Shown: positions 1 through 33,332 of the stretch, piece after piece | Layout of the letters: the number at the start of each line of letters is the position of its first letter | Position numbering within the stretch: position 1 is the first letter of the stretch | NCBI GenBank assembly: GCA_964347155.1 | Contig: CAYFXR010000149.1 | Span: 1 to 33,332 of the forward strand | Reading direction: 5' to 3' | Source of the DNA: an uncultured Nitrospiraceae bacterium | Lineage (GTDB): Bacteria; Nitrospirota; Thermodesulfovibrionia; UBA6902 | DNA: 33,332 bases | Translations under genes and position numbers: made by a program | The notes under the pieces: generated by a model | Databases searched by the model: none | Seen by the model: only the letters and a program-made list of their open reading frames with translations | What the model was told of the DNA's origin: nothing

Positions 1-240
1 CTGGCGGGAGAGGGAAAGGGTGAGGGGGAACAAATTAATCAATCACCCCCACCTTAATCCTCCCCCGTCAAGGGGGAGGAGAATTAAGATGCCCCGCCTT
101 GTAGGCGGGGAGCTTCACTAACATGATGTTTAATCGGGAACGATTAAACAACCAAGAAAATATGTTTCGTCAATAGTCTGAACCGTTCAAACGCTTGGAA
201 CGGATGAAACGGTTTAAAACGCCTGCATTATTTGGGTTAA
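1..240 (+). repeat. Partial copy (window-truncated) of the MITE-like element family with GC-rich hairpin cassette; right terminus CTGCATTAT-TTGGGTTAA at ~221-240
   Basis: Right end matches family terminus (gcctgcattatttgggttaa). Body has G/C-stem hairpins (cctcccccgtcaagggggagg; ccccgccttgtaggcgggg) and GAACCGTTC-type mini-palindromes. Confidence 0.55.
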
Positions 241-312
241 GGATTGAAGGGGGGACTGCAAGATCATGCAGATATGTGAAAAAAATTGTATTTTTTTTGA
301 AAAGAATACAAA

Positions 313-337
313 TTTTTGAGCAATGCCTGCATAATAT
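313..337 (-). repeat. Solo terminal fragment of the repeat family (reverse orientation), abutting the aminotransferase start
   Basis: ttgagcaatgcctgcataat is the reverse complement of the family left terminus ATAATGCAGGCATTGCTCAA (cf. 31751-31775). Confidence 0.5.
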
Positions 338-340
338 GGT

Positions 341-1483
341 TTGAGGATTCTTATAGTGAAGAGAAAATTTATTGATAAGATATCACCCTTTATGGTAATG
401 GATATCCTTGCAAAGGCAAGGACAATGCCTCATGCCGTTCATATGGAAGTGGGAGAACCTGATCTTCCGCCTTCTATGAGGGTAAAAGAGGCTTATATAA
501 AAGCTGTCAGGGATAACCAATTTCATTATACTCCTGCTAAAGGACTAAAAGAATTGAGGGAAAGAATAGCGGAATATTATCAGAAGACATACAATGTTTC
601 TGTTTCACCTGAACGGATAATAATTACCCCAGGAACATCCGGGGCATTTATGGTAGTCTTTGCATTACTTACTGATATGGAAAAGAGGCTTATCCTTTCG
701 GATCCTTCGTATCCATGTTATAAGAATTTTGCCTATTTCCTTGAAACAGAACCTGTATTTTTTCCGGTTGGAAAAGATACCGATTATGAAATATTGCCTG
801 AAGCTGTTAAATCTCTTAAAGAAGTTGGTGCACTTGTCGTATCATCTCCAGCGAACCCGGTGGGTAATCTTTACAGAGAAAGAACATTGAAAGAACTGAT
901 CAGATTTTCTGAAGAAAGAGACTTCCGGTTTATATCCGACGAGATATATCACGGACTGGTTTATGATAAAAAGGAAAGCACAGCCCTCGAATTTTCTGAC
1001 AGGGTTGTTGTAATAAATAGTTTTTCAAAATTCTTCTGCATGCCGGGGTTCAGGGTAGGATGGATGATACTGCCAGAAGAGCTTGTGCGAAAGGCAGAGA
1101 TAATTGTGCAGAATATTTTTATTGCTGCCAATACACCGGCACAATATGCTGCCCTTGAGGCCTTCGACGATACCTTCCTTCTCTCTATAAGAAATACATT
1201 TAAACAGAGGAGAGACTTTCTGTATAATGAACTAAAAGATACACTTACTATTGACGTTGTGCCTGATGGTGCCTTCTACATCTGGGCTGATATCAGTAGG
1301 TATAGTAATGATTCAATGGAATTCTGTCAGAAAATTCTTGATGAAAAAGCAGTTGCAGTCACACCGGGAATTGATTTTGGTAAAAACCAGACAGAAAACT
1401 ATATAAGGTTTGCATACACTCAGGATATATCCAAGCTTAAAATAGGGATAGAACGTTTAAAAGAGTTTTTAAAGAAAGTTTAA
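341..1483 (+). CDS. Class I/II PLP-dependent aminotransferase (aspartate/aromatic aminotransferase-like)
   Basis: 380-aa ORF with SFSKxxxMxGxRxGW lysine motif and GEPD N-terminal motif. Start is a non-ATG (TTG 341 or GTG 356), because the conserved N-terminal segment KISPF precedes the first ATG at 392. Confidence 0.85.
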   Translation: MRILIVKRKFIDKISPFMVMDILAKARTMPHAVHMEVGEPDLPPSMRVKEAYIKAVRDNQFHYTPAKGLKELRERIAEYYQKTYNVSVSPERIIITPGTSGAFMVVFALLTDMEKRLILSDPSYPCYKNFAYFLETEPVFFPVGKDTDYEILPEAVKSLKEVGALVVSSPANPVGNLYRERTLKELIRFSEERDFRFISDEIYHGLVYDKKESTALEFSDRVVVINSFSKFFCMPGFRVGWMILPEELVRKAEIIVQNIFIAANTPAQYAALEAFDDTFLLSIRNTFKQRRDFLYNELKDTLTIDVVPDGAFYIWADISRYSNDSMEFCQKILDEKAVAVTPGIDFGKNQTENYIRFAYTQDISKLKIGIERLKEFLKKV

Positions 1484-1917
1484 ACTGTTTTTTTAAGATC
1501 CTCAGTCAAACTTTGAATCTTCTCTTTAATTTCATCTCTTGCTTTACGAAATGCATTCATAATTTTTTCCTCTGTCCCTGTCGTACCAACCGGGTCGTTA
1601 ATCGGCCAGTGAATCCTTTTTATCTCTGTGGGATTTACCGGGCATATTACTTCTGCATTTCCGCATAGAGTTAGTATTATATCCATGCTTTTCAACAGGT
1701 CCAATTCCATAACCTTTGAACGCTGTTTTGATATATCAATACCAATTTCTTTCATAACTTCTATTGCCCTTGGATGAACATAAAATTCAAAAAGCCCGGC
1801 ACTGTACGGTTCAATAATTTCTTTGCTAAAGTGTCGCGCAAGTCCTTCTGCAATCTGACTCCGGCAGGAATTGGCAGTGCATAGAAACATGACTTTATAT
1901 TTCTTTCTCTCTGTCAT
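1480..1917 (-). CDS. arsC: Arsenate reductase, thioredoxin-coupled LMW-PTP family (ArsC)
   Basis: 145 aa. The CTANSCRS P-loop (Cys13), TLCGNA and VICP cysteines are colinear with the Bacillus/Staphylococcus ArsC catalytic Cys triad. Overlaps the convergent aminotransferase by 4 nt. Confidence 0.8.
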   Translation of the reverse strand: MTERKKYKVMFLCTANSCRSQIAEGLARHFSKEIIEPYSAGLFEFYVHPRAIEVMKEIGIDISKQRSKVMELDLLKSMDIILTLCGNAEVICPVNPTEIKRIHWPINDPVGTTGTEEKIMNAFRKARDEIKEKIQSLTEDLKKTV

Positions 1918-2061
1918 TTAATCACAATTTTATAAAAGGTAATTTGATATCTGATGTGAGCGACCTATGCAGCCGCAATAAATGCGGCATATCGCTCTCT
2001 CGATTCGCCGGGCGAAAAGCTTGCGTTTACAATTTTTAAAAAGATCGATCAACTACATATT

Positions 2062-2243
2062 TTAACCCAAATAATGCAGACATTGCTCAATAAATTATTT
2101 AACTCGATAAATTTATTATTAAATTGTGCATATGGCTTTGAATAAACGTATTTACACTCGATCAATTAATATTGCGTTTAAGGTATCGAAAAATAATTTC
2201 TTTCACAAAGCCTGCATTATGTGAAATGCATTTTTGGGGTTAA
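2062..2243 (+). mobile_element. MITE-like element, sub-family 1, full copy (copy A)
   Basis: TIRs: TTAACCCAAATAATGCAGAC ... GCCTGCATTATGTGAAATGCATTTTTGGGGTTAA. Copies at 31743-31925 (+) and 11813-11995 (-) are >90% identical. Confidence 0.7.
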
Positions 2244-2366
2244 CGTTTTTTTGATAAAAAGATAAACAATGTATAACAAGACAATAAAAGAGTATCTATA
2301 AATTATGAAGAATACTGGCAGGGAATATAAGGAAGGAATTAATTAGTAATGGCTGGTAAGATTCGG

Positions 2367-3014
2367 TTACTTTTTACTTTTTATCTTTTCAAGCAGATCG
2401 CTTGCAAAGTCTTTATCTGATTTTTTTAAGACATTATATTCTTTTCTTGCTAAGTCTAATGACTTTTTACTTAATTCGACATAGGCAACACCAAGGTGAT
2501 AGCGGGCTTCTGCAAATGTGGGCTTAATCTTTACAGCTTTTTTATATGATTCAATAGCTTTTTCATATCTTTCCAGCTCGCTGTATATGTTACCGAGCGT
2601 AAAATACGCATTTGCATCTCTCGGTTTAAGTGTAACGGCTTTTTGAAGTGCTTTAATTGCTTCATCATTCTTGCCAAGCATGGAAGAGAGCATACCAAGT
2701 GAGTAGAGAGCATCTCCATATTTGGGATTTATTTTAACGGCGTTCTTATACGCATCATGTGCTTCTGAATACCTGTGAATGTTGAAGTATGCGTTACCAA
2801 GATGATGGTATGCCTCGGCATAATCGGGTTTTAGTTCAATGGCATGTTGAAAAGCGTCGATAGCTTCTGAATATTCTGTATTTTCACTGTTCTGGACACC
2901 GATATCAAAAAACGTCTCAGCAGAGGGTTCCTGGGCATAGAGGTCCATTGACAGAAAAGCAATTGACAGTGCTACAAGCGTTATTACTTTATAATAGTTC
3001 GATTTGAAAATCAT
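2367..3014 (-). CDS. TPR-repeat protein with N-terminal signal peptide
   Basis: Repeated 34-aa TPR units (AxxYxxLGxxYxxxxxYxxAxxxYxKA). The hydrophobic signal begins at the Met at 3014 (the ORF track extends it to 3062). Confidence 0.8.
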   Translation of the reverse strand: MIFKSNYYKVITLVALSIAFLSMDLYAQEPSAETFFDIGVQNSENTEYSEAIDAFQHAIELKPDYAEAYHHLGNAYFNIHRYSEAHDAYKNAVKINPKYGDALYSLGMLSSMLGKNDEAIKALQKAVTLKPRDANAYFTLGNIYSELERYEKAIESYKKAVKIKPTFAEARYHLGVAYVELSKKSLDLARKEYNVLKKSDKDFASDLLEKIKSKK

Positions 3015-3087
3015 AACTACCCATTTTATCAAAAAATATTTTTTTTTGTAAATAGGTGACAAAATGATAACAGGATGAAATCAATTT

Positions 3088-4092
3088 TTACCCGCCTATT
3101 TTAGACATAGCTTTTATATAGCTGGATAAAGTTATATTCTCATTGAGCAGATGCCTCTGAGGTTTTACTTTTACTGCATAGCAAAAAAGCTCGTCAATCT
3201 CGTTCTCAGTGGCTCCACTCCTCATCGGGGTTTTTATATCAACTGTTAAATCTGAAAAAAGACACGGCCTTATCTTCCCGTTGGCAGTAAGCCGGAGCCT
3301 GTTGCAATAGTTGCAGAAATGATCACTTAACGGACTGATAATTCCGATAACCCCCTTTGCCCCTTCAATCCTGAAATTTCTTGAAGGGCCTCTGCCTTTA
3401 AATTCAAGACGTTTAAGGTTGCCGAGAAATGATATTTTTTCCAGAACTTCTTCTGAACTTATGCATTTGTCTTTTGACCACATTCCGCTACACATTGCAG
3501 GCATGAACTCGATAAATCTTATGTGATATGGGTGGTTTAGAGTAAGCGATGCAAATGACCGTATCTCATCATCATTAAGACCACGTATGGGCACAACATT
3601 TATTTTTACCGGGGAGAGACCGATTTTTTCCGCCTCTCTTATGGATTTCCAGACACGATCAATATCGCCTCCATCGGTTATTTTCCTGTACCTGTCAGAA
3701 TCAAGGGTGTCGAGGCTTATGTTTACGCGGTCGAGACCGGCCCGTTTCAACATCCTGGCGAGTTTTGACAGTATAATTCCATTAGTAGTAAGGCTTAAAT
3801 CATATATGCCTATGTCTTTGATCGATGAAATCAGCTCAATGATATTCTTTCTCAGGAGAGGCTCACCACCGGTAATGCGGACTTTTCTTAAGCCTTGTTT
3901 GTAGGCAATGCGTACAAACCGCACGATCTCTTTATCTGTTAATATATCGGGTTCCTTGAAGTATCTCGGCCTCTTTGAAGGCATGCAGTAAATGCATTTA
4001 AGATTGCATTTATCCGTTATGGATATTCGGAGGTAATCTATACGGCGGTCAAAGGAATCTTTGAGAGGATATGTTTTATTTGACTGCTTCAT
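3088..4092 (-). CDS. moaA: GTP 3',8-cyclase MoaA (radical SAM, molybdenum cofactor biosynthesis)
   Basis: CNLKCIYCMP radical-SAM motif, a YLRISITDKCN N-terminus and C-terminal CxxCxxxxxxxxxxxxxC. The likely start is the ATG at 4092 (the ORF track starts at TTG 4110). Confidence 0.9.
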   Translation of the reverse strand: MKQSNKTYPLKDSFDRRIDYLRISITDKCNLKCIYCMPSKRPRYFKEPDILTDKEIVRFVRIAYKQGLRKVRITGGEPLLRKNIIELISSIKDIGIYDLSLTTNGIILSKLARMLKRAGLDRVNISLDTLDSDRYRKITDGGDIDRVWKSIREAEKIGLSPVKINVVPIRGLNDDEIRSFASLTLNHPYHIRFIEFMPAMCSGMWSKDKCISSEEVLEKISFLGNLKRLEFKGRGPSRNFRIEGAKGVIGIISPLSDHFCNYCNRLRLTANGKIRPCLFSDLTVDIKTPMRSGATENEIDELFCYAVKVKPQRHLLNENITLSSYIKAMSKIGG

Positions 4093-4176
4093 ATGCTGTT
4101 TTATTAACAACGCTTCATGTAAATTCGTTTTAACAGTTCCAGCCGTTCCAAATGTTCCAACGGATGGAACTGCTCA

Positions 4177-4201
4177 AACGGTTCAAACTGTTTGAACCGT
4201 T
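4177..4201. promoter_or_regulatory. Perfect 12-1-12 palindrome AACGGTTCAAAC-T-GTTTGAACCGTT between the moeA-like stop and moaA start
   Basis: Seen directly. Overlaps the stop codon of the upstream minus-strand gene. Related GTTCCAACGG/GGAAC half-sites lie at 4141-4170. Confidence 0.45.
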
Positions 4202-5306
4202 ATTTTCCAAACGGACAAACCGGAAAACGGCATTGATCACATTTTAAACACAGCCCTCCATGTCCGAGTTCCGCGATTTCCTTTCTACCTATCCTTTCAC
4301 CTGCAAGAACCCTTGGAAGTACTAGGTCAAATACGGTTATACTGGCGTACATGCCGCAGGCTGGTATACCAAGAATCGGGATGAGTTCAGAGTTTCGAGA
4401 AGTGAGATCCGAACTGTTAATTTTTAGATATGCTATAAGAAACATGGATCCGGGCTGAACAGGAGATCCATAATACATTTCTTCGACACCAAGATTTCTG
4501 ATCGCGAACCTTGTAACGTCATCAGGGTCAACAGACATGCCGCCTGTTGTGATAATAAGGTCTGCTCCCGTATCTATCAACTCTCTGATTCTTTCTTCGA
4601 TAAATTGAGCATCGTCAGGAGCAAAGTATACCCCGATGATTTTTCCATCTAGATGTTCTATTTTTTTTCTTATTACAGGCTCAAAGGCGTCCTTTATTTT
4701 TCCATGGTAGACTTCATTCCCTGTTATTACTACCCCTGTCTTGGGCTTTTTTATTTTTTTTACGCTTAAGACACCTCCTGCATCTACGGCTATTCTGACC
4801 GAATCCTCGACAATAGATTTTTTAACTACCAGAGGGATAGCCCTTGTTCCGGCAACAAGCTGTCCTTCTTTAACAATAGAGTTGTTATGAATCGTTGCGC
4901 ACGTAACCTCGCCGAGCAGATTGAATTCAAGGAGAGCTTTACGTTCTATTTTCAACAATCCATCTTTTTCAGCAACGAGATTTATTTTGCCTTCGTTCGG
5001 GTCTCCAGCCATTTTTACACCATCACCTGCAAGGGCCTTAGCAATTGCATATGCCGCATCGTTTTCATGCATCTCGTCTTCTTTCATCTCGAGGATAAAA
5101 AGATTTTCCTTCCCAAGTCTCTGGAGATGTTCAATATCCTTTTCTTGTATGATATGCCCTTTTTTAAACGCCCTGCCTTTGAATTCACCGGGTCTTATTT
5201 CGGTTATGTCATGTGACAATACCATTCCTACGGCTTCAGTTACGGGGACTGCCTTTGCACTGATACTTTTACTTTTATTGGTATCCATTTCTGTGATTTC
5301 ACACAT
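4200..5306 (-). CDS. MoeA/MogA-family molybdopterin-binding (MoCF biosynthesis domain) protein with C-terminal Cys cluster
   Basis: KTGVVITGNEV...TTGGMSVDPDDVT matches the MoCF_biosynth fold. The N-terminus is MoeA-like. C-terminal CLKCDQCRFPVCP. Adjacent to moaA. Confidence 0.6.
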   Translation of the reverse strand: MCEITEMDTNKSKSISAKAVPVTEAVGMVLSHDITEIRPGEFKGRAFKKGHIIQEKDIEHLQRLGKENLFILEMKEDEMHENDAAYAIAKALAGDGVKMAGDPNEGKINLVAEKDGLLKIERKALLEFNLLGEVTCATIHNNSIVKEGQLVAGTRAIPLVVKKSIVEDSVRIAVDAGGVLSVKKIKKPKTGVVITGNEVYHGKIKDAFEPVIRKKIEHLDGKIIGVYFAPDDAQFIEERIRELIDTGADLIITTGGMSVDPDDVTRFAIRNLGVEEMYYGSPVQPGSMFLIAYLKINSSDLTSRNSELIPILGIPACGMYASITVFDLVLPRVLAGERIGRKEIAELGHGGLCLKCDQCRFPVCPFGK

Positions 5307-5363
5307 GATTCCTCCATAGTTAGGTTTCCAGACTTGTACTATAATAAAGCTATCGTATCTCTT

Positions 5364-6122
5364 TTAAAACTTGATAACTTTTCTGGTTAAGAAAATAATT
5401 GCGACTATGATTACCGCCCCCAATATTTTTTCCATAGATTTTGGGGAAAATTTAAATGAACCCATAAATGAACCAACTGTCCCTCCGGCTAAAACTGCTG
5501 CTATAAGTGGAATGTAATTTGTTAAATCGATCGAATTGTATTGAAGACGGGATAGCAACCCAAAGCAGGAATTAAGCCAAATGAAAATAGCTCCACAGGC
5601 AGCGGCTTCTTTTTCAGTGCCTAACCCTAAGATTATTATTAAAGGGACAAGGTAAATACCGCCGCCAATTCCGACTATTCCTGCAAACAGACCAAGTACT
5701 GAACCGGCAATTAATGAGATGATTATTTTTCCATTTTGATTAATGTTCAGTTTGATAGTTGTGTTTTCCCAAGCGTATATTCGTAATGCCACAAAAACCA
5801 AAGATATTAATAGCATCCAGTAGAATATTTCTTTTGGTAGTCTAAGCGACCCCCCCAAATACGCCATAGGGATTGAAGATAGCAAAAAGGGCACAATAAG
5901 CTTTATCCTGGCATGCTTGTTTCGAATAAAGTTAACGCTTCCAACTGACGTAACAAATAAATTCAGTGACAATGAAATCATGGGTATTGCCAGTGAACTT
6001 ATCCCAAAGATAGCCATCAATGCAGTATAGGAGGAACCGCCACCGAGCCCCACGGAAGAATAAGTGAATGCCACAAGAAAAAATAAAAATGCTAAAACGT
6101 ATGGTGATCCAATTATTTCCAA
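5364..6122 (-). CDS. TSUP (TauE/SafE) family anion permease
   Basis: 252 aa, ~8 TM segments, duplicated G-x-G-G-G motifs (GLGGGSSY / GIGGGIYLVP). Confidence 0.8.
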   Translation of the reverse strand: MEIIGSPYVLAFLFFLVAFTYSSVGLGGGSSYTALMAIFGISSLAIPMISLSLNLFVTSVGSVNFIRNKHARIKLIVPFLLSSIPMAYLGGSLRLPKEIFYWMLLISLVFVALRIYAWENTTIKLNINQNGKIIISLIAGSVLGLFAGIVGIGGGIYLVPLIIILGLGTEKEAAACGAIFIWLNSCFGLLSRLQYNSIDLTNYIPLIAAVLAGGTVGSFMGSFKFSPKSMEKILGAVIIVAIIFLTRKVIKF

Positions 6123-6259
6123 AAGGCATGCCTCCTTACATGAGCTGTCAGATTTAAGCTATTAGCCATAAGCTAAAAAATTATGAGCTTAACGCTTATA
6201 GCCAAAAGCTGTCGTCGTAGCATCGTTGCATAACGCACCCAAAAAATTAAATTAAAAAA

Positions 6260-6601
6260 TCAACTTCTCCCGTTGCCAAATACTTCGATGAATTTCTTAT
6301 CGAGCATCTCATTCACGCCTTCTTCAAGTAGTTCATATTTCCTTAAAAATGTTTTTGCCTCTTTTGTTAATAATGCCCCGCCGCCGTGAAGCCCCCCGGC
6401 TCTTCTTTCCACAAGTCTTGTTCCGAGCCTTTGTTCCATTGTCTGTATATAACTCAGAGCCTTTCTGAATGATATATTGATGTCTTTTGCTGCCTTATTA
6501 ATTGACCCCAATTTATCAATAGCCTTCAGTAAAGCCTCCCTGCCTCTGCCGAAAACAGGTTCGCCATCAACCTCAAGCCAGATCTTTGAGCGAATCTGCA
6601 T
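6260..6601 (-). CDS. ModE-like N-terminal winged-helix regulator (molybdate-responsive regulator HTH domain only, no Mop domains)
   Basis: 113 aa. FGRGREALLKAIDKLGSINKAAKDINISFRKALSYI is the ModE N-domain signature. It lacks the C-terminal di-Mop domains of full-length ModE. Confidence 0.7.
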   Translation of the reverse strand: MQIRSKIWLEVDGEPVFGRGREALLKAIDKLGSINKAAKDINISFRKALSYIQTMEQRLGTRLVERRAGGLHGGGALLTKEAKTFLRKYELLEEGVNEMLDKKFIEVFGNGRS

Positions 6602-6712
6602 AGTATCGTTATAACATATTTGTCACAACGGTGTAAAGAAAAAAATGTCAAAATGCAATTATCGGAGGCATAGATAACTTCGAAATATTTAAAAATGCAA
6701 CATGATTACCAG

Positions 6713-6781
6713 ATGCCATTTTGCAATCGATAAAAATTTTTTACATACATTTATACTGTTATGATTGCAAAATGGCATGTT
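6713..6781. promoter_or_regulatory. 15-bp inverted repeat TGCCATTTTGCAATC ...37 nt... GATTGCAAAATGGCA upstream of the modE-like gene
   Basis: Seen directly. Located in the 285-bp gap between the fmdE-like and modE-like genes. Confidence 0.4.
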
Positions 6782-6886
6782 TAAAGGAGTTGCTTTTAAA
6801 GCTTTTTTCAGGTATCTATGCCTGTTATTTGCATAGGGAAATGACGTAAAAGAACAAAGAAACTGCGGAAATGTGGGACTGCTGTA

Positions 6887-7489
6887 CTATGGCGATTTAT
6901 AATAGGATCCCTGGGCACAGGCTTTACAGAAAAGTCTGCCGTTTACATTGACATCCCTCTTGTCCTGGACGTATTCACCACATTTTTCGCATTTAATTCT
7001 CCGAACGGGCCTTCCGGGCATATCCTCTTCAGGTACTTCAACGCTTACATTTGTCCATTCGAATAATTCGTTATCAGGCATGATCTTATAAGCTTCAAGC
7101 TGGCATTTATATTTATCTTCAATATCTGGAAAATAATTTTTTGCCTTGTCTTTGGATTCCTCTTTCGCAAGAATTCTTACCGCTTTTCCTGTTTTCAGAT
7201 TTGCATAAGTAGCTGCCATCTTTCCGAAATCAAGAAATTTTAACGACCTTTTACCCAGGCTGCAGCCGGTAACGGACTGTATTGCATCGGTAGCGCACCG
7301 GTCTATTTCAACATACACAATGAGCTTCTTTCTATCCTGCCCCTTTGGATCATTTATCCCTATCAACTCAAGTCCTAAAATGCTCATCCTTACACCAAGG
7401 ACCTGTCCAGGGCAAAGATGTCCATGTGTTTTTACTGATTCCTCGAGGAGTCTCTCAAAACCGAGTTTATCTAACATCTCATATTCCAT
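6887..7489 (-). CDS. FmdE/FwdE-domain protein with C-terminal zinc ribbon
   Basis: HGHLCPGQVLGVRM motif characteristic of the FmdE family. C-terminal CEKCGEY...CKAC. Confidence 0.75.
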   Translation of the reverse strand: MEYEMLDKLGFERLLEESVKTHGHLCPGQVLGVRMSILGLELIGINDPKGQDRKKLIVYVEIDRCATDAIQSVTGCSLGKRSLKFLDFGKMAATYANLKTGKAVRILAKEESKDKAKNYFPDIEDKYKCQLEAYKIMPDNELFEWTNVSVEVPEEDMPGRPVRRIKCEKCGEYVQDKRDVNVNGRLFCKACAQGSYYKSP

Positions 7490-7611
7490 CTCCTATTTTT
7501 ATCCAACCTGCAAATTTTCTTTTACTTATTTCAATGTATAGTACCTGCTTTGCTTCAAAAAAGCCAATCCAAATCCACCTTCAATTTTCTATGATTTTGT
7601 ACCTACTTCCT

Positions 7612-7825
7612 TTACCCAGAAAATGCATTTTAAATAATGCAGGCTTTGGAAGAAAATTTATTTATCGATACATTAGACGCAATTCCAACCAATCTAAGGT
7701 GAATATTTTTATTCCAAGCTATATGCATGATTTAATAGTAAATCCATCCCGTAAAATATTTACTATTTACGGGATAAATCGAATTAAATAAATTTTATTA
7801 CAATGTCTGCATTATTTAAGTTTAA
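7612..7825 (-). mobile_element. MITE-like element, sub-family 2 (copy B), with extra internal hairpin CCCGTAAA..TTTACGGG
   Basis: Reverse complement aligns along its length with 10164-10343. Termini TTACCCAGAAAATGCATTTTAAATAATGCAGG and CAATGTCTGCATTAT. Confidence 0.65.
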
Positions 7826-7899
7826 AAATATTTAATTAAATATATTAATATATTAATTAATTATATTAATTGATATAATAGGTCTTAAGAGAGGGGAAT

Positions 7900-8754
7900 A
7901 TGTTTAAACTCAGTATATTCCTTATAGCATTTCTAATACTTTTCATTAGTACAAATATATCATATGCTAAGGAAAAGGAGATTATCTTTGCCATTTCGCC
8001 AATGGCATCTCCTGTTTCCACTCTCTCTTATTACAATGATTTTATAAGATATCTTTCTAAAAAGACAGGTCTAATGATCATTCCTAAACAGAGGAGAACC
8101 TACGCTGAGATTAACTCCCTTTTAAAGAAGGGCGAAGCAGAGTTCGCCTATACGTGCACCGGGGCTTACATAAGAGGCAATTTTGACTTCGGACTTGAAC
8201 TCCTTGCCGTGCCAGTCATAAATGGCAAGACAAGCTATCATTCATACATAATTGTAAACAAAGAAAGCAAGATCGAGATCTTCTCCGGGCTTCGAGGAAG
8301 GGTCTTTGCCTTTACAGACCCGCTCTCATTGACAGGGAGACTGTACATCATACATCTCCTTGATACAATGGGTCTCATACCGGAGGAATTTTTTGAAAAG
8401 ACTTTTTACACATCAAGTCATGAAAAATCAATACAATCTGTGGCAAATGGACTTGCAGATGGGGCGGCAGTTGACAGTCTTATTTTTGACGATATGAAGA
8501 GAAAACATGCCCCGTCCACAAGCAATGTAAGAATTATAAAGATTTCACCGCCTTACGGCATACCTCCGGTTGTGGCGTCTCCTGTTGCGGAAAAATCAAC
8601 CAAGCAGCTTATATTAAAGACCCTTATTAAGATGGCAGAGGATACAACCGGAAGGGAGATTCTCCAGGGAATCCATATTGAAAAATTTATTATTCCTGAC
8701 CCTGCTATTTATAAGACTGCGGCAGAAGTGAGGGAGGCAACATTTCTACGGTGA
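7900..8754 (+). CDS. PhnD/SsuA-family periplasmic solute-binding protein (sensor-associated, AioX/ArxX-like)
   Basis: Signal peptide. PhnD-like fold motifs. Single mature Cys in FAYTCTGAY. A strong SD (AGAGGGGAA) precedes the ATG. Overlaps the kinase start (GTGA). Confidence 0.8.
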   Translation: MFKLSIFLIAFLILFISTNISYAKEKEIIFAISPMASPVSTLSYYNDFIRYLSKKTGLMIIPKQRRTYAEINSLLKKGEAEFAYTCTGAYIRGNFDFGLELLAVPVINGKTSYHSYIIVNKESKIEIFSGLRGRVFAFTDPLSLTGRLYIIHLLDTMGLIPEEFFEKTFYTSSHEKSIQSVANGLADGAAVDSLIFDDMKRKHAPSTSNVRIIKISPPYGIPPVVASPVAEKSTKQLILKTLIKMAEDTTGREILQGIHIEKFIIPDPAIYKTAAEVREATFLR

Positions 8755-10175
8755 GATTAGGAAAAATCTACAACAGCATAGCATTTCGCATCTCTATCTC
8801 CATTGCCGTTGTAGTGGCTGCTACAACGATGGGTGTGAGTTGGCTGCTGCTGAGAGAAGAAAGAAAAACACTGGAACTTGAACTTCGTAGCAAGGGAATG
8901 TACCTTGCAAATACAATGTCCCACCATATCATCGAACCATTCCTTTATGAGGAACGGCATGAAATATTCTCTCTTCTCAAAGCATCTATGATTGACGAAG
9001 AGAGTCTTGTGGTGCATGCCGAGGTCTATGACAAGAATAGAGAATTGATTGTTACAGCAGACAAGGATGAAAAGTGGCAAACAATAAAGTTTCAGCCGCT
9101 TAACTTTGAAGATTCACTAGAGGATATTATTATCGAGGAAGACAATATCTTGCCAATTTATCATATATCTTTACCTCTTAAAGTAGAAGCACTTGGAACT
9201 ATTGGATTTATCAGGCTGTGCATAACAAAAGAATACCTTTATAAGACCCTTGGAAATGTAAAACAGAAGCTTTATCTTCTGTCAGCAGCCGTTATCTTTA
9301 TCGGCATAATGCTGGGACTCTGGATGGCAAGAAAAATTTTAAGACCAATACTTATTCTTAATAAAGGGGTAAAAATGGTTGGTGAAGGAGGGCCGGGTGT
9401 TGAGATACCTGTAGTTGGAGAGGGCGAGATAAAAGAGCTGGCACTTTCTTTTAACAGAATGTCCGAGAAATTGAAAGAACAGATTGAGGTGATAAAGACC
9501 GCTCAGGAAAATCTTATAAGGACAGAGAAACTCTATGCCGTTGGAGAATTCTCTGCAGGAATTGCACATGAAATAAAGAACCCTCTTACATCCATCAAAA
9601 TGCTTATGCAGACTACACGATACAAAAAAAAGGCACTGTCCGACAGAGATTTTGAGATTATTGAGGGAGAGATAAACAGGATAGATCGTATCGTAAAAGA
9701 GTTTCTTGCTTTTGCAAGACCTGAAAAGATTGAAAAGACAGATATAAGTATAAATGATGTCCTTGAAGAAGTTATTACATTGACCGAGCCAAAGATGAAA
9801 CAAACTACCATACAACTTGAACAGATGTTTTCTCCCAACCTGCCGATGATCAAGGGAAATCTTGATGGTCTCAAACAGGTTTTTCTCAATATTGTTCTTA
9901 ATGCCTTACAAGCAATGAATGGTGGTGGCACACTGGGTATAGAGACATCAAAGAATAAAGATATGCTGTCAGTTGTAATAAGAGACACCGGCGCTGGGAT
10001 TCCAAAACAGGATTTAAAAAGAATTTTTGACCCTTTCTTTACAACAAAAGAGGAAGGAACCGGTATGGGACTGGCTCTAACGTATAAAATAGTGAATGAC
10101 CACTCTGGCAAGATTGATATAGATTCGACTACATCCGGTACAACGGTAAAAGTGGATTTGCCCTTACCCGAATAA
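8751..10175 (+). CDS. Sensor histidine kinase (2 TM, periplasmic domain, HAMP, HisKA, HATPase_c)
   Basis: HEIKNPLTSI H-box and N/G1/G2 boxes (DTGAGIP, GTGMGLAL). GTG start overlaps the upstream stop. Confidence 0.85.
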   Translation: MRLGKIYNSIAFRISISIAVVVAATTMGVSWLLLREERKTLELELRSKGMYLANTMSHHIIEPFLYEERHEIFSLLKASMIDEESLVVHAEVYDKNRELIVTADKDEKWQTIKFQPLNFEDSLEDIIIEEDNILPIYHISLPLKVEALGTIGFIRLCITKEYLYKTLGNVKQKLYLLSAAVIFIGIMLGLWMARKILRPILILNKGVKMVGEGGPGVEIPVVGEGEIKELALSFNRMSEKLKEQIEVIKTAQENLIRTEKLYAVGEFSAGIAHEIKNPLTSIKMLMQTTRYKKKALSDRDFEIIEGEINRIDRIVKEFLAFARPEKIEKTDISINDVLEEVITLTEPKMKQTTIQLEQMFSPNLPMIKGNLDGLKQVFLNIVLNALQAMNGGGTLGIETSKNKDMLSVVIRDTGAGIPKQDLKRIFDPFFTTKEEGTGMGLALTYKIVNDHSGKIDIDSTTSGTTVKVDLPLPE

Positions 10176-10343
10176 TGCAGACATTGTAATAAAATTTATT
10201 TAATTCGATGGATTTATTATTAAATTATGCATATAGCTTGGAACAAACATATTCACCTTTGATTGGCTGGAATTGCGTCAAAGGTATCGAGAAATAGATT
10301 TTCTTCCAACGCCTGCATTATGTGAAATGCATTTTTTGGGTTT
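10164..10343 (+). mobile_element. MITE-like element, sub-family 2 (copy C), wedged exactly between kinase and sigma54-regulator genes
   Basis: Left TIR TTACCCGAATAATGCAGAC encodes the kinase's last codons L-P-E-stop. Right end ...AAATGCATTTTTTGGGTTT immediately precedes ATG 10344. Confidence 0.7.
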
Positions 10344-11750
10344 ATGAATACACTTCTTATTATAGATGACGAAAAAGCAGTGAGATACTCCTTTAAAAGG
10401 ATGTTTGAAGATGAATACAGGGTTTTAACTGCTGAGGACGGTGTATCGGCTCTGAATATTCTCGATACCAGCTATATTGGTGTTGACGTCATTTTCCTTG
10501 ATGTCAGAATGCCTGGCATGGGGGGGATAGAGGTGCTTAAAAAGATTAAGGAGATAACAAAGAACATTCCTGTTGTAGTAATGACGGCATTTGGCGATTC
10601 TGATACTGCTATTGAAGCTATGAAAGAAGGGGCGTTTGATTACCTTACAAAGCCTTTAGAGGGTAACCAGCTAAAAGATGTTATTGAAAAGGCGCTTGCA
10701 TCGGCACGGCTTCAGCAAGATGCTTCCTGTTGTGGAACGATAGAAGAACTCTCGGATAAGGAAGAGACAATTGTGGGAAAAACTCAGTCAATTCTTGATG
10801 TTTGTAAGATGATCGGTCAGGTTGCAAACACAGATGTGCCTGTGCTCGTAACAGGAGAAAGTGGTGTAGGAAAGGAGTTAGTGGCACGGGCAATATACAA
10901 CCACGGTAGTAGAAAAGGTAGACCTTTTATGGCTGTTAATTGTGCTGCACTTCTTGAGGGTGTGGTAGAGAACGAATTATTTGGTTCAGAGAAAGGGGCA
11001 TTCACGGGCGCTGACAAGAGGAGAATAGGAAGGTTCGAACAGTGTGACGGGGGTACTATCTTCCTTGATGAGATCGGAGATATGAGTATTCCAACTCAAG
11101 CTAAATTACTCAGGGTACTCCAGGATGGTAGCTTCGAGCGTATCGGAAGCAATGAGACAATAAAGACAAATGTGCGTATCATTGCTGCCAGTAATAAAAG
11201 TCTCCACGACGAGGTAAGGAACGGCAGGTTCAGAGAAGACCTGTTTCACAGACTCAATGTTTTTTCCATACACATTCCTGCGCTCAGAGAAAGAATGGAA
11301 GATATTCCGTTGCTCTCAGATTACTTCCTCTCAAGGGCGGTCAGGGATACGGATAAAAAGATCACGGGATTTTCACATGACGTAATTAAACGTTTTATGT
11401 CATATAACTGGCCGGGCAATGTGAGAGAGCTTGAAAATACCATAAAACGGGCTGTGGTAATTACTACTGGAGAGGTTCTTGGTGTGAATGATGTTATTTT
11501 AAATGCTGAGTCATGTACAAAAGAGTTTCAAGAGCTTTCTGTGGTAATTGACGGTTTATTTGAAAGGACGATTAACACGCAAGCCCCTTCAGACAGTTAT
11601 CACTCTATCCTCTCACGTGTGGAAAAATGTCTTATTGAAAAGGCACTAAATGTAACAAAGGGGAATCAGGTACAGGCATCTGCACTACTCGGTATTACAA
11701 GAGTCACATTAAGAAAAAAGATGCAAGAGTTCAAAATCCCGTCTGTATAG
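10344..11750 (+). CDS. Sigma-54-dependent response regulator (REC + AAA+ sigma54-activator + Fis-type HTH), NtrC/AioR-like
   Basis: Receiver Asp (FLDVRMPGMGG), Walker A GESGVGKE, GAFTGA motif, C-terminal HTH. Confidence 0.9.
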   Translation: MNTLLIIDDEKAVRYSFKRMFEDEYRVLTAEDGVSALNILDTSYIGVDVIFLDVRMPGMGGIEVLKKIKEITKNIPVVVMTAFGDSDTAIEAMKEGAFDYLTKPLEGNQLKDVIEKALASARLQQDASCCGTIEELSDKEETIVGKTQSILDVCKMIGQVANTDVPVLVTGESGVGKELVARAIYNHGSRKGRPFMAVNCAALLEGVVENELFGSEKGAFTGADKRRIGRFEQCDGGTIFLDEIGDMSIPTQAKLLRVLQDGSFERIGSNETIKTNVRIIAASNKSLHDEVRNGRFREDLFHRLNVFSIHIPALRERMEDIPLLSDYFLSRAVRDTDKKITGFSHDVIKRFMSYNWPGNVRELENTIKRAVVITTGEVLGVNDVILNAESCTKEFQELSVVIDGLFERTINTQAPSDSYHSILSRVEKCLIEKALNVTKGNQVQASALLGITRVTLRKKMQEFKIPSV

Positions 11751-11812
11751 GAAATGCACAGCCTTTATGCATACTTTTGATCATTTTATATAACTCACTC
11801 CTGATTAAATCC

Positions 11813-11995
11813 TTTAAACCAAAAAATGCATTTCACATAATGCAGGCTTTGTGAAAGAAATTATTTTTCGATACCATAAACGCAATATTAATTGATCGAA
11901 TGTAAATACTTTTATTCGAAGCCATATGCACAATGTAATAATAAATGTATCGAGTTAAATAATTTATTGAGCAATGTCTGCATTATGTAGGTTAA
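11813..11995 (-). mobile_element. MITE-like element, sub-family 1 (copy D), inverted relative to copy C, so the two flank the regulator gene
   Basis: Reverse complement ~90% identical to 2062-2243. Confidence 0.7.
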
Positions 11996-12021
11996 ATAAC
12001 GAATTCCCTTTATCTTTATTT

Positions 12022-12037
12022 TGGCATGTTATTTGCT
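12022..12037 (+). promoter_or_regulatory. Sigma-54 (-24/-12) promoter TGGCATGTTATTTGCT upstream of CheY-like gene
   Basis: GG and GC spaced as in the TGGCAC-N5-TTGCA consensus. Nearly identical to the second site at 12746. Confidence 0.6.
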
Positions 12038-12098
12038 TAACATAACGTCAATACAAGAGTATCTTGACCGTATTATATTTTACGAAACCAAAGATTAC

Positions 12099-12503
12099 AT
12101 GCTGGTAGAAAATAAAGAAAACACTTCTACAGGTATAAAAAAAAGGATTCTGATTGTTGATGATGAAACATTGATTCTCTCTCAGCTGTCAAATGCCCTT
12201 CGTATTTTTTGTGATTTTCAAGGTGAAGTGAAAACTGTTAAAAGTGGCAGGGAAGCTGTGAGAGAAATCAGTCATTGTTTCTGTGACATATGTTTTCTTG
12301 ATATCAATCTCCCTGATTTAAATGGCTTGGAAGTAATGAAAAAAATAAATGAGTTATCTCCTGTGACAAAAATTGCAATTATGACAGCGAGTCTTATAAA
12401 TAATGATATGATGAAGACAATAAAAGACGGCGCATCTCTTCTTATCGAAAAGCCATTCGATCTCTCCCGAATCAAGACTTTTGTGAAACAGGTATTGGGG
12501 TAA
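12099..12503 (+). CDS. Stand-alone CheY-like response-regulator receiver domain
   Basis: RILIVDDE ... DINLPDLNG ... TAS...K receiver motifs. The ORF-track N-terminal extension (12021-12098) overlaps the sigma54 promoter. The first in-frame ATG is at 12099. Confidence 0.75.
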   Translation: MLVENKENTSTGIKKRILIVDDETLILSQLSNALRIFCDFQGEVKTVKSGREAVREISHCFCDICFLDINLPDLNGLEVMKKINELSPVTKIAIMTASLINNDMMKTIKDGASLLIEKPFDLSRIKTFVKQVLG

Positions 12504-12745
12504 ATCTGGGTGTTTTATGGTGTGTCGTAATTGATATTCAGAAACGTATCCTGAAACACGTGCAGCACAAGATTCGGGTAAAATCTTTGCATAGAAAATA
12601 TACAGCCTGTACAATCACTATCCAGAATAATCCAAGAAATGCAGTTAGCCACGATTATAGTGACCCTTTGCCGAGCCCCATTTATAAATGACAAAGGGAG
12701 TTTTTTAAATACTTAATACCATCTTGTAAAAGTTTCAGGGCTAAA

Positions 12746-12761
12746 TGGCAGGTTATTTGCA
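12746..12761 (+). promoter_or_regulatory. Sigma-54 promoter TGGCAGGTTATTTGCA upstream of SPFH gene / respiratory operon
   Basis: Excellent match to TGGCAC-N5-TTGCA. Lies 52 nt upstream of SD AAGGAGGA (12813-12820) and ATG 12826. Confidence 0.7.
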
Positions 12762-12825
12762 TCAAGAAAGGGAAAGGTTCATTGAACAAAAAATCTTTTA
12801 CGAAAAATAAAAAAGGAGGAGTTTG

Positions 12826-13605
12826 ATGCAACAGCTAACTTCTATTGGTTTCTTACTAGCTGTAATTTTAGGTATATATCTTCTTTCAATTGCAATTTAT
12901 ATTCTAAGGGAATACGAGAGGGGTGTCGTCTTCAGGCTTGGTAGGTTAATACCTGTAAAAGGTCCTGGTCTTGTAATTATCATACCAATTATCGATAGAC
13001 TTGTGAAGGTAAGCCTGCGGATCGTTGCCTTGGAGGTGCCTGCTCAGGACGTAATTACAAAAGACAACGTCTCCATAAAAGTAAGTGCGGTTCTCTATTA
13101 CAGACCTGTTGATGCTAACAAGGCCATAACGGAAGTTGAAGATTATCATTACGCTACTTCGCAGATATCTCAAACAACCCTGAGGAGTGTTTTAGGACAC
13201 AGTCATCTTGATGAGCTCCTTGCCAAAAGGGAGGAATTAAATTCTCGGCTACAAAAAATCATTGATGACCAAACAGAACCCTGGGGCATTAAGGTTACGA
13301 CGGTCGAGGTAAAAACCGTTGACCTTCCATCAGAAATGTTGAGGGCAATTGCAAGACAAGCAGAAGCTGAAAGAGAGAGAAGGGCAAAAGTCATTCATGC
13401 AGAAGGTGAATATCAGGCATCTCAAAAACTTGCAGATGCAGCGGCTATCATTGGGACCCAGCCAACGGCAATACAACTCAGATTTCTCCAGACATTAGTA
13501 GAAGTAGCTACTGAAAGGAATTCAACAACAATATTCCCTGTACCCATAGACCTTCTGGAACCTTTCTTGAAGAAATCTAGAAAAGAGAGTGGTGGAGATT
13601 TGTAA
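12826..13605 (+). CDS. SPFH/band-7 (stomatin/prohibitin-like) membrane protein
   Basis: N-terminal TM helix. [15 protein letters not shown]-domain signature. Coiled-coil/Ala-rich C-terminus. Confidence 0.85.
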
Positions 13606-13626
13606 GGGCGAAAGATTGCATACGCG

Positions 13627-14541
13627 ATGTATAGAGAAAACCGAAAGATGAGAAAGCTGAACCGAAGAGAATTTATAAGGCTGACAGCTGTTGGCGGGAC
13701 CGGCATTCTCCTGCCCCAACCGCTAAGGGTGCTTGATGACGCGTTTGACCAAATTATCGGGACTACACAGCAGAATAGCAAGATCGAATATGTACCGAAG
13801 CCGGTCACTGGGGTCAGATTCGGGATGGTTATAGACCTCGGAAAGTGCATTGGTTGCAGGCGGTGCATGTATGCCTGTAAACGGGAAAACAATGTGCCTG
13901 ACACCATTTCCCCTCCTTATATCATGGTGTTTGAAACCGAATCAGCTACGGGCGTAACAGGCCACTTCCCTTCACCGGAAATTCCGTGGAAGGGCACAAC
14001 AATGTATTACACCAGACTCCGGAAAGATAAGTGGTATATGCCAGTACAGTGTAACCATTGCGATCATGCTCCGTGTGTGAAAGTTTGTCCTACCGGAGCG
14101 TCATATAAAGATCCTGATGGTCTTGTATTGATAGATTATGAAAAATGTATAGGATGCCGGTATTGTATGACTGCATGTCCGTACAACGCCCGAAGATTCA
14201 ATTGGTGGGAGCCGGAGATACCTCATGACCGTATAAATCCCCTAGTGCCCTTACGCAGACACGGCATTGTAGAGAAATGCACCTTCTGCGTACACCGTAC
14301 AAGAAGGGGTAAATTCACACGTTGTGTGGAAGTATGCCCGAACAAGGCAAGAACCTTCGGAAATTTCAATGACCCTGACAGCAGGGTTTCCAAATTGGTT
14401 GAAACCGAAAGGAACTTCCGACTAAAGGAAGGACTTAATACAGAGCCACGTATATGGTATCTCACAAGACCCAAAGAAAAGCGCATGAGGTGGTATCGTC
14501 CCCTGCCTCCGTCTGAAAATATCAGAGGTGTCAGGTCATGA
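13627..14541 (+). CDS. TAT-exported 4x[4Fe-4S] ferredoxin subunit (NrfC/PsrB/DmsB-like)
   Basis: Twin-arginine motif NRREFIRL. Four Cys clusters (CIGCRRCMYAC; CNHCDHAPCVKVCP; CIGCRYCMTACP; CTFC...CVEVCP). The alternative start at 13648 is equally possible. Confidence 0.85.
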   Translation: MYRENRKMRKLNRREFIRLTAVGGTGILLPQPLRVLDDAFDQIIGTTQQNSKIEYVPKPVTGVRFGMVIDLGKCIGCRRCMYACKRENNVPDTISPPYIMVFETESATGVTGHFPSPEIPWKGTTMYYTRLRKDKWYMPVQCNHCDHAPCVKVCPTGASYKDPDGLVLIDYEKCIGCRYCMTACPYNARRFNWWEPEIPHDRINPLVPLRRHGIVEKCTFCVHRTRRGKFTRCVEVCPNKARTFGNFNDPDSRVSKLVETERNFRLKEGLNTEPRIWYLTRPKEKRMRWYRPLPPSENIRGVRS

Positions 14542-15716
14542 AAGATGTAAGCAGATCCTTTCACATCTTTGTTGTCGTATTGCTGGTCGTGATAGGCCTG
14601 GGCAGCTTCAACTGGCTTCGTTTCTTAACACATGGCCCCGGACTTACCGGTTCAAGTGATGCGGTGCCATGGGGAATATACATAACCGGGCTGGCATACT
14701 TTATAGGATTAAGTGCAGGCGCAACAATCGTCGGATTATTGATACACGGGTTTGGCCGTAATGACTACAAACCAATAGGGATACGCGCAATTCTTCTCGC
14801 GCTCCTCTGTATCTTCGGAGCCACACAATTTGTCCTGGTAGACCTGGGTGTTCCTTTTAGGGGATTGAAGGTGCCTCTCGTACTTCACAACCTGACGTCA
14901 CTCTTCCTTATCTCCTCGTCAAGCTATTACGGATTTATGACCATATTGGGAGGAGAACTCTACTTCTCAATAAAAGTGGCGAAAGGGAAAGCAAGCCACC
15001 GGGATGAAACAATAGCAAAATGGCTTGGAATTCTTGCGGTTCCGTATGCCCTCTGGGTAGTTCATGCCTTCACTGGATCAATCTTTGGTGTAGTAAAAGC
15101 AAGGGAAATGTGGAATACCCCCATGCTGCCGGTACATTTCGTGATATCAGCCATTGCAAGCGGATTTGCCATGGTGATATTGGTAGGAATAATAACATCG
15201 AAAATAGAAAAAAGAGAGCTCCTGAGCAGTGGAACTTATGACCACATGGGTAAACTGCTGGCCTTCTTTGTGGTAGTAACCCTGTTCCTTGACTTCTTTG
15301 ACTATTTTATTCTTCGATACAGCGCAAAAGCAGAGGCAATGGAAACATGGCATATTCTGACGGGCAGATATGCCCCTGTATTGGCAATGAATATCGGTGG
15401 ATTGGCTTCTGCGTTTTTGATACTGATCTTCAGAAAGGGGAGAACCGTCAATGGAATGTTTATTGCTACGATCCTGGTACAGCTGGCAATCATAGCATAT
15501 CGTATTAATCTGGTATCAGTAGGACAGTTAGTCCCTTTATTCCCGGGTATGGGTGAAATATACTACAGCCCGACATTTTCAGAGATATCAGTGGCGTTGG
15601 CTTTAGTGGCGCTTGTAATACTCCTTTATGCGGTGCTGTCCAGGATAATGCCTATGGAAGAAACAGTTCAGGAACTTGTACAGCAGCCGGTACAACGCAG
15701 CTGGAGGCATAGATAA
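14538..15716 (+). CDS. NrfD/PsrC-family polytopic membrane quinol-interacting subunit
   Basis: 392 aa, ~9-10 TM helices. ATGA overlap with the upstream FeS gene, typical for PsrBC/NrfCD pairs. Confidence 0.85.
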   Translation: MKDVSRSFHIFVVVLLVVIGLGSFNWLRFLTHGPGLTGSSDAVPWGIYITGLAYFIGLSAGATIVGLLIHGFGRNDYKPIGIRAILLALLCIFGATQFVLVDLGVPFRGLKVPLVLHNLTSLFLISSSSYYGFMTILGGELYFSIKVAKGKASHRDETIAKWLGILAVPYALWVVHAFTGSIFGVVKAREMWNTPMLPVHFVISAIASGFAMVILVGIITSKIEKRELLSSGTYDHMGKLLAFFVVVTLFLDFFDYFILRYSAKAEAMETWHILTGRYAPVLAMNIGGLASAFLILIFRKGRTVNGMFIATILVQLAIIAYRINLVSVGQLVPLFPGMGEIYYSPTFSEISVALALVALVILLYAVLSRIMPMEETVQELVQQPVQRSWRHR

Positions 15717-15752
15717 TTATTCATTAAGAAGCAAAAAGGAAAATTGAACTAG

Positions 15753-17219
15753 TTGATAGGCGGAGGTGAAAAATTGGACAAACAATCACGTGTAGATGTT
15801 CCAAATAGATATATTCAAAATAGATCCAGAAAAACAAAAAATGACTTTTCATATTATTGGGGTATTTGGTTTATCTTAGGCATTCTCCTTATATATATAC
15901 TGATAAAAATCGTCACCTATGCGCCACATACGGAAGAAGAAAAATGGATACCGGAACCTGCCAGGATTACTATCCCCGGCAGTCCCGATTATGTTGGTTC
16001 AGAGAGGTGCAGGGATTGCCACTGGAAGGAATACGATACCTGGAAGAATACATTACATTCCAAGTTTATGCAACTCCCGAATGAATACACGATCATAGGT
16101 GACTTTGAGAAAAATAACAAGTTGACTGTTAAAGTCACGAGTAAGGTGCCCGGGCTATCAAACAGACTGGTTACCAGCACAATGTATAAGAAGAACGGTG
16201 GTTTCTACGTGAACACCATTGGTCCTCATTTGAAGTACAACAATTATGAAATCACTCACGTCATCGGCATCGGAAGGAGACAGACATATATCACTACGTT
16301 CTCAAACGGTGAAATGCATGTCCTTCCAGTCGAGTGGGACGTCGAGAAGAAGACGTGGGTTGACAACAACGGCTTAAAAAACCACTACCCTGGAGATGGT
16401 GAATACTGGAGCGATAAGGGCAGTATCTGGCAATACAGGTGCGGTGGCTGCCACGTTACCGGCATGAAGATAAATTATGATGAAACAAGAGATTTCTTTG
16501 ACACCGACTGGGTAGACACCGGCATTGCATGTGAGGCATGCCATGGACCGGGTAGTAATCATGTCCAGGCTGCAAGTATGTTCTTTGAGGGCGAGAAGGA
16601 CACAATCATTAATCCGGCAAAGTTGCCGTGGCGGCTTCGTGCCATGATATGTGGCCAGTGCCACAACTGGGGATTAAGCACTACTGCAATTTCCCCAAAC
16701 AAGGAAGGCTTCCCGAAACAATTCAGCTACCCGTATGGTTATCAGGCTGGAAAAGCACTCTATCTCTACTATGTAGAGGAGCGTAAAAAGGAGAAGATAC
16801 ACCACCAGCAATACAATGAGTGGCAGCAGAGCGAGCACGCAAAAACAGGCGTTATGTGCACGAATTGTCACAATGTCCATCAAGAAGAAGATATAAAAAT
16901 TGCCATGACAAAGCTTACCCCGGACAGCTTATGTATGGATTGCCACAAGACATTGCAAAGAAGGGCAGCGCACAGAATTCATACATTCGGAAGCTGTGTT
17001 GCCTGTCACATGCCGAAGACAATAGGGCATGAACACAGTCATACATTTAAATTTATTTCGCCTGAGCTGAGCATAAGGGCGGGAGGCATTGAAAAACAAC
17101 CTAATTCCTGTAGCGGCTGTCATCACCACAAAGAGACGCCATTAGTGAATCTTGTTGAATTCCTTGATGCCGCCAAAAAAAGAGATATGCCGAAACCATT
17201 TTCAGCACACAGGAGGTAA
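15753..17219 (+). CDS. Membrane-anchored octaheme cytochrome c
   Basis: Eight CxxCH motifs (CRDCH, CGGCH, CEACH, CGQCH, CTNCH, CMDCH, CVACH, CSGCH). N-terminal TM anchor. No ATG before the anchor, so a TTG start (15753 or 15774) is assumed. Confidence 0.8.
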   Translation: MIGGGEKLDKQSRVDVPNRYIQNRSRKTKNDFSYYWGIWFILGILLIYILIKIVTYAPHTEEEKWIPEPARITIPGSPDYVGSERCRDCHWKEYDTWKNTLHSKFMQLPNEYTIIGDFEKNNKLTVKVTSKVPGLSNRLVTSTMYKKNGGFYVNTIGPHLKYNNYEITHVIGIGRRQTYITTFSNGEMHVLPVEWDVEKKTWVDNNGLKNHYPGDGEYWSDKGSIWQYRCGGCHVTGMKINYDETRDFFDTDWVDTGIACEACHGPGSNHVQAASMFFEGEKDTIINPAKLPWRLRAMICGQCHNWGLSTTAISPNKEGFPKQFSYPYGYQAGKALYLYYVEERKKEKIHHQQYNEWQQSEHAKTGVMCTNCHNVHQEEDIKIAMTKLTPDSLCMDCHKTLQRRAAHRIHTFGSCVACHMPKTIGHEHSHTFKFISPELSIRAGGIEKQPNSCSGCHHHKETPLVNLVEFLDAAKKRDMPKPFSAHRR

Positions 17220-17279
17220 CGTATTTAGGTTTTCTTGCTGCAAGATCTATGAACAAAGGAGGGAACTGAACAATAGGCC

Positions 17280-18851
17280 ATGAAAAGAGTTCTTTTATAC
17301 GTAATAACTGCCCTGATAGTCATGACAAATATTCATTATTCATATGCTGCAGAGGAATCATCCGCGGAGTTGCCTTATGTAAGACCCCAGTTTTTCTGTG
17401 GCGCCTGTCATGTCCTTACTTATCCTAAGGTAATAAAAAAGGCGCATACGTCATGGCAGGCTGGTAAACATAAAGATGTCCCCTGTGTAGATTGCCATTA
17501 TCCTCCTGAAAAACTCGATGTCAGAATCCCCGAACATGAAAAAATTCCAAGAGATGAAGAGACTGCATCAGGCAAGAAGACGGCTCTGGAGTTTATGAAG
17601 ACCGAGCTGGAAGTCTTATCAAGGCTGATAACAATATTGAATATGGAAGAGTCAGTGATAAGGACAAAGCCAAGAATTGACGACAGGAGTTGTAAGCAAT
17701 CCAAATGCCATCCGCCAACCGGCATTGGCAGGGAAGGAGAGTTCTGGACTAAAAAAATCAATTTCTTTGAGTATGAAAGAGAGGATAAATCAAAAGGCGT
17801 TATCCCGTATGTTCATGAAAAACATTTTGATAAGGAGAAATGGATAGAAGGTCAGGAGATGCACTGTACAACCTGTCATCAACATGAGACTAGTCAGAAA
17901 CATTTTGAAGTCTCCCGGAAGAAGTGCTTTCTCTGCCACTTTAAGAATGTCAAATTAAATGAAGAACGGGCAAAATGCTCACTATGTCACGAGATTCCCA
18001 CAAAACCTCTTCAGAGACAAAAGAAAGAAGGAGCAGACCCTGATGAAAAACCTATTACTCATCAATCGATTGAAGAGGCAAAGGTACAGTGCGAGAGCTG
18101 CCATCTCCACTTTATAAAAGGTAACGGTACGGTAAGGAAGGAAAAGTGTCTTAATTGTCATGAAAATGAAGAATCAACTATTAAGGAGGTGCTTAATAAA
18201 AAACGTATGCATGAAGAACATGTAGCAGGACAGAATGCCGGTTGTTTTAGTTGCCATGAGACTATTGAGCATAATAAACAGGGAGATTTTATAGATATTG
18301 CAAGGGAAAACTGCCAGGCATGCCATCCTGATCATCATAAGTACCAGAAGATGCTTTTACTTGGAGAAAAGAGGAAAGGAGTATCACATATCCCGGGCCT
18401 CATGTTTGCTGTGAATACGAACTGCCTCGCATGTCATCTTGAAGAAAGACTTATTAATGGAGAGAAAGTTGTGCATGGCTCGGGAAAGGCGTGTGCTGCT
18501 TGCCATACTGAAAAACATGAAGGCATGGTAAAGGAGTGGAAGGACAAGGCAGGGGAAGAGTTAAAGAATGCCCAGGAGATCGGCAAAGAGGCTTCAAATG
18601 CTATTGAAGAAGCAAAGGGCAAGGTGAGGGAGGAGATATTAAAAGAAGCATTGGCAATGGTAAAAGAGGGTCAGGAGAATTTAAAGATTGTTGAATACGG
18701 AGGGGGGGTTCACAATAAGAAATACTCTATAATGCTTCTTGACGTGGCCATGTCCAACTTTGAGGATGCCATAGATTTGCTTAGTGAAGATGAGGACGAA
18801 GAGGAAGGCGAAGAAGACGAAGAATACGATGAAGATGAGGATGATGAATGA
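17280..18851 (+). CDS. Dodecaheme cytochrome c (11 CxxCH + 1 CX4CH) with N-terminal anchor and poly-acidic C-terminal tail
   Basis: Motifs counted directly, including the non-canonical CKQSKCH. Final 27 aa are almost entirely D/E. SD AAGGAGGGA upstream. Confidence 0.85.
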   Translation: MKRVLLYVITALIVMTNIHYSYAAEESSAELPYVRPQFFCGACHVLTYPKVIKKAHTSWQAGKHKDVPCVDCHYPPEKLDVRIPEHEKIPRDEETASGKKTALEFMKTELEVLSRLITILNMEESVIRTKPRIDDRSCKQSKCHPPTGIGREGEFWTKKINFFEYEREDKSKGVIPYVHEKHFDKEKWIEGQEMHCTTCHQHETSQKHFEVSRKKCFLCHFKNVKLNEERAKCSLCHEIPTKPLQRQKKEGADPDEKPITHQSIEEAKVQCESCHLHFIKGNGTVRKEKCLNCHENEESTIKEVLNKKRMHEEHVAGQNAGCFSCHETIEHNKQGDFIDIARENCQACHPDHHKYQKMLLLGEKRKGVSHIPGLMFAVNTNCLACHLEERLINGEKVVHGSGKACAACHTEKHEGMVKEWKDKAGEELKNAQEIGKEASNAIEEAKGKVREEILKEALAMVKEGQENLKIVEYGGGVHNKKYSIMLLDVAMSNFEDAIDLLSEDEDEEEGEEDEEYDEDEDDE

Positions 18852-18983
18852 TTTTATGCTCTGTCCTATGATTGAAATATAGTAACTACTCATGTCTCTT
18901 CCTTTGGAATTTGAAAAAAAGGGAGGATTATAGGGGTGAGTTGCTACAAATATAACACAATTGATCGAAAAAAGGAGGTAACC

Positions 18984-19856
18984 ATGAGTAAGATAAATAC
19001 TGTAACTGTATCCCGCCGCGATGTGCTCAAGACAGGCAGCGCTGTTGTTGCGGCTGCTGCTACAACAACAGGCCTTGTGCCAGATGTAGCAGAGGCTGCA
19101 AAAAAGAAAAAGAAAAAACTTGCCCGCTGGGCTATGGTAGTTGACCTCAGGAGATGCATTGGCTGCAGGGGATGCTGCATTGCAGACAAGGCAGAATATG
19201 GAGCTGCACTCGGAAGGTATAACACGGTTGTCAAGAATGTAGAGTACGGCAAATATCCTGCTCCCCAAAAGCATTTCCTTCCTCGTCTGTGTAACCACTG
19301 TGCAGGCGACCCATCAAAAGAATGGCAGGTCCCGCCATGTGTTGAGGTATGTCCCGAAGCAAAAAGCGGAGAGAGGAAGAAAATGGGGAATGAAAGATAC
19401 AGGACAGGCGCTACGTATAAGCGACCTGACGGGATGATTTTGATAGATCCCAACCTCTGTATCGGCTGTTACAAATGTGTTGATGCATGTCCGTATGGAG
19501 TGCGCTCTCCTGACCCTAATGTAAAGCTTACCAGGCCTGACAGGGAAAAGGATATCGGAGTGGGTAAATGTACGTTCTGCCGGCATCGTGTCGATAAGGG
19601 AATTACGACTTCATGTACGAATACCTGTCAGGGCATGGCAAGGAATTTCGGTGATCTGAACGACAAAAAAAGCAAGGTCTATAAACTTGCCAAGGAATTT
19701 AAATTGCTCGAAAACAGGGACAAGTCAACCCTGCTTCCGGAAGAAAAGACTATGCCTCACGTATTTTATATAGACCCGGATGGTGTGTTAGCGCACTACA
19801 ATAAGAAAATTACAAAAGAGACAAAATTGCGGGAGTTTACATCCTGGTTTGAATAA
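18984..19856 (+). CDS. TAT-exported 4x[4Fe-4S] ferredoxin subunit partner of the molybdopterin enzyme (PsrB/ArrB/DmsB-like)
   Basis: SRRDVLK TAT motif after ATG 18984 (SD AAAGGAGG). Four Cys clusters. The ORF-track GTG 18936 extension is unlikely. Confidence 0.85.
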   Translation: MSKINTVTVSRRDVLKTGSAVVAAAATTTGLVPDVAEAAKKKKKKLARWAMVVDLRRCIGCRGCCIADKAEYGAALGRYNTVVKNVEYGKYPAPQKHFLPRLCNHCAGDPSKEWQVPPCVEVCPEAKSGERKKMGNERYRTGATYKRPDGMILIDPNLCIGCYKCVDACPYGVRSPDPNVKLTRPDREKDIGVGKCTFCRHRVDKGITTSCTNTCQGMARNFGDLNDKKSKVYKLAKEFKLLENRDKSTLLPEEKTMPHVFYIDPDGVLAHYNKKITKETKLREFTSWFE

Positions 19857-19889
19857 TGAATAACGAAAATACAGAAAGGAGGAAATAAA

Positions 19890-22373
19890 ATGGCTAATGT
19901 AACACGACGAAATTTCATACAGCTGGGCATCGCAAGCGGAGCCCTCCTTGCTGCCGGAGAAGGTATTGTATTCCCTGCTTTAGCTGGTGCAGTAAAGTTA
20001 GATAAAGGCGGCAAGGATTTCAACTTTAAGACGGATGCAGAGAGAACAGCCATTCCAACTGCATGCTGGTCATGTTTTACCAGGTGTGCGGCTATCGGTT
20101 TTGTGGAGGATGGCAAGCTTGTTAAAATCGAATCCAATCCTAATTCTATCAGAACCGAGGGCAAAATGTGTGCAAAAGGACAGTCAGGTCCCAACGATAT
20201 CTATTTCCCGGACAGGATACTCTATCCAATGAAACGTGCAGGCAAACGCGGTGAGGGTAAATGGAAGAGGATTTCCTGGGATGAGGCTATTACAGAATTA
20301 TCAGGACGGCTAAAAAAGCTCCGTGACGACGGTAATCCAGAGAAATTCATGTTCCACTATGGCATGATGGAGGCAAGTTCTAGAAAACTGATGAAAAACG
20401 TTTTCCTTGATACGTACGGCACAGGGACGATAGGAAACCATACCTCTACAAGCACGAGCGCAAAAAAGACAGCGCAGGAACTGACGTGGGGCGAGTTCTT
20501 CGATAACTGGGACTTTGACAATACCAAGTTTGTCATGAATTTTGGAAGTAACGTGCAGGAGGCCCATATCAATCATGTACCTTGCTCAAACAGGCTGATA
20601 AAGGCAAGGGTTGAAAACGGTGTAAAGAGTGTTACCTTTGATGTGAGATTTTCAAATACCGCGGCAAAGTCAACTGAATGGATACCAATCAAACCGGGAA
20701 CCGATGGAGCAGTTGCCCTCGCTATGTGTAATGTGATAATGCAAAACGATCTTTATGACAAGGATTTCTTTACATTCATCAGGGCTAAGGAGAATGTCAA
20801 TCTCTCTATAGACGAAAAGGTATCTGCTTTGAAATCTCACCTCTCCCGATATACACCTCAATGGGCGGAAAAAGTAAGCGGTGTGAGCGCCGCTAAGATC
20901 GAATCTCTCGCAAAAGAATTCGCAAAGACAAAGCCTGCAGTAGTAATCAGCTTTAGAGGGGCAATAGCCCATTACAACGGTGTCGAAAACGAACGTGCTA
21001 TCCAGATGCTTGCTGCAATAACAGGCAACATTGATAACCCAGGCGGAAGATGCAGAGGTGTGCGAGCCAGATGGGAATATCCAAAGGGGCCGAAAGATAA
21101 ACCGGAGACAAAGAGACTGGATATAATTGACGGCAAAGGCGCAGCCCTACCGACTCACAACATGGGACACCAGGTATTTAAGATGATCAAGGAAGGCGGT
21201 AATGGAAGACCTGAAGTATACATGTGGTACTGCTATAACCCTGTGTATGTGAACGGCGAAAGCACGGAGAATGCAGAGGTTCTGAAAGACGAAAAGATGA
21301 TCCCCTTTACAGTGGCTTCAACTATTGTCTATGACGAATCGAGCAAACTCGCTGATTTGATCCTGCCTGATGCCACCTATCTCGAAAGATGGGACTGGGA
21401 AGACAATGTCTCCCCCACTCAGATTCCAGAATACTATATCCGACAGCCCCTGGTAAAGCCGCTTGGGGAGGCCAGGGATTTTGGAGACGTGGTGATTGAG
21501 ATTGCAGAGAAAATGGGCATGCCTTTAGGTGTTGGCAGTTCTAAAGAGGAGTTTGTAAGGAAATCCTGCGAGATGACTCCCGGTGTAAAGGAGGCAGGCG
21601 GCTTTGAGTACATGAAGAAGCAGGGTGTGTGGCATGACCCGAATGAAAAACCTCGTTATCATCTATACAGGGAAGAAGTAAAGACTGACGGTGCAATTCT
21701 TGATGAAGCAACGGGCGTATACTGGAGAGGAAAAGCAGGTGAAGATTACACCAAGACCAGAAATGCATACAGACAGTATGTTGGCCAGAAAATAGGAGAC
21801 AAGGTCTACAGAGGCTTTTATCCTGACAAGCTCAATAAGACTGGTTACTTTGAGCTTTACTCCGCGCTTATGAAAGAAAAGGGCTTTGACCCTCTTCCAA
21901 CCTGGATGCCGATACCTGAGCATGAGAACATGAAGCCTGATGAGCTGATTCTTGCTACCTATAAAGTCGCCATTCATATCCTCTCAAGGAGTTCACACCG
22001 TAAATGGCTAAGCGAGGTTTACCATGACAATCCAGGATGGATCAATCCTAAAACCGCAGCTACACGGGGTATCAATGATGGAGACAAAATCAAGGTTAAA
22101 TCAAGAGTCGGAGAGATTATAACCAGAGCACGTGTTACCGAAAAGGTTATTCCCGGAGTCATAGCCATCTCCTTTCATGCAGGACGCGAGGAAAGCGGAA
22201 GATACGGATCAGGCAATAAGTCACCGGAGGCACATGATAATGACCCGGATCTCCAGAACAAGTTCTGGGATACATATGGTGTAAATTCAAACAGGATTAT
22301 CCCCAACTCTTCTGACCCAATAAGTGGCCAGCTGTGCTGTATGGATACGGTTGTAACAGTGACAAAAGCATAG
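19890..22373 (+). CDS. TAT-exported molybdopterin oxidoreductase catalytic subunit, Psr/Phs/Ttr/Arr clade of the DMSO-reductase family
   Basis: TRRNFIQLG TAT signal. N-terminal CxxCxxxC...C [4Fe-4S] motif (CWSCFTRC...MCAKG). RISWDEAI and FGSNVQEAH family motifs. 827 aa. SD AAGGAGGA. Confidence 0.85.
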   Translation: MANVTRRNFIQLGIASGALLAAGEGIVFPALAGAVKLDKGGKDFNFKTDAERTAIPTACWSCFTRCAAIGFVEDGKLVKIESNPNSIRTEGKMCAKGQSGPNDIYFPDRILYPMKRAGKRGEGKWKRISWDEAITELSGRLKKLRDDGNPEKFMFHYGMMEASSRKLMKNVFLDTYGTGTIGNHTSTSTSAKKTAQELTWGEFFDNWDFDNTKFVMNFGSNVQEAHINHVPCSNRLIKARVENGVKSVTFDVRFSNTAAKSTEWIPIKPGTDGAVALAMCNVIMQNDLYDKDFFTFIRAKENVNLSIDEKVSALKSHLSRYTPQWAEKVSGVSAAKIESLAKEFAKTKPAVVISFRGAIAHYNGVENERAIQMLAAITGNIDNPGGRCRGVRARWEYPKGPKDKPETKRLDIIDGKGAALPTHNMGHQVFKMIKEGGNGRPEVYMWYCYNPVYVNGESTENAEVLKDEKMIPFTVASTIVYDESSKLADLILPDATYLERWDWEDNVSPTQIPEYYIRQPLVKPLGEARDFGDVVIEIAEKMGMPLGVGSSKEEFVRKSCEMTPGVKEAGGFEYMKKQGVWHDPNEKPRYHLYREEVKTDGAILDEATGVYWRGKAGEDYTKTRNAYRQYVGQKIGDKVYRGFYPDKLNKTGYFELYSALMKEKGFDPLPTWMPIPEHENMKPDELILATYKVAIHILSRSSHRKWLSEVYHDNPGWINPKTAATRGINDGDKIKVKSRVGEIITRARVTEKVIPGVIAISFHAGREESGRYGSGNKSPEAHDNDPDLQNKFWDTYGVNSNRIIPNSSDPISGQLCCMDTVVTVTKA

Positions 22374-22462
22374 GATTACTCCAAACAATGGGCATTAAAG
22401 AGAAGGAGTTAAAGATTGTTATCAAAATATGCATACACGTCAGTGGAGGACAAATTTAACAA

Positions 22463-22746
22463 TTAACTCAAATAATGCAGAGTCGATTCGACCTCAAAAA
22501 TACCCGTCATACCTCCCCCTTTGGAAAAGGGGGATTTAGGGGGATTTTATAATGATAACGTCCTATAAATCCCCCCTCTCCCCGTATAGGGGCGTTGCAT
22601 CAACGGCGAAAAGCCGCGTTGCGGCCTCGCCGCTTTACGCGGGGCTTTACGCCCCACTTTAATAAAGTGGGGGAAATATATAATTAATATTGCGTTTAAG
22701 GTATCGTCCCGACACATCGGGACATTATTTAAAATGCATTTTTGGG
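22463..22746 (+). mobile_element. MITE-like element (copy E) carrying a ~185-bp GC-rich multi-hairpin cassette
   Basis: Family termini TTAACTCAAATAATGCAGAG ... TTAAGGTATCG...AAAATGCATTTTTGGGCT. Internal hairpins: CCCCCTTTGGAAAAGGGGG; GGGGGATTTTATAATGATAACGTCCTATAAATCCCCC; CCCCACTTTAATAAAGTGGGGG. Confidence 0.65.
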
Positions 22747-22754
22747 CTGAAGAA

Positions 22755-23408
22755 ATGACGAAAAAAATGATCGAAACAGCAAGACAACGAAGCAATATTT
22801 ACGGACTGCTTGCACTTGTTTACCGCAAAGAGGTGACAAAGACACTATTAAGGCATTTAAAAGACCCGGAGTTCCTTTCTGTCTTGTCAAACATGGGAGC
22901 TAGGCTGGAGGATGATTTTTTGAAAAGGCCCGAGGACGAATTAATAGAAGACCTTTCGATAGAATATACAAGACTGTTCTTAGGGCCTGGTAAGCATATC
23001 TCTCCCCATGAATCTGTTCATCATGAGAGAGGTGACGGAGATTGGGGCCAATTGTGGGGCAGGGCAACCGTTGAGGTAAAAAAATTTATTGAAACAGCAG
23101 GGCTTAAATATACGTCCAGTTACCCAGGATTACCTGACCACATCAGCGTTGAATTTGAATTCATGAGGGAAGTTACCAGGCGTGAAGCACATGCCCTCGA
23201 AGAGAATGATAATGATGGGCTGCTCTCTTGTCTGATGATGGAGAACAAATTTATCGAAGACCATCTCTTAAAATGGGTTCCCATCTTTTGTGATAAGATC
23301 ATCTCTGAAGCGGAATTGTCTTTTTACAGGGAAATAGCAAAAATAACAAAGCTTTTTATTGAATTTGAAAAAGAAGAATTGAAGGGATATATATCAGTTT
23401 TATTTTAG
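22755..23408 (+). CDS. TorD/DmsD-family redox-enzyme maturation chaperone
   Basis: EYTRLFLGPG signature. The ORF-track start at 22734 lies inside the repeat terminus (AAATGCATTTTTGGG). ATG 22755 or 22767 is more plausible. Confidence 0.75.
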   Translation: MTKKMIETARQRSNIYGLLALVYRKEVTKTLLRHLKDPEFLSVLSNMGARLEDDFLKRPEDELIEDLSIEYTRLFLGPGKHISPHESVHHERGDGDWGQLWGRATVEVKKFIETAGLKYTSSYPGLPDHISVEFEFMREVTRREAHALEENDNDGLLSCLMMENKFIEDHLLKWVPIFCDKIISEAELSFYREIAKITKLFIEFEKEELKGYISVLF

Positions 23409-23415
23409 ATTTTAT

Positions 23416-24201
23416 TTATCGCAGTCTGAGGTCTGCTGTCACTTTATCCTTATGGCATGTGATACATATTTTAAAAATTGGGCCACTTATACGGAACGTT
23501 GAATTCCCACTTGCTCCTTCTGCCTCAGATCTTTCAGTTTGACCAGCCAGACGAACCCTGTATTTCTCACTAGCCCCTTTTGCGGCAGATTTCTCATAAG
23601 GTATTACTCCTCTTTCATGTGGATTATGACAGGTAGCACACATAATTTCCCCTTTGAAATTTAGCGGAAGTATTATATCGAACTCTTTTTCTGATGCTTT
23701 CATCATTGCCAGCATCTCATTGGATGGCTTGCATATGTGATTTGCATTTACAGGATGTGCATGGTCATACACTTTACTGTGACATCCCAGGCACAGCACA
23801 TCAAGACTTCTAATGAATTTAATTTCCGGACGATGGATTGTAAATGTTGCACGTTTTTCATCAGGCTTTTCCGGATGGCAGTATAAACACTTTTCTCTGA
23901 TAATATCTCCTGTTTCATTTAACTGGTTATGAGGATCGAAAATCTTATATTTATTTTTTTGATGGCACTTAGAACAGATATCTTTTTTTTGAAGGGAGGC
24001 TTTTTTTTGAAATTTCCTTACAGTTCTCTTGTGAACTTTATGCCATCCCCACTTTCCTCTATAGGAAGGATCTATTTCATCGTTTTCAGTATCATTCTGA
24101 GTAAATCTGACAGGTATTATTTTACCTCTCTCTTGTGCGGATAATGTATTGCTCATAGGAATCATTATTATGAGTAGGAGAATTGATATTGTGCGATTCA
24201 T
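23416..24201 (-). CDS. Periplasmic pentaheme cytochrome c
   Basis: Five CxxCH (CSKCH, CLYCH, CLGCH, CATCH, CITCH). The signal peptide starts at the Met at 24201. The upstream 46 codons of the ORF-track model read through a repeat copy. Confidence 0.8.
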   Translation of the reverse strand: MNRTISILLLIIMIPMSNTLSAQERGKIIPVRFTQNDTENDEIDPSYRGKWGWHKVHKRTVRKFQKKASLQKKDICSKCHQKNKYKIFDPHNQLNETGDIIREKCLYCHPEKPDEKRATFTIHRPEIKFIRSLDVLCLGCHSKVYDHAHPVNANHICKPSNEMLAMMKASEKEFDIILPLNFKGEIMCATCHNPHERGVIPYEKSAAKGASEKYRVRLAGQTERSEAEGASGNSTFRISGPIFKICITCHKDKVTADLRLR

Positions 24202-24211
24202 TATCACGCCA

Positions 24212-24350
24212 TTAATCCAAACAATACATTTCAGATAATGCAGGCTTTGTGTCCCGATGCATCGGGACGATACCTTGGAAATTCGTAATCCATGTCCGTA
24301 GTACGTGTCCGTAAAAAACGGATAACGGACACGTTTCACGATAATATAAG
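24212..24350 (-). repeat. Partial MITE-like copy (copy F) plus hairpin CGTGTCCGT..ACGGACACG
   Basis: TTAATCCAAACAATACATTTCAGATAATGCAGGC terminus. Internal GGTATCGTCCCGAtgCATCGGGAC is shared with copy E. Confidence 0.55.
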
Positions 24351-24509
24351 AAATACAGTTAAATTTTGTATTTTAAGAGCAAAAATAATGCCAATATATA
24401 AAATTAAAAAATAACTTTATTTTTAAGTAGTTGCATGTGATCAATTATGTTCTTAATGTCTAAAAAATATCCAGGATGTATATTCTCTATACAAAAAAAT
24501 AGAATGTCA

Positions 24510-25697
24510 TTAAATTTCTATATCCTTCCACTTTATTAAATACATGACAACAATCCCTACAAAAAATGCGATTCCCATATTAGTTGTTGCAAGACCGATA
24601 CCTGCAATCATTAATGCTACGAAAAGGTCTCTCTTTTCTTTTACATCTCTTATCAGCAAAGCCAGTTCAAGCCCTGCATATAGAAGAAGTATACCCAGAA
24701 CAGCATTGGGGATTGATGACAGAAGAGATATCCCTATCTTGCCAAAGACAAGGGCAATCAGCACAAAAATAGCCCCGATCATTACATTAGAACCACCTGT
24801 CCTTGCACCGAATCTGTAGTGTGCAGCAAGACCGCCTGCACCATGACACATAGGCATCCCTGCAATTGATCCCGTAACGATGTTCGTAAGACCCATGCTT
24901 GTAGCAAATCCACGATAACTTACCCTCTTGGTACTCTCTCCTTTACCAAAAAGGGAAAAACATGTATCAGCGGTGCCCATTACCGCATTACCCAGGGTTA
25001 GAGGTATCTGGGGAATTACAAGAAGAATAAAGGCGTTCACGAAGTCATCCATAGTGGGTTTGAAGACTTTAATCGGTGCAGGTCCTAATGAGAGGCTGAC
25101 ACCTTCCAGTGCTCCGCTTAACACGCCGATAACGATTCCCGTGAATACTATTACGATGGCTGCTGGAAAGCGTTTGCTCGATATCAACATAAGTACAATG
25201 ACAAATCCTAAAATACCGATTACTAGATTGAAAGAGATGCCTGTAAAAGAAATAACCGCACCGGATTTTTGGATAAAAAGCTCAGGTTTTTGGATAAAAC
25301 TGATTCCTTTCGTGATAAGGATAAGTCCAAGCCCTAACTGTATACCCCTCATGATTGGTTTTGTAAAGAATTTAGCTAGCCAGTCAATCAAACCGGTAAA
25401 GGATAAAAATAGTAAAATTGCCCCAAAAGTTATACCTGATGCCGCTATAATCGGCAAGGTTATCTTCGCAGGATATGCAATAGCAATTGCTGATACCACC
25501 TTTAACGGCTGTACAGGTATGGGGAGTTTATAATAGATACCACTGACGATATAAAAAAGACCAACCATCAAAAGCACAGAAGTTACACCAAGACCGGTAA
25601 TAACTATTAGTGCTACAGAAAGCGGAATTAATGTACCAAGGTCTCCCAGAGAGCCTGCAAACTCTACCCTGTCAAACTTAAATGAGCCAATCTGCAT
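24510..25697 (-). CDS. MOT1-family (SulP-like, no STAS domain) putative molybdate transporter
   Basis: Contains both MOT1 signature motifs: PVQPLKVVSAIA (cf. PxQPMKxIxA) and GMPMCHGAGGLAAHYRFGARTG (cf. MPxCHGxGGLAxQYxFGxRxG). ~10 TM. Confidence 0.7.
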   Translation of the reverse strand: MQIGSFKFDRVEFAGSLGDLGTLIPLSVALIVITGLGVTSVLLMVGLFYIVSGIYYKLPIPVQPLKVVSAIAIAYPAKITLPIIAASGITFGAILLFLSFTGLIDWLAKFFTKPIMRGIQLGLGLILITKGISFIQKPELFIQKSGAVISFTGISFNLVIGILGFVIVLMLISSKRFPAAIVIVFTGIVIGVLSGALEGVSLSLGPAPIKVFKPTMDDFVNAFILLVIPQIPLTLGNAVMGTADTCFSLFGKGESTKRVSYRGFATSMGLTNIVTGSIAGMPMCHGAGGLAAHYRFGARTGGSNVMIGAIFVLIALVFGKIGISLLSSIPNAVLGILLLYAGLELALLIRDVKEKRDLFVALMIAGIGLATTNMGIAFFVGIVVMYLIKWKDIEI

Positions 25698-25827
25698 ATA
25701 TAGAATCCCTACCCCACCGTCAGATAGTCCTTTCAGTCTTCTTTACGCGCAATGTCATAAGAGTATATATCATTTTGAAAAATAAAAGTTAATATAATGA
25801 TTTTAAATAAATTTTTTTATTTGCAAC

Positions 25828-25856
25828 TTGACAGTCTCATATGATAGTAATATATA
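25828..25856 (+). promoter_or_regulatory. Sigma-70-like promoter TTGACA-17-TATATA upstream of GYD gene
   Basis: Consensus -35 hexamer and near-consensus -10. ~35 nt upstream of SD AAAGGAGGA / ATG 25891. Confidence 0.5.
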
Positions 25857-25890
25857 AATATTAAATAAATATTTTTAGAAAGGAGGAATT

Positions 25891-26175
25891 ATGGCTAATT
25901 ATATTGCCTTAAGTACTCTTACTGATGAGGGAAGAAAGACCATCAAAAAAAATCCGGACAGGATTAAAGAAGTAAACAGGGAAATTGAGGCTATGGGTAT
26001 TAAGGTATTGGAACAGTACGCAGTGCTCGGCCCATATGATTTTGTAACATTACTTGATGCCCCCAATAATGAGACTGTTTTAAAAATGTCTGTCGAACTC
26101 GGTTCAAGAGGCACGGTTCAGATGATCACCCTGCCGGCTCTCTCAGTAGATGAGTTTATAAAAACCCTGAAATAA
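25891..26175 (+). CDS. GYD-domain protein
   Basis: 94 aa. GPYDFV motif and ~95-aa length typical of the GYD family. Confidence 0.7.
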   Translation: MANYIALSTLTDEGRKTIKKNPDRIKEVNREIEAMGIKVLEQYAVLGPYDFVTLLDAPNNETVLKMSVELGSRGTVQMITLPALSVDEFIKTLK

Positions 26176-26363
26176 AATCATAATAGGTGATAGGGGACGC
26201 GTAACGGGTAACGAGTTAAAGTATTTATTTAACCTGTTACTCGTTACTTATGACAAATTGTTTTTCTAATTCCCTGCAACTGGTTGAATTTATTGACAAT
26301 TATTGGCTATTGACAAGCAGAATATTTGATTTTATCCACTTGTTCTGGCATGCTAAATATATG

Positions 26364-26765
26364 AGGATAATGGGGCTTGATGTTGGTGATAAATACATAG
26401 GCGTAGCGGTGAGTGATGGCCTTGGGCTCACAGCTCAGGGGATAGACACTATAAAAAGGAATAACTATATATTAGCGTTAAAAGAGATTATCAAGGAATA
26501 TCATGTAGAATCAATTGTAGTTGGACTCCCCAAAATGCTTAACGGCACCATTGGTATTCAGGGTGAAAAAGTTATTCAATTTACAGATGAATTAAAATCA
26601 TCCATTCCCTTACCAGTCTCCTTCTGGGACGAAAGATTGAGTACGGTGAGCGCTGAAAGGGTTTTATTAGAGGCTGATGTGTCCAGGAAGAAAAGAAAGG
26701 GTCTTCGCGACAAGGTCTCAGCAGTAGTTATCCTTCAGAATTATCTCGATAGTGTAAAACAATGA
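26364..26765 (+). CDS. ruvX: Putative pre-16S rRNA nuclease / Holliday-junction resolvase-like YqgF (RuvX)
   Basis: [20 protein letters not shown]-terminus. The ORF-track upstream extension (26250-26363) is not conserved. Confidence 0.8.
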
Positions 26766-27799
26766 AAAAAATATTTTTTCTTATCATACAGATAGTTTCT
26801 GTGGTGACCGGTTTTGCCATCTTGGTAAGTCTTGCCTTTTTTATTCATATCTCAACACCTGTTTCGTACAAGGAAATCTGGAAAGAGATTGAAATTCCAG
26901 AAGGAGTAAGTTTTAAGAAAGGAATTGAGATTTTAGAAGATAATGGTATTATAAAAAGTAAAATTACCTTTCTCTTACTGGGCAGAATAACCAATACCGA
27001 TAGGCAATTAAAAGCTGGATTCTATCATCTCAGTGCCTCTATGATCCCGGTGCAGATCTTTAAAGATCTAATTGCGGGCAGGACAGTTCAATACAGTATT
27101 ACAATCCCTGAGGGTTCAACTCTGGAAGATATCAGAAAGAAATTTAAAGGTACAGGTCTTATTGACAAAGAATCTTGGCAGCTCGTTTACGATAAGGATT
27201 TTCTTGATTCTCTTGAAGTACATGCTCCAAGTCTGGAAGGTTATGCATATCCTGATACCTATAATTTTCCAAAGGGAACAGAGCCAAGAACTATCTTTAA
27301 AATTATGGTTCAGAGGCTCATGGAGAATTTTAAAGAACCCTTAAGAAGAAGGGCTATAGAACTCGGTATGACTGAAAACGAGGTCTTAACTCTTGCTTCG
27401 ATTATTGAAAAAGAAGCGATATATAATTTTGAACGGCCCTTGATATCAGCTGTTTACCACAATCGTTTAAAGAAAAAAATGAGACTCCAGGCTGATCCTA
27501 CAGTGCTCTATGGAGTAAAAGAGAGATGGAAGCGGATTCGATACAGGGATTTAAGGAGGGTCACACCATATAACACCTATATAATTAAAGGGTTACCACC
27601 GGGTCCGATTGCATCTTCCAGTATAATGTCCATAAAGGCCGCACTTTATCCTGCAAAAGTTAATTATTTATATTTTGTCTCGATGAATAACGGTAAACAT
27701 CATTTTTCCTTCACCGGGGAAGAGCATGAAAAGGCGGTAGACGTCTATCAGCGCAACAGCTATAATAAAACCCAAAATGGCAAAAAAAAAGTCAACTAG
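26762..27799 (+). CDS. mltG: Endolytic murein transglycosylase MltG (YceG family)
   Basis: N-terminal TM. YceG-like domain (ITIPEG, GLPPGPI). ATGA overlap with ruvX. Confidence 0.8.
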
Positions 27800-28829
27800 A
27801 CAGATAAGACTCGGAGGTGTAAAAATCGGGGGAAGCGCACCTGTGGTCGTCCAGTCTATGACAAAAACCGACACCCGTAATGTATTTTCCACTGTAGCTC
27901 AAATAAAAAGGCTACAGGCTGCTGGCTGCGAAATAATAAGAGTTGCAGTCTTGAATGCAGAAGCTGCTCAGGCCATAAGATCCATAAAGAAAAAGATAAA
28001 AATTCCCCTTATTGCCGATGTCCATTTTGATCACAGACTTGCTCTTGAGTCAGTAGCAAATGGAGCGGATGGATTAAGGATAAATCCTGGGAATATCGGC
28101 AGCAAACTGAAAATAAAAGAAGTTGTAAATGCTGCAAAAGATAAAGGAGTTCCAATAAGGATAGGGGTTAATGCAGGATCTCTGGAAAAAGAGCTGTTGA
28201 GAAAATATAAACATCCATCTGCAAAGGCACTTGTTGAAAGTGCAGGAAGGCATATAAAAATCCTTGAAGACATGAAATTTACCGCCATTAAAGTCTCTCT
28301 TAAGGCATCCGATGTTTTGAAAACGATTGAGGCTTACCGCCTTTTTGCTGAGAAATTCAGATACCCTCTTCATATCGGTATTTCAGAGGCAGGTCCTGTT
28401 TTCTCAGGAACCGTAAAGAGTGCTGTTGGTCTAGGAATACTTCTCTCAGAAGGTATTGGAGACACAATAAGAGTGTCATTAACTGCAGAACCTGTTGAGG
28501 AAGTAAAGGTTGCTTATGAGATTTTGAAATGTTTGCATTTGAGGCAAAAAGGTCCGGAGCTGATTTCCTGCCCTACGTGCGGTCGATGTCAAATAGATAT
28601 AAGGGGAATTGTAGATAGTGTTGAAAAGAAACTTGTTGATATAAAAAAACCCGTTAAGGTAGCTGTCATGGGATGCGTGGTAAACGGCCCGGGAGAAGCA
28701 CGGGAAGCTGACATAGGAATTGCAGGTGGAAAGGGCATGGGTATCCTTTTTAAACAAGGCAAAGTCGTGAAGACTCTAAAAGAACGAGAACTTTTCAGTA
28801 CGTTAATAAGAGAGATCAAGAAGCTGTAA
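27777..28829 (+). CDS. ispG: 4-hydroxy-3-methylbut-2-enyl-diphosphate synthase IspG (GcpE)
   Basis: IRLGGVKIGGSAPVVVQSMT N-terminus. C-terminal CPTCGRC [4Fe-4S] motif and GCVVNGPGE. Confidence 0.9.
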   Translation: MAKKKSTRQIRLGGVKIGGSAPVVVQSMTKTDTRNVFSTVAQIKRLQAAGCEIIRVAVLNAEAAQAIRSIKKKIKIPLIADVHFDHRLALESVANGADGLRINPGNIGSKLKIKEVVNAAKDKGVPIRIGVNAGSLEKELLRKYKHPSAKALVESAGRHIKILEDMKFTAIKVSLKASDVLKTIEAYRLFAEKFRYPLHIGISEAGPVFSGTVKSAVGLGILLSEGIGDTIRVSLTAEPVEEVKVAYEILKCLHLRQKGPELISCPTCGRCQIDIRGIVDSVEKKLVDIKKPVKVAVMGCVVNGPGEAREADIGIAGGKGMGILFKQGKVVKTLKERELFSTLIREIKKL

Positions 28830-28898
28830 AAATATAAATTGCGCCGCAGCAGAACCGCGAGGTATGAAAACAAAAAAATATGTATCTTTAATTAAATG

Positions 28899-29231
28899 CT
28901 ATAATTGGGCACAATAACGAACGCTTTCATTTTCATGGTCATTATATCTGCTTTTATATTTAGTAAATGTCCTGACCACTTTTCCTTGTTGGAACGTATA
29001 TTCTTTAAGTGCCTCTTTCTTATGTTTTTTCGCATTTTCTATTTTATGTTCATATCCCTTTAAACTTTCGATTAAACAATTGAGTATATTTGTTGCAATA
29101 TCAATAATCTGATTTTCCGAGAAACCTTTTTTTCGCAAAATCCGATAAAAAACCTTTGCAACAACCCTTGCTCCCTTTTTTGTATCCTTTGCTGCAATGT
29201 TTATTACTTTGTCAATGTTCGAATAATTCAT
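28899..29231 (-). CDS. Small hypothetical protein co-transcribed with dehydratase/activator fusion
   Basis: SD GGGGGTGA 6 nt upstream of ATG 29231. 4-nt gap from the upstream gene stop. No recognisable domain. Confidence 0.45.
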   Translation of the reverse strand: MNYSNIDKVINIAAKDTKKGARVVAKVFYRILRKKGFSENQIIDIATNILNCLIESLKGYEHKIENAKKHKKEALKEYTFQQGKVVRTFTKYKSRYNDHENESVRYCAQL

Positions 29232-29235
29232 AACA

Positions 29236-31428
29236 TCACCCCCTGTACATTTTATTTTCGTTTGCCGCAATAATTGCTGCTCCCAATGCCCCGATAATTT
29301 GTGGATTATCGGGAACTAAAATTTTCTCCCCAACACCTCTTTCGAGAGCACGAACTACACCACCATTAAGTGCTACTCCTCCTGACATAGCGATTGGTGT
29401 AATAATCTTTGGAGATAACTGCCTCAATAAAGTAATAGTCCTGGTCACAACCATTTCATGAATACCCCTTACGATATCATCTGCTGAAGAGCCTCTGGCA
29501 ATTAAGCTGACGACTTCTGACTCTGCGAAGACAGTGCACATTCTGCTCAGCGTTAAAGACTTTTTTGCATTAGCGTCATAGTCGCTTAAATCTTCCAATC
29601 CAATTCCTAACGCATTTGCCATTGCTGCAAGGAACTTGCCGGTTCCAGCAGCGCATGCATCATTCATCCGAAAGCGCGCTTCGTCACTCAAAATAACTTT
29701 TGTATCCTGTCCGCCAATCTCAACGATTGTCTTGACTCCGGGAAATAGATATTTCATCCCTTCATTATGGCAAGTGATTTCTGTTATTACTTTATGGGCA
29801 AAAGATACATTTTCGCGACCTACGCCTGTAGCAACAACGCTTTTACAACTTCCTATTTTTAATCCACCCGCTGTACTAAGAGCCTCTTTGCTCGCCCTTT
29901 CTATAGCTTTTCTATTGTCAGAGCCAGTAGGAATAACACTGGATCCCAATATATTTCCTTTTCCGTTTTGACTAAATACCACAACCTTGATTGAAGAAGA
30001 TCCTACATCAATTCCCATGTAGCATTCTTTATCAGCAGCCCAAGGGAGTATGTTTAATTTCCTTTTATCAGGTGTATCATAACTATAAATGGATTGTCTG
30101 GCTTTTAAACCTTCCAGAAAGGCATGAAGTCTTGTTCTCACCAGTTCGCTGCGTTCATCGACCAGACAATCACTGCTCAGATTCAAAATAGGCAATCCTT
30201 TTTTTTGATTTAAAAACTCGGAAACTACAGGAAAGGTATTTTTGGTCCATTCACAATTTTCATGAGAGAAATGAATTGCTCCATCTACCTTAAACTTTTC
30301 TGCAAGATTATCAAGGTCTTTTGCACGCTTTAATGACGTTCTATATTGTCCACCACCCGAAAGAATTTCCCTGGCAAGGCTCTTATAGGGATTTGAAGGG
30401 TCCACTTCACTTCGCGAAGGATAATTTACTTCCTCGAAAGCAATCACAGCGTTATGCTCTTCCAGTATGTCAAATATTTTATTGTCGTAATAAGGTCTAA
30501 GATGGAGCCAGAGCAGCCTCAATTTTTCTTTGGGAAGATCATTATTATTTCTTTCTACTCTCGCTTTGAGTTCTGAATAGAGAAGACTATAGATTTCCAC
30601 AATCTCTTCAGAACCCCAGGTTTGTGACAGAACCGTAGCATAATCGAGGGCTTCTCTACTTGGCATTGGGGAAGGCACGGTCTGCCGCAGCTCCTCAATC
30701 TTTTTCCAGTACCAGGCTGCCTGATTTGAGAACTCAATTACCTTTGGAAGTCTTTCTTTTTCTACTTCACTTACACTTATTCCAGTCTTTCTGCATAGTA
30801 GAGCCGTTAGACGTCTAAACTGGTTAGCAACATACTCAACAGACTCTGCACTGCTATCCAACGGTATATTCAGATAGAAATAATCACTTCCATAAAATCT
30901 ACTGACATCATGGAGAATGGAACCTATTCCATTACAGAAGCTGGGAGACCCTATAACGAGATCCGGTGTTGGCATTATTCCCTCATGTACTCCTCCAATT
31001 GTAGTTTTTAAGAAGGAGCATAATTTAGGTTCATATTGATTTTCTTCAGCTTTCTGAATAGCATTTCTTATTGCCGGTTGACACTGGGCAACTGCGGAAC
31101 AGGACATTTCAGGGGTAAAAGGCAGGGCACCTGCAGCATAAAGAATTTCTGATGGTACCAGGAAACTTCTCCAGGCAACTACAGTATTTGGATTGTAGGC
31201 ACTCAGTAGCTGTCTGGCAATCAAGGCCGTCCGTTTGTCAGTTGATTTTAACAGTCTGCTTTTTTTCTCTCTCTGCTCTTTACCTCCATATTTTAAAGCT
31301 TTCAAAAATTTCTTCTTTTGGTCTAATCGGGTATGACTTCTTCTGTTGCTGAGAAGTTCTTTTTTGTTCTTTGAGCAGAAGTTGAAAGTGTTTTGACTAC
31401 TTAATGTGCTTATTGTTTCCATATACAT
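29236..31428 (-). CDS. Fusion protein: N-terminal 2-hydroxyacyl-CoA dehydratase (HgdB/HadC-like) domain + C-terminal BadF/BadG/BcrA/BcrD (HgdC-type) activator ATPase
   Basis: C-terminal YMGIDVGSSSIKVVVF, GGQDTKVI, DACAAGTGKFL and GGVALNG ASKHA/activase motifs. N-terminal ~440 aa is HgdB-like. Confidence 0.7.
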   Translation of the reverse strand: MYMETISTLSSQNTFNFCSKNKKELLSNRRSHTRLDQKKKFLKALKYGGKEQREKKSRLLKSTDKRTALIARQLLSAYNPNTVVAWRSFLVPSEILYAAGALPFTPEMSCSAVAQCQPAIRNAIQKAEENQYEPKLCSFLKTTIGGVHEGIMPTPDLVIGSPSFCNGIGSILHDVSRFYGSDYFYLNIPLDSSAESVEYVANQFRRLTALLCRKTGISVSEVEKERLPKVIEFSNQAAWYWKKIEELRQTVPSPMPSREALDYATVLSQTWGSEEIVEIYSLLYSELKARVERNNNDLPKEKLRLLWLHLRPYYDNKIFDILEEHNAVIAFEEVNYPSRSEVDPSNPYKSLAREILSGGGQYRTSLKRAKDLDNLAEKFKVDGAIHFSHENCEWTKNTFPVVSEFLNQKKGLPILNLSSDCLVDERSELVRTRLHAFLEGLKARQSIYSYDTPDKRKLNILPWAADKECYMGIDVGSSSIKVVVFSQNGKGNILGSSVIPTGSDNRKAIERASKEALSTAGGLKIGSCKSVVATGVGRENVSFAHKVITEITCHNEGMKYLFPGVKTIVEIGGQDTKVILSDEARFRMNDACAAGTGKFLAAMANALGIGLEDLSDYDANAKKSLTLSRMCTVFAESEVVSLIARGSSADDIVRGIHEMVVTRTITLLRQLSPKIITPIAMSGGVALNGGVVRALERGVGEKILVPDNPQIIGALGAAIIAANENKMYRG

Positions 31429-31742
31429 TTTTCTTTTTTCCTTTACGTTTTGTTATTTGCTGTTTCCCTAATAGACGTTACAATTCGGAAAATCTTGCAT
31501 AAAACATTTTTAAAATTTTGTATTAAAGTTTTCACATGATTCATAATACCTATAAACAGAAATGCAATATTTCCTTTTTTCAGCTAATATTGCTTTATTT
31601 ATCGGGACTTCCTTTTTATTTCTCCCTATATATTTAAGAATCTTTTCTATTCGTGCCCTTCATCTAAAATTAGACGGACATTGTATCGTTATGTTTATTC
31701 ATAGAACAAATCTAATGCCAGATTAATGCAAACTTATGAGTA

Positions 31743-31925
31743 TTAACCCCAGATAATGCAGGCATTGCTCAATAAATTATTTAACTCGATAAATTTATTA
31801 TTAAATTGTGCATATGGCTTTGAATAAAAGTATTCAAACTCGATCAATTAATATTGCGTTTAAGGTATCGAAAAATAATTTATTTCACAAAGCCTGCACT
31901 ATTTTAAATGCATTTTTTGGGTTAA
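31743..31925 (+). mobile_element. MITE-like element, sub-family 1 (copy G)
   Basis: ~95% identical to 2062-2243. TIRs TTAACCCCAGATAATGCAGGC ... GCCTGCACTATTTTAAATGCATTTTTTGGGTTAA. Confidence 0.7.
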
Positions 31926-32145
31926 TAGAAATTTTTACTTTCAATGAGTTAATGTGTATTTGGAAGATTTTTTATGATAAGCTGAATGTCTTTACTAATT
32001 TGTTATTATGCAAAAGCTGTGTGTACTTAAAAAGCTATATAGGAACAAATATGTTGAAATTGTTAATTAAATAAGGAATGGATATGATATCAATTTCTAC
32101 TTGAGATGATATCAAATTTACCATATACTTCATATGTGGAGATAT

Positions 32146-32208
32146 AAAATATGCAGGACAGTTGTATATCTGTAAGACGAGCTTTTGAGATGCATTTTTT
32201 GGGTTAAA
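32146..32208 (+). repeat. Mini (internally deleted) derivative of the repeat family upstream of panC
   Basis: AAAATATGCAGGACAGTTG (left-TIR-like) ... GATGCATTTTTTGGGTTAAAGG (right terminus). 65 bp upstream of panC ATG. Confidence 0.45.
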
Positions 32209-32274
32209 GGCAAGGTGAAGTGGGAAGGAAATCCTGAAGAAATGCGAAAGGGAAGAAGTGGTTAAAGAGGAAAC

Positions 32275-33123
32275 ATGGACGTCATTAAAACTATAAAAGA
32301 GATGCAGGCTTTGAGCCGGAAGCTCCGTGCTGAAAAGAAGACCATAGGTTTTATTCCCACAATGGGGGCATTGCATGAAGGTCATTTAAGTCTTGTCAGA
32401 AGATCAAAACAAGAAAATGACATAACTGTTGTCAGCATTTTTGTAAACCCAACTCAATTTGGACCAAAAGAGGATTTTGAAAGATATCCGAGAGATAGAA
32501 AAGGAGATTTAGATAAACTATCATCTCTTGAGGTTGAGGCTGTTTTCATGCCTGAGAACGGCGAGATGTATCCGGAGGACTTTTCTGCATCAATCGATAT
32601 TGGGAATATAGGCAGGATGCTCTGCGGTCTTTCAAGAGAGGGGCATTTCAACGGCGTGGCAACCGTTGTTGCCAAGCTTTTTAATATCGTAATGCCTGAC
32701 AGGTCCTATTTCGGGCAAAAAGACTTTCAGCAGACAGTGGTGATAAAGAAATTAGTAAAGGATTTAAATTTTAATATCGATATTGTTGTCTGTCCTATTA
32801 TGAGGGAATCTGACGGCCTGGCTATGAGTTCAAGAAACACGTACTTGAATCAAGAAGAAAGAAAAGCAGCGCAATTATTATATAAGGCATTACAGTATGG
32901 AGAAAAGCTTATATTATCTAAGGGTGTTGATGCATCATCAGTTAAATCAAATATTGAAAAACTGATTCAATCTGAATCGCTTGCTCACATCGATTATGTG
33001 GATATTGTCAATCCACCAAACCTTGAGACAATGCAGACCATTGTATTACCTGTGGCTATTTGCCTTGCTGTTAAAATTGGAAATACGAGGTTAATAGATA
33101 ATATAATAGTTGACAAAAGATAA
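32275..33123 (+). CDS. panC: Pantoate--beta-alanine ligase PanC
   Basis: PTMGALHEGH HIGH-type motif. 282 aa. SD AAGAGGAAA. Confidence 0.9.
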   Translation: MDVIKTIKEMQALSRKLRAEKKTIGFIPTMGALHEGHLSLVRRSKQENDITVVSIFVNPTQFGPKEDFERYPRDRKGDLDKLSSLEVEAVFMPENGEMYPEDFSASIDIGNIGRMLCGLSREGHFNGVATVVAKLFNIVMPDRSYFGQKDFQQTVVIKKLVKDLNFNIDIVVCPIMRESDGLAMSSRNTYLNQEERKAAQLLYKALQYGEKLILSKGVDASSVKSNIEKLIQSESLAHIDYVDIVNPPNLETMQTIVLPVAICLAVKIGNTRLIDNIIVDKR

Positions 33124-33260
33124 GAAGGGATTTGTTCAGAAATAATTTTTGTCTGTTTATTAAATAGCCTTTTCATATCTTCAACGTAAAAGCTAAAATA
33201 TCAAAAAGGGTTCAAGAACCTTATTTTATAAATCCCCGAAAAAACTGCTTAAGTAATAAT

Positions 33261-33332
33261 ATGACTGATAAAGATCAAGACGTGAGAGTCCTTCCATTGA
33301 AAGACCGCAGGGAAGAAATACTTCCGCTTGCA
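33261..33332 (+). CDS. 5' fragment of an unidentified ORF (runs off window)
   Basis: ATG 33261 MTDKDQDVRVLPLKDRREEILPLA... Only 24 codons visible. Confidence 0.25.
   Translation, partial: MTDKDQDVRVLPLKDRREEILPLA

Follow-up and report, generated by a model that had tools for sequence, protein, structure and literature searches.

Small GC-rich hairpin modules among AT-rich MITE copies of a Nitrospirota contig and their likely role within a molybdoenzyme operon

Why an otherwise tight operon should carry a 381-nt spacer between the gene of a molybdopterin oxidoreductase catalytic (Mo) subunit and that of its TorD/NarJ-type chaperone, and what the strong GC-rich stems in this spacer might do, are the questions raised by the locus described here. 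The window is a 33,332-nt stretch of DNA from an uncultured Nitrospiraceae bacterium and comprises one entire contig. The order of the two genes was conserved in about 40 loci in the synteny comparison. The spacer contains copy E of an AT-rich repeat, and an identical sequence was found in the independent metagenome contig JABAOH010100313.1; an assembly artefact therefore does not explain copy E. The copy at 1-125 is truncated, because the window is the whole contig and the contig end cuts it. With a probability of roughly 0.55, the GC-rich cassettes in these copies are short arrays built from a single hairpin module, small and distinct from the AT-rich repeat, which lies in MITE mosaics and acts through its stems in RNA. 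The features are listed in Table 1.

Table 1. Genes, MITE copies, modules and stems of the window.
Feature	Position	Strand	Description
F-type module, 3' part, truncated by contig start	6-28	+	G-run GGGAGAGGG, AAA, second G-run GGGTGAGGGGG
R-type module	44-80	+	outer C-run CACCCCCACC, TTAAT, hairpin CCTCCCCC/gtcaa/GGGGGAGG
Hairpin	58-80		TCCTCCCCC/gtcaa/GGGGGAGGA
GC linker hairpin	92-110	none	CCCCGCCT/tgt/AGGCGGGG
Divergent host MITE right arm	126-242	+	ends GCCTGCATTATTTGGGTTAA; repeat families D2, D6
Canonical host MITE, copy A	2058-2247	+	27% GC
Host MITE with hairpin insertion, copy B	7605-7822	-	
32-nt hairpin insertion	7747-7778	-	CCCGTAAA...TTTACGGG; copy B vs sister copy C; GAT flanks
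Host MITE copy	10160-10344	+	
Host MITE copy	11808-11990	-	
Mo catalytic subunit gene	19890-22373	+	Pfam; 5' neighbour of copy E
Copy E left MITE arm	22463-22511	+	TTAACTCAAATAATGCAGAG plus TCGATTCGACCTCAA...; subfamily of L005 1820-1990
F-type module	22512-22551	+	CCTCCCCCTTTggaAAAGGGGGATTTAGGGGGATTTTATA
Hairpin	22514-22534		TCCCCCTTT/gga/AAAGGGGGA
Stem	22539-22575		GGGGGATTT...AAATCCCCC
R-type module	22564-22592	+	TATAAATCCCCCC-TCT-CCCC/gtata/GGGG
GC-rich linker hairpins	22593-22651	none	GTTG/catc/AACG; GGCGAAAAGCCGCGTTGCGGCCTCGCCGCTTTACGCGGGGC
Hairpin	22652-22673	none	CCCCACTTT/aat/AAAGTGGGG(G); partial match of model R1
Copy E right MITE arm	22682-22751	+	repeat families D7, D4; end ATTATTTAAAATGCATTTTTGGGCTGAA
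Mini-hairpin	22706-22723 and 24251-24268		GTCCCGA-N4-TCGGGAC; not in the earlier note
TorD/NarJ-type chaperone gene	start about 22755, stop 23408	+	Pfam; 3' neighbour of copy E
Copy F right MITE arm	24209-24345	-	mini-hairpin 24251-24268; no left end
Copy F private 10-bp stem	24303-24334		ACGTGTCCGT...ACGGACACGT
Host MITE copy	31743-31925	+	
Solo host MITE end	32179-32207		

The AT-rich host repeat and its GC-rich stems

The AT-rich host is a lineage-specific, TTAA-flanked MITE of roughly 185 bp. It is small and non-coding, has terminal inverted repeats and a flanking target duplication, and occurs in many copies, at least 15 in about 49 kb of the organism's sequence; none was found in about 480 kb of relatives' sequence. 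Its ends, TTAACCCAAATAATGCAG... and ...CTGCATTAT...TTTGGGGTTAA, are mutually inverted. TTAA stands on both sides of most copies, and two adjacent copies at locus L008 share one TTAA. MITE fragments and solo ends are frequent in the organism's sequence, and its contigs break within the element. Neither an empty site nor a parent IS was found in the sequence examined.

The GC content was 56% in the cassette at 1-125 and 51% in that at 22496-22680, compared with 27% in the canonical host copies and 40% in the contig, so the contrast drawn by the earlier note was confirmed. The stems it had listed for copy E, the window start and copy F were each found in place or close by, and the different stem of copy F proved to be private to that copy. 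The GC stems are secondary relative to the canonical host copies, which lack them, and sister copies differ by clean indels; for example, copies B and C differ by a 32-nt hairpin. At locus L005, a GC hairpin is inserted at AAGGTA^TCGAAAA of the host element. The mini-hairpin TCCCGA-N4-TCGGGA has three copies in about 49 kb (0.03 expected per window), all of them in the host MITE right arm and at differing joints.

The clustering of stems in the contig exceeds the chance expectation. Perfect hairpins (stem of at least 7, at least 5 GC pairs, loop of 3-12) numbered 7 in the contig, compared with 1.17 ± 0.97 expected and a maximum of 4 in 60 shuffles that preserved local composition. All seven lie within three intergenic elements (1-125, 22512-22723 and 24251-24334). 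RNA folding, one of the checks proposed in the earlier note, gave a strong predicted structure over 22463-22751 (z = -6.3); the value for 1-240 was z = -4.8. Among 1661 sliding windows of 120 nt, the ten most stable all lay in 1-160 or 22501-22740, at -44 to -55 kcal/mol compared with a mean of -22 (sd 6.4). The stems are perfect Watson-Crick palindromes, and their fold stability is about equal on both strands.

Anatomy of the module and its occurrence across phyla

The basic unit is a two-tier hairpin composed of AAATCCCCCC, 2-3 nt, CCCCCCTTT, a loop, AAAGGGGGG, 3-5 nt and GGGGGATTT. Half forms lack one outer run: the F form retains the hairpin and the second G-run, and the R form the outer C-run and the hairpin. 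The observed order of the module is C-run, loop, G-run, short spacer, second G-run and ATTT. The two large cassettes share an architecture, not a sequence, which disposes of the idea that one mobile cassette was copied to both sites. Both have the order F, AT spacer, R and GC linker hairpin(s), so that the G-run left over in F pairs with the C-run left over in R (22539-22551 with 22564-22577, and 18-28 with 44-53). The inverted F and R modules thereby fold into a larger hairpin, as in BIME and REPIN.

At the window start, the segment 6-28 is also a four-tract G-quadruplex motif, its GGGTGAGGGGG pairs with 44-53 in the predicted fold, and its F-type motif is also present in L005. The R-type module gave a regex match at 46-76, and the covariance model R1 (see below) matched 56-115 with 19.6 bits (E 0.03). 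The linker hairpin at 92-110 has the position of the GGCGGCGAAGCCGCC hairpin of phage copies. A second end-like MITE piece was seen at 322-345. In copy E, the 35 nt at 22514-22548 are 91% identical to an Acinetobacter plasmid spacer, and R1 matched the 22512-22551 module with 25.1 bits (E 8e-4). The R-type module, in which the outer C-run is the pairing partner of the F-type module's second G-run, gave a regex match on the minus strand (22572-22592) and is identical to L005 361-377 at 16/17 positions. The linker hairpins are analogous to those in phage copies. The AAAGTGGGG arm is the variant of many phage copies, and the 5' arm in copy E has a compensating A.

The cross-phylum module was defined as a C-run, a loop and a G-run with a second run 2-11 nt away and an AAAT/ATTT tail; the window cassettes match it at 22515-22543, 22572-22592 and 46-76, as half elements only and in permuted order. 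The pattern CCCC-N4-14-GGGG-N2-12-GGGGG matched only copy E (twice), the window-start cassette (S in the match lists), L005, the Mo/TorD junctions of L012 and L040 and the Acinetobacter plasmid, with 0 matches in 100 shuffles. The exact 21-mer of the E module was found at 12 IMG/VR loci between co-directional genes, with up to 7 copies per contig, tandem arrays included. An 82-nt consensus matched 44 plasmids, including those of Nostoc, Synechocystis, Leptolyngbya, Pseudanabaena (nifU-nifH) and Acinetobacter (between the CoA-transferase B gene and pcaF), as well as Haemophilus phage SuMu. Full forms lie between co-directional genes of cyanobacterial and Acinetobacter plasmids and of phage contigs, Mu-like ones among them. 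Searching with the R-half pattern added about 38 phage copies; as read from the sequence, several of these begin on a stop codon or a few bases from one. Model R1, built from 12 non-Nitrospirota elements only and searched against 553 kb, ranked L005, window copy E, L057, the L012 junction and the window-start cassette highest, followed by the junction hairpins of L011, L040, L045, L017 and L010; its E-values are rough and modest (1e-4 to 3e-2).

The window cassettes thus have the anatomy of this module and are related to it as a family, although the low complexity of the C/G runs inflates similarity scores and the almost invariant runs make covariation poorly informative. The module has a consensus, and about 49 kb of the organism's sequence contains 4-5 module copies and 3 mini-hairpin copies. 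Copies of the module stand apart from the host element as well (L005 362-395), and others are found in relatives without the host MITE (L012 and L040) and in cyanobacteria, Acinetobacter and phages, which bears out the suggestion of the earlier note that the stems form a smaller repeat family; this family is independent of the host. No copy was found in 5,426 E. coli genomes. Rfam gave 0 matches at the gathering threshold for the window and same-organism contigs, and none for full elements from other phyla; the core sequence is printed in no paper of the literature searched. A wider reading is tentative: the cassettes may be local members of an uncatalogued cross-phylum family of modular RNA/DNA elements of roughly 35-95 nt, which would move horizontally along with phages and plasmids, settle in intergenic DNA (MITE cores included) and be retained for setting differential mRNA stability or termination between operon genes. 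It would comprise the two-tier C-run/G-run hairpin, the half forms and a three-way junction in which a G.U is invariant.

The Mo-subunit/TorD junction and the role of the stems

A strong hairpin occurs at the same junction in most Nitrospirota relatives. The junction spacer was significantly structured in six of the seven scored relatives (78-170 nt, z <= -3); the same junction in most other phyla has an unstructured spacer of 25-40 nt. A strong perfect hairpin was found at the junction in 7/9 relative loci, and in seven relative loci the strongest perfect hairpin lies directly 3' of the Mo-subunit stop. The junction therefore has what is expected of a protective structure, namely stability and a position conserved between operon genes of relatives. 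An intercistronic position is unlikely for the cassette at 1-125, since relatives have a divergent gene upstream of the aminotransferase and a spacer free of hairpins.

These relatives bear on whether the hairpins of copy E entered a MITE at all. The earlier note placed them inside one element; however, the two arms derive from different host subfamilies and the canonical core sequence is missing. The left arm belongs with L005 (15/15 match), whereas the right arm, with its mini-hairpin GTCCCGAcacaTCGGGAC at 22706-22723, has a 25-mer identical to canonical copies. Copy E may therefore consist of two MITE fragments around older hairpins. It is conceivable, though by no means favoured, that two independent MITE insertions, truncated afterwards, came to lie on either side of an older Mo/TorD spacer which already bore modules, so that the hairpins are ancestral and the MITE pieces newcomers. 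A module or strong hairpin is present at the orthologous junction of the MITE-free L012, L040, L010, L011, L017 and L045, the 3' flank of the E module resembles those of L017 and L011, MITE fragments and solo ends are common in the organism, and the modules of L005 stand outside its MITEs. This history requires two insertions and two truncations, whereas the order and orientation of the arms, and their flanking TTAA (left) and TGAA (right), are those of a single element. Moreover, the relatives' hairpins are no more similar than the unrelated L005 locus, and a 262-nt ancestral spacer with six stems would exceed that of any relative.

Another reading takes the modules for ordinary intrinsic terminators or attenuators of repeated local origin, their likeness across phyla being convergence, but this is rather doubtful. 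C-run/G-run stems are the simplest strong hairpins and of low complexity, and duplication of an arm yields the second run; GGGGGATTT-A-GGGGGATTT resembles a 10-nt tandem duplication. Copies usually lie just 3' of stop codons and 5' of ribosome-binding sites, and the L011 junction hairpin has a T-run. However, most window stems lack the U-tract that follows the GC stem of an intrinsic terminator, and are thus not classical attenuators: only the GTCCCGAcacaTCGGGAC-ATTATTT mini-hairpin passed a lenient terminator scan, and the others are followed by ATTTAGG, CTCTCC or GAAATA. A real U-tract is absent from most copies elsewhere as well. Details outside the stems are also shared across phyla (AAGT before the stem with its invariant G.U, the ATTTA spacer, and the AAATCCCCCC-TAA/TAG outer run), and many copies occur per phage contig, some in tandem arrays, whereas the E. 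coli genomes have none.

The likeliest role is that of an intercistronic RNA hairpin which would protect a 3' end or leak termination. An attenuator or mRNA stabiliser between the Mo-subunit and its chaperone, as the earlier note suggested, is thus plausible given the structured junctions of relatives, and the missing U-tracts weaken its attenuator half. The strands fold about equally well and three cyanobacterial plasmids have the element antisense to neighbouring genes, which counts against RNA-level action in one orientation. The same two observations, together with the G-quadruplex motif at 6-28 and GGGGGATTT repeats at 10-nt phase (once inverted), would suit modules that act as DNA or are inert: sites for nucleoid, gyrase or transposase-type proteins, G-quadruplex or cruciform formers, or neutral selfish palindromes in dispensable MITE cores. 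This is improbable, since the G.U and U.G wobble pairs of the 12 full elements are valid on the R-to-F strand only, the copies consistently abut stop codons between co-directional genes, and the junction hairpin is kept across relatives despite sequence turnover.

The nested REP-like insertion of the earlier note survives only in so far as the stems are secondary and form a separate small repeat family. It is quite unlikely that a Y1 transposase (RAYT or IS200-like) mobilised a REP/REPIN-type element which then inserted as a unit into the MITE core. The inverted module pairs are REPIN-like, the nesting of REP dimers in longer palindromes has precedent (PMC3733652), and in the same organism a truncated MITE directly adjoins an IS200 whose ends carry CCACCCC...GGGGTGG hairpins; the likeness of the modules to these ends is nevertheless limited to style, and the two cassettes are not copies of one another. 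No GTAG or CGTC tag stands beside the stems (flanks CTTAA/GAATT, AAGATG/AGCTTC, CATACC/TTTAGG and GGTATC/ATTAT). The GTAG of 92-110 is part of the loop. No RAYT or other Y1 transposase was found among the window ORFs, and the few same-organism contigs gave only IS200: the L006 protein scored 148 bits as IS200 and 23.7 bits as RAYT (cut-off 80). A dedicated structured RNA, such as a Moco riboswitch or an sRNA, is very improbable despite the many Mo-cofactor genes in the neighbourhood and the very stable fold, since Rfam searches of the window at E <= 10 gave only hairpin-like chance matches, the cassettes differ in sequence, and the same modules stand beside unrelated genes in other phyla.

Under the preferred reading, modules of one hairpin family would be gathered in mosaic intergenic regions with whole and broken MITE copies, either within a MITE core or between MITE fragments. 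The stems would be transcribed as part of the Mo-enzyme operon and might then block 3'-to-5' exonucleases and/or terminate weakly. The upstream structural-gene message would outlast or outnumber the chaperone message, as in the malE-malF model. This would account for the contig breaks at these places and for the long spacer in a respiratory Mo-enzyme operon that is otherwise tight; enzyme and chaperone are predicted to be expressed unequally. A 35-nt module that stands nearly letter for letter between genes of Nitrospirota, cyanobacteria, Acinetobacter and Mu-like or other phages has no family in Rfam; if these copies form a single family, they make a compact candidate for a widespread signal of stability or termination between cistrons, or else for a mobile element of very small size. 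In annotations, the module also gives rise to spurious short ORFs.

Comparison with known systems

REP, BIME and REPIN elements are short GC-rich palindromic units in intergenic DNA of E. coli, Pseudomonas and others, mostly 3' of a gene and between genes of one direction; they stand alone, in inverted pairs that form larger hairpins or in mosaics with linker motifs, and are thought to stabilise upstream mRNA (PMC3733652, PMC3116915). In Anabaena variabilis, REP dimers are nested in longer AT-rich palindromes, and an unpaired GTAG or CGTC tag at one stem end is part of the REP definition (PMC3733652). The window modules resemble them in being short GC-rich intergenic palindromes with inverted pairs, linkers and a co-directional gene setting. 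They differ in lacking the tag and, in the sequence searched, a RAYT; in their two-tier, half and three-way-junction forms; and in being near-identical across phyla and phages and absent from E. coli.

The Neisseria intergenic mosaics interleave dRS3/RS repeats with Correia MITEs (PMC3733652), and small palindromic repeats are likewise interleaved with MITEs here. The host MITE is Correia-like in its small size, inverted-repeat ends and location between or at the ends of genes; however, its sequence differs, and its target is TTAA rather than TA. The small dispersed repeats (SDR) of Elhai et al. (2008) are reportedly very small mobile repeats in stable stem-loops, nested in other repeats and restricted to Nostocaceae. 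Compared by description only, the module is likewise common in cyanobacteria, but it is cross-phylum. The GC clusters of yeast mitochondria and the hairpin elements of sponge mitochondria are GC-rich mini-palindromes that invade intergenic DNA of high AT content and lie nested within other elements (PMC4478555, PMC2800124); they are organellar and unrelated in sequence, and serve as an analogy only.

Protective intercistronic 3' structures of the malE-malF type are conserved between species, lie 3' of the gene of the more abundant product, and may occur several times per operon (Dar & Sorek 2018, PMC5927463). That class is defined by function (decay data), the window stems by sequence and predicted fold, and the window junction has 6-7 stems compared with 1-2 in relatives. 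Both are stable stem-loops between operon genes whose position is conserved between species.

Hairpin clusters in the window and their AT-rich host

All the hairpin stems listed in the earlier note are present in the window, a complete contig of 33,332 bp from a Nitrospirota/Thermodesulfovibrionia bacterium. Seven perfect GC-rich hairpins were found, against 1.17 +/- 0.97 expected from shuffles keeping the local composition, and all seven fall within three intergenic elements; this clustering is far from chance. The GC-rich cassettes of copy E (22496-22680) and of the window-start copy S fold with z = -6.3 and z = -4.8, and the ten most stable of 1661 windows of 120 nt all lie within these two cassettes. 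The GC content is 51-56% in the cassettes, 27% in the host repeat and 40% in the contig. An independent metagenome contig carries copy E without a single base difference. Copy S (1-125) is truncated by the contig end, and such breaks are typical of repeats; no exact record reaching upstream of position 1 was found by way of the aminotransferase and phosphatase. The sequence GGGAGAGGGAAAGGGTGAGGGGG (6-28), at the extreme contig edge, has four G-tracts with 3-nt loops and represents a canonical G-quadruplex motif.

The palindrome GTCCCGA-N4-TCGGGAC, which the earlier list did not include, is located at 22706-22723 and 24251-24268. At these two sites, and at 1856-1871 of L005 (another contig of the same organism), a near-perfect palindrome of 18 bp (GTCCCGAT/ATCGGGAC) precedes TorD-like and multihaem cytochrome start codons by 30-50 nt; it could be a protein-binding site instead of an RNA stem.

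The host element is AT-rich, about 185 bp long and without coding capacity. It is bounded by inverted repeats (TTAACCCAAATAATGCAG... and ...GCCTGCATTATGTGAAATGCATTTTTGGGGTTAA), and TTAA flanks most copies on either side. The window contains eight copies or fragments, and another eight come from short metagenome contigs, several of them ending within the element; the contig L008 carries a minimal derivative and a full copy with a common TTAA. About 480 kb of related genomes contain no copy of the element, and a host 25-mer had no match in the genome-contig scan and matched only 8 short contigs in the metagenome scan. The host element is a lineage-specific MITE. Its parent IS was not found, and the window is without any transposase. 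The sole Y1 transposase seen is an IS200/IS605-family gene with an in-frame TAG (L006, 100-720, same organism), which has CCACC...GGTGG end hairpins and directly abuts a truncated host MITE; the IS200 ends were rejected as the source of the stems, with no similarity beyond style.

MITE copy C (10160-10344) spans the entire gap from a histidine kinase gene (8751-10175) to a sigma-54 response regulator gene (10344-11750), so that its left end contains the kinase stop codon TAA (10173-10175) and its right end the regulator ATG. The right end (AAATGCATTTTTGGGG) faces a nearby start codon in 6/8 copies (242, 7605, 10344, 22751, 24209 and 31925), which hints that it might supply a 5' leader or promoter, a count too small for significance. 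Inspection by eye ruled out the reading of GCCTGCAT in the host as a sigma-54 promoter, because the GG at -24 is missing.

The stems are secondary to the host MITE. The canonical host copies have none, and a single clean hairpin indel of 32 nt, flanked by GAT, separates copy B from its sister copy C. In the host variant of L005, a GC hairpin is inserted between AAGGTA and TCGAAAA. Moreover, about 49 kb of the organism contain three instances of the mini-hairpin TCCCGA-N4-TCGGGA (0.03 expected per window), all in the host right arm and joined to differing host positions; a search of IMG/VR for this mini-hairpin with ATTAT gave one match, in an unrelated high-GC phage. Nesting within a single element is, however, not secure for copy E. 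This copy is without about 83 nt of the canonical host core, its left arm belongs to the L005 subfamily (TCGATTCGACCTCAA) and the canonical 25-mer is found in its right arm. Copy E is not a simple insertion, but either a core-replaced recombinant or two MITE fragments around an older sequence. The same organism has a further mosaic intergenic region at 1455-1850 of L005, from the window's metagenome, where a 400-nt non-coding stretch adjoins an E-type MITE variant; the stretch has long, very stable GC hairpins (z = -5.2) and motifs of the GTCATTCC...GGAATGAC type.

A two-tier hairpin module and its distribution

The E and S cassettes cannot be aligned as wholes, but they share a common plan. 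The F form consists of a C-run, a loop, a G-run, 2-11 nt, a second G-run and ATTT; the R form is its reverse complement. The leftover G-run of F is base-paired with the leftover C-run of R in each of the two cassettes.

Positions of the hairpin modules in the two cassettes (window coordinates)
Cassette	Feature	Position
E	F module	22512-22551
E	R module	22564-22592
E	GC linker hairpins after the modules	22593-22673
S	F module tail	6-28
S	R module	44-80
S	GC linker hairpins after the modules	92-110

A loose pattern of the unit matched only the E and S sites, L005 366-395, the Mo-subunit/TorD junctions of the relatives' loci L012 and L040, and an Acinetobacter plasmid, with 0 matches in 100 shuffles. 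The match in L005 comes from the same organism and lies outside any MITE. A family of smaller hairpin repeats does exist in association with the MITE. A single mobile cassette is not supported, since E and S do not align and BLAST of the cassettes found no second copy in the window and 55 loci.

Within the E module, 35 nt (22514-22548) show 91% identity to an Acinetobacter plasmid spacer that follows a CoA-transferase gene. A 21-mer of this module, AAGGGGGATTTAGGGGGATTT, is found in 12 IMG/VR loci, all in short spacers between co-directional genes and sometimes in tandem; these copies often begin at the stop codon and finish before the ribosome-binding site. Up to 7 module copies, some of them head-to-tail, are carried by the 23.6-kb phage-like IMG/VR contig 3300035670_001258 (L063, L071). 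The presence of the Neisseria DNA uptake sequence GCCGTCTGAA in this contig suggests a Neisseriaceae host.

The full element reads AAATCCCCCC-TAA-(CCCCCCTTT..AAAGGGGGG)-linker-(AAGTCCCCCTTT..AAAGGGGGATTT)-A-GGGGGATT, with hairpins in parentheses, and its linker can contain the GGCGGCGAAGCCGCC hairpin, as in the window cassettes. The 82-nt consensus matches 44 plasmids, including those of Nostoc, Synechocystis, Leptolyngbya, Pseudanabaena, Planktothrix, Acinetobacter and, as partial matches, Clostridium; it also matches the Haemophilus phage SuMu, and no match was found in E. coli genomes. Its sites include the Pseudanabaena nifU-nifH spacer and, in Acinetobacter, that between the CoA-transferase B gene and pcaF. 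The R-half pattern revealed about 38 further phage copies in IMG/VR, some of which are closed two-tier hairpins or have the AAAGTGGGG arm variant of window 22652-22672. The majority of the R-half matches, 82 phage contigs (within L077-L196) with a conserved ...CCCAATCCCCCCTTACCCCCCTTTCCCTCTTCCCCAT... and no hairpin partner, were excluded as unrelated.

RNAalifold of 12 full elements predicted a three-way junction with an invariant G.U and several U.G wobbles; covariation support for this fold is weak because the stems hardly vary. A covariance model built from foreign (non-Nitrospirota) elements only was run over 553 kb. It ranked L005 highest (27.7 bits, E 1.5e-4), followed by window E (25.1 bits, 8e-4), L057, the L012 junction (2.5e-3) and window S (0.03), these E-values being rough for low-complexity sequences and matches to half elements. 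The next ranks were the junction hairpins of the relatives L011, L040, L045, L017 and L010, and nothing scored in the window coding sequence. Rfam has no family for the module, and its 16-mer core is printed in no paper of the searched literature. The unexpected part of the result is an uncatalogued module that stays nearly identical between distant phyla and phages.

The Mo-subunit/chaperone junction

Copy E is preceded by the gene for the catalytic subunit of a molybdopterin oxidoreductase and followed by that for a TorD/NarJ-type chaperone. The closest relatives of the Mo-enzyme have 84-86% amino-acid identity, and the operon order is conserved: Fe-S, NrfD, two multihaem cytochromes, Fe-S, Mo-subunit and chaperone. 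Across about 40 loci, most Mo-to-chaperone spacers are unstructured and have 25-40 nt; those of the Nitrospirota clade measure 78-170 nt, with significant structure in 6/7. In seven relative loci the strongest perfect hairpin directly follows the Mo-subunit stop, with a sequence that differs each time and a constant style (ATCCCC...GGGGAT). Local alignment of E to these spacers was significant versus shuffles only for L012, which does not prove orthology, because the similarity is no better than that to an unrelated locus.

The window spacer has 381 nt with 6-7 stems. Intercistronic structures of the malE-malF type are protective, conserved between species and can occur in series (PMC5927463). 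The best-supported reading is that the stems of copy E might form such a protective or attenuating structure. The earlier suggestion of an attenuator or stabiliser is plausible at this junction, given the structured Nitrospirota spacers, although most of the stems lack a U-tract. Caution is needed because both strands fold equally well, because some cyanobacterial copies are antisense to neighbouring genes, and because S occupies what in the relatives is a divergent promoter region without stems.

The reading as a Moco riboswitch was rejected by the Rfam search: no Moco riboswitch reached the gathering score in the contig, and gathering and permissive thresholds returned only hairpin-shaped chance matches. 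The window has neither tRNA nor tmRNA genes. Molybdenum genes are frequent in the contig (3088-7489 and 24510-25697), including moaA, MoCF-type, FmdE and a MOT1-family molybdate transporter. The stops of the TorD-like gene and a convergent multihaem cytochrome gene are 7 nt apart (23408-23416), with no terminator between them.

Comparison with known repeat families

The observation of the earlier note is confirmed, and its interpretation is partly supported. The family is no REP in the strict sense, as two defining features of REP proper are missing: no GTAG/CGTC tag flanks the stems, and no RAYT was found in the window or the few contigs of the same organism. The modules nevertheless behave similarly to REP/BIME/REPIN units and to the neisserial mosaic intergenic regions, and REP dimers nested inside longer AT-rich palindromes have been documented (PMC3733652). 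The small dispersed repeats of cyanobacteria (Elhai 2008) are a possible relative of the module.

Follow-up and report, generated by a model that had tools for sequence, protein, structure and literature searches.

A dispersed family of probable MITEs with TTAA-like target duplications in uncultured Nitrospirota

The 33,332-nt contig analysed here (CAYFXR010000149.1, from an uncultured Nitrospiraceae bacterium; hereafter the window) carries copies of a short AT-rich repeat in its intergenic DNA, raising the question of whether these belong to a mobile element or are kept by the host for a function and, if mobile, of what type of enzyme moves them. A sequence-only reading had proposed such a repeat family, and our results bear this out. 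There are six full copies (about 180-290 nt; 182-288), which can be aligned end to end, and four fragments. The 23-nt right-end motif CTGCAYTATNNNAAATGCATTTT has seven matches in the window with up to three mismatches, versus 0.02 expected by chance, and ATAATGCAGRC has 15 with up to one mismatch, versus 1.3 expected. The copies and fragments are listed below; the refined coordinates of the full copies include the flanking 4-mers.

2062-2243, plus strand: copy A, 182 nt, flanks TTAA / TTAA, nhmmer 183 bits; an ArsC-like gene (start 1917, minus strand) on one side, the end of a TPR gene on the other
7611-7824, minus strand: copy B, 214 nt, sub-family B/C, flanks TAAA / TAAA on the element strand; between a divergent FmdE-like gene and a PhnD/AioX-like sensor gene
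7747-7778, minus strand: nested hairpin of copy B, 32 nt, TTTATCCCGTAAATAGTAAATATTTTACGGGA on the element strand
10163-10344, plus strand: copy C, 182 nt, sub-family B/C, flanks CTTA / TTTA; precisely at the kinase/regulator stop/start junction
11814-11995, minus strand: copy D, 182 nt, flanks TTAA / TTTA; between the regulator stop (11750) and a sigma-54-type -24/-12 motif at 12022-12037
22463-22750, plus strand: copy E, 288 nt, flanks TTAA / CTGA (degenerate); between a Mo-oxidoreductase gene and its TorD-like chaperone gene
31743-31925, plus strand: copy G, 183 nt, flanks TTAA / TTAA; in an 850-nt spacer between a divergent HGD-D/BcrAD gene and panC
214-240, minus strand: solo left terminus, AAAACGCCTGCATTATTTGGGTTAA on the plus strand, E=0.25; adjoins unrelated small repeats
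303-337, minus strand: left-arm fragment, …TTTTTGAGCAATGCCTGCATAAT, E=0.0065
24212-24276, minus strand: right-terminal fragment, model positions 118-181, E=1.3e-6, in which a small GC hairpin has been substituted; a sigma-54-type motif (24378-24393, minus strand) lies on one side, the likely ATG (24201) of a multihaem cytochrome gene on the other
32185-32207, plus strand: solo right-terminus remnant, GAGATGCATTTTTTGGGTTAA, 68 nt upstream of panC; its sequence recurs identically in locus L146

The boundaries first proposed for copies A and G stand, whereas B moves by one, C and D take the limits given above and E ends at 22750 rather than 22746. Partial copies claimed at 1-240, 24212-24350 and 32146-32208 are real but smaller, the element-derived parts being ~214-240, 24212-24276 and ~32185-32207; the rest of 1-240, outside the left terminus, consists of other small repeats. 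The claimed GC content of ~28% fits five full copies (26-31%, compared with 40% for the whole window) but not copy E (46%), the difference being due to nested GC-rich inserts. What copy E has kept is the left tip, the right terminus and some of the core; nested GC-rich hairpin repeats have replaced or enlarged its interior (about 22483-22680). Pairwise identity among window copies is 72-93%, and their alignment upholds both the division into sub-families A/D/G and B/C and the extra hairpin in B. The copies contain no credible ORF, overlapping ORFs being either spurious or without a Pfam match. All are intergenic, as had been stated, with the qualification that the kinase gene takes its last two codons and its stop from copy C, and that copy E extends over the chaperone ORF's first in-frame ATG. 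The window copies cluster near sensor, kinase and regulator genes.

Apart from the duplicated 4-bp target, the basic unit is about 174 nt long, with 5'-CCC...GGG-3' tips and the consensus TTAA|CCCAAATAATGCAG ... TTTTTNGGG|TTAA. A conserved 9-nt inverted-repeat core, ATAATGCAG / CTGCATTAT, which is paired in 52-56 of 56 aligned copies, lies inside imperfect arms of ~40 nt (left, CCCAAATAATGCAGACATTG..TTTATTTAACTCGAT; right, GGTATCGAAAAATAA..CTGCATTAT). The longer right terminus noted in the sequence-only reading is confirmed: the right arm has ~13 extra nt, the palindrome AAATGCATTT, between core and tip, making the two ends of the element unequal, with a core-to-tip spacing of about 5 nt at one end and about 20 nt at the other. 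An alignment of 56 distinct copies, drawn from many assemblies, has conserved ends and a variable middle; as the metagenome copies were picked by the right-end motif, the lack of variation in that motif is in part a product of how they were chosen. The central ~80 nt is sub-family-specific and accepts nested insertions, and in mini-elements of 47-58 nt the central part is wholly lost.

A perfect palindrome within the right end, together with compensated double changes in the inverted-repeat core of two copies, might be taken to indicate a regulatory or structural repeat selected by the host, i.e. a promoter/operator module of a sigma-54 regulon, a structured RNA or an ERIC/REP-like mRNA element, in which copies are kept for function and the resemblance to a mobile element is secondary. 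We consider this very unlikely. On folding, which had been suggested as a check, copy A somewhat outperforms shuffled sequences (z = -2.7 with DNA parameters, -2.0 with RNA), but the RNAalifold consensus of 56 copies has just 7 pairs (-3.8 kcal/mol; covariation term 0.08). The arms also have conserved mismatches (GACATTG opposite CAACATC), which is in keeping with a sequence conserved because a protein binds it, not because the arms pair. The Rfam scan of the window returned no match at the gathering score and nothing meaningful at E<=1, the best hit on copy A being to a nematode snoRNA (E=0.14), so that the known RNA family which the sequence-only reading had named as evidence against itself was not found; with the near-zero covariation, this led us to reject a known structured RNA. 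Sigma-54 -24/-12 motifs (<=2 mismatches) are absent from inside the copies, good ones lying outside at 12022, 12746 and 24378, and none of the orthologous regulator-region contigs examined contains the repeat, leading to rejection of a sigma-54 promoter/enhancer module. Sigma-70-like matches number 45, compared with 40 +/- 7.5 in shuffles, and none is conserved.

A host-selected repeat would, moreover, leave the 4-bp direct duplications flanking the copies unaccounted for. Conservation ends abruptly at the flanking 4-mer, further out from which the sequence is unrelated between copies, and the 4-mers form a direct repeat with the consensus TTAA. TTAA is present on both sides in 19 of 43 cleanly bounded copies and on one side only in 11; a further seven have matching non-TTAA 4-mers as direct repeats (TAAA, TTTA x2, TCAA and TTGA x3), against a permutation mean of 1.24 (P about 1e-5), and in none are non-TTAA 4-mers in inverted arrangement. 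These comparisons show that insertion duplicates a 4-bp TTAA-like target, which decides between the two duplications previously suggested, TTAA or TA. The 4-mers at site C (CTTA and TTTA) differ at the first base, and a 3-bp duplication (TWA), with element ends CCC...GGGT, retains a small probability.

The unequal 4-mers of site C (left CTTA, right TTTA) and the one-sided TTAA in 11/43 copies would also suit a different type of element, i.e. a non-autonomous single-strand (IS200/IS605-type, PATE-like) or other non-DDE derivative, which would enter on the 3' side of a TTAA-like tetranucleotide and have TTAA as its own end, the apparent duplication then being target plus element end. The right end could, as read from its sequence, form a small hairpin (TGCATT-N6-AATGCA). 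Such an origin is nevertheless most improbable. IS200/IS605 ends have no long inverted arms, and both of their end hairpins are in the same orientation; the ~40-nt inverted terminal arms here are foreign to them. The co-variation of non-TTAA 4-mers as direct repeats (7 versus 1.2 expected) implies that the right 4-mer is not part of the element, and the Pfam-scanned window ORFs include no TnpA, TnpB or RAYT-like gene. REP/BIME units are palindromes of 20-40 nt that have a GTAG head and are accompanied by a RAYT gene, and PATEs have sub-terminal hairpins and neither inverted repeats nor duplication. The inverted arms, the co-varying 4-bp duplication and the lack of a TnpA/RAYT-like gene thus rule against both IS200/IS605 PATEs and REP/BIME.

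Further evidence for insertion comes from sites that lack the element. Six contigs from relatives contain the orthologous sensor/kinase/regulator region (the regulator protein being 74-84% identical, and 4/6 also having the Mo-enzyme genes), and nhmmer at E<=10 detected no element copy in any of them; conservation at orthologous positions, which would have counted against mobility and for selection by the host, was thus not observed. At exactly the place that copy C takes in the window, L012, L013 and L014 have overlapping kinase and regulator genes, the empty sites reading ...CCTTTATGAATAC in L012 and ...CCATTATTATGAATAC in L013. The L012 junction is ...GAGATACCTTTATGAATAC and that of the window ...GATTTGCC-CTTA-(CCCGAATAATGCAG...TTTTTTGGG)-TTTA-TGAATAC, with copy C in parentheses; removal of the element and one 4-mer gives back the overlapping stop/start TTATGA of kinase and regulator, which is the ancestral state. 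Copy C supplies the final two codons and stop of the kinase (CCC GAA TAA), and the last A of its right repeat is the A of the regulator ATG; it has split a translationally coupled pair of genes with both reading frames kept. The earlier proposal that insertions remodelled this locus is accordingly upheld at copy C by the empty-site junction, with B, D and E being consistent with it.

The repeat is not confined to the window. When 185,579 species genomes were scanned for the core motif, one species matched, the groundwater Nitrospirae MAG JACQXG01; its 10 copies are spread over 10 contigs and share 72-82% identity with those in the window. The MAG copies adjoin unrelated housekeeping genes (by eye lpxA/fabZ, yidC, pfk and pyrF), contrary to what host selection around regulators would predict. 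A right-end scan of metagenomes matched at least 119 contigs, with about 60 full copies among the matches listed, giving a range of at least two species plus more than 100 metagenome contigs, at non-homologous intergenic sites. The dispersed non-autonomous element envisaged in the sequence-only reading is supported by both the JACQXG01 and the metagenome copies. The hairpin variant of copy B is present at another locus, L058 (91% identical), a 261-nt variant occurs three times in JACQXG01, and copies 93-96% identical to A and D are found at other loci; variants, too, have been copied.

The orientation of the copies relative to genes requires comment. Between tandem genes, 27 are co-directional and 7 anti-directional (p=0.0008), and the median distance to start codons is 76 nt for right ends versus 144 nt for left ends (p=0.03). 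A bias as strong as 27:7 is not what a neutral cut-and-paste element would be expected to show. Both figures, like the gathering of window copies around sensor, kinase and regulator genes, would be in keeping with selection by the host, and the bias would also suit a single-strand element: elements of that sort (IS608/ISDra2), whose single-strand transposition follows the direction of replication, typically show a gene-orientation bias, and replication could in this way account for the one seen here.

On balance, we conclude that the repeats are very probably MITEs, i.e. non-autonomous DNA transposons, which have spread across the genome of one uncultured, Thermodesulfovibrionia-like member of the Nitrospirota and those of its relatives. 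This reading follows from the inverted repeats, the 4-bp duplication, the absence of coding capacity and the many dispersed non-homologous sites; the elements are non-coding and <500 bp, with terminal inverted repeats, target-site duplication, dispersed copies and empty orthologous sites, and it is from such comparative data that we infer mobility. Known bacterial MITEs in transcribed intergenic DNA include Correia/NEMIS (Neisseria), RUP (Streptococcus pneumoniae) and ERIC (enterobacteria), which often lie within operons and are co-transcribed; we know of no transposase identified for Correia elements. The present family resembles Correia, RUP and ERIC in being non-coding and 100-200 nt in length, with terminal inverted repeats, many intergenic copies in both orientations, sub-families and nested variants. 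It differs from them in having no sequence similarity, in its uncultured Nitrospirota host, and in its unequal ends and marked orientation bias; Correia and RUP, furthermore, have a TA duplication rather than the 4-bp TTAA-like one here. A search covering Rfam, a plasmid database and the literature, with ISfinder and Dfam outside its scope, gave no counterpart to the element.

With respect to the enzyme, a DDE-type transposase supplied in trans would bind the conserved ends and perform insertion. As previously stated, the window encodes no transposase, according to a Pfam scan of 28 ORFs. Among 136 right termini at about 150 loci, left-to-right distances are only 49-362 nt, revealing no autonomous partner, and neither a recurrent transposase-like ORF in the about 150 related loci nor an IS1380-type gene in these or the window was found. 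A phmmer search of 1,250 ORFs from all loci, using approximate piggyBac and ISEcp1 queries, also gave no match.

The IS1380 family has 4-5-bp duplications and ends starting with CC; to our knowledge, it has not been characterised by a strict preference for TTAA. The ends of Trichoplusia ni piggyBac are unequal, with inner-repeat spacers of 3 bp versus 31 bp. PiggyBac has CCC/GGG tips and a TTAA duplication from which it occasionally departs, TAAA and TCAA being among the variants it tolerates; its terminal repeats start 5'-CCC, and IS1380 is the prokaryotic outgroup of piggyBac transposases (PMC10813416). Our element has two traits of the piggyBac/IS1380 type, a TTAA duplication and terminal repeats that start with CCC (CC in IS1380); these, with the GGG at the opposite tip, lead us to infer that the transposase most likely comes from the piggyBac/IS1380 superfamily. 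The element has in common with piggyBac the 4-bp TTAA duplication with variants, the 5'-CCC ends and the inequality of the ends; it differs in that the piggyBac superfamily is eukaryotic, in that the ends have no sequence similarity past CCC, and in that no such transposase was found at the loci searched. Likeness to IS1380 (e.g. ISEcp1) in duplication length and CC ends is a lead.

It is possible, although doubtful, that a true MITE is being moved by a different family, i.e. an atypical IS630 (ISHsp2-like), IS5 or IS701-type transposase with YTAR targets. The YTAR target class of IS5/IS701 accommodates TTAA, and the lack of a piggyBac/IS1380-like protein in the approximate phmmer searches fits. 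The IS630 family otherwise needs a TA target. Of the seven non-TTAA duplications that agree on both sides, however, five (TTGA x3, TCAA, TAAA) lack the central TA of IS630/Tc1-mariner and YTAR targets, the dinucleotide beside the CCC tip is AA rather than TA, and the CCC/GGG tips with TAAA/TCAA variants match the description of piggyBac (PMC10813416). ISHsp2 itself, from the atypical IS630 family in Halomonas sp. ZM3, makes 4-bp TTAA direct repeats (PMC3606827), as does our element, but is an autonomous IS with a frameshifted transposase. We therefore rejected an IS630/Tc1-mariner MITE as such, there being AA/TT at the tips and no TA duplication, with ISHsp2 leaving room for a distant version.

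The MITE reading has implications for the host genes. Copy D lies between the regulator gene and a sigma-54 promoter motif, copy E parts the Mo-enzyme gene from the chaperone gene, and the right-end fragment 24212-24276 is presumed to lie inside the 5' leader of the cytochrome gene. The gene layout around C, D, E and the cytochrome fragment suggests that several copies are transcribed within host mRNAs. Host genes may have co-opted the right end as a leader just ahead of their start codons, one that is tolerated or useful to them; the orientation bias would then have an explanation. We tentatively propose that the family, with its TTAA duplication, CCC/GGG tips and unequal ends, is the footprint of a bacterial transposon with piggyBac-style chemistry and target choice, moved by a Nitrospirota transposase of the IS1380/piggyBac superfamily; if so, it would represent a prokaryotic counterpart of piggyBac.

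Repeat finding, multiple alignment and profile search concordantly recovered an AT-rich element from the window in six full copies, together with several fragments, at the following positions.

Full copies, fragments and copy-specific features of the element in the window
2062-2243, + strand, full copy A
7611-7824, - strand, full copy B
7747-7778, extra 32-nt hairpin of copy B
10163-10344, + strand, full copy C
11814-11995, - strand, full copy D
22463-22750, + strand, full copy E
31743-31925, + strand, full copy G
~214-240, element fragment
303-337, element fragment
24212-24276, element fragment
~32185-32207, element fragment

The window has 7 occurrences of the 23-nt right-end motif, against 0.02 expected from shuffles, and 15 of the 11-nt inverted-repeat core, against 1.3 expected; the repeat family is therefore real. 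The refined coordinates essentially match those that the sequence-only reading had given for the full copies, and the two sub-families (A/D/G and B/C), the additional hairpin of B and the longer right terminus are as it described them. The partial copies that it listed exist, although their extents are smaller than it proposed. Five of the full copies have a GC content of 26-31%, compared with 40% for the contig and 46% for E, the latter because GC-rich hairpin repeats are nested inside it.

An alignment of 56 distinct copies reveals high conservation of ~48 nt at the left end and ~70 nt at the right, with a central region of ~80 nt that exists in several unrelated versions and tolerates nested insertions. 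The ends read TTAA-CCCAAATAATGCAG ... CTGCATTAT-N3-AAATGCATTTTTNGGG-TTAA. The inverted-repeat core (ATAATGCAG/CTGCATTAT) is separated from the tip by ~5 nt on the left and ~20 nt on the right, the palindrome AAATGCATTT lies within the additional right-hand segment, and mismatches between the arms are themselves conserved (left GACATTG opposite right CAACATC). Because the metagenome copies were picked by their right-end motif, the invariance of that motif is partly by construction; the conserved left end is evidence that does not depend on this choice. RNAalifold on the 56 copies returns only a 7-pair core (-3.8 kcal/mol, covariation term 0.08); a structured RNA, which the sequence-only reading had named as an alternative to a mobile element, finds no support there, in single-sequence folds, or in Rfam at gathering and E-value thresholds. 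The pattern of conservation is that expected of protein-recognised transposon ends rather than of a selected RNA fold. In two copies from other loci (L008 2661-2842 and L001 636-818) the two halves of the 9-nt inverted repeat have changed in a matching, compensated manner (ATAGTGCAG/CTGCACTAT and ATAATACAG/CTGTATTAT), which may hint at arm-to-arm correction; six other single changes in the core are uncompensated. Natural mini-elements of 47-58 nt also occur among the metagenome loci, in which the left tip is fused straight to the right terminus with TTAA-like 4-mers on the flanks.

Mini-elements in metagenome loci
L044 ~1440-1490
L054 ~1235-1290
L144 2058-2115, providing the stop codon of a pseudopilin-like gene

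Among 43 copies with clean boundaries, the flanking 4-mer is TTAA on both sides in 19 and on one side in 11, and a further seven have an identical non-TTAA 4-mer on both sides as a direct repeat (TAAA; TTTA, twice; TCAA; TTGA, three times, the outer flanks all differing). None of the 43 has the flanking 4-mers in inverted arrangement. When right-hand 4-mers were shuffled among copies a mean of 1.24 were concordant, and ~1 in 100,000 shuffles reached 7. Base frequencies fall to background directly outside the 4-mer, with no extended target motif seen beyond it. The direct repeats and this sharp edge identify the 4-mers as duplicated target, so that the element itself begins with 5'-CCC and ends with GGG-3'; read from its flanks, the element is thus shown to insert at TTAA-like sites with duplication of 4 bp, which answers the proposal that target-site duplications be sought. 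A 3-bp duplication (TWA), with the element ending in GGGT, is strictly still compatible with the flanks and fits site C slightly better, but needs an unexplained ~90% T at the base left of the duplication, and the 4-bp duplication is the reading that we retain.

Regulator orthologues with 74-84% identity to that of the window are present in Nitrospirae/Thermodesulfovibrionia assemblies, including six contigs (L012-L017) that carry the orthologous sensor/kinase/regulator region, four of which reach into the Mo-enzyme genes. The element profile has no match in L012-L017, even at E<=10. The kinase and regulator genes of L012, L013 and L014 share the customary ATGA overlap, the empty junction in L012 being ...GTGGAGATACCTTTATGAATAC. 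The filled junction at site C of the window is ...GTGGATTTGCC-CTTA-[CCCGAATAATGCAG ... CATTTTTTGGG]-TTTA-TGAATAC, and removal of the element and one 4-mer gives ...CCCTTATGAATAC, restoring a kinase end (Pro-Leu-stop) and a regulator start (ATG-AAT-ACA) that are the same as in the relatives; as it stands, the window kinase ORF stops two codons later, within copy C. Conservation at orthologous positions had been named as the observation that would speak against mobility; these loci are empty, and the element is an insertion and not a conserved module. At site B the intergenic DNA is too diverged from the relatives to align, so that only the size difference is informative: the spacer between the FmdE and sensor genes is ~160 nt long in L015 and L016 but 410 nt in the window, a difference that an insertion of B would fit. 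Exact-protein look-ups for the aminotransferase and PanC gained no further empty sites, and the closest PanC contig (L146, from a sister assembly) begins downstream of copy G and so provides none for G. Positions 1-1100 of L146 match window 32036-33132 with 84% identity over 1,100 nt spanning panC, with the first ~260 nt, solo right-end remnant included, appearing identical by eye; this mosaic pattern is suggestive of recombination between strains.

The results support the interpretation of the family as a MITE made from the sequence alone, every structural feature of such elements that we tested being present: the element is shown to be non-coding, to have inverted repeats and to be absent from orthologous sites in relatives. 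It works likewise to Correia, RUP and ERIC, bacterial MITEs of transcribed intergenic DNA. A sigma-54 promoter or enhancer cassette was suspected because a sigma-54 regulator adjoins, but no -24/-12 motif lies within the copies, the orthologous loci are empty, and copies in another metagenome-assembled genome (MAG) have housekeeping neighbours. For an outward-facing sigma-70 promoter or a terminator within the ends, consensus matches are no commoner than in shuffles, with none conserved across sub-families, and a Xer/dif-like site has by eye only ATAATG in common with the ends. An IS630-type TA duplicator, REP/BIME, IS200/IS605-type elements, an Rfam RNA and a sigma-54 module each failed on a tested defining feature.

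A DDE-type transposase made elsewhere would bind the conserved ends and integrate the element. IS630-type and YTAR-type targets need a central TA, which five of the seven concordant variant duplications do not have. piggyBac has been described with TTAA duplication, occasional TAAA/TCAA-type variants and CCC-starting tips, and IS1380 as the prokaryotic family serving as outgroup of piggyBac transposases (PMC10813416), while ISHsp2 of the IS630 family is reported to make TTAA repeats (PMC3606827). A piggyBac/IS1380-like partner is ranked first given the TTAA duplication, the TAAA/TCAA-type variants, the CCC tips and the variants without central TA; as the searches yielded no autonomous element, it is offered as a hypothesis. 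The likeness to piggyBac lies in target and tips, and membership of the superfamily would need a transposase. In line with the sequence-only reading, none of the 28 window ORFs scanned with Pfam is a transposase, and the wider search that it suggested, across window, loci and plasmids, likewise found nothing. All-against-all clustering of 511 ORFs gave no recurrent transposase among the loci; for 136 right ends the distance to the left end was 49-362 nt and never in the 0.5-3 kb range; phmmer searches with piggyBac and ISEcp1 queries gave no match, nor did blastn against a plasmid database. Two loci that looked promising as partner-bearing, L144 and L030, contain pseudopilin and glycosidase genes.

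A motif spanning the conserved core and right end, scanned against 185,579 species-representative genomes, matched one species only, a Nitrospirae MAG from groundwater (JACQXG01) in which 10 copies are spread over 10 contigs. These are 72-82% identical to those of the window, with flanks that have nothing in common with it; judged by eye, the adjoining ORFs resemble lpxA/fabZ/lpxD, yidD/yidC/mnmE, phosphofructokinase, pyrF, a phosphate transporter and an ABC-F ATPase. In metagenomes the right-end motif occurs on at least 119 contigs, ~60 of which have full copies among the matches listed, the remaining listed contigs having fragments, solo right ends or mini-elements. Relatives of A, B and D at unrelated loci have 91-96% identity, and one (in L058) has the hairpin of B; the variants themselves have therefore propagated. 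A contig of the metagenome assembly GCA_012974985.1 has 98.7% identity to window 26259-29909. The element is thus dispersed across at least two species and many communities. Among viral contigs the right end had no matches, and the left tip had nine (eight copies of one phage sequence and one unrelated), none element-like. A search of the available literature library found no paper tying MITEs to Nitrospirae or Thermodesulfovibrio.

Other small repeats accompany the family. A second, unrelated MITE-like repeat of ~165 nt (window 6666-6834; inverted ends AGGCATAGATAACT... / ...AGGTATCTATGCCT) has 84-95% matches in metagenome loci L037, L040, L042, L073, L111 and L117, where in many cases it immediately adjoins a copy of the first family. 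A third kind comprises small GC-rich hairpins of CCCCC-loop-GGGGG type, e.g. CCCCCTTTGGAAAAGGGGG, which are nested in AT-rich element copies and take the place of the central part. Short repeats of GAACCGTTCAAAC / AACGGTTTAAAA type adjoin solo element ends, and one scores as terminator-like.

Positions of hairpin and short repeats
62-110 of the window, GC-rich hairpin repeats
22483-22680 of the window (inside copy E), GC-rich hairpin repeats
L045, L085 and L141, GC-rich hairpin repeats
180-220 and 4174-4195 of the window, GAACCGTTCAAAC / AACGGTTTAAAA-type repeats
L030 3590-3650 and L044, GAACCGTTCAAAC / AACGGTTTAAAA-type repeats

Pfam and NCBIfam annotation of the window identifies an ArsC-type gene, Mo-cofactor genes, a MOT1 molybdate transporter, a Band-7 gene, a 4Fe-4S/NrfD/multihaem-cytochrome set, a DMSO-reductase-family operon with a TorD-like chaperone, and housekeeping genes; the sensor, kinase and regulator genes of the sequence-only reading encode a PhnD/AioX-like periplasmic sensor, a histidine kinase and a sigma-54 response regulator. 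The Mo enzyme (19890-22373), a member of the DMSO-reductase family, falls below every NCBIfam equivalog cutoff (best score PhsA, 342 bits versus a cutoff of 694; ArrA, 175 versus 1600). Its pairing with the periplasmic sensor (7900-8754) is a conserved Nitrospirota respiratory module. Three sigma-54-type motifs, all outside element copies, are likely targets of the local sigma-54 regulator.

Sigma-54-type -24/-12 motifs in the window, each with 1 mismatch
12022-12037, + strand, TGGCATGTTATTTGCT, before the receiver-only gene
12746-12761, + strand, TGGCAGGTTATTTGCA, before the Band-7/Mo-enzyme operon
24378-24393, - strand, TGGCATTATTTTTGCT, before the divergent multihaem cytochrome gene

The receiver-domain-only response-regulator gene (12021-12503) is flanked by the sigma-54 regulator gene and the Band-7 gene and is missing at that position in the relatives L013, L015 and L016; its true start is probably further downstream, because the annotated TTG start overlaps the sigma-54 motif. 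Copy C parts the once-overlapping kinase/regulator pair, its right end abutting the regulator ATG, D lies between the regulator stop and the motif at 12022, and E comes between the Mo-enzyme gene and the gene of its chaperone; the 24212-24276 fragment falls in the interval from the motif at 24378-24393 to the probable cytochrome ATG (24201). From this layout, transcription must pass through C, E and that fragment, unless the genes are silent.

Across 63 independent insertion sites, from the window and loci L001-L145, 27 of the copies between tandem genes point the same way as those genes and 7 the other way (p=0.0008). The median distance to a gene start is 76 nt where the right end faces it versus 144 nt for the left end, with 18/39 right ends and 3/17 left ends within 45 nt (p=0.03). 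No asymmetric target motif or conserved promoter accounting for this bias was found; it could arise from selection on read-through transcripts or from a replication-strand effect.

The orientation bias and the closeness of right ends to start codons suggest that the element is not neutral for gene expression. Because copies split a translationally coupled kinase/regulator pair and adjoin putative sigma-54 promoters, the element is a concrete candidate for lineage-specific rewiring of a molybdoenzyme/cytochrome regulon. In many metagenomes, uncultured genomes of the Nitrospirota/Thermodesulfovibrionia type carry the family in abundance; its copies enlarge the intergenic DNA, extend ORFs or give them spurious starts and stops, and can fragment assemblies, and MAG annotation would benefit from a model of the family. 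A TTAA duplication combined with CCC/GGG tips marks piggyBac in eukaryotes; should the partner transposase turn out to be IS1380/piggyBac-like, a bacterial ancestry of the target choice of piggyBac could be tested directly.

Follow-up and report, generated by a model that had tools for sequence, protein, structure and literature searches.

Gene content of the locus

ORF and profile checks of the 33-kb window (33,332 nucleotides, the whole stretch of DNA that was analysed) recovered all six genes listed by the first-pass annotation, at the coordinates and with the domains given there: five consecutive minus-strand genes and a MOT1-family gene lying further away (Table 1). They also supported the view of the five genes as a molybdenum/tungsten (Mo/W) cofactor island led by a ModE-like regulator reduced to its N-terminal part (ModE-N). 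The extent first assigned to the island, 3088-7489, proved too short, as the unit takes in the genes of the TPR and ArsC-like proteins on its downstream side and divergent sensor and regulator genes on its upstream side. The TPR gene is kept 3' of the MoaA gene in the sister loci L082/83, L093, L101, L102, L105/6, L134 and L148, and the ArsC-like gene is syntenic with the island in several (L082/83, L093 and L134). MoaA, the enzyme of the first step of molybdenum cofactor (Moco) synthesis, displays its CxxxCxxC motif as CNLKCIYC. ORF and domain searches found no ABC transporter encoded anywhere in the 33 kb, and for this stretch the earlier remark that no modABC is visible holds; no Moco riboswitch was matched in the window at the Rfam gathering threshold.

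Table 1. Genes and predicted elements of the window, in order of position
Feature	Position	Strand	Basis or content
LMWPc / thioredoxin-type ArsC-like protein	1480..1917	-	PF01451; TIGR02691 156 bits, under the cutoff of 174
TPR-repeat protein	2367..3062	-	Pfam TPR families; hydrophobic N-terminus
MoaA, GTP 3',8-cyclase	3088..4110	-	TIGR02666 362.6 bits (cutoff 284)
"Molybdopterin-binding protein", 368 aa	4200..5306	-	MoCF_biosynth (PF00994) only
TSUP/TauE permease, 252 aa	5364..6122	-	PF01925 90.6 bits
ModE-type operator 2 (predicted, N11 variant)	6213..6235	-	CGTTATGCAACGATGCTACGACG
ModE-N, 113 aa	6260..6601	-	TIGR00637 85 bits; HTH_1 34.9 bits
ModE-type operator 1 (predicted)	6607..6630	-	CGTTGTGACAAATATGTTATAACG
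66-bp hairpin element	6713..6778	-	16-nt perfect inverted-repeat arms
FmdE/FwdE-like protein, 200 aa	6887..7489	-	PF02663 116.9 bits; C-terminal zf-dskA_traR
PhnD-like periplasmic binding protein, histidine kinase and sigma54-dependent response regulator	7900..11750	+	
Respiratory Mo/W-bisPGD oxidoreductase operon	13627..23408	+	
MOT1-family permease, SulP-related	24510..25697	-	PF16983 in two stretches, 172.7 bits; no STAS

The PhnD-like/kinase/regulator trio is likewise divergent from the FmdE and ModE-N genes in L097, L114, L119, L152 and L161, and in L022 and L017 it lies next to Mo-enzyme operons that contain TSUP; it is a probable substrate sensor for the adjoining Mo/W enzyme. The operon of this enzyme encodes two FeS subunits, an NrfD-like membrane subunit, two multihaem cytochromes, a TorD-like chaperone and a catalytic subunit of 827 aa, predicted to be TAT-exported, that scores best against PhsA/DmsA-type models yet remains under every equivalog cutoff. 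The cofactor island likely serves this oxidoreductase.

The regulator, its partner and its operators

ModE-N is a winged-helix protein homologous to the DNA-binding domain of E. coli ModE (PDB 1b9m, E=5.7e-10), with an HTH_1 match over the Pfam cutoff. It differs from ModE in having neither of the two molybdate-binding Mop/TOBE domains and therefore cannot bind molybdate as ModE does; for the same reason, Mo-responsiveness of its operator has to be assumed. A similarly truncated protein is the 135-aa Agrobacterium homologue 2ijl (E=1.5e-8), deposited as a "molybdenum-binding transcriptional repressor". Our search found no literature on the function or regulon of N-terminal-only ModE homologues, and the operator and regulon of ModE-N are defined here by comparative genomics. 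The FmdE gene is directly upstream of that of ModE-N in 17 sister loci and is a conserved partner of the regulator. Its product, which matches PDB 2gvi (E=1.4e-12), combines an HGHxC metal-site motif with a C-terminal treble-clef zinc finger of the DksA/TraR type; this motif and the fusion of FmdE to PF00994 have already been described (PMC2954224).

Operator 1 corresponds to the palindrome CGTTAT-N12-ATAACG with one mismatch, and is the sole match with at most one mismatch in the window. It lies between, and overlaps, the -35 (TTTACA, 6632-6637) and -10 (TATAAC, 6608-6613) hexamers predicted by eye for the ModE-N promoter, and since the ModE-N ATG follows 6 nt past the -10 the mRNA is probably leaderless. 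The operator is kept in the same place in L001 and L082-L087, and 61 of 67 ModE-N loci have a ModE-type box overlapping their ModE-N promoter. Over 1.4 Mb, 16 matches were counted against ca. 7 in shuffled sequence, with 10 of the 16 at island promoters, including one upstream of an FmdE-MoCF-TSUP set (L014). Half-sites and spacing agree with the E. coli ModE consensus ATCGCTATATA-N6-TATATAACGAT (PMC2700814), and the likeness to the ModE-modABC system extends to the half-site letters CG-TAT...ATA-CG, the overlap with the promoter and a regulator gene adjoining that of a Mo transporter, here putative. The two systems differ in that a single-polypeptide TSUP (or MOT1) protein takes the place of the ABC transporter, and in that regulator and targets share one operon with biosynthesis genes.

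Operator 2, upstream of the TSUP gene, is degenerate in the window (two mismatches); a perfect copy, CGTTATGCAAAGATGCTATAACG, occurs at the equivalent site in L082/L083, and copies with one or two mismatches are found in L093, L112 and L115. Overall, a second operator precedes TSUP in seven loci, and a perfect copy is also found upstream of the MOT1 gene in L109. Operons that lack a spacer behind ModE-N have their TSUP or MOT1 gene translationally coupled to it. In L006, a classical TATAT-N7-TATAT core separates divergent ModE-N and TSUP genes.

The ModE-N target had earlier been sought in the inverted repeat TGCCATTTTGCAATC of the 6602-6886 spacer. This repeat exists and is slightly longer than reported, with arms at 6713-6728 and 6763-6778 separated by 34 nt; it is unique in the window and its RNA fold reaches -23 kcal/mol (z = -3.8). 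It was absent from all 22 sister FmdE-to-ModE-N spacers compared, and in L001 a scaffold gap (run of N) falls at its position. We rejected it as a ModE operator: the hairpin is lineage-specific, while the conserved box is the different sequence at the ModE-N promoter.

A distant relative of Mo insertases

The 368-aa protein, named "molybdopterin-binding protein" at the source, had been described as MoeA-like. Its MoCF_biosynth domain, the PF00994 domain also present in MoeA, Cnx1E and gephyrin-E, is confined to residues 191-331; Pfam models of the MoeA N- and C-terminal domains gave no match and every MoeA NCBIfam model stayed far under its cutoff. MoeA proper was rejected because these models failed and the likeness of fold is only distant. 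In an AF2 model (pLDDT 65.6), the top Foldseek matches in the PDB are also the best over the whole length and belong without exception to Cnx1E, gephyrin-E or MoeA, with E about 1e-9, a TM of about 0.3 and about 14% identity. The protein further differs from these enzymes by an invariant C-terminal motif, C-x2-C-x2-C-x4-C, and may be regarded as a putative, distant MoeA/Cnx1E-like Mo/W insertase.

An exchangeable permease slot behind ModE-N

In 55 sister operons the gene directly 3' of ModE-N was compared. This slot is empty, with the MoCF gene coming next, in 39, contains TSUP in 10 and a MOT1 gene (PF16983) in four (L107, L109, L127 and L142). Orthologous islands occur with TSUP (L082/83) and without it (L084-87). 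On a poorly resolved ModE-N tree of 114 columns the three states are interleaved and the closest relative of the window's ModE-N carries MOT1, a pattern suggesting that TSUP was gained in the slot several independent times.

The slot MOT1 proteins and the MOT1-like protein of the window share two repeats and the absence of STAS with the high-affinity molybdate transporters of Chlamydomonas and plants, from which they differ in being bacterial. Both family motifs pointed out earlier in the window copy are readable, as PIPVQPLK and MPMCHGAGGLAAHYRFGARTGG. This copy is neither novel nor demonstrably Mo-linked, because a scan of the window found no ModE-type operator upstream of it, its close relatives lie near arsenic/mercury-resistance genes, near a DASS permease or in unrelated surroundings, and their NCBI names are already "putative sulfate/molybdate transporter" or "sulfate permease". 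The copy shares 38% identity with the slot genes and shows no visible tie to the ModE-N regulon; its substrate could be sulfate, molybdate or another oxyanion.

Genomic neighbourhoods of the TSUP permease

The TSUP gene starts with TTG, 8 nt after an AAGGAGG. Its subfamily comprises 180 clusters of 50% identity at E<1e-30, from which 79 loci were sampled with one genome per species. Moco or Mo-enzyme genes were found within 6 kb in 45 of the 79 (58%, a figure for which the base rate is argued and not drawn from a matched set of other TSUP subfamilies). In 28 of these 45, TSUP and the Mo gene are immediate neighbours on one strand. The linked loci span at least eight phyla or classes with varying gene orders (among them Marinimicrobia, Bacteroidota, Bdellovibrionota, Hyphomonadaceae, Pelagibacterales, Chloroflexi, Psychrobacter and Desulfobacterota), and stop and start codons often overlap, frequently by 4 nt. 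Unbiased clustering of neighbours placed MoaC/MoaB/MoeA-type proteins first (36 loci), followed by MoaA (29), MoaE (27), MoaD (21), MoeB (13), cysteine desulfurase (11), XdhC (8) and XDH-type enzymes (7). Among the 33-34 loci that lack Mo neighbours, no other conserved context emerged, and in particular none related to sulfur. Comparative support for a Mo link of the subfamily is strong.

The window protein shares family and glycine-rich motifs with TauE, SafE and TsaS, whose genes belong to sulfonate catabolism whereas its own subfamily goes with Moco genes and ModE-type regulation. Our search found no paper linking TSUP to molybdenum in prokaryotes, the only precedent being the rice TauE-family protein OsDISMO1 (2025), which belongs to the same Pfam family (PF01925, likeness at family level) and is linked to Mo by experiment: mutants have an altered Mo distribution and yeast expressing it gains Mo content (PMC12227400). 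OsDISMO1 differs in being eukaryotic and probably endomembrane, with an unsettled direction of transport and no operon or regulator logic.

Proposed role of the island

The first-pass interpretation thus stands in part: the cofactor island and the TSUP-Mo link are kept, while the operator, the MOT1 copy, the MoeA identity and the boundaries are revised. The reading that we find reasonably probable is that of a self-regulated Mo/W-cofactor supply operon serving the adjacent oxidoreductase, in which TSUP would import molybdate or tungstate. ModE-N would bind the 6607-6630 box overlapping its sigma70-type promoter and control its own, probably leaderless, transcript, which would run on through TSUP, the putative metal insertase, MoaA and probably the TPR protein. 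TSUP may be viewed as an optional cassette in the slot directly behind the regulator, a position where sister operons have no gene at all or a MOT1-family permease of molybdate type, preceded by the same secondary operator. Most likely TSUP moves molybdate or tungstate through the cytoplasmic membrane, in the probable direction of import, and would feed the adjacent insertase. Metal status might be sensed through the conserved FmdE partner. The neighbourhoods across phyla, the TSUP/MOT1 exchange and the operators bear out the earlier suggestion of a Mo link and make the protein a probable Mo/W transporter cassette; its substrate, the direction of transport and the choice between Mo and W are what we infer from them.

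TSUP could instead be tied to Moco through sulfur, exporting sulfite or moving thiosulfate or another sulfur compound made or used as MoeB-rhodanese and cysteine desulfurase load sulfur on MoaD. In several Moco operons, of Bacteroidota and Bdellovibrionota, TSUP does abut MoaD, MoaE or MoeB-rhodanese, which represent the sulfur-transfer step; cysteine desulfurase recurs nearby, and the window's TSUP clade (60-88% identity) is concentrated in sulfur-cycling bacteria, namely Desulfobacterota and sulfur-oxidising Gammaproteobacteria. Both the name of the family and the sole reports from bacteria likewise concern sulfite and sulfonates (PMC12227400, PMC3949148). Those TSUP proteins that have been characterised deal with sulfur oxyanions or sulfonates. 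However, islands of the window lineage are devoid of MoaD, MoaE and MoeB, and their TSUP follows a regulator and an operator of the ModE type and is swapped for MOT1 in sisters. In Marinimicrobia and Hyphomonadaceae it overlaps a 400-aa, MoeA-sized MoCF-domain gene, the would-be metal-insertion step, and the loci without Mo genes lack a sulfur-metabolism context. A sulfur role is accordingly unlikely in our view. The Marinimicrobia operons also hold a DASS permease; this could be what carries Mo in those bacteria, which would count against TSUP.

Sulfate reducers are poisoned by molybdate and tungstate, and TSUP might serve as an efflux or detoxification valve shielding a sulfate- or sulfur-metabolising anaerobe from excess oxyanion, with the separate MOT1-like permease of the window as a possible importer. 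Characterised TauE/SafE members have been proposed as exporters, and the OsDISMO1 authors favour efflux from the cytosol (PMC12227400). Against this, TSUP appears to share transcripts with genes of cofactor biosynthesis in many phyla, often with translational coupling to them, and its carriers include aerobic marine heterotrophs (such as Pelagibacter and Pontibacter) for which Mo toxicity is no issue. Moreover, TSUP shares its slot with MOT1, a family known for uptake, and a ModE-type box lying over a -10 is the classical layout for shutting down importers once metal is plentiful. Efflux seems to us quite unlikely.

Finally, that TSUP is a passenger without functional tie to the operon, some generic anion permease that chanced to insert between the genes for ModE-N and the MoeA-like protein, with the neighbourhoods reflecting operon hitch-hiking, fits the stand-alone or unrelated contexts of most of its close relatives (e.g. 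ArsR-aquaporin-TSUP in L008), the many empty slots and the high identity of Desulfobacterota and Gammaproteobacteria copies, suggestive of mobility, but is very improbable given the Mo linkage over so many phyla in differing gene orders and overlapping frames, the dedicated second operator with its identical variant before MOT1, and the apparently repeated acquisition in the slot.

Overall, the presence of TSUP in a regulator-controlled slot that is held by MOT1 in sister operons suggests that this poorly understood family may be an unrecognised route of Mo or W uptake in many bacteria.

Gene content of the island

The first-pass annotation had proposed five consecutive minus-strand reading frames and a distal one, all of which lie precisely at the coordinates given there and were confirmed in nature by profile searches (see table). 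Its remark that no modABC is visible also stands, since ABC transporter genes are absent within the window. No Moco riboswitch was found among Rfam matches at the gathering threshold across the whole window, including the spacer between TSUP and ModE-N, the homologue of the ModE DNA-binding domain. For MoaA, the equivalog score, the radical-SAM CxxxCxxC motif and the C-terminal Mob_synth_C domain were all found.

The 368-aa protein had been termed moeA-like, a name that holds only in part. The top Foldseek matches in the PDB are all Cnx1E, gephyrin-E or MoeA (E ~1e-9 over ~390 columns, with a TM score of only ~0.3 and a model pLDDT of 65.6), but every MoeA family model failed: the Pfam search detected neither MoeA_N nor MoeA_C on the flanks of PF00994, and the scores were 28.5 bits for NF007960 (cutoff 440) and 27.8 bits for NF050098 (cutoff 560). 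The C-terminus displays an invariant four-cysteine motif, and relatives are named 'molybdopterin-binding protein [Nitrospirae]' at source. This product is best designated a distant MoeA-like, putative insertase. Its gene is tightly paired with that of FmdE, as is also the case in three of the fetched homologous loci (L001, L014 and L017), which fits the FmdE-PF00994 fusion architecture already known (PMC2954224). FmdE proteins have a core with an (F)HGHxC metal-site motif and, optionally, a C-terminal treble-clef zinc finger (PMC2954224).

A TSUP protein identical to that of the window is encoded on a second contig of the same assembly (L001, also fetched as L091; 2234-3928). There, an extra FmdE copy occurs right after the MoCF gene (0-nt gap) and a TatA gene lies ahead of MoaA, differences that point to strain-level rearrangement of the island.

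Features of the window with their positions and supporting evidence
Feature	Position	Strand	Evidence or remark
TPR and LMWPc/ArsC-like proteins	1480-3062		follow MoaA in conserved order in many sister islands
MoaA	3088-4110	minus	TIGR02666 362.6 bits (cutoff 284); PF04055 and PF06463; CNLKCIYC present
368-aa protein	4200-5306	minus	sole Pfam match is the MoCF_biosynth domain (PF00994)
TSUP/TauE permease	5364-6122	minus	PF01925 90.6 bits (cutoff 32.6), residues 10-244 of 252
Second predicted operator (11-nt spacing)	6213-6235		1-2 mismatches
ModE-N	6260-6601	minus	113 aa, homologous to the ModE N-terminal DNA-binding domain, nothing further
Predicted ModE-type operator	6607-6630		CGTTGTGACAAATATGTTATAACG
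Sigma54-like -24/-12 element	6696-6711	minus	TGGTAATCATGTTGCA (TGGTAA-N5-TTGCA)
Hairpin element	6713-6778		66 bp; RNA dG -23 kcal/mol, z = -3.8
FmdE-like protein	6887-7489	minus	PF02663 116.9 bits; THGHLC at residues 21-26; zf-dskA_traR at 165-197
Sensor genes and Mo/W oxidoreductase	7900-23408		PhnD-like binding protein, histidine kinase and sigma54 regulator adjoin the oxidoreductase
Sigma54-dependent response regulator	10344-11750
MOT1-like permease	24510-25697		395 aa; PF16983 in 2 stretches, 172.7 bits; no STAS match
730-aa fusion protein	29236-31428		2-hydroxyglutaryl-CoA-dehydratase D-component and BcrAD/BadFG activator ATPase domains; unrelated to the island

ModE-N and its predicted operators

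ModE-N scores 85 bits with TIGR00637, which is below the cutoff of 98.5, and 34.9 bits with HTH_1, above that of 26.6, and the E. coli ModE structure matches its residues 20-94 (E=5.7e-10). Profile searches detected no TOBE/Mop match, and the protein stops at residue 113; because it lacks the tandem Mop/TOBE molybdate-binding domains, it is not a full ModE, though it may act like the DNA-binding half of that regulator.

Aligned promoters display a palindrome directly ahead of every ModE-N start codon, as in L084 (CCGTTATGACAAATGTGTTATAACGG). The outer half-sites and spacing of the window box (CGTTAT-N12-ATAACG) correspond to those of the E. coli ModE consensus, ATCGCTATATA-N6-TATATAACGAT (quoted in PMC2700814). 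This box occurs in 61 of 67 orthologous ModE-N promoters and is the single match of the window at no more than one mismatch. Across the 1.4 Mb of fetched loci, 16 such matches were counted versus ~7 in shuffled sequences, and 10 of the 16 fall at island promoters, one of them ahead of the L014 operon FmdE-MoCF-TSUP. As read from the sequence, the box overlaps a predicted -35 (TTTACA) and -10 (TATAAC), with the ATG 6 nt past the latter; given this distance and the lack of a Shine-Dalgarno sequence, the ModE-N transcript is probably leaderless.

The spacer between ModE-N and TSUP holds a second predicted operator with 11-nt spacing (CGTTATGCAAAGATGCTATAACG), which has a perfect sequence in L082/83 and 1-2 mismatches in L093, L112, L115 and the window. 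A perfect copy is also located ahead of the MOT1 gene in L109. In loci without a spacer, TSUP (2-nt gap) or MOT1 (4-nt overlap) is coupled to ModE-N. Finally, in the distant lineage of L006 (Candidatus Desulfobia), the short region separating divergent ModE-N and TSUP genes holds a core of the classical E. coli ModE type, TATAT-AGCAAAA-TATAT (~9915-9935).

The inverted repeat that had been put forward as a regulatory target in the 6602-6886 spacer does exist, with perfect 16-nt arms separated by 34 nt, but it is missing from 22 sister spacers whereas a different palindrome is conserved; being confined to this lineage, it was ruled out as the ModE operator. The stable hairpin that it forms is probably a lineage-specific insertion and may be a small repeat element; its position coincides in L001 with a run of N (scaffold gap). 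Between the hairpin and ModE-N, just downstream of the former and ~95 nt ahead of the start codon, lies the sigma54-like element, and one of the neighbouring genes (see table) codes for a sigma54-dependent response regulator. A sigma54 promoter fed by this neighbouring regulator was discarded as a general feature since the motif is not conserved in the 22 sister spacers.

Sister operons and the variable slot after ModE-N

Lookup of three relatives of the 368-aa protein led to two orthologous island types. In the first (L082/83), the order ModE-N-TSUP-MoCF-MoaA-TPR-ArsC-like-aminotransferase is in full synteny with the window while the second (L084-87) consists of ModE-N-MoCF-MoaA, without TSUP. 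A further 71 loci came from scanning metagenomes with an alignment of ModE-N, and the consensus order is FmdE, ModE-N, the slot directly after it, MoCF, MoaA and then TPR, ArsC-like or M48 peptidase genes. As in the window, the upstream region often encodes either a divergent PhnD-like sensor with a histidine kinase and a sigma54 regulator, or cytochrome and FeS genes of a Mo enzyme.

The gene following ModE-N is visible in 55 loci. It is MoCF in 39, so that the slot is empty, TSUP in 10, a MOT1-family permease (PF16983 confirmed) in four and another gene in two. On the ModE-N tree the empty, TSUP and MOT1 states are interleaved, with four or more separate occurrences of TSUP and three or more of MOT1, and L109, whose ModE-N is closest to that of the window, has MOT1 where the window has TSUP. 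MOT1 is a family known for molybdate uptake. The best case for a TSUP substrate of the same kind is that two non-homologous permeases, one from such a family, alternate in a single slot.

Downstream of MoaA, TPR and/or LMWPc/ArsC-like genes are syntenic in L082/83, L093, L101, L102, L105/6, L134 and L148, and are replaced by a gene for an M48-family membrane peptidase of 417-455 aa in L116, L122, L143, L152 and L155. ArsC-like phosphatases or reductases are recurrently paired with oxyanion permeases; in L088, an LMWPc gene (8198-8596) directly follows a MOT1-like homologue in an ars/mer island.

The Mo/W oxidoreductase beside the island has PhsA as its best model (342 bits, cutoff 694) and belongs, as an unassigned PhsA/DmsA-like enzyme, to the DMSO reductase family. 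Its operon also holds two FeS subunits, an NrfD-like subunit and two large multihaem cytochromes, one of which ends in a poly-acidic tail (DEDEEEGEEDEEYDEDEDDE). The same sensor trio lies beside the island in L022, L097, L114, L152 and L161. An arsenic link of the enzyme, considered because this trio resembles AioXSR and an ArsC-like gene is nearby, found no support, as ArrA and arsenite-oxidase models scored far below cutoff.

The MOT1-like gene of the window

The distal permease had been proposed as a Mo/W transporter. Its family assignment stands, with two repeats, no STAS domain and both motifs, PIPVQPLK and MPMCHGAGGLAAHYRFGARTGG, legible in the sequence; the signature motifs were reportedly defined by Tejada-Jimenez and colleagues in 2007. 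A Mo-linked context or regulation did not emerge: the operator search of the window revealed no ModE-type box upstream of the gene, and three close relatives are found in non-Mo contexts (an ars/mer island, beside a DASS permease, and an unrelated one). These relatives are named 'putative sulfate/molybdate transporter' (NCBI) or sulfate permease, and the window protein is just 38% identical to the MOT1 paralogues of the ModE-N slot. Among solved structures, no sequence relatives were found for this protein or for the TSUP profile.

A TSUP subfamily in Moco operons

The subfamily of TSUP/TauE (TC 2.A.102) that includes the window's permease is fairly small, with 180 clusters at 50% identity (E<1e-30) among 1.84 billion representatives. 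Glycine-rich motifs (GxGGG…P) occur in both halves of the protein, and G25, G28, G144, G148, G151, G153, G154 and P160 are invariant in 47 members. With the subfamily alignment, 80 loci were fetched from a collection holding one genome per species, ORFs were called, all neighbours within 6 kb were clustered without prior filter and recurrent clusters were identified by Pfam. The most recurrent ones together outline the Moco pathway: MoCF-domain proteins (MoaC-MoaB fusions, MoeA, MoaB; 36 loci), MoaA (29), MoaE (27), MoaD (21), MoeB (ThiF plus rhodanese; 13), cysteine desulfurase (11), XdhC (8) and xanthine-dehydrogenase-type enzymes (7). A Mo-related gene lies within 6 kb of TSUP in 45 of 79 loci, 28 of which have it as the immediate same-strand neighbour.

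Gene orders include MoaA-MoaCB-TSUP-MoeA-MoeB-MoaD-MoaE with 4-nt overlaps in Marinimicrobia, TSUP-MoaD-MoaE in Bacteroidota, MoeB-TSUP in Bdellovibrionota, and Mo-oxidoreductase-FeS-TorD-ferredoxin-TSUP in several deltaproteobacteria; in Hyphomonadaceae, MoeA overlaps TSUP and a ModE-N gene is found alongside. The Moco operons of Marinimicrobia/Fidelibacterota (L035-L046, L052, L057) encode a DASS permease (Na_sulph_symp) besides TSUP. There, TSUP is flanked by the MoaC-MoaB fusion and a ~407-aa, MoeA-sized MoCF-domain gene, and the DASS permease follows MoaE and precedes a universal stress protein. In Pelagibacterales (L055, L067, L070, L074, L075, L079), TSUP is divergent from a 166-aa, MoaB-sized MoCF-domain gene and adjoins an XDH-family molybdoenzyme, XdhC and a DUF1244 gene.

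One alternative but less likely reading of these neighbourhoods is a sulfur function of TSUP, linked to the sulfuration of MoaD, MoaD and cysteine desulfurase being among the recurrent clusters. When Pfam families were tallied for 106 neighbours at the loci devoid of Mo genes, they proved scattered and unrelated, with no conserved alternative and nothing sulfur-related. Overall, genomic context points to Mo/W rather than to a sulfur oxyanion or a sulfonate as the likely TSUP substrate.

In the clade to which the window's TSUP belongs on the tree (Desulfobacterota and sulfur-oxidising Gammaproteobacteria, 60-88% identity), the gene is mostly stand-alone and Mo linkage is sporadic. A TSUP 84% identical to that of the window occurs in an ArsR-aquaglyceroporin-TSUP arrangement (L008, 8794-10753), which hints at a wider role in metalloid-oxyanion handling in some close relatives.

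Proposed role and significance

The gene content, the synteny, the conservation of the operator, the exchange of TSUP and MOT1 in one slot and the cross-phylum linkage of TSUP with Moco genes are established by these comparisons. In the mechanism that we propose, ModE-N would bind the boxes and regulate its own expression, TSUP would carry molybdate or tungstate, the metal signal would reach the Mop-less ModE-N via a partner, perhaps FmdE, and the island would supply the adjacent respiratory enzyme. TSUP might instead efflux excess oxyanion, but import is favoured because the gene is co-expressed with biosynthesis genes, occupies a position equivalent to that of MOT1 and has an importer-style operator. 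That TSUP is an unrelated passenger gene would suit the mostly stand-alone position in the window's own clade, which also weakens the earlier proposal of a Mo/W permease, but this proposal gains from the Moco neighbourhoods, the MOT1 slot swap and the operators.

It is quite possible, if still on the doubtful side, that a distinct TSUP subfamily constitutes a widespread and hitherto unrecognised prokaryotic molybdate/tungstate uptake system, functionally equivalent to MOT1 and alternative to ModABC, TupABC and WtpABC, which would occur in Moco operons of abundant marine lineages (SAR11/Pelagibacterales, Marinimicrobia, Bacteroidota) and in anaerobic sediment bacteria, in the latter as part of the regulon of a Mop-less ModE-N that would have to sense metal status through another protein, possibly FmdE, a metal-binding protein always encoded next to it.

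The component families (TSUP, MOT1, the ModE DNA-binding domain, MoaA, FmdE) are already known. What appears to be new is that a prokaryotic TSUP subfamily is assigned to Mo/W cofactor metabolism and can be exchanged for MOT1 within one regulatory slot, and that ModE proteins consisting of the N-terminal domain alone are given a defined operator and regulon. The first Mo-linked TSUP member, rice OsDISMO1, was described in 2025 (PMC12227400) and was the sole match when full-text literature, at incomplete coverage, was searched for a link of molybdenum with TSUP, TauE, DUF81 or COG0730, no prokaryotic link being returned. A search of the same incomplete coverage gave nothing relevant for TunR, and the Moco-riboswitch paper does not mention a TSUP-type permease.

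The hypothesis is directly testable since cultured TSUP carriers exist (Hyphomonas, Pontibacter, Psychrobacter) and complementation of E. coli mod mutants is a standard assay. To our knowledge, the Mo/W entry routes of bacteria are essentially ABC transporters (ModABC, TupABC, WtpABC) and a few low-affinity oxyanion carriers, and TSUP is among the largest poorly characterised permease families. The regulon of N-terminal-only ModE proteins raises the question of how metal is sensed without a molybdate-binding domain. If molybdate/tungstate transport is confirmed, thousands of 'sulfite exporter TauE/SafE' annotations would receive a function, a simple single-gene Mo/W importer would be at hand for engineering, and TSUP could account for the supply of Mo to the molybdoenzymes of streamlined marine bacteria such as SAR11.

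Follow-up and report, generated by a model that had tools for sequence, protein, structure and literature searches.

Clusters that encode a periplasmic binding protein (X), a sensor histidine kinase (S), and a sigma54-dependent response regulator (R) have been reported solely beside the genes for Aio, Arx, and Arr (PMC5908839). The AioX-type proteins assayed to date bound only arsenic species and, weakly, phosphate; thiosulfate, tetrathionate, and sulfate were not ligands of AioX, ArxX, or ArrX. We analyzed a stretch of 33,332 nucleotides from an uncultured Nitrospiraceae bacterium (hereafter, the window), in which an arsenic-type sensor is wired to an uncharacterized molybdenum enzyme (MoA) and a multiheme electron chain; together they probably form a new branch of respiration that uses metalloids or oxyanions. 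The original prediction was made from the sequence alone; Pfam and NCBIfam domains, together with motif checks, found each of its listed genes at the predicted position.

The sensor trio and its sigma54 elements

The binding protein (7900 to 8754, forward strand; signal peptide; Pfam Phosphonate-bd, E = 8e-56) belongs to the AioX/ArxX/ArrX sensor subfamily, as predicted. By far the closest solved structures are ArrX (6x6b, E = 7e-46) and AioX (E of about 1e-32), whereas PtxB is matched only at E = 4e-12 and the phosphonate/phosphite binders as a group (PtxB, PhnD, and HtxB) at that value or weaker; the protein does not group with these binders. In the alignment to AioX, pocket residues Y68, C86, Y113, S143, T145, H174, and D192 correspond to Y88, C106, Y131, S161, S163, H192, and D210, so that all seven positions, including the AioX-specific Cys, are conserved or conservatively replaced. 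Another 24 binding proteins are encoded beside MoA homologs, spread over 23 other loci; the pocket Cys is retained in 20. On the other hand, Badilla et al. found that ligand specificity is not decided by pocket residues, which counts against assigning arsenic.

The kinase gene (8751 to 10175, forward strand) overlaps the stop of the binding protein gene by 4 nt, and its product has HAMP, HisKA, and HATPase domains (Pfam) and two transmembrane segments flanking an extracytoplasmic domain of approximately 135 amino acids. Its top NCBIfam model is AtoS (255 bits), and the response regulator (10344 to 11750, forward strand; receiver, Sigma54_activat, AAA_lid_14, and HTH_8 domains) scores 468 bits with NtrC and 433 bits with AtoC. 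The pair is thus AtoS/AtoC-like, the same as the reported AioSR and ArxSR pairs, in agreement with the predicted kinase and sigma54 activator. Linkage of the binding protein and sigma54 activator to the enzyme extends across Nitrospirota, Desulfobacterota, and Alphaproteobacteria.

Three near-identical -24/-12 elements were found: TGGCATGTTATTTGC (12022 to 12036, forward strand), 63 nt upstream of the ATG at 12099 of a single-domain CheY-like receiver gene (12099 to 12503, forward strand; Pfam Response_reg, E = 1e-23); TGGCAGGTTATTTGC (12746 to 12760, forward strand), the promoter of the main operon of eight genes, 62 nt upstream of the SPFH start; and TGGCATTATTTTTGC (24379 to 24393, reverse strand), upstream of the convergent pentaheme cytochrome gene. 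With one mismatch allowed, the motif has 5 matches in the window versus 1.8 expected, and the meaningful ones are these three, which are intergenic and correctly oriented; at the level of the motif, the predicted sigma54 promoter is confirmed. Equivalent elements precede the operon in six related loci, and a CheY-like gene occupies the same position in 14. The TTG at 12021, proposed by the ORF finder as the start of the cheY-like gene, is probably a wrong start.

The catalytic subunit and its electron-transfer partners

MoA (19890 to 22373, forward strand; 827 amino acids) is a TAT-exported Mo/W-bisPGD catalytic subunit with Molybdop_Fe4S4, Molybdopterin, and Molydop_binding domains (Pfam), a TAT motif, and the FS0 motif (C59-x2-C62-x3-C66...C94). 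The same operon encodes a TorD/DmsD-family chaperone (22734 to 23408, forward strand; Pfam Nitrate_red_del, E = 1e-24), and TorD lies downstream of MoA in most related loci. MoA reached no curated family cut-off in NCBIfam; the top model was PhsA (342 bits, below its cut-off), and pairwise identity to ArxA, PsrA, and MolyA is equal, at about 30-34%. Bootstrap support for the monophyly of the MoA clade is 100%. Its sister group is ArrA plus ArxA in two neighbor-joining trees, with weak support (72% and 60.5%); the trees used few references and the initial ~400 residues. Grouping with the cofactor-less QrcB was rejected (0 of 200 bootstraps; QrcB HMM, 184 bits versus a cut-off of 440), and ActB chains were absent among the PDB matches of MoA down to E = 1e-10. 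The Cys-type members of the clade carry a 'GR' motif and an H-x3-C loop common to Arr, Arx, Ttr, Srd, and Sre; SrdA (selenate) and TtrA fall in this same 'GR-motif' group. The 827-residue subunit belongs to an uncharacterized clade, weakly nearest to ArrA/ArxA, an outcome in favor of the original prediction. The clade is also widespread, which had not been recognized: 545 relatives were found among species genomes, and to date the clade is known exclusively from metagenome-assembled genomes (MAGs).

Upstream of MoA on the forward strand lie the other operon genes. The first encodes an SPFH/Band 7 (stomatin-like) membrane protein (12823 to 13605; Pfam Band_7, E = 2.5e-40). It is followed by FeS1 (13627 to 14541), a TAT-exported four-cluster, DsrO/NrfC-like FeS protein with 16 Cys and an RR motif, which passes the NCBIfam cut-off for DsrO (218.9 bits; cut-off, 200) and scores 173 bits with QrcC and 167 with ArrB. 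The NrfD-family integral membrane quinone-interacting subunit (14538 to 15716; Pfam NrfD, E = 1e-30) is DsrP-like (110.7 bits; cut-off, 350), and its closest PDB match is ActC of ACIII (E = 1e-5). OHC8 (15753 to 17219) is a membrane-anchored octaheme cytochrome c of the OcwA/NrfA superfamily with 8 CXXCH motifs; it is closest to OcwA of Thermincola (6i5b, E = 2e-22) and matches NrfA and MccA at about 1e-6. MHC12 (17280 to 18851) has 11 CXXCH motifs and one CX4CH; it is anchored at its N terminus and ends in an acidic poly-Asp/Glu tail. Over ~500 amino acids, it is 43% and 40% identical to the cytochromes of loci L002 and L001, respectively, which bear Pfam Cytochrom_NNT; that this 12-heme protein is NapC/NirT-derived and the conserved partner of the enzyme had gone unseen. 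FeS2 (18936 to 19856; Pfam Fer4_11 and TAT_signal), a second TAT-exported four-cluster FeS subunit, is the electron-transfer partner of MoA; its NCBIfam scores (TtrB, 148 bits; DsrO, 148; ArrB, 118) reach no cut-off. The convergent MHC5 (23416 to 24201, reverse strand) has a signal peptide and 5 CXXCH motifs, so the predicted octaheme, 12-heme, and pentaheme cytochromes are matched by the motif counts.

Three recurring architectures were seen across 87 loci. The gene order of the window recurs in seven Nitrospirota loci, all with the SPFH gene in the same operon position, and in permuted form in Desulfobacterota; it is no chance juxtaposition. The constant companion of the catalytic dimer (MoA and FeS2) is the NapC/NirT-derived 11-12-heme cytochrome, and a second module of SPFH, DsrO/NrfC-like FeS, NrfD-like, and OcwA-like octaheme proteins is found in Nitrospirota and Desulfobacterota. 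In relatives of types II and III, the FeS2 gene immediately precedes that of MoA; in type I, NrfD lies between them. MHC5 homologs are in or beside the operon in seven loci. This gene order was absent from curated families, named proteins of cultured organisms, and the literature that could be searched, consistent with the predicted novelty of the architecture.

Several accessory genes on the reverse strand surround the locus: MoaA and a MoeA-like/MoCF_biosynth protein for molybdenum cofactor synthesis (3088 to 5306; the MoeA-like gene is present in 8 related loci), an FmdE-domain protein with a DksA-type zinc finger (6887 to 7489; Pfam), of a kind found in 9 related loci, and a MOT1-family molybdate transporter (24510 to 25697; Pfam MFS_MOT1, E = 3e-51). 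A TauE gene is also near the locus.

A serine-type subclade

Where PsrA and ArrA have their ligand Cys, the aligned residue of the MoA in the window is Ser188, which had been overlooked. This Ser type is carried by 13 of 120 cluster representatives and by 7 loci, and it forms a subclade (monophyletic at 99-100%) nested within Cys-type sequences, from which ten co-varying positions distinguish it. In place of the conserved Arg159, Glu189, Trp193, Tyr355, His698, and His799 of the Cys type, the enzyme of the window has Met, Thr, Lys, Phe, Leu, and Asn, respectively. Ser188 is invariant among the 13 Ser-type sequences, and the STSTS..KK loop around it is nearly so; the substitution is therefore not drift; the remainder of the protein is 76-78% identical to Cys-type enzymes. 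Ser and Cys paralogs coexist: L013 and L017 belong to the same MAG, and L085 has both types on a single contig. Serine is the molybdenum ligand of DmsA and TorA and also of the YnfE/F selenate reductases. The MoA of the window is best explained as a neofunctionalized paralog of the Cys type: given the change from Cys to Ser and the six replaced residues, its substrate is probably a different species, less anionic than that of its sister. On the other hand, loss of the Cys, the Arg, two His, and the Tyr could mean loss of catalysis. The Cys is also missing from many of the next-nearest cluster representatives (38-45% identity), and neither L001 nor L085 has a separate TorD for its Ser operon.

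Substrate and mechanism

With moderate confidence, we read the locus as one sigma54 regulon encoding an inducible periplasmic respiratory enzyme system that acts on a small oxyanion or oxide, the substrate most likely being arsenic or a related metalloid. The sensor, the tree, and the synteny support the earlier overall view of a Psr/Arr/Arx-type enzyme under an arsenic-type sensor, and the nearby MoaA, MoeA-like, and MOT1 genes are in favor of a molybdenum enzyme. Against arsenic stand the modest sister support of Arr/Arx and the rarity of arsenic-resistance genes, which lie within ~10 kb in just 6 of 88 loci. Their presence at several related loci is a new observation: L020 has arsR and acr3 ahead of the binding protein gene, with the remaining operon genes following; in L010, a convergent ars group (arsR, acr3, arsA, and an arsC-like gene) faces MoA-TorD; ACR3 is also found in L018 and L051, and ArsA in L001. 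ACR3 scores in related loci are 375 and 464 bits (cut-off, 283). In the window, the supposedly genuine ArsC (1480 to 1917, reverse strand) has the CX5R loop (CTANSCRS) and Cys85/Cys92 pair (LCGNAEVICP) of thioredoxin-type ArsC, but its TIGR02691 score of 156 bits is just below the cut-off of 174.3; it is best called ArsC-like.

A reductase of sulfur compounds (thiosulfate, polysulfide, tetrathionate, or sulfite) under a sulfur-oxyanion sensor is unlikely, although it has several points in its favor. PhsA is the top model for MoA and TtrB for FeS2, and FeS1 passes the DsrO cut-off; the octaheme protein has weak MccA and NrfA similarity and may reduce a sulfite-type product, as happens in Mcc or Nrf systems; and the TauE gene is nearby. 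A sulfur substrate would also fit the periplasmic two-domain rhodanese inside the operons of L086 and L009 and the sulfur-cycling hosts of the relatives (Thermodesulfovibrionia and relatives of Desulfocapsa and Desulfobulbus). However, all these HMM scores but that of DsrO are far under their cut-offs, and MoA does not group with PsrA, PhsA, and MolyA, to which its identity is a mere 30-33%. The sensor subfamily has so far been tied only to arsenic, AioX, ArxX, and ArrX having bound none of the three sulfur compounds named above, and ACR3 and ars genes adjoin several related loci.

Another pyramidal or tetrahedral oxyanion (antimonate/antimonite, selenite/selenate, tellurite, phosphite, or iodate) is distinctly unlikely. 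It would suit the 'GR-motif' group shared with SrdA and TtrA, the Ser ligand in common with YnfE/F, and the fact that ACR3 is an antimonite exporter as well. The enzyme may have a relative in the antimonate reductase AnrA, which is reported in a Geobacter, a member of Desulfobacterota. Yet cultured Geobacter and Desulfuribacillus were not found among the best 80 genome loci, the named protein matches, or the sampled next-nearest representatives, and the binding record of AioX-type proteins again points to arsenic. Finally, it is very improbable that the Ser-type MoA is a noncatalytic redox or structural scaffold like QrcB/ActB in a Qrc/ACIII-like quinone:cytochrome c oxidoreductase: the parts (multiheme c, MopB-like protein, FeS protein, and NrfD) equal that set, and the lost Cys, Arg159, Glu189, Tyr355, His698, and His799, the Cys-less next-nearest representatives, and the two Ser operons without TorD would agree with it, but Ser is a genuine ligand elsewhere, Ser188 and its loop are preserved in a protein otherwise close to the Cys type, the FS0 motif, TAT signal, adjacent TorD, and cofactor genes are all retained, the system has a dedicated ligand sensor, and the QrcB score and bootstraps are against it.

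Under the favored metalloid reading, the ligand-loaded binding protein would activate the kinase, and the phosphorylated regulator would open the three sigma54 promoters. NrfD/FeS1, the octaheme and 12-heme cytochromes, and FeS2, in this order, would carry electrons between menaquinone and the Mo site. The direction is likely reductive in the anaerobic host, and the enzyme would therefore be a terminal reductase. Alternatively, electrons may enter directly via the NapC-like cytochrome, much as CymA feeds ArrAB. A kind of sensor otherwise known only from arsenic-respiring microbes is found here in a sulfate-reducer-like uncultured bacterium.

Gene content, sensor and sigma54 promoters

Every gene named in the original prediction was found in place by an ORF listing and by Pfam and NCBIfam scans. 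The regulatory genes encode a binding protein with a Phosphonate-bd domain (7900-8754), a histidine kinase (8751-10175) with HAMP, HisKA and HATPase domains, two membrane segments and an extracytoplasmic domain of about 135 residues, an NtrC/AtoC-type sigma54 activator (10344-11750) and a single-domain, CheY-like receiver with a likely ATG at 12099. The structural genes follow in the order SPFH, FeS1 (TAT, four-cluster; 13627-14541), NrfD, an octahaem cytochrome (15753-17219), a 12-haem cytochrome (MHC12; 17280-18851), FeS2 (TAT; 18936-19856), the molybdopterin subunit (MoA, TAT, 827 residues; 19890-22373) and TorD, with a convergent pentahaem cytochrome gene (24201-23416, minus strand). A count of haem motifs, made together with a check of the twin-arginine motifs, gave 11 CXXCH and one CX4CH in MHC12. 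No convincing ORF was found in the 360-nt gap between MoA and TorD.

The original prediction called for a comparison of the binding protein with AioX, PtxB and PhnD. Against all PDB chains, ArrX of Chrysiogenes arsenatis (E-value 7e-46) and AioX of Rhizobium NT-26 (about 1e-32) were much closer than the group that runs from PtxB (4e-12) down to PhnD (1e-4) and includes HtxB. The protein is about 33% identical to ArrX and 31% to AioX; because ArrX and AioX are themselves 33% identical, it is a lineage of comparable depth. The pocket of the AioX subfamily consists of Tyr88, Cys106, Tyr131, Ser161, Ser163, His192 and Asp210, and PhnD lacks the Cys (Badilla et al., PMC5908839). The equivalent residues in the window are Y68, C86, Y113, S143, T145 (a Ser-to-Thr change), H174 and D192. 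MoA homologues in 23 other loci have 24 further binding proteins beside them; the pocket Cys is retained in 20 of these, with conservative changes at most elsewhere. At the level of sequence, membership in the AioX/ArxX/ArrX subfamily is established; it does not imply a ligand, and the pocket alone does not set ligand choice (Badilla et al., PMC5908839).

The genes for the binding protein (X), kinase (S) and regulator (R) are adjacent, R is a sigma54 activator of the AtoC type, and an RpoN promoter precedes the structural genes. Such X-S-R clusters have been found solely beside Aio, Arx and Arr (Badilla et al., PMC5908839). The enzyme under the XSR genes of the window falls outside these three families: MoA lies outside ArrA/ArxA, and it scores 36.5 bits against the AioA model. 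In related Desulfobacterales loci (numbered with the prefix L), one polypeptide of about 740 residues, composed of a transmembrane region, HAMP, a central domain, a sigma54 AAA+ domain and HTH, takes the place of kinase and regulator and adjoins the binding protein (L020:4451-6670; also L016, L018, L019, L025, L034-L036 and L047). By its domain composition, this protein, which we term RR54, is a predicted membrane-anchored sigma54 activator that works without a phosphorelay.

The predicted sigma54 control of the operon is supported by three near-identical, intergenic and correctly oriented copies of the -24/-12 element TGGCA-N6-TTGC. One (12022-12036) lies 63 nt ahead of the likely cheY start, the second (12746-12760) lies 62 nt ahead of the SPFH start, and the third (24393-24379, minus strand) lies ahead of the pentahaem gene. 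Two more matches with one mismatch are antisense and intragenic, and we take them as chance. Because the three elements are correctly placed and equivalents precede the operons of six related loci from three lineages, the region has the appearance of a single regulon made up of three transcription units. No enrichment of sigma70 promoter-like or terminator-like sites was seen within the region. Two sets of repeats are candidate activator-binding sites: a 32-nt inverted pair (11835-11866 and 11957-11988; 81% complementary), in which ACATAATGCAG / CTGCATTATGT occur, 35-190 nt before the cheY sigma54 promoter, and ATGCA-containing repeats at 12586-12650, about 100 nt upstream of the operon promoter.

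Molybdenum genes are abundant in the flanks (MoaA, a MoeA-like protein, a ModE-like HTH fragment, FmdE and the MOT1 molybdate transporter), where a thioredoxin-type ArsC-like gene with an intact catalytic Cys triad is also found. A fusion of an FmdE domain with a DksA/TraR-type zinc finger (6887-7489, minus strand) matched no NCBIfam model and is accompanied by the MoeA-like gene. It adjoins MoA family members in nine other loci as well (L013, L019, L020, L025, L030, L034, L036, L047 and L051) and could contribute to cofactor or metal handling; MoeA-like genes recur beside MoA homologues in 8 loci and CheY-like genes in 14. Downstream of the operon, a 730-residue fusion of a 2-hydroxyacyl-CoA dehydratase D-component with a BcrAD/BadFG activator ATPase (29236-31428, minus strand) appears unrelated to the molybdoenzyme system.

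The molybdoenzyme clade and its Ser-type members

MoA carries a twin-arginine signal and the FS0 motif C59-x2-C62-x3-C66...C94, together with the full set of three Mo-bisPGD Pfam domains, and a TorD chaperone is encoded downstream. The FS0 motif, TorD and the cofactor genes are indirect signs that favour the presence of a Mo/W cofactor. None of the NCBIfam cut-offs was reached (PhsA, 342 bits against 694; DmsA/YnfE, 327 against 778; QrcB, 184 against 440; ArrA, 175 against 1600; TtrA, 121 against 1750), and TorA models gave 69-76 bits. The closest solved structures were PsrA (E-value 3e-51) and ArrA (2e-45); the ActB chain of ACIII was not among the PDB matches down to 1e-10. The matches listed included 120 cluster representatives at 63% identity or more, all of them derived from metagenomes or MAGs and carrying generic names. 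A scan of one genome per GTDB species yielded 545 encoded relatives, the best 80 of which are all from MAGs of Nitrospirota/Thermodesulfovibrionia, Desulfobacterota, Alpha- and Gammaproteobacteria, Mariprofundaceae, Nitrospinota and one archaeon.

To place MoA among DMSOR references, as the original prediction had proposed, we built neighbour-joining trees with bootstrap from partial sequences (31 and 36 sequences). Reference sequences came from the supplement of Leu et al. (PMC7327174; first ~400 residues) and, for MolyA, from Novak et al. (PMC12998232); AnrA and Methanoperedens ASW-3 lie outside this set. The MoA family is about 30-34% identical to ArxA, PsrA and MolyA in pairwise comparison, and less so to ArrA, SreA, SrdA and TtrA. 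The family is monophyletic (100%), as is ArrA+ArxA (97%), and it is sister to ArrA+ArxA in 72% (31 sequences) or 60.5% (36 sequences) of bootstraps. MoA stands outside the Arr/Arx clade, weakly placed as its sister rather than nested in it; it is also separate from Psr/Phs, and it grouped with QrcB in 0 of 200 bootstraps. The Cys-type members (named after the residue at the Mo-ligand position) have a Gly-Arg motif in common with Arr, Arx, Ttr, Srd and Sre (HYGRM in the family, RGRY in ArrA, YGRGW in ArxA) that is absent from Psr, Phs and MolyA. Tree placement and shared motif together argue, with moderate support, that the MoA family forms its own clade within the 'chalcophile oxyanion' group and that its nearest neighbours there are the arsenic enzymes.

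In a 50%-identity library, the family shrinks to a few representatives, and the next relatives (38-50% identity) are MAG proteins, many without the ligand Cys. Of ten next-nearest MopB proteins scanned, seven of them ligand-less, none reached the QrcB cut-off of 440 bits, and those that lack the Cys scored 248 at most. Three other candidate relatives were rejected: the MOLY cluster of sulfur disproportionators, because MolyA of Dissulfuribacter, Desulfocapsa and Desulfurella is 30-33% identical and belongs to a different clade; the 'alternative arsenite oxidation' candidate of Thioalkalivibrio, a cytoplasmic Soe-like enzyme of another family; and the Sb(III) oxidase NaoABC, which is NapA-like and also of another family. 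An AlphaFold2 model of MoA from a 15-sequence alignment had a mean pLDDT of 49.5 and was discarded. The analysis found neither a curated model nor a cultured host for the clade, nor any account of it in the searchable literature. Wells et al. noted MAG-derived lineages without names in this part of the family tree, and for Methanoperedens ASW-3 a 'deep-branching clade next to Arr/Arx' has been reported. In a Methanoperedens element, arrXSR-like genes have been recruited analogously by a different, SreA-like enzyme.

The window enzyme belongs to a subclade that carries Ser in place of the ligand Cys. The Mo-ligand loop has the family consensus H-T-S-I-C-E-G-G-K-W, and the window protein and its closest relatives have H-T-S-T-S-T-S-A-K-K. 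In HMMER alignments, Ser188 falls on the ligand Cys of both PsrA and ArrA; the window protein combines it with HYGMM, and the Cys-type relatives combine Cys with HYGRM. The variant occurs in 13 of the 120 cluster representatives listed and in 7 fetched loci. The Ser subclade (99-100% support) is nested among Cys-type Nitrospirota sequences, the closest of which are 76-78% identical to it. Ten positions are fixed differently between 12 Ser-type and 149 Cys-type proteins (46 F/P, 103 D/Q, 187 T/I, 188 S/C, 189 T/E, 193 K/W, 355 F/Y, 406 E/K, 698 L/H and 799 N/H), and Arg159 of the Cys-type is replaced by Met, Thr, Val or Leu. Both types can occur together: the MAG Glo_13 has a Cys-type operon (L013) and a Ser-type operon (L017), and separate genes for a binding protein and a kinase accompany each; in L085 the two types, 57% identical, are convergent on a single contig. 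This pattern is the signature of a duplicated enzyme with a putatively altered substrate pocket, and the missing Arg, Glu, Tyr and two His suggest that the substrate is less anionic. That the Ser-type enzyme has instead lost catalysis has a low probability, given the strict conservation of the replacement motif and the normal occurrence of Ser as a Mo ligand. The loop reads HESTSNSAKW in the MoA homologue of L086 (P0009). In Glo_13, the binding protein of the Cys-type operon (L013:11808-12662) has Ser for the pocket Cys and Gly for the pocket Asp, both of which are retained in the binding protein of the Ser-type operon. The exchange between paralogues that are 57-78% identical offers a natural system for studying how the first coordination sphere sets substrate choice in enzymes of the DMSO-reductase family.

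Operon architecture and partner proteins

A BLAST survey of window proteins against the ORFs of 84 loci revealed three layouts. Type I (Proteobacteria) is FeS-NrfD(PsrC-like)-Mo-TorD; type II (Desulfobacterota) starts with the binding protein and the sigma54 regulator, continues with the NapC-like cytochrome, FeS2, Mo and TorD, and ends with octahaem, FeS1 and NrfD; type III, the gene order of the window, occurs in Nitrospirota and some Desulfobacterota. In L087, the two operon halves are swapped. Together with the layouts, this swap points to a system of two modules that stay together.

One module (module B) is the catalytic dimer with its cytochrome, MHC12. Over about 500 residues, the latter shares 40-43% identity with type II cytochromes in which a NapC/NirT domain is present, although Pfam did not detect Cytochrom_NNT itself in the window protein. 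From this likeness, MHC12 may have a role analogous to that of CymA feeding ArrAB or TorC feeding TorA. In Ser-type operons, the 12-haem cytochromes end in a poly-Asp/Glu tail of 20-60 residues, with the last 40 residues up to 80% acidic (window, C-terminus at 18750-18851; L085:6444-8027, L005:5343-7118 and L001:7116-8774). Most Cys-type homologues stop directly after a conserved GGGVHNKKYS...FEDAIDLL motif, and that of L009 has a Cys-rich acidic tail. Cation or mineral binding and docking are possibilities for the poly-Asp/Glu tail.

The other module (module A) comprises SPFH, the DsrO/NrfC-like FeS1, the DsrP-like NrfD and the octahaem cytochrome. FeS1 passed the cut-off of the DsrO model (218.9 bits against 200), and NrfD was below that of DsrP (110.7 against 350); the ORF listing and NCBIfam scan revealed no DsrMKJ genes in the window. 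The best solved relative of the octahaem protein is OcwA, the terminal cytochrome of extracellular electron transfer in Thermincola, and the window system has no catalytic CXXCK or CX15CH haem motif. The SPFH/Band 7 (stomatin-like) gene (12823-13605) is the fixed first gene of this module, in the same place in L001, L005, L009, L021, L085, L086 and L087, and it occurs there without an NfeD partner; this suggests a membrane scaffold for the respiratory complex. Downstream of type II loci, a fusion of about 528 residues joins a c3-type haem domain to a cytochrome b561/Ni_hydr_CYTB membrane domain (L018, L019, L033-L036, L038, L047, L068 and L009) and is possibly a third quinone-linked module.

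Possible substrate, proposed mechanism and comparison with known systems

The substrate hints point in more than one direction. On the one hand, the sensor subfamily, the tree position and the ars neighbours hint at arsenic. L020 has the order arsR, acr3 (375 bits, cut-off 283), binding protein, sigma54 regulator, cheY and operon; in L010, a Cys-type locus with the layout of the window, convergent arsR, acr3 (464 bits), arsA and an arsC-like gene follow the operon. ACR3 is also found in L018 and L051 and a two-domain ArsA in L001 (Ser-type), in addition to the ArsC-like gene in the window. We judge that ars genes in 6 of 88 loci (1.37 Mb) exceed the expectation for genes present once or twice per genome, by estimate rather than from a computed background rate. 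On the other hand, the best curated models (PhsA, TtrB and DsrO) and the sulfur-cycling host lineages hint at sulfur. A secreted two-domain rhodanese with a CQGAMKT active-site loop is encoded between sigma54 regulator and SPFH in two Nitrospirota loci (L086:1435-2364 and a homologue in L009); a periplasmic rhodanese inside the operon is a further hint of sulfur. Antimony, selenium or another species is also possible. Because the binding protein is small and soluble, the identity of its ligand is directly testable.

We infer that the ligand-bound binding protein would activate the kinase and that the phosphorylated activator would then open the sigma54 promoters, a relay that the extra CheY-like receiver may modulate. 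TorD would mature the Mo-FeS2 dimer, to be exported by TAT. Electrons from menaquinol would reach FeS2 and then the Mo site by way of NrfD/FeS1 and the octahaem cytochrome, by a direct route over the NapC-like 12-haem cytochrome, or by both, and would reduce the substrate there; oxidation, with electrons flowing the other way, is possible. Assembly at the membrane may use the SPFH protein as a scaffold.

The overall interpretation in the original prediction, an XSR-like sensor and a sigma54 operon for an unusual molybdoenzyme-cytochrome module, stands, and it is sharpened by the Ser exchange, the partners and the extent of the clade. Likewise, its failure to recognise the architecture from any characterised locus agrees with what curated models and the searchable literature contain. 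Each component is of a type already described (CISM enzymes, XSR sensors, NapC and NrfD modules); the novelty lies in the MoA clade, in its constant pairing with two multihaem cytochromes and two quinone-side modules, and in the subclade of Ser-type enzymes. One joint reading, which we offer tentatively and consider doubtful as a whole, is that the clade would add to Aio, Arx and Arr a fourth family of metalloid-respiring molybdoenzymes, so far undescribed, under the same ancient XSR sensor and tied to NapC- and OcwA-type cytochromes and a DsrOP-like quinone module. This composition would place it between catalytic Arr-type enzymes and the non-catalytic Qrc/ACIII; a recent Cys-to-Ser switch with coordinated pocket exchange would have produced paired paralogues handling two species, for example, arsenate and a neutral or thiolated arsenic or antimony species. 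If true, a fourth clade under XSR control would add to the routes known for arsenic or metalloid cycling. Members of the clade occur widely among Nitrospirota, Desulfobacterota and Proteobacteria, in MAGs from marine sediment, hydrothermal and groundwater sources, and would be missed by surveys of arrA, arxA and aioA genes. The association of a molybdoenzyme with multihaem cytochromes and an NrfD module also bears on the origin of Qrc and alternative complex III from catalytic ancestors.

Among known systems, NrfCD, MccCD and DsrOP similarly pair an FeS protein and an NrfD-like protein beside a multihaem cytochrome of the NrfA superfamily, whereas the window octahaem is closest to the electron-transfer cytochrome OcwA. 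TorTSR-TorCAD, the TMAO reductase system of E. coli, follows the same logic of a periplasmic binding protein, kinase and regulator controlling an operon, and it also has a NapC/NirT-type cytochrome, a Ser-ligated Mo enzyme and TorD. However, TorT belongs to another binding-protein family, TorR is not sigma54-dependent, and TorA lacks the FS0 cluster and an FeS partner; DmsA and TorA share Ser at the Mo-ligand position with MoA, but their model scores were not reached. Qrc (QrcABCD) and ACIII have the same kinds of subunits (multihaem c, MopB-fold protein, FeS protein and NrfD), and ActC is the best solved relative of the window NrfD; in contrast to them, the window MopB subunit retains FS0, TAT signal and chaperone, and the QrcB, QrcC and QrcD models all scored far under cut-off. 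PsrABC, PhsABC and MolyABC have the CISM architecture in common with the window, PsrA being the best solved structure and PhsA the best curated HMM, and the proteobacterial type I relatives have the same plain FeS-NrfD-Mo-TorD layout. However, these enzymes are 30-33% identical to the family, belong to another clade and lack the Gly-Arg motif of the Cys-type, and the window enzyme is under an arsenic-type XSR sensor.

The arsenic systems appear to be nearest. Arr (ArrAB with CymA or ArrC) likewise combines a TAT-exported Mo-bisPGD subunit in the periplasm with a four-cluster FeS partner and a chaperone of the TorD type, and a NapC/NirT-type cytochrome can deliver its electrons, as CymA does in Shewanella ANA-3. 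ArrX is the nearest solved relative of the window binding protein, ArrA/ArxA is the nearest clade in the trees, and ars genes are close in some loci. Unlike ArrA, to which it is about 29-32% identical, the window MoA lacks the (R/K)GRY motif and has Ser for Cys at the Mo-ligand position, and its system has an integral 11-12-haem cytochrome, an octahaem, a second FeS protein, NrfD and SPFH. Its regulator is of the AtoC/sigma54 type, whereas ArrR of C. arsenatis is CitB-like. Arx (ArxB'ABCD, ArxXSR) is also controlled by an X-S-R set whose regulator is a sigma54 activator of the AtoC type, with an RpoN promoter, and both systems comprise two FeS proteins, an NrfD-like subunit and TorD; ArxA gave the top pairwise bit score to P0031, a Cys-type MoA relative (34% identity). 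The window clade differs from Arx in its separate position, in lacking the XGRGWG motif and in its inserted multihaem cytochromes, and whereas the hosts of Arx are Proteobacteria, window-type hosts are strict anaerobes of Nitrospirota and Desulfobacterota.

What the first reader, a model, noticed from the sequence alone, without database searches (positions are those of the whole stretch)
10164..10346. Repeat termini have been co-opted as gene ends: the element supplies the histidine kinase's last four codons and stop, and creates false in-frame ATGs upstream of torD-like and pentaheme genes
The kinase ends ...L-P-E-stop, encoded by TTACCCGAATAA. This is the element's left TIR (compare TTAACCCAAATAA in other copies). 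The same element ends with its GGGTTT flush against the regulator's ATG. At 22734 and 24339 the ORF caller picks ATGs inside element termini (AAATGCATTTTTGGG), producing N-terminal extensions that would bury the real signal peptide or start. This raises a genome-annotation hazard. It also suggests insertions have truncated the original kinase C-terminus and intergenic spacer.
Basis: seen in the sequence. Interest (0 to 1): 0.55.

Follow-up and report, generated by a model that had tools for sequence, protein, structure and literature searches.

The report
Small transposon splits kinase–regulator gene overlap
A 174-base non-coding mobile element (a MITE) landed exactly on the 4-base overlap between a sensor kinase gene and its regulator gene, so the kinase now borrows two codons and a stop codon from the element; this is an ordinary consequence of MITE insertion, and it misleads gene callers at two nearby genes.

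Summary

- **What the element is.** Window 10167-10340 is one copy of a roughly 175-nt repeat family. The window holds 5 full copies and at least 5 variants or fragments. Copies have terminal inverted repeats (CCCAAAWAATGCA … TGCATTTTTTGGG) and 4-bp direct flanking duplications (TTAA, TTTA, TAAA).
- **The ancestral state.** Five of five orthologous kinase–regulator loci from related Nitrospirota lack the element. They read …CCN TTA TGA, with the regulator ATG overlapping the stop (ATGA).
- **What the insertion did to the kinase.** The element supplies only Pro-Glu-stop. The Leu codon is ancestral. The kinase is lengthened by 2 residues, not truncated. There was no spacer to truncate: the insertion created a 168-nt spacer.
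- **What it did to the regulator.** The regulator's ATG is rebuilt by the target-site duplication.
- **Annotation hazard.** This is real. A public call uses the ATG inside the terminus for the TorD-like gene (224 aa instead of 217). The deposited cytochrome call (307 aa) carries a false 46-residue extension, but from a GTG upstream of the element fragment, not from an ATG in the terminus.
- **Classification.** An undescribed MITE family, so a new member of a known kind.
- **Lead only.** The TTAA-type duplication with CCC/GGG ends resembles piggyBac/IS1380. No transposase was found.

The parts
10167..10340 (+). MITE copy (subfamily B), 174 nt, from CCCGAATAATGCAG to AAATGCATTTTTTGGG
   Evidence: Profile hit E = 1.6e-56 (the profile was built from the five window copies, this one included). 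78% identical to 2061-2243 and 84% to 7607-7767 by the repeat finder. 90-91% identical to window 7615-7820 and L011. Absent from 5/5 orthologous loci.
10163..10166 (+). Left copy of the 4-bp target-site duplication (now CTTA). It holds the ancestral Leu codon TTA.
   Evidence: The empty sites read ccTTTAtga. In BLAST of L001 against the window, L001 4022-4025 (TTTA) aligns to both flanks.
10341..10344 (+). Right copy of the target-site duplication (TTTA). Its A is base 1 of the regulator ATG.
10167..10175 (+). Element-derived codons CCC GAA TAA (Pro, Glu, stop) that now end the kinase
   Evidence: Roughly two thirds of the 120 homologues end …LP(L/V/I)* with no PE tail. Junction alignment.
8751..10175 (+). 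HAMP/HisKA/HATPase_c histidine kinase, 474 aa. The HATPase_c match runs to residue 473 (profile positions 2-110 of 111).
10344..11750 (+). NtrC-type sigma-54 response regulator, 468 aa, with the same start as its orthologues (MNTLLI…)
2066..2239 (+). Full MITE copy (subfamily A), flanked by TTAA/TTAA
7615..7820 (-). Full MITE copy (subfamily B) with a nested 32-nt hairpin insert at 7749-7780. Flanks are TAAA/TAAA in element orientation.
11818..11991 (-). Full MITE copy (subfamily A), flanked by TTAA/TTAA
31747..31921 (+). Full MITE copy (subfamily A), flanked by TTAA/TTAA
22467..22746 (+). Variant element with the same termini but a different, G+C-rich interior. Its right terminus contains the false ATG 22734.
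22755..23408 (+). TorD/NarJ-family chaperone, true extent (217 aa, MTKKMIETA…)
   Evidence: Orthologue N-termini. The product on record for the 33,332-nt NCBI contig, P0121, is 217 aa. Pfam PF02613.
24210..24277 (-). Right-end fragment of the element, just upstream of the cytochrome start. The over-long ORF call reads through it.
23416..24201 (-). Pentaheme cytochrome c, probable true extent (261 aa, signal-peptide-like N-terminus, 5 CXXCH). The deposited call starts at GTG 24339 (307 aa).
214..240 (-). Solo terminus fragment (GCCTGCATTATTTGGGTTAA)
308..340 (-). Left-end fragment next to the aminotransferase start
32184..32209 (+). Right-terminus fragment upstream of panC

Best explanation
The feature is one copy of a non-autonomous DNA transposon (a MITE).

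**Mechanism (inferred from the anatomy).** A transposase supplied in trans, not identified here, recognises the 13-14-nt terminal inverted repeats (CCCAAAWAATGCA) and the sub-terminal ATAATGCAGRC repeats. It inserts the element at A/T-only 4-bp targets (TWWA, mostly TTAA) and duplicates them.

**What happened at this site (shown by comparison with empty sites).**
- The target was the TTTA of …CC**T TTA** TGA. There the kinase stop TGA overlapped the regulator start (ATGA).
- After insertion, the left duplicate keeps the kinase's last ancestral codon (Leu). The reading frame then runs two codons into the element (Pro, Glu) and stops at the TAA inside the conserved ATAATGCAG.
- The right duplicate restores TTTA-TG, so the regulator keeps its ATG.

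**Net effect (shown).** The kinase is 2 aa longer. A 168-nt A+T-rich, foldable untranslated spacer replaces a 4-nt overlap.

**Consequences (inferred).**
- Direct termination–reinitiation coupling is lost.
- The regulator's ancestral Shine-Dalgarno-like GGAG, which lies inside the kinase's 3' end, now sits about 180 nt from the ATG.
- Expression of the regulator is therefore probably altered. Both genes remain intact.

**At the two other genes.** Element pieces sit just upstream of the true starts and happen to be open in frame. This produces over-long ORF calls.
For: **Repeat family**
- The window has 5 full copies plus variants and fragments, in both orientations, covering about 4% of the window.
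- A scan for the right-end pattern returned 22 metagenome contigs. Profile hits lie at or within about 30 nt of a contig end in 9 of them. Repeat-induced assembly breaks would explain that; this is my inference.
- Size classes run from 46-58-nt mini-elements (L009, L025) to 280 nt, all sharing termini.

**Terminal inverted repeats**
- The termini pair in the predicted fold: MFE -42.5 kcal/mol, z = -2.3.

**Target-site duplication**
- 12 of 18 two-ended copies have identical 4-nt flanks.
- The non-palindromic pairs (TTTA/TTTA in L007 and L008; TAAA/TAAA at window 7615-7820) are direct repeats, not inverted.

**Empty sites**
- L001, L002, L027, L028 and L029 all read …TTA TGA with an ATGA overlap.
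- BLAST of L001 breaks exactly at window 10166 and 10341, with TTTA shared by both alignments.
- L001, L002 and L026 contain no copy of the element.

**Kinase C-termini**
- About 80 of 120 homologues end directly at …LP(L/V/I)*; most of the rest carry tails of 1-20 residues.
- The HATPase_c domain is complete.

**Second case of stop donation**
- The L025 pseudopilin ORF ends …CCC AAA TAA inside the left terminus.
- Neighbouring genes' TAA stops lie inside the TTAA duplication in L013, L003 and L018.

**Published precedent**
- MITE overlap with the 3' ends of functional genes, and a C-terminal extension from a MITE, are described for Coxiella QMITE1/2 (PMC5896051).
Against: - No cognate transposase or autonomous element with the same termini was found. 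There is none in the window. A list of ORFs of 250 aa or more in the fetched loci showed no obvious candidate, but these were not searched against protein families.
- The left duplicate at the kinase site is CTTA, not TTTA. This needs either a later synonymous CCT→CCC change or a 3-bp duplication.
- 6 of 18 two-ended copies have imperfect flanks, and L022 has none.
- All effects on expression are inferred. There are no transcript or protein data.
- The orthologous 'empty' loci are only 66-75% identical at the protein level, so they show the ancestral state, not a recent polymorphism.
Confidence: 0.85

Rival explanations
1. The element's termini have been co-opted as gene ends after insertions removed part of the kinase C-terminus and of an intergenic spacer. 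The in-terminus ATGs are what mislead ORF callers at both other genes.
For: - The stop codon and two residues are element-derived.
- ATG 22734 is inside a terminus and is used in one public gene call.
Against: - No truncation: homologues end two residues earlier and the HATPase_c domain is complete.
- No ancestral spacer: there is an ATGA overlap in 5/5 loci.
- Position 24339 is a GTG outside the fragment.
- Nothing indicates selection for the borrowed residues.
Confidence: 0.07
2. It is a MITE of the TA-duplicating kind (mobilised by IS630/Tc1-mariner, like Correia elements or RUP). On this reading the outer T…A belong to the inverted repeat and are not a 4-bp duplication.
For: - TA directly flanks nearly every copy.
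- 'Most bacterial MITEs' carry a TA dinucleotide at their termini (PMC5896051).
Against: - Under a TA model the element ends would have to differ between copies (A-CCC…GGG-T, CCC…GGG-TT, AA-CTT…GGG), in exactly the way a 4-bp direct repeat predicts.
- TTTA/TTTA and TAAA/TAAA are direct, not inverted.
- Four bases of the empty site align to both flanks.
Confidence: 0.08
3. The repeat is a host-functional intergenic module (terminator, promoter, small RNA or protein-binding site; REP/BIME-like or attC-like) kept next to genes by selection, not a selfish insertion.
For: - Copies sit flush with gene starts and stops.
- The element is foldable.
- Short 'mini' versions keep only the termini.
Against: - Both orientations occur relative to neighbouring genes.
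- The element is absent from orthologous sites in relatives whose flanking sequence is intact.
- No Rfam family matches.
- Promoter-like and terminator-like sites are no more frequent than in shuffles, and none faces outward on the + strand in this copy.
- By inspection there is no REP-type GTAG head or attC-type GTTRRRY core. This was not tested formally.
- The flanking direct duplications are a transposition scar.
Confidence: 0.05
4. Assembly artefact: a high-copy repeat joined unrelated pieces in this MAG contig.
For: Nine of the 22 metagenome contigs have the element at or within about 30 nt of a contig end.
Against: - Both flanks of 10167-10340 are collinear with single orthologous loci, down to the duplicated TTTA.
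- An independent contig (L030) reproduces window 21908-24021, including the variant element, at 99.2% identity.
Confidence: 0.02

Closest known systems
Bacterial MITEs that overlap gene 3' ends (Coxiella burnetii QMITE1/QMITE2; PMC5896051)
   Same: - Short, non-coding, multi-copy and foldable, with terminal inverted repeats.
- Copies overlap the 3' ends of functional genes by 1-50 bp.
- One copy provides a C-terminal extension, with the stop codon immediately downstream of the insertion (EnhC).
   Different: - Unrelated sequence and a different host phylum.
- Here the insertion hit a stop/start overlap of an operon pair, so it also separated two coupled genes.
- The 4-bp TWWA duplication is demonstrated here.
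Correia elements (CREE/NEMIS) of Neisseria and RUP of Streptococcus pneumoniae
   Same: From my own knowledge: 100-160-nt MITEs with inverted termini, very abundant, lying next to genes and co-transcribed with them, folding into hairpins that affect mRNA processing.
   Different: - Those elements duplicate TA; this family duplicates 4 bp.
- No promoter or IHF site was shown here.
piggyBac superfamily / prokaryotic IS1380 family
   Same: TTAA target duplication and CCC…GGG element ends are piggyBac hallmarks. IS1380 transposases are their distant prokaryotic relatives (PMC10140906). This family has CCC…GGG ends and mostly TTAA duplications.
   Different: - No transposase was identified.
- TTTA and TAAA targets also occur.
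- The resemblance rests on 7 nucleotides and is a lead, not a membership claim.
Tourist-like MITEs / PIF-Harbinger and the IS5 family
   Same: From my own knowledge: A/T-only short target duplications (TWA for Harbinger, YTAR for IS5).
   Different: - Harbinger duplicates 3 bp.
- IS5 ends are GG/GA…, not CCC.
- Neither point was tested here.

Membership tests
MITE (non-autonomous cut-and-paste DNA transposon) | Short (under about 400 bp) and without conserved coding capacity | tested here: met
   Copies are 174-207 nt; variants range from 46 to 280 nt. No ORF is shared between copies. Two element-overlapping ORFs (31808-32074, 7345-7791) are not on record as called genes.
MITE (non-autonomous cut-and-paste DNA transposon) | Terminal inverted repeats | tested here: met
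   CCCAAAWAATGCA at both ends plus a sub-terminal ATAATGCAGRC/GYCTGCATTAT pair. The termini pair in the fold.
MITE (non-autonomous cut-and-paste DNA transposon) | Target-site duplication flanking each copy | tested here: met
   Identical 4-nt flanks in 12 of 18 two-ended copies, including the non-palindromic TTTA/TTTA and TAAA/TAAA. The empty site holds a single TTTA.
MITE (non-autonomous cut-and-paste DNA transposon) | Dispersed multi-copy family with presence/absence at orthologous sites | tested here: met
   At least 10 copies or fragments in 33 kb. 22 metagenome contigs. Absent from 5/5 orthologous junctions.
MITE (non-autonomous cut-and-paste DNA transposon) | A cognate autonomous element or transposase with matching termini | not testable with these tools
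   None in the window. The apparent 1.45-kb 'element' in L025 is two separate copies flanking pseudopilin genes.
TA-duplicating MITEs (IS630/Tc1-mariner-derived; Correia, RUP) | Duplication of exactly TA | tested here: not met
   Four bases are duplicated: direct TTTA/TTTA and TAAA/TAAA pairs, and a 4-nt overlap of the BLAST alignments to the empty site.
piggyBac / IS1380-derived element | TTAA target duplication and CCC…GGG ends | tested here: inconclusive
   The ends are CCC…GGG, or a one-base variant of them, in most copies. TTAA flanks 9 of 18 two-ended copies, but TTTA and TAAA also occur. The hallmark is taken from PMC10140906.
piggyBac / IS1380-derived element | Mobilisation by a DDD/DDE transposase of that family; precise excision | not testable with these tools
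   No transposase found and no population data.
REP/BIME or integron attC | REP: 20-40-nt palindromes with a conserved GTAG-type head and no duplication. attC: RYYYAAC…GTTRRRY cores between gene cassettes. | not tested
   By inspection only: direct 4-bp duplications are present; no GTAG head is seen; GGGTTAAC/GGGTTAAT do not fit GTTRRRY; and the flanking genes are syntenic operon genes, not cassettes.
Any Rfam RNA family | Match at the family's gathering score | tested here: not met
   0 matches across the whole window.

The most novel reading that the evidence does not exclude
The family may be the non-autonomous partner of a prokaryotic piggyBac-like (IS1380-related) transposase that prefers TTAA/TWWA.

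- Because TAA stops and TTATGA stop/start overlaps contain that target, insertions at gene ends would be largely self-healing: the duplication regenerates the stop or the start.
- This would explain why copies sit flush against genes.
- At the kinase/regulator junction, the terminal helix pairs the region around the new stop codon with the bases just 5' of the regulator AUG. It could therefore substitute for the lost ATGA overlap as a translational-coupling device.
Probability: 0.15. Interest if true: 0.5.

Novelty: new member of a known kind. Interest (0 to 1): 0.3.

Why it matters
- **Annotation of these genomes.** The family makes up about 4% of this window and lies within about 30 nt of a contig end in 9 of the 22 metagenome contigs that carry it. 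It produced at least two wrong start calls in public records. One of them buries the signal-peptide-like N-terminus of a pentaheme cytochrome.
- **A clean natural example.** The case shows how one insertion converts an overlapping, presumably translationally coupled two-component gene pair into separated genes without destroying either.
- **The open lead.** The TTAA-type duplication with CCC/GGG ends is the only point that could be of wider interest. It would hint at piggyBac/IS1380-like activity in uncultured Nitrospirota, but it is unproven.

Tried and rejected
- **Rfam.** A search of the whole window gave no match.
- **Promoter and terminator scan of 9900-12300.** Counts were no higher than in shuffles, and nothing faces outward on the + strand in this copy.
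- **Sigma-54 promoter.** Reading TGCAT-N8-ATGCA as a sigma-54 promoter was rejected by eye. There is no GG at the required spacing from GC.
- **attC and REP readings.** Rejected by inspection: the cores do not fit, and the flanking genes are a syntenic operon.
- **TA-duplication and 3-bp models.** Considered first. Both were replaced by the 4-bp model once the non-palindromic flank pairs and the BLAST overlap were seen.
- **Search for an autonomous element.**
  - L025 looked like a 1.45-kb element bounded by both ends. It is a truncated copy plus a separate 58-nt mini-element, with type II secretion pseudopilin genes between them.
  - Large ORFs in the 23 fetched loci showed no obvious transposase, but they were not run against Pfam.
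- **Genome-collection scan.** The right-end pattern gave a single hit: L003, a MAG labelled Deferribacteres, with the right end only.
- **BLAST of the element.** No match against the plasmid or phage collections.
- **Exact-product look-ups.** The kinase (P0001) and the regulator are not on record, so the window's own record name was not recovered.
- **Literature.** A search for MITEs in Nitrospira-type organisms found nothing relevant. A search for bacterial TTAA MITEs also found nothing relevant.
Full report
**1. What is at the coordinates**

The ORF 8751-10175 is a HAMP/HisKA/HATPase_c histidine kinase. Its HATPase_c match runs to residue 473 of 474 (profile positions 2-110 of 111). It ends GAT TTG CCC TTA CCC GAA TAA, which is D-L-P-L-P-E-stop. 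The next gene, 10344-11750, is an NtrC-type sigma-54 response regulator.

The 168 nt between the two genes, plus the last bases of the kinase, belong to a repeat.
- The repeat finder and a MAFFT alignment show full copies at about 2061-2245 (+), 10163-10346 (+), 31743-31926 (+), 7609-7825 (-) and 11811-11996 (-).
- A profile built from these five copies re-finds each at E = 1e-50 to 1e-58. That is partly circular, since each copy is in the profile.
- The same profile finds fragments or variants at 22682-22751, 24210-24277, 308-340, 217-240 and 32184-32209.
- Together these cover about 4% of the window.

So the repeat is real, and the kinase's last bases do align with its left terminus.

**2. 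Anatomy of the element**

- **Termini.** The outermost bases are inverted repeats: left CCCAAATAATGCA, right TGCATTTTTTGGG. A second inverted pair lies inside them: ATAATGCAGRCATTG and CAAAGCCTGCATTAT. In the predicted RNA fold of 10160-10350 the termini pair with each other (MFE -42.5 kcal/mol, z = -2.3).
- **Subfamilies.** Subfamily A copies are 91-95% identical to one another. Subfamily B, which includes the kinase copy, is 90-91% identical within itself and about 77% identical to A.
- **Shared termini, different interiors.** Variants include:
  - a 280-nt variant at 22467-22746 with a G+C-rich interior;
  - mini-elements of 46-58 nt in L009 and L025;
  - a version with an AACGG-rich interior (window 190-240 and L004).
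- **Orientation.** Copies occur in both orientations relative to neighbouring genes.

**3. Target-site duplication**

I read the four bases outside CCC…GGG in the 18 copies that have both ends. The flanks are:

| Flanks (left/right) | Copies |
|---|---|
| TTAA/TTAA | nine copies |
| TTTA/TTTA | L007, L008 |
| TAAA/TAAA | window 7615-7820, in element orientation |
| CTTA/TTTA | the kinase copy |
| one mismatch | L013, L025 mini-element |
| two mismatches | L011, window 22467-22746 |
| no match | L022 |

TTAA is palindromic and therefore uninformative. The non-palindromic pairs are direct repeats, not inverted. That is what a duplication of the target gives, and not what an extension of the inverted repeat would give.

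A TA-only duplication would need the element's ends to shift between copies in exactly the pattern that a 4-bp duplication predicts. I therefore take the duplication to be 4 bp, at TWWA targets.

**4. The empty site**

The kinase has many close homologues in Nitrospirota/Thermodesulfovibrionia metagenome bins. Most are 473-474 aa long. About two thirds of the 120 listed end directly at …(E/D)(L/F)P(L/V/I)*, and most of the rest carry short extra tails; none ends PE.

I fetched five orthologous loci (L001, L002, L027, L028, L029; 66-75% protein identity). All have the same gene order: periplasmic binding protein, kinase, regulator. In all five the kinase's end coordinate is the regulator's start plus 3. 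The junction reads …CCN TTA TGA, with the regulator's ATG formed by the A of TTA plus TG of the stop. This is the classic ATGA overlap.

The window reads …CCC TTA [CCCGAATAATGCAG … CATTTTTTGGG] TTTATGAATACA….

BLAST of L001 against the window gives two collinear alignments. They end at window 10166 and restart at 10341. L001 bases 4022-4025 (TTTA) are included in both. L001, L002 and L026 carry no copy of the element.

This is a filled site compared with empty sites. A 174-nt element (10167-10340) inserted at TTTA and duplicated it. The left duplicate is now CTTA. That needs a synonymous CCT→CCC change, or else a 3-bp duplication.

**5. Consequences for the two genes**

Shown:
- The Leu codon is ancestral. 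The element proper supplies Pro, Glu and the TAA, which lies in the invariant ATAATGCAG.
- The kinase is two residues longer than the ancestral form, not truncated.
- No spacer existed before. The insertion created one.
- The regulator keeps its ancestral start (MNTLLI…), because the right duplicate restores the A of the ATG.

Inferred:
- The 4-nt overlap, which usually supports termination–reinitiation coupling, is gone.
- The GGAG-like motif 8 nt upstream of the regulator ATG in the empty sites (GTGGAG, inside the kinase's 3' end) is now about 180 nt away. The new upstream sequence (TTTTTTGGGTTTATG) has no good Shine-Dalgarno match.
- The terminal helix would bring the old flank back near the AUG. 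A ribosome terminating at the new stop would also melt that helix. Some coupling may therefore survive, but this is speculation.
- No promoter-like or terminator-like site stands out in this copy. No Rfam family matches.

**6. The two other genes in the finding**

*TorD/NarJ-family chaperone (PF02613).*
- The longest ORF starts at ATG 22734, inside the right terminus AAATGCATTTTTGGG of the variant element.
- Orthologues start MTKKMIETA…, which aligns with ATG 22755.
- The product on record for the 33,332-nt NCBI contig, taken here to be this window, is the 217-aa form (P0121).
- The 224-aa form does exist as a called gene on JABAOH010100313.1 (GCA_012974985.1). That contig is 99.2% identical to window 21908-24021.
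- So this false start has been called in public data.

*Pentaheme cytochrome (5 CXXCH).*
- The long ORF starts at GTG 24339, not at an ATG. This lies 62 nt upstream of the element fragment 24210-24277. The ORF reads through the fragment in frame.
- Orthologues of 255-300 aa start at a Met that aligns with ATG 24201, followed by a signal-peptide-like stretch.
- The deposited product is the 307-aa form (P0241). The 261-aa form is not on record.

**7. Is flush placement against genes general?**

In the metagenome contigs the element often touches gene ends.
- The L025 mini-element sits between two pseudopilin genes, and the upstream ORF ends …CCC AAA TAA in the left terminus. This is a second case of stop donation.
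- In L013, L003 and L018 the neighbour's TAA stop lies inside the TTAA duplication.
- Several right ends lie 0-20 nt upstream of start codons.

Two things probably explain this: a target (TWWA) that is common in stop codons and stop/start overlaps, and purifying selection against insertions inside genes. Because the duplication regenerates a TAA or an ATG-A, such insertions do little damage. This step is inference.

**8. Distribution**

- An exact 25-nt right-end pattern hit one record in the one-genome-per-species collection. That record is a MAG labelled Deferribacteres, and it carries the right end only.
- The same pattern hit 22 metagenome contigs, mostly in the JABAO… series. Profile hits lie at or within about 30 nt of a contig end in 9 of them. 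Repeat-induced assembly breaks would explain this; it is my inference.
- The element has no match in the plasmid or phage collections.
- No paper in the held library describes a MITE in this lineage.

**9. Comparison with known systems**

Every testable defining feature of a MITE is met: small size, no coding capacity, terminal inverted repeats, target duplication, a dispersed multi-copy family, and empty sites. The cognate transposase was not found and could not be searched for further.

Overlap of MITEs with the 3' ends of functional genes, and a MITE-derived C-terminal extension, are already described for Coxiella QMITE1/2 (PMC5896051).

The family is not of the TA-duplicating Correia/RUP type, because that feature was tested and not met.

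The combination of a TTAA-type duplication with CCC…GGG ends is the piggyBac hallmark, and IS1380 transposases are the prokaryotic relatives of piggyBac (PMC10140906). That is a lead resting on a few bases, not a membership claim.

**10. Verdict**

- **Observation:** mostly confirmed, with one coordinate mis-described.
- **Interpretation:** partly supported. Stop donation and the annotation hazard hold. Truncation of the C-terminus and of a spacer does not.
- **What it is:** an undescribed MITE family in an uncultured Nitrospirota-like genome, with one copy dropped onto an ATGA gene overlap.
- **Novelty:** a new member of a known kind.
- **Interest:** 0.3. It is useful for annotation and a tidy textbook-style example. 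The transposase identity and the fate of translational coupling remain open.

Noticed in passing
window 7749-7780 (inside the copy at 7615-7820); also L011 about 1188-1219: A 32-nt hairpin-forming insert (GATTTATCCCGTAAATAGTAAATATTTTACGG) sits at the same internal position in two subfamily-B copies. It is either a nested mini-insertion or a sub-subfamily marker.
   Followed up: partly
window 22467-22746; L003 2430-2566: A variant element has the same termini but a different interior: CCCCCTTTGGAAAAGGGGGATTT… plus several G+C-rich hairpins. Part of that interior recurs in a MAG labelled Deferribacteres. This suggests several non-autonomous families share one set of ends.
   Followed up: partly
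window 190-240; L004 3600-3684: Another interior type (tandem-like GAAACGG/AACGGTT motifs) precedes the same terminus in both places.
   Followed up: no
L004, L006, L010, L012, L015, L017, L018, L021, L023 (contig ends): 9 of the 22 metagenome contigs that carry the element have it at or within about 30 nt of a contig end. Repeat-induced assembly breaks would explain this. Copy number in the source genome is probably much higher than the scan suggests.
   Followed up: partly
window 7900-22373: A PhnD-like periplasmic binding protein, the HAMP kinase and the sigma-54 regulator form a conserved trio across the five orthologous Nitrospirota loci fetched. In the window the trio lies upstream of an operon that includes 4Fe-4S, NrfD-like and multiheme cytochrome genes and a molybdopterin oxidoreductase.
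   Followed up: no
window 12021-12503: The single-domain response-regulator ORF starts at a TTG 30 nt after the copy at 11818-11991, but its receiver domain begins only at residue 43. The true start is probably further downstream, so this is another likely over-long call next to an element.
   Followed up: no
L025 2057-2116 and L009 about 1446-1491: Mini-elements of 46-58 nt consist of little more than the two termini fused. In L025 the left flank is TGAA against TTAA on the right. This would fit a TAA→GAA change that extended the upstream pseudopilin ORF into the terminus.
   Followed up: partly
window 31808-32074 and 7345-7791: Mechanical ORFs of 88 and 148 aa overlap element copies. Neither is on record as a called gene. 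They are probably spurious.
   Followed up: yes

Follow-up and report, generated by a model that had tools for sequence, protein, structure and literature searches.

A predicted σ54-dependent sensory circuit and its three local promoters beside a molybdoenzyme and multihaem cytochrome cluster in an uncultured bacterium

Overview

A three-component, σ54-dependent sensory circuit is likely to be encoded, together with a local set of target genes, in the 33,332-nucleotide stretch of DNA analysed here (referred to as the window), in which an activator acting on paired palindromes would drive three promoters of the −24/−12 type (P1, P2 and P3). P1 and P2 are, on comparison with related loci, very probably genuine σ54 promoters, with predicted transcription starts near 12048 and 12772. 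Binding of the activator to the palindromes, dependence of the promoters on RpoN and the nature of the signal are steps that we infer, and the mechanism is most likely the one suggested by analogy with AioXSR and NtrC. The rpoN gene is absent from the 33-kb window, and its presence in the source genome is assumed because a σ54 activator is encoded here.

The sensor-activator module and the neighbouring genes

The genes that make up the module, its predicted targets and their surroundings are as follows.

7900-8754, + strand: periplasmic binding protein of the ArrX/AioX subfamily (Pfam Phosphonate-bd; PhnD-like), the likely signal-sensing first component
8751-10175, + strand: histidine kinase with HAMP, HisKA and HATPase domains (Pfam); 4-nt overlap with the end of the binding-protein gene
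10344-11750, + strand: NtrC-type σ54 activator (Pfam Response_reg, Sigma54_activat with E=6e-68, and the Fis-type HTH_8)
12099-12503, + strand: CheY-like single-domain response regulator, 134 aa from ATG 12099 (Pfam Response_reg, E=6e-24)
12826-23408, + strand: putative P2 transcription unit (Pfam, NCBIfam and synteny with loci L083 and L173-L175), made up of the next eight genes
12826-13605, + strand: SPFH protein
13627-14541, + strand: DsrO-like FeS protein, which passes the DsrO cut-off
14538-15716, + strand: NrfD
15753-17219 and 17280-18851, + strand: two multihaem cytochromes c
18936-19856, + strand: FeS protein, Tat-exported (Tat signal visible)
19890-22373, + strand: molybdopterin oxidoreductase of 827 aa, Tat-exported (Tat signal visible)
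22734-23408, + strand: TorD-like chaperone
23416-24201, − strand: pentahaem cytochrome c gene, predicted to be driven by P3; likely start ATG 24201 (Pfam cytochrome c families)
24510-25697, − strand: MOT1-type molybdate transporter

Among solved structures, the binding protein best matches ArrX (6x6b, E=7e-46) and AioX (~1e-32), with PtxB and PhnD following at 4e-12 or worse. Of the seven AioX pocket residues given in PMC5908839, the alignments show six unchanged (Tyr, Cys, Tyr, Ser, His and Asp), and the seventh, Ser163, is substituted by Thr. These pocket residues are common to subfamily members with different ligands (PMC5908839) and so do not single out a ligand. The translated AAA+ domain of the activator contains a recognisable GAFTGA motif, and in NCBIfam the activator comes closest to NtrC and AtoC, with both scores under the cut-off.

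Related loci (labelled L0xx/L1xx, with 175 loci fetched in all) were used for comparison. CheY-like orthologues of 47–70% identity were gathered by protein search and the contigs were read around them, and a protein search for orthologues of the activator, at 68–84% identity, led to loci L172-L175; the source names attached to such orthologues point to Nitrospirota/Thermodesulfovibrionia as the probable lineage. When contigs were searched with the activator protein, the matches were limited to NtrC paralogues of at most 48% identity, with no useful synteny. The gene order binding protein, kinase, activator is also found in L081, L172-L175 and L087.

Downstream, the order SPFH, FeS protein, NrfD, cytochromes and Tat-exported FeS protein recurs in L083, L173, L174 and L175, so that the original prediction, which placed the SPFH gene at the head of a respiratory operon, is a fair description of a conserved cluster; a gap of 360 nt (22374-22733) lies within the putative P2 unit. 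The molybdoenzyme scores 175 bits against the NCBIfam model for ArrA (cut-off 1600) and 36 against that for the arsenite oxidase large subunit (cut-off 359), and its identification as AioA, ArxA or ArrA was rejected on the NCBIfam cut-offs. Its nearest relatives are of the PhsA/PsrA type, with PhsA as the best NCBIfam match (342, cut-off 694) and PsrA (2vpw) as the best match among solved structures.

Three promoters of the −24/−12 type

12022-12037, + strand: P1, TGGCATGTTATTTGCT, predicted σ54 promoter of the CheY-like gene, with GG at 12023-24 and GC at 12035-36 (exact consensus and conservation among orthologues)
12746-12761, + strand: P2, TGGCAGGTTATTTGCA, predicted σ54 promoter of the SPFH-led cluster, with a leader of ~54 nt (exact consensus, conserved in SPFH loci)
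24393-24378, − strand: P3, TGGCATTATTTTTGCT, third predicted σ54 promoter (exact consensus, intergenic, correctly oriented and with a paired upstream site of its own)

P1 and P2 had been proposed as near-identical twin promoters of canonical GG/GC spacing, and both 16-mers are found on the + strand where they had been placed, identical at 14 of 16 positions and differing only at position 6 (T/G) and position 16 (T/A). The flanks of P1 and P2 are unrelated beyond the 16-mer, which argues against a recent duplication. All three promoters have the exact GG-N10-GC arrangement and agree with TGGCAC-N5-TTGCW at 10 of its 11 specified positions. Measured from the motif end, the ATG is 62 nt away for P1, 65 nt for P2 and ~177 nt for P3. 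For P2, the 65 nt that had been given for the distance to the SPFH gene is correct if translation starts at ATG 12826, which is preceded by an AAGGAGG ribosome-binding site at 12813-12819.

The first motif does lie in front of the CheY-like gene, as had been proposed, once the start of that gene is placed at ATG 12099. The public gene call (P0001, 156 aa) takes as its start TTG 12033, a codon that falls within P1, and the longest open reading frame begins at TTG 12021. Both of these N-terminal extensions are taken to be spurious, in agreement with the original prediction, because the CheY-like orthologues begin 1–3 residues before RILIVDDE and because no standard start codon other than ATG 12099 follows the predicted transcription start; the extended protein would also begin within the promoter. 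The encoded protein retains the acidic pair, the phospho-acceptor Asp (in CFLDINLPD), the Thr and the Lys.

P3, together with its paired palindrome (24378-24493), had gone unnoticed in the original prediction. It is flanked by the MOT1 gene and a cytochrome c gene that encodes five CXXCH motifs and a signal peptide, MNRTISILLLIIMIPMSNTLSAQ. The open reading frame as listed (23416-24339, − strand) starts at GTG 24339, and the signal peptide begins at Met47, corresponding to ATG 24201. With transcription predicted to start at ~24366, the leader would be ~165 nt long; it has an unusually stable fold (z=−3.33), and this long structured leader may provide extra regulation.

Paired palindromes upstream of the promoters

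Side-by-side comparison of the regions upstream of the promoters exposed paired 17-bp palindromes of the form TGTATA-N5-TATACA, whose starts are 20–21 bp apart. The candidate activator sites in the window are listed below.

11744-11771, no strand assigned: candidate upstream activator site 1, degenerate; TGTATAGGAAATGCACA overlapping TGCACAGCCTTTATGCA, with 2 and 3 mismatches
12588-12624, no strand assigned: candidate upstream activator site 2; TGCATAGAAAATATACA (12588) and TGTACAATCACTATCCA (12608), with 1 and 2 mismatches
24457-24493, no strand assigned: candidate upstream activator site 3; TGTCTAAAAAATATCCA (24457) and TGTATATTCTCTATACA (24477), with 2 and 0 mismatches

Site 1 straddles the stop codon of the activator gene, 278 bp 5′ of P1, and paired sites are found at the equivalent place, where the activator gene ends, in L081 (4268/4289), L083 (199/220), L174 (8401/8421) and L175 (8416/8436). 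Site 2, with 20 bp from start to start, is located 158 bp 5′ of P2 and is the best-conserved block of the intergenic alignment between the window and L083. The two palindromes of site 3 are likewise 20 bp apart, ~100 bp 5′ of P3. Single palindromes with at most two mismatches occur seven times in the window against 1.8 expected, and pairs occur twice against 0.03 expected, a count that was reached in none of 200 shuffles.

The pairs are also a regular feature of the related loci: L081 has one before each of its three promoters and L083 before each of its two, and in L173, L174 and L175 one lies 5′ of the SPFH promoter. Ten pairs were found in 106 kb of related loci, each located 5′ of a σ54 promoter (in L172 a pair is present and the contig ends before the promoter), and in the six related loci with readable promoters every σ54 promoter has a pair 70–280 bp upstream. 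The exact 19-mer CTGTATA-N5-TATACAG occurs, among the 175 loci fetched, in related loci only. No helical phasing is apparent in the distances between sites and promoters (~72–212 bp, centre to GG), and scanning the intervening DNA for the IHF consensus gave no consistent site.

The adjacent activator is, judging from sequence, most likely the protein that binds these palindromes. The argument lies in its recognition helix, LLGITRVTLRKK, which is common to the activator and its orthologues of 68–84% identity: all activators with this helix (in the window, L081, L083 and L172-L175) have TGTATA-type sites. The CheY-like orthologues of L087, L093 and L095 are neighboured by activators with a different helix (LLN-I/M-S/T-YD-S/A-LR), and no TGTATA site is found in these three loci. 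L087 carries instead a different long palindrome between divergent σ54 promoters, and a different long palindrome is also present in L086, where the activator is off the contig. This co-variation of palindrome and recognition helix is the best available argument for binding by the adjacent activator, short of proof, and it supports the direct link in cis between the NtrC-type regulator and its targets that had been proposed.

The explanation that best survives beside this one accepts the promoters as genuine σ54 promoters and has them driven by another activator, encoded elsewhere, with the palindromes binding some other factor or the neighbouring activator acting elsewhere. Such genomes carry many activator genes (4626 homologues at E≤1e-100), the site upstream of P1 is both weak and distant, with one good palindrome and one poor one 278 bp away, and binding of the activator to the palindromes is a conclusion drawn from sequence. 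Against this, the pairs always accompany orthologues of this particular activator, often overlapping its stop codon, they are missing from loci whose neighbouring activator differs in its recognition helix, and not a single pair occurs in 1.2 Mb of unrelated loci that carry other NtrC-family genes. A distant activator is thus improbable, and regulation by the adjacent one remains the preferred reading.

An inverted repeat between the CheY-like gene and P2

12664-12698, + strand: inverted repeat CCCTTTG-N21-CAAAGGG, followed by AGTTTTTT; no supported function

This repeat had been put forward as a candidate upstream activator site, spanning 12663-12699 with a spacer of 23 nt. The repeat itself exists, but its arms occupy 12664-12670 and 12692-12698 and are separated by 21 nt, and as an activator site it gives way to the pair at 12588-12624, being conserved in neither L083 nor L081 and forming no convincing hairpin. 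That it is a functional element of any kind, either a binding site for the activator or a terminator of the CheY-like gene, is very unlikely. Its perfect 7-bp arms, the AGTTTTTT that follows them and the location between the CheY-like gene and P2 would fit such a role, whereas nothing similar to it is found upstream of P1 or P3 and its predicted RNA fold is weak (−7.6 kcal/mol, z=−0.73, with 43 of 200 shuffles folding at least as well). A Rho-independent terminator was rejected on the 21-nt loop, the weak fold and a terminator scan around the P1/P2 region, which called none. An Rfam search of the window at the gathering threshold gave no match.

Enrichment and conservation of the promoter elements

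A σ54 motif scan of the window, run as a consensus scan, gave four exact matches to TGGCA-N6-TTGCW against 0.23 expected, an enrichment of ~17-fold that was reached in none of 100 shuffles. Three of the four (P1, P2 and P3) are intergenic and correctly oriented. The fourth (17710-17695, − strand) lies antisense within a cytochrome gene and has no upstream palindrome, and is probably a chance match. With one mismatch allowed, nine motifs are found against 5.5 expected in the window, which is unremarkable, so that the argument rests on the exact matches; the one-mismatch motifs at 6696, 15452, 28709, 29626 and 31705 were set aside, having no upstream palindrome.

Both P1 and P2 have counterparts in related loci, consistent with the proposal that they are σ54 promoters. 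Among 12 independent loci with a CheY-like orthologue (the window itself included), nine have a −24/−12 element, counted at a score of at least 9/11, located 38–125 nt 5′ of the start of the receiver domain; those with a promoter before the CheY-like gene include the window, L081, L083, L086, L087, L088, L095 and L096. The background rate of elements scoring at least 9/11, measured on 2.4 Mb, is 1.4e-4 per nt, or a chance of 0.018 per locus for a stretch of 130 nt, and the binomial P for nine of 12 is ~4e-14. The intergenic DNA around the promoter of the CheY-like gene has diverged among the orthologues and the −24/−12 element has been kept. The orthologues in L089 and L094 have no such promoter upstream, that in L093 has an 8/11 match only, and in L084 the nearest site is 346 nt upstream.

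The SPFH gene is preceded by a σ54 element in all five syntenic loci, the equivalents of P2 being located at the following positions.

L083, 1160: σ54 element before the SPFH gene
L173, 8707: σ54 element before the SPFH gene
L174, 8527: σ54 element before the SPFH gene
L175, 8519: σ54 element before the SPFH gene

In L173-L175 the CheY-like gene is missing and a single σ54 element lies 93–119 nt 5′ of the SPFH gene. In L081, L083, L084, L086 and L087, a downstream or divergent neighbour gene, encoding either an SPFH protein or a multihaem cytochrome, has an element of its own.

These data bear directly on the reading that the σ54-like motifs are chance occurrences in AT-rich intergenic DNA, with the genes read from unrecognised σ70-type promoters or by read-through from the activator gene. 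The ordinary number of one-mismatch motifs and the antisense match inside the cytochrome gene are what such a reading would expect, but the enrichment of exact matches, their conserved positions across diverged orthologous loci and their co-occurrence with a conserved upstream palindrome speak against it, as does the number of σ70-like matches around the P1/P2 region, which is at chance level (6 against 5.7 expected). Chance is accordingly a highly improbable explanation, and P1 and P2 are retained as very probable σ54 promoters.

The SOS box of E. coli is CTGT-N8-ACAG. That the palindromes are operators of a LexA-like or other repressor is barely credible, since CTGTATA...TATACAG resembles the arms of the SOS box but has the spacing CTGT-N11-ACAG (CTGT-N8-ACAG being absent from the window), and the sites lie in pairs 20–21 bp apart, 70–280 bp 5′ of the promoters rather than over them, and flank respiratory rather than repair genes.

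Comparison with known systems

The classical enhancer-dependent σ54 promoters are those activated by NtrC at glnAp2 and by AtoC at atoDAEB. NtrC recognises TGCACC-N5-GGTGCA, in adjacent pairs that extend over ~40 bp and lie ~70–150 bp 5′ of the −24/−12 element. The predicted circuit resembles these in its 6-5-6 dyads, arranged in pairs upstream of the promoter, and in an activator with a receiver domain, an AAA+ domain containing GAFTGA and a Fis-type helix-turn-helix. It differs in the sequence of the half-site, in an input that would come from a periplasmic binding protein rather than from nitrogen status or acetoacetate, in its respiratory targets and in that no IHF-like site was detected.

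The closest parallels are the AioXSR, ArxXSR and ArrXSR systems (PMC5908839, PMC7533571, PMC5335332), which likewise combine a binding protein of the same subfamily with a histidine kinase and a σ54 response regulator and adjoin a gene cluster for a molybdoenzyme of the DMSO reductase family. AioXSR drives aioBA from an RpoN-dependent −24/−12 promoter (PMC7533571), and the palindrome that AioR protects is GTTCGGATTTCCGAAC (PMC5335332); a target operon with an RpoN-type promoter and an upstream palindromic site is what is predicted here. In contrast to these systems, NCBIfam does not place the molybdoenzyme of the window with AioA, ArxA or ArrA, an extra CheY-like gene is served by one of the three promoters, and the lineage is probably Nitrospirota/Thermodesulfovibrionia. 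The operator also differs from that of AioXSR, with paired TGTATA-N5-TATACA in place of GTTCGG-N4-CCGAAC; the latter, with at most three mismatches allowed, occurs six times in the window against 6.1 expected, with none near the promoters.

Proposed mechanism

By analogy with these systems, an oxyanion captured by the periplasmic binding protein would activate the histidine kinase, which would in turn phosphorylate the NtrC-type activator. The phosphorylated activator would then assemble and oligomerise on the paired palindromes, 100–280 bp 5′ of the −24/−12 promoters, and use ATP to open the σ54 holoenzyme complexes at P1, P2 and P3. The outputs would be the CheY-like regulator from P1, the SPFH/molybdoenzyme cluster from P2 and the pentahaem cytochrome c from P3.

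Single-domain response regulators are known to act as phosphate sinks or as branch outputs (PMC5964349, PMC3868531). The CheY-like protein is similar to these in being a stand-alone receiver that has the full set of catalytic residues and whose gene adjoins those of a kinase and a regulator. It differs in that its gene is under the system's own predicted σ54 promoter, which would make it an induced feedback loop, in that some orthologues have a C-terminal, PilZ-like domain fused to them, and in that closely related systems do without the gene, as in L173-L175. A role as drain or relay is conceivable because the system itself would induce the gene, and our best guess, held with low confidence, is that the induced protein competes for the phosphoryl groups of the same kinase, resulting in negative feedback or a branch output. 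The PilZ-like extension of some orthologues points to an output role rather than to a phosphate sink.

A more far-reaching proposal, which we regard as unlikely, is that the ArrX-like sensor and the σ54 regulon switch on an uncharacterised chain of periplasmic molybdoenzyme and multihaem cytochromes in uncultured Thermodesulfovibrionia, in which an enzyme whose catalytic subunit falls outside the ArrA, ArxA and AioA clades would use an arsenic-type or related oxyanion, either respiring or oxidising it. In this proposal the σ54-induced CheY-like protein would be a feedback or branch output, fused to a PilZ-like domain in some relatives.

Significance

The predicted circuit is well supported but ordinary, in that it repeats the pattern of AioXSR and NtrC and extends rather than changes what is known. 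It provides a testable cis-regulatory map for the respiratory cluster of an uncultured lineage, comprising three promoters, candidate activator sites and a revised translation start of the CheY-like gene. A search for the TGTATA-N5-TATACA pair in related genomes could reveal the remaining targets of the activator, and the ArrX-like sensor offers a possible route to the substrate of the molybdoenzyme.

Hairpin elements and the P3 leader

The window carries two copies of a 25-nt hairpin element, GGTATCGTCCCGA-NNN-ATCGGGACA, against none expected, both on the sense strand and closely 5′ of a gene.

22700-22724, + strand: copy 1, GGTATCGTCCCGA-NNN-ATCGGGACA, 10 nt 5′ of the TorD-like ATG
24274-24250, − strand: copy 2, GGTATCGTCCCGA-NNN-ATCGGGACA, inside the P3 leader, ~50 nt 5′ of the cytochrome c ATG

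None of the 175 fetched loci has the element, which may fold as a hairpin in RNA or serve as a site bound by a protein. P3 is the predicted σ54 promoter of the pentahaem cytochrome c gene, and its predicted leader (24366-24202, −; ~165 nt) folds into a strong secondary structure (−49.1 kcal/mol, z = −3.33) that includes a 9-bp stem, CGTGTCCGT...ACGGACACG, and additional ACGGAC/GTCCGT repeats; this leader had no family match in Rfam. In the 360-nt non-coding gap between the molybdoenzyme and chaperone genes (22374-22733), G/C-run repeats are abundant, among them tandem copies of AGGGGGATTT as well as CCCCACTTTA/TAAAGTGGGG, and no convincing ORF was found.

Other σ54-like motifs and palindromes

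σ54-like motifs also occur outside the predicted promoters, at the following positions.

L081 2760, L172 6896, L173 6890, L174 6707 and L175 6761: TGGCATGGG(A/G)CT(T/G)GCT, within the histidine kinase genes of these five related loci
6696-6711, − strand, in the window: TGGTAATCATGTTGCA, one mismatch to the σ54 consensus

The kinase motif, absent from the window's own histidine kinase gene, translates in frame as G-M-G-L-A, which is taken to be the G2 box of the ATPase domain, so that its recurrence is explained by codon conservation. The motif at 6696-6711 lies ~95 nt 5′ of a small LysR-type HTH gene (6260-6601, −) situated among molybdenum-cofactor genes, and is probably a chance match because no TGTATA palindrome, the candidate activator site, is found close by. 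In two more distant relatives, L086 (~1355-1400) and L087 (~3700-3740), long near-perfect palindromes, e.g. TTGCCATAATGACAAAGATTTTTGTCATTATGGCAA, lie between divergent σ54 promoters and look like activator sites of another specificity in the same arrangement.

CheY-like orthologues and gene content of the putatively regulated cluster

Several orthologues of the CheY-like protein (P0003, P0004, P0006, P0024 and P0011, the last encoded at L084 6001-6657) are ~220 aa long, with a C-terminal extension bearing PilZ-like motifs (RRQFERR...DISDAGIG), and P0024 gives a Pfam PilZ match. This is a hint that the output of the regulator family is linked to c-di-GMP.

The respiratory cluster begins with an SPFH/Band-7 gene (12826-13605 in the window) in all five syntenic loci (the window, L083, L173, L174 and L175), an unusual partner for an NrfD, FeS, cytochrome and molybdoenzyme set. 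Flanking the regulated cluster, at 3088-5306 and 24510-25697, are MoaA-like and MoeA-like genes of molybdenum-cofactor biosynthesis, together with an FmdE-like gene and the gene of a MOT1-type molybdate transporter. These neighbours recur in L174 and L175, pointing to a self-contained molybdoenzyme island.

Follow-up and report, generated by a model that had tools for sequence, protein, structure and literature searches.

Multiheme cytochromes and Mo-bisPGD enzymes drive the anaerobic cycling of S, As, Se and N. In the stretch of DNA analysed here (33,332 nucleotides, hereafter referred to as the window), the gene for a dodecaheme c-type cytochrome, designated MHC12, adjoins the genes for a Mo enzyme, and its product carries one heme site of CX4CH spacing and ends in an extremely acidic tail. 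The question raised by this locus is what the cytochrome does next to the Mo enzyme, and what the CX4CH site and the tail contribute. On balance, we lean toward the reading that MHC12 is the electron-transfer subunit of the Mo enzyme, with a CX4CH site of the cytochrome c3 type and with the tail as a lineage-specific electrostatic tether.

Heme sites of the MHC12 cytochrome

The features of the MHC12 gene needed here are as follows (a slash marks the cleavage site).
17280-18851, + strand: gene for MHC12, a dodecaheme c-type cytochrome of 523 aa (from ORF, translation, Pfam and homologues)
17280-17351, + strand: N-terminal Sec-type signal, MKR + VLLYVITALIVMT + NIHYSYA/AEE (read from the sequence)
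17397-18506, + strand: span with the 11 CxxCH motifs, 99-100% conserved
17691-17711, + strand: CX4CH motif CKQSKCH, the third heme site, residues 138-144 (from sequence and homologue alignment), within the peptide ...SCKQSKCHPPTGIGR

The ORF starts with ATG, and its product gave two Pfam matches above cut-off, Cytochrome_C7 (PF14522; 41.5 bits, cut-off 24.8) and Cytochrom_c3_2 (PF14537; 37.9 bits, cut-off 25). A total of 993 homologues were found, and 161 clusters (50% identity) were obtained at E<=1e-30. No identical copy of the window protein turned up in public assemblies. The nearest relative, at 70% identity, is encoded by a Thermodesulfovibrionia MAG, and the homologues indicate Thermodesulfovibrionia and Desulfobacterota as relatives of the host, which is probably a member of Thermodesulfovibrionia (Nitrospirota). 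The N-terminus, of which residues 2-21 form a helix in the AF2 prediction, may be either a cleaved signal or a signal anchor.

In agreement with the initial annotation, we identified 11 CxxCH motifs (starting at residues 40, 69, 196, 216, 233, 271, 290, 322, 345, 382 and 405) and one CKQSKCH, as expected for a 12-motif c-type cytochrome. All 24 Cys residues of MHC12 fall within these motifs, and a scan of the sequence for CxxCK and CX3CH detected neither. For the 12 heme sites the family holds 12 invariant His within the motifs and another 12 outside (residues 64, 86, 179, 182, 195, 208, 261, 311, 314, 331, 353 and 478), the latter being candidate distal ligands, and each of the 12 sites probably carries a bis-His heme for electron transfer. 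The AF2 model (mean pLDDT 66.5) falls below 50 around residues 19-133, preceding the CX4CH site, a confidence too low in the N-terminal third for assigning ligand pairs or the surroundings of the CX4CH heme. As judged from the gene sequence, MHC12 is a real, conserved cytochrome with 12 predicted hemes and a predicted periplasmic location. Met is conserved at five positions (106, 122, 310, 375 and 416), which leaves room for a His/Met heme.

The CX4CH site had been regarded as an anammox-like rarity normally requiring a dedicated maturation system, to be discounted if its cysteines were not conserved in orthologues. In the alignment of 111 full-length homologues, C138, C143 and H144 were found to be 99-100% conserved, and therefore the site is not due to chance. 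The spacing is CX4CH in about 97 of the 111 homologues, CX3CH in 11 and CX2CH in one, and the first Cys is replaced by Gly in one. The family consensus is CTTSKCH, while the window protein carries CKQSKCH. In cytochrome c3 of D. vulgaris, CKKSKCH is also present. The c3 site CTTSGCH (2cy3/1w7o) is nearly identical to the family consensus, and in c3 the CXXXXCH pattern occurs twice (PMC10454114). The rarity of the motif thus could not be upheld, because it matches ordinary tetraheme c3 sites. Heme 3 of anammox hydrazine dehydrogenase (HDH) has the same spacing, which has been called rare and diagnostic for HDH (PMC6469936), but no HAO/HDH similarity of MHC12 in sequence or fold was detected, on which ground an HDH-like reading was rejected, and its host is not an anammox bacterium.

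As to maturation, CcmF, CcsA and NrfE-like genes were sought in the 33-kb window, but none was found; the sole candidate lyase, a generic TPR protein (2367-3062) with a secondary CcmH-TPR match, was rejected. With no heme-lyase gene in the window, a c3-type motif and variable spacing among relatives, there is no support for a dedicated maturation system. Known sites whose heme attachment depends on a specialised lyase include CxxCK of NrfA (with NrfEFG/CcsA2) and CX15CH of MccA (with CcsA1), and MHC12 has no site of this class. Heme has been confirmed by mass spectrometry on CX3CH and CX4CH peptides of MmcA (PMC10153276). The third heme would be attached through a CX4CH loop of the c3 type, a conserved variant in structure that the general maturation machinery would process.

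Modular architecture and known cytochromes

By homology, MHC12 is modular, consisting of c7/c3-like domains and an OcwA/NrfA-like C-terminal half.
18087-18773, + strand: OcwA/NrfA-like C-terminal module, residues ~270-498 (c3-like tetraheme, two more hemes and a three-helix bundle)

With regard to the c3/c7 superfamily, MHC12 shows multiple heme motifs in an exported protein together with a profile match above cut-off, and its His count would allow all hemes to be bis-His ligated. The family profile matched c3 structures over residues ~243-354 (E about 1e-3), while a PDB search with the single sequence gave only a marginal c3 match, and a search with the CX4CH segment alone (a 123-residue excerpt from residue 123) gave nothing at E<=10. 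The CX4CH site lies outside the c3-aligning segment. Furthermore, c3 and c7 each consist of one small domain (70-120 aa), whereas MHC12 joins such modules in one long chain of 523 aa.

The heme-packing core and the C-terminal helical bundle of the NrfA/ONR/MccA/OcwA superfamily are both found in MHC12, the three-helix bundle carrying the invariant GGGVHN (residues 474-479, nt 18699-18716). OcwA, the nonaheme cell-surface cytochrome of Thermincola potens (PDB 6I5B), has no counterpart to the N-terminal ~250 residues of MHC12, which include 5 hemes with the CX4CH site among them. Members of this superfamily carry 5, 8 or 9 hemes against 12 in MHC12, which lacks the catalytic CxxCK-type heme and, unlike these proteins, has a Mo enzyme as its genomic partner.

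A multiheme c-type subunit beside a Tat-exported Mo enzyme is also known for TorC/DorC/NapC (NapC/NirT family), PcrC and DmsE, and HmcA/QrcA-type cytochromes with NrfCD-like modules are functionally analogous as periplasmic electron relays. These partners of Mo-bisPGD enzymes differ from MHC12 in heme number and architecture, without significant sequence similarity, and the DmsE and NrfB models stayed far below cut-off on MHC12. A dodecaheme of the Geobacter GSU1996 type was rejected after no PDB match was obtained.

The adjoining Mo-enzyme operon

The genes around MHC12 in the window include a regulator trio, a membrane module and the Mo enzyme with its chaperone.
7900-8754, + strand: PhnD-like periplasmic binding protein (regulator trio)
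8751-10175, + strand: HAMP histidine kinase (regulator trio)
10344-11750, + strand: sigma-54 response regulator (regulator trio)
13627-14541, + strand: NrfC/DsrO-like Tat FeS protein (Pfam/NCBIfam models)
14538-15716, + strand: NrfD/DsrP-like quinone-interacting membrane protein (Pfam/NCBIfam models)
15753-17219, + strand: membrane-anchored octaheme cytochrome, 8 CxxCH, OcwA/NrfA-like (6i5b match, E=2e-22), with the N-terminal hydrophobic helix YWGIWFILGILLIYILIKIV
18984-19856, + strand: FeS subunit beta, Tat-exported, four-cluster (Pfam Fer4_11, TAT_signal)
19890-22373, + strand: Mo/W-bisPGD catalytic subunit alpha, Tat-exported, 827 aa, of an uncharacterised clade (Pfam Molybdopterin, Molydop_binding, Molybdop_Fe4S4)
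22734-23408, + strand: TorD/NarJ-family Tat proofreading chaperone (Pfam Nitrate_red_del, 87.7 bits)

Alpha, beta and the NrfC-like protein carry Tat motifs. The octaheme protein has a transmembrane anchor and, in a BLASTP comparison, showed no genuine homology to MHC12 apart from the heme motifs. The true start of beta is probably ATG 18984, located 3' of an AGGAGG ribosome-binding site; the NCBIfam matches of beta were TtrB/DsrO-like and below cut-offs. All NCBIfam equivalog scores of alpha were also below cut-off, the best two being PhsA (342 against 694 bits) and DmsA/YnfE (327 against 778), with ArrA at 175 against 1600 and TtrA at 121 against 1750, and its best PDB matches were PsrA (3e-51) and ArrA (2e-45). 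On these scores, alpha is outside the characterised Psr/Phs, Arr/Arx, Ttr and Dms/Ynf families.

The gene order was compared among 88 related loci (the window and L001-L087), which come from Nitrospirota, Desulfobacterota, SAR324, Verrucomicrobiota and Victivallales. The alpha gene adjoins MHC12 in 70 of these loci, and the 18 in which it was not detected are all short or break off near the gene for the cytochrome. The beta gene is present in nearly all of the 70 alpha-bearing loci, TorD where the contig reaches far enough, and the PhnD-like/kinase/sigma-54 trio, in whole or in part, adjoins MHC12 in most of the sufficiently long loci. In close relatives the octaheme cytochrome, NrfC and NrfD are adjacent as well; in many distant loci this module is absent or elsewhere, so that the quinone path proposed below would not be universal. 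No description of MHC12 or its operon was found in the literature searched, and the operon carries no name in any database record retrieved.

We propose that MHC12, exported by Sec to the periplasm, would be the dedicated electron carrier of the Tat-exported alpha/beta/TorD enzyme, carrying electrons to or from it. In this organism MHC12 would most likely join the FeS chain of beta to a membrane module of the anchored octaheme cytochrome, the NrfC-like FeS protein and the NrfD-like protein, and thereby to the menaquinone pool. Given the PhnD-like sensor, the substrate of the Mo enzyme may be an oxyanion.

Two other roles were considered for MHC12. It could itself be a membrane-anchored quinol dehydrogenase of the NapC/NirT/TorC type instead of a soluble wire, because MKR is followed by 21 uncharged residues, the N-terminal region shows a weak NapC/NirT match (PF03264; residues 18-81 only, 17.9 bits), PF03264 is precomputed on several homologues, and many distant loci have just the regulators (X-S-R) together with MHC12, beta, alpha and TorD and lack a neighbouring NrfCD. 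We consider this role unlikely, and membership in the NapC/NirT family was rejected, since the match does not reach the cut-off of 24.1, only ~13 residues make up the strongly hydrophobic core, a good cleavage site (SYA/A) follows this core, neither CxxCHxM nor any other NrfH-type heme-1 signature is found in MHC12, and a complete NrfCD plus anchored octaheme module adjoins it in the window. That MHC12 itself performs catalysis at one substrate-binding heme, as a multiheme enzyme of the NrfA/ONR/MccA type, appears very improbable. The C-terminal half is indeed homologous to the NrfA/OcwA/ONR/MccA fold, and OcwA and its relatives reduce several substrates, but the homologous part comprises the non-catalytic C-terminal hemes and helices of that fold. 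In addition, CX15CH and long-spacer motifs are absent as is CxxCK, the invariant extra His equal the hemes in number, and the operon already has a catalytic Mo subunit.

The acidic tail and the poly-Lys run of beta

The two charged tracts are located on adjacent subunits.
18786-18848, + strand: acidic C-terminal tail of MHC12, EDEDEEEGEEDEEYDEDEDDE, residues 503-523, net charge -19, following ...AIDLLS
19101-19118, + strand: K40-K45 of beta, a poly-Lys run that closely follows the predicted AEA/A cleavage site and precedes the conserved RWAMV

The tail consists of 21 residues, 19 of them D/E; the length of 25 given in the initial annotation is reached only when DLLS is counted (20 D/E in the last 25). 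Among the ORFs of at least 100 aa in the window, D/E runs of at least 5 occur in MHC12 alone, and the tail, like the CX4CH site, is not due to chance. About 100 of 120 homologues end in ...DLLSEE (typically ...DAIDLLSEE), and only one clade has the acidic tail, which ranges there from ~14 to ~100 residues with variable sequence. The annotation had named strain-specific low-complexity drift as grounds for discounting the tail. The tail is low-complexity and variable, but it is specific to a clade, not to a strain.

Mature beta has a net charge of +20. A K/R-rich stretch on beta was found in 10 of 10 loci with the acidic MHC12 tail (4/4 initial loci, then 6/6 newly fetched test loci), in nine of them as an uninterrupted run of 6-11 Lys and in L083 as KKKGKKK, but in only one of 47 loci without the tail. 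The association of tail and K/R-rich beta (10/12 vs 1/47) gave a Fisher p=1e-8, not corrected for phylogeny. It reflects roughly one gain and one joint loss, both within a single clade, so that phylogenetic non-independence is severe. Inside the tail clade, the cytochrome tree places locus L001 only, and the beta tree both L001 and L016; these two loci lack tail as well as poly-Lys. The poly-Lys run next to the Tat signal could instead serve export (Sec avoidance).

The proposed docking of the tail on a basic partner gains support from this poly-Lys N-terminus on the adjacent FeS subunit in the tail-bearing loci. The tail would then be a lineage-specific flexible extension that most likely tethers MHC12 electrostatically to mature beta, at its poly-Lys N-terminus and its generally basic surface. 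It is possible, though doubtful, that the two tracts are instead neutral low-complexity expansions co-inherited in one lineage. Most of the family has no tail, its length and sequence vary, both tracts are purine-rich low-complexity DNA, the tail being encoded by imperfect trinucleotide repeats (GAN, 68-75% matches), and one gain plus one loss suffice for the distribution. On the other hand, both tracts are kept in all 10 loci down to ~62% cytochrome identity, both are missing from L001 and L016, their charges are opposite, and no other charged low-complexity run was found in the 33-kb window besides RKKRK in RuvX. Binding of the tail to metal cations or mineral surfaces, also suggested in the annotation, deserves little credence. 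The tails of relatives carry Cys-rich acidic repeats (VEVDCECxDGELDCADED...CECDD..VVC) of metal-binding appearance, and many source MAGs are from hydrothermal or sediment samples, but the window tail has neither Cys nor His, the protein is predicted to be periplasmic, the cluster was not found to encode an outer-membrane conduit, and the poly-Lys run of beta is left unexplained.

More tentatively than the electron-transfer role, we propose that MHC12 and alpha-beta may constitute an undescribed, widespread periplasmic respiratory module under the control of a PhnD-like oxyanion sensor, acting on a substrate new to Mo enzymes, and that tail and poly-Lys may have co-evolved as a disordered tether in one marine, hydrothermal or sediment lineage of Thermodesulfovibrionia. 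The shift among CX4CH, CX3CH and CX2CH indicates that spacing is evolutionarily fluid at one heme site, which argues against reading special maturation or anammox-type chemistry from a CX4CH site. MHC12 marks a conserved operon that belongs to none of the characterised Mo-enzyme families and occurs in Nitrospirota, Desulfobacterota, SAR324 and further phyla. For this operon, a subunit model, a map of conserved residues and a testable contact between acidic tail and poly-Lys are now at hand.

Heme motifs of the dodecaheme cytochrome

The cytochrome MHC12 is encoded by an ORF at 17280-18851 (+), which starts with ATG and specifies 523 residues. A motif scan of the full protein identified 11 CxxCH motifs (first residues 40, 69, 196, 216, 233, 271, 290, 322, 345, 382 and 405) and a single CX4CH, CKQSKCH, at residues 138-144, bearing out the count of the initial annotation; neither CxxCK nor CX3CH was found, and all 24 cysteines lie within the 12 motifs. 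The N-terminus, MKR-VLLYVITALIVMT-NIHYSYA/AEE, looks like a putative Sec signal, either cleaved or anchoring, and the NapC/NirT N-terminal Pfam model scores 17.9 bits, below its cut-off of 24.1. Searching 5.8 billion proteins turned up 993 homologues. The top 120 of these (49-76% identical, mostly about 505 residues) originate from Nitrospirae/Nitrospirota and Deltaproteobacteria/Desulfobacterota MAGs and are annotated as 'hypothetical' or 'class III cytochrome c family'. Outside the motifs, 12 histidines (64, 86, 179, 182, 195, 208, 261, 311, 314, 331, 353 and 478) are invariant, giving one candidate distal ligand per heme, and five methionines are conserved. Since the number of extra histidines equals that of the motifs, the sequence fits 12 bis-His hemes, short of proof.

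Pfam c7 and c3 models match residues 254-386 (approximately) above cut-off, and the family profile matches OcwA (6I5B; E=1.3e-11, residues ~274-497) as well as NrfA and c3, the invariant GGGVHN at 474-479 being aligned to SNGVHN of OcwA and SVGFHN of NrfA. By profile, MHC12 belongs to the class III/c3-c7 superfamily, and its C-terminal half is a member of the OcwA/NrfA superfamily that lacks the catalytic heme. When 1.84 billion cluster representatives were searched exhaustively, 161 clusters came out at E<=1e-30. Many of them match only residues ~172-502, within host proteins of 450-1441 residues, so the C-terminal nine-heme block has, on these matches, been reused widely as a module; only a few of the clusters share the N-terminal part, where hemes 1-3 and the CX4CH site lie.

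The initial annotation regarded the CX4CH spacing as non-canonical, seen in few multiheme proteins (notably of anammox bacteria) and normally dependent on a dedicated maturation system, and proposed conservation of its cysteines in orthologues as a check. Among 111 full-length sequences, C138, C143 and H144 are indeed 99-100% conserved, as are the remaining heme-motif residues. The spacing at this third heme site is CX4CH in about 97 of the 111 (consensus CTTSKCH), CX3CH in 11 (CTIKCH or CTTKCH) and CX2CH in one, with more CX2CH cases in the distant loci L042 and L077; in one sequence the first Cys is replaced by Gly. In the neighbor-joining (NJ) tree of the cytochrome core, the other members of the clade around the window protein mostly carry CX3CH. 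Because the three spacings interchange freely at one orthologous site, a spacing-specific lyase is disfavoured, and no CcmF, CcsA or NrfE-type gene was found in the 33-kb window. The motif itself resembles that of tetraheme cytochrome c3: alignments with the solved chains 2cy3 and 1w7o show CTTSGCH. The c3 of D. vulgaris carries CKKSKCH, nearly identical to the window motif. The CXXXXCH pattern occurs twice in cytochrome c3 (PMC10454114), and MS of Methanosarcina MmcA showed heme on its peptides with CX3CH and with CX4CH (PMC10153276). The need for special maturation was thus not supported. Of the anammox link only the motif stands: heme 3 of HDH is CX4CH (PMC6469936), in common with MHC12 by coincidence, and an HAO/HDH-like identity was rejected, no similarity appearing in any search run. 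A TPR protein at 2367-3062 (-) has a secondary CcmH/CycH TPR domain match (53 bits, cut-off 42); it was rejected as evidence for a dedicated lyase because generic TPR models score far higher.

Conservation of the gene cluster

The window carries a single co-directional cluster from the regulators through TorD.

Genes of the window cluster, in order
7900-8754 (+), PhnD-like periplasmic binding protein
8751-10175 (+), HAMP histidine kinase
10344-11750 (+), sigma-54 response regulator
then, within the cluster (+), receiver-only protein and SPFH protein
13627-14541 (+), Tat NrfC/DsrO-like FeS protein
14538-15716 (+), NrfD/DsrP-like membrane protein
15753-17219 (+), membrane-anchored octaheme OcwA-like cytochrome (8 CxxCH)
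17280-18851 (+), MHC12
18984-19856 (+), Tat FeS beta subunit
19890-22373 (+), Tat Mo-bisPGD alpha subunit
22734-23408 (+), TorD chaperone

Comparison was made with 87 related loci, L001-L004, 77 species-representative loci (L005-L081) and L082-L087. An alpha gene adjoins MHC12 in 70 of the 88 loci including the window, nearly all with beta; the 18 without detected alpha are on contigs that are short or terminate near the cytochrome gene. TorD and the three regulators were found wherever the contig reaches far enough, and close relatives have the octaheme-NrfC-NrfD block next to MHC12, many Desulfobacterota have it downstream, and in others it was not seen. The MHC12 family is an uncharacterised variant of a known protein kind in a widespread, uncharacterised Mo-enzyme operon, and no description of either was found in the literature searched.

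The octaheme cytochrome clearly matches the cell-surface reductase OcwA (6i5b, E=2e-22) and more weakly NrfA and MccA, and could be a catalyst instead of a relay. A pentaheme cytochrome past TorD, at 23416-24339 (-), has five CxxCH and weak MtrC/DmsE-like matches. In L005, L082 and L083 a homologue of it separates MHC12 from beta; in L001, L016 and L086 a homologue lies downstream. The regulatory trio (7900-11750 +) accompanies MHC12 across phyla and has the three-part layout of the AioXSR and ArxXSR arsenite sensors, an analogy that hints at an oxyanion substrate. Flanking genes, all (-), at 1480-1917, 3088-5306, 5364-6122 and 24510-25697 include a thioredoxin-type ArsC-like arsenate reductase (156 bits, cut-off 174), MoaA and a MoeA-like Mo-cofactor gene, a TauE/SafE sulfite-exporter-family protein and a MOT1-type molybdate transporter.

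The acidic tail and the lysine run of beta

After ...AIDLLS, MHC12 ends in EDEDEEEGEEDEEYDEDEDDE, 21 residues with 19 D/E; the acidic tail is therefore present as initially annotated, its proposed length of 25 being reached only if DLLS is counted. Homologues usually end in ...DAIDLLSEE, and long tails (~14 to ~100 residues, net -13 to -56) are confined to a single clade of close relatives, whose identity to the query is 62-76%. With this qualification as to length, the annotated features are genuine, and the CX4CH site is conserved. The window beta carries KKKKKK directly after its predicted Tat cleavage site (AEA/AKKKKKKLARW), missing from two tail-less loci compared. In the first locus set, the tail-bearing window, L005, L006 and L036 have beta K/R runs of 6, 7, 8 and 9, every other locus having 3 or fewer, and a test on six newly fetched tail-bearing loci found a K/R-rich stretch in all six (K6, K3GK3, K8, K7GK, K4R2K5, K7GK). 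Altogether 10 of 12 tail-bearing loci have it vs 1 of 47 others (Fisher p=1e-8, kinship ignored), the two exceptions being Desulfobulbus proteins with a different, merely mildly acidic extension.

In NJ trees of the cytochrome and beta cores both traits are confined to a single clade, inside which L001 (cytochrome tree) or L001 and L016 (beta tree) have neither, so the sequences suggest that the two traits were gained together about once and lost together about once. This co-variation supports the docking to a basic partner proposed in the initial annotation, and the preferred reading, in which the two tracts would tether the cytochrome to beta electrostatically in this lineage, is plausible. 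Among the other window ORFs of at least 100 residues there is no D/E run of at least 5, and outside beta a K/R run of 5 is seen only in RuvX (RKKRK); mature beta has a net charge of +20, or +13 without the run. A serious rival is that tail and run are neutral, co-inherited low complexity: the DNA of both consists of imperfect purine-rich repeats.

In the tails of L085 (gene 5669-7498), L005, L006, L036, L084, L086 and L087, an acidic repeat rich in Cys, approximately VEVDCECxDGELDCADEDAxAEAEEYxCECDDxDEVVC, occurs once or twice. It may represent a module that binds metal or is rich in disulfides; Cys is absent from the window tail. In L084, a small ORF at 7637-7807, 3' of the MHC12 gene, holds another copy, which suggests a frameshift or assembly break.

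The Mo enzyme and its probable redox partner

The mechanical start of the beta ORF is GTG 18936; the real one is probably ATG 18984, since an AGGAGG ribosome-binding site precedes it and the product, MSKINTVTVSRRDVL..., agrees with orthologues. In alpha, Ser188 (20451-20453) aligns with Cys173, the Mo ligand of Thermus PsrA, which together with Shewanella ArrA is the nearest structure. The window motif is NHTSTSTSAKK, and most orthologues (64-70% identical) have Cys there (NHTSICEGGKW). Alphas of the Ser type are restricted to the window's clade (window, L005, L036, L082-L085, and L001 and L016 with NHESTSNSAKW), and the Cys-type L006, L086 and L087 are interleaved with them in the beta tree. 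The pattern has the appearance of a Cys to Ser ligand switch inside one operon family, and an altered substrate or redox potential is possible.

The alphas adjoining MHC12 fall into several subfamilies (phmmer ~130 to ~1900 bits against the window alpha), none of which reaches a curated NCBIfam cut-off (scores/cut-offs: PhsA 342/694, DmsA/YnfE 327/778, ArrA 175/1600). TorC, DorC, NapC, PcrC and DmsE, which serve Mo enzymes, and HmcA and QrcA, which serve NrfCD-type modules, have roles analogous to that of MHC12, which lies outside all these families. In this window the most economical path would run alpha - beta (FeS) - MHC12 - octaheme - NrfC - NrfD/menaquinone, in either direction. Given the conserved synteny with such diverse alphas below the cut-offs, MHC12 is, as judged from gene order, the constant redox partner for a family of uncharacterised periplasmic Mo enzymes.
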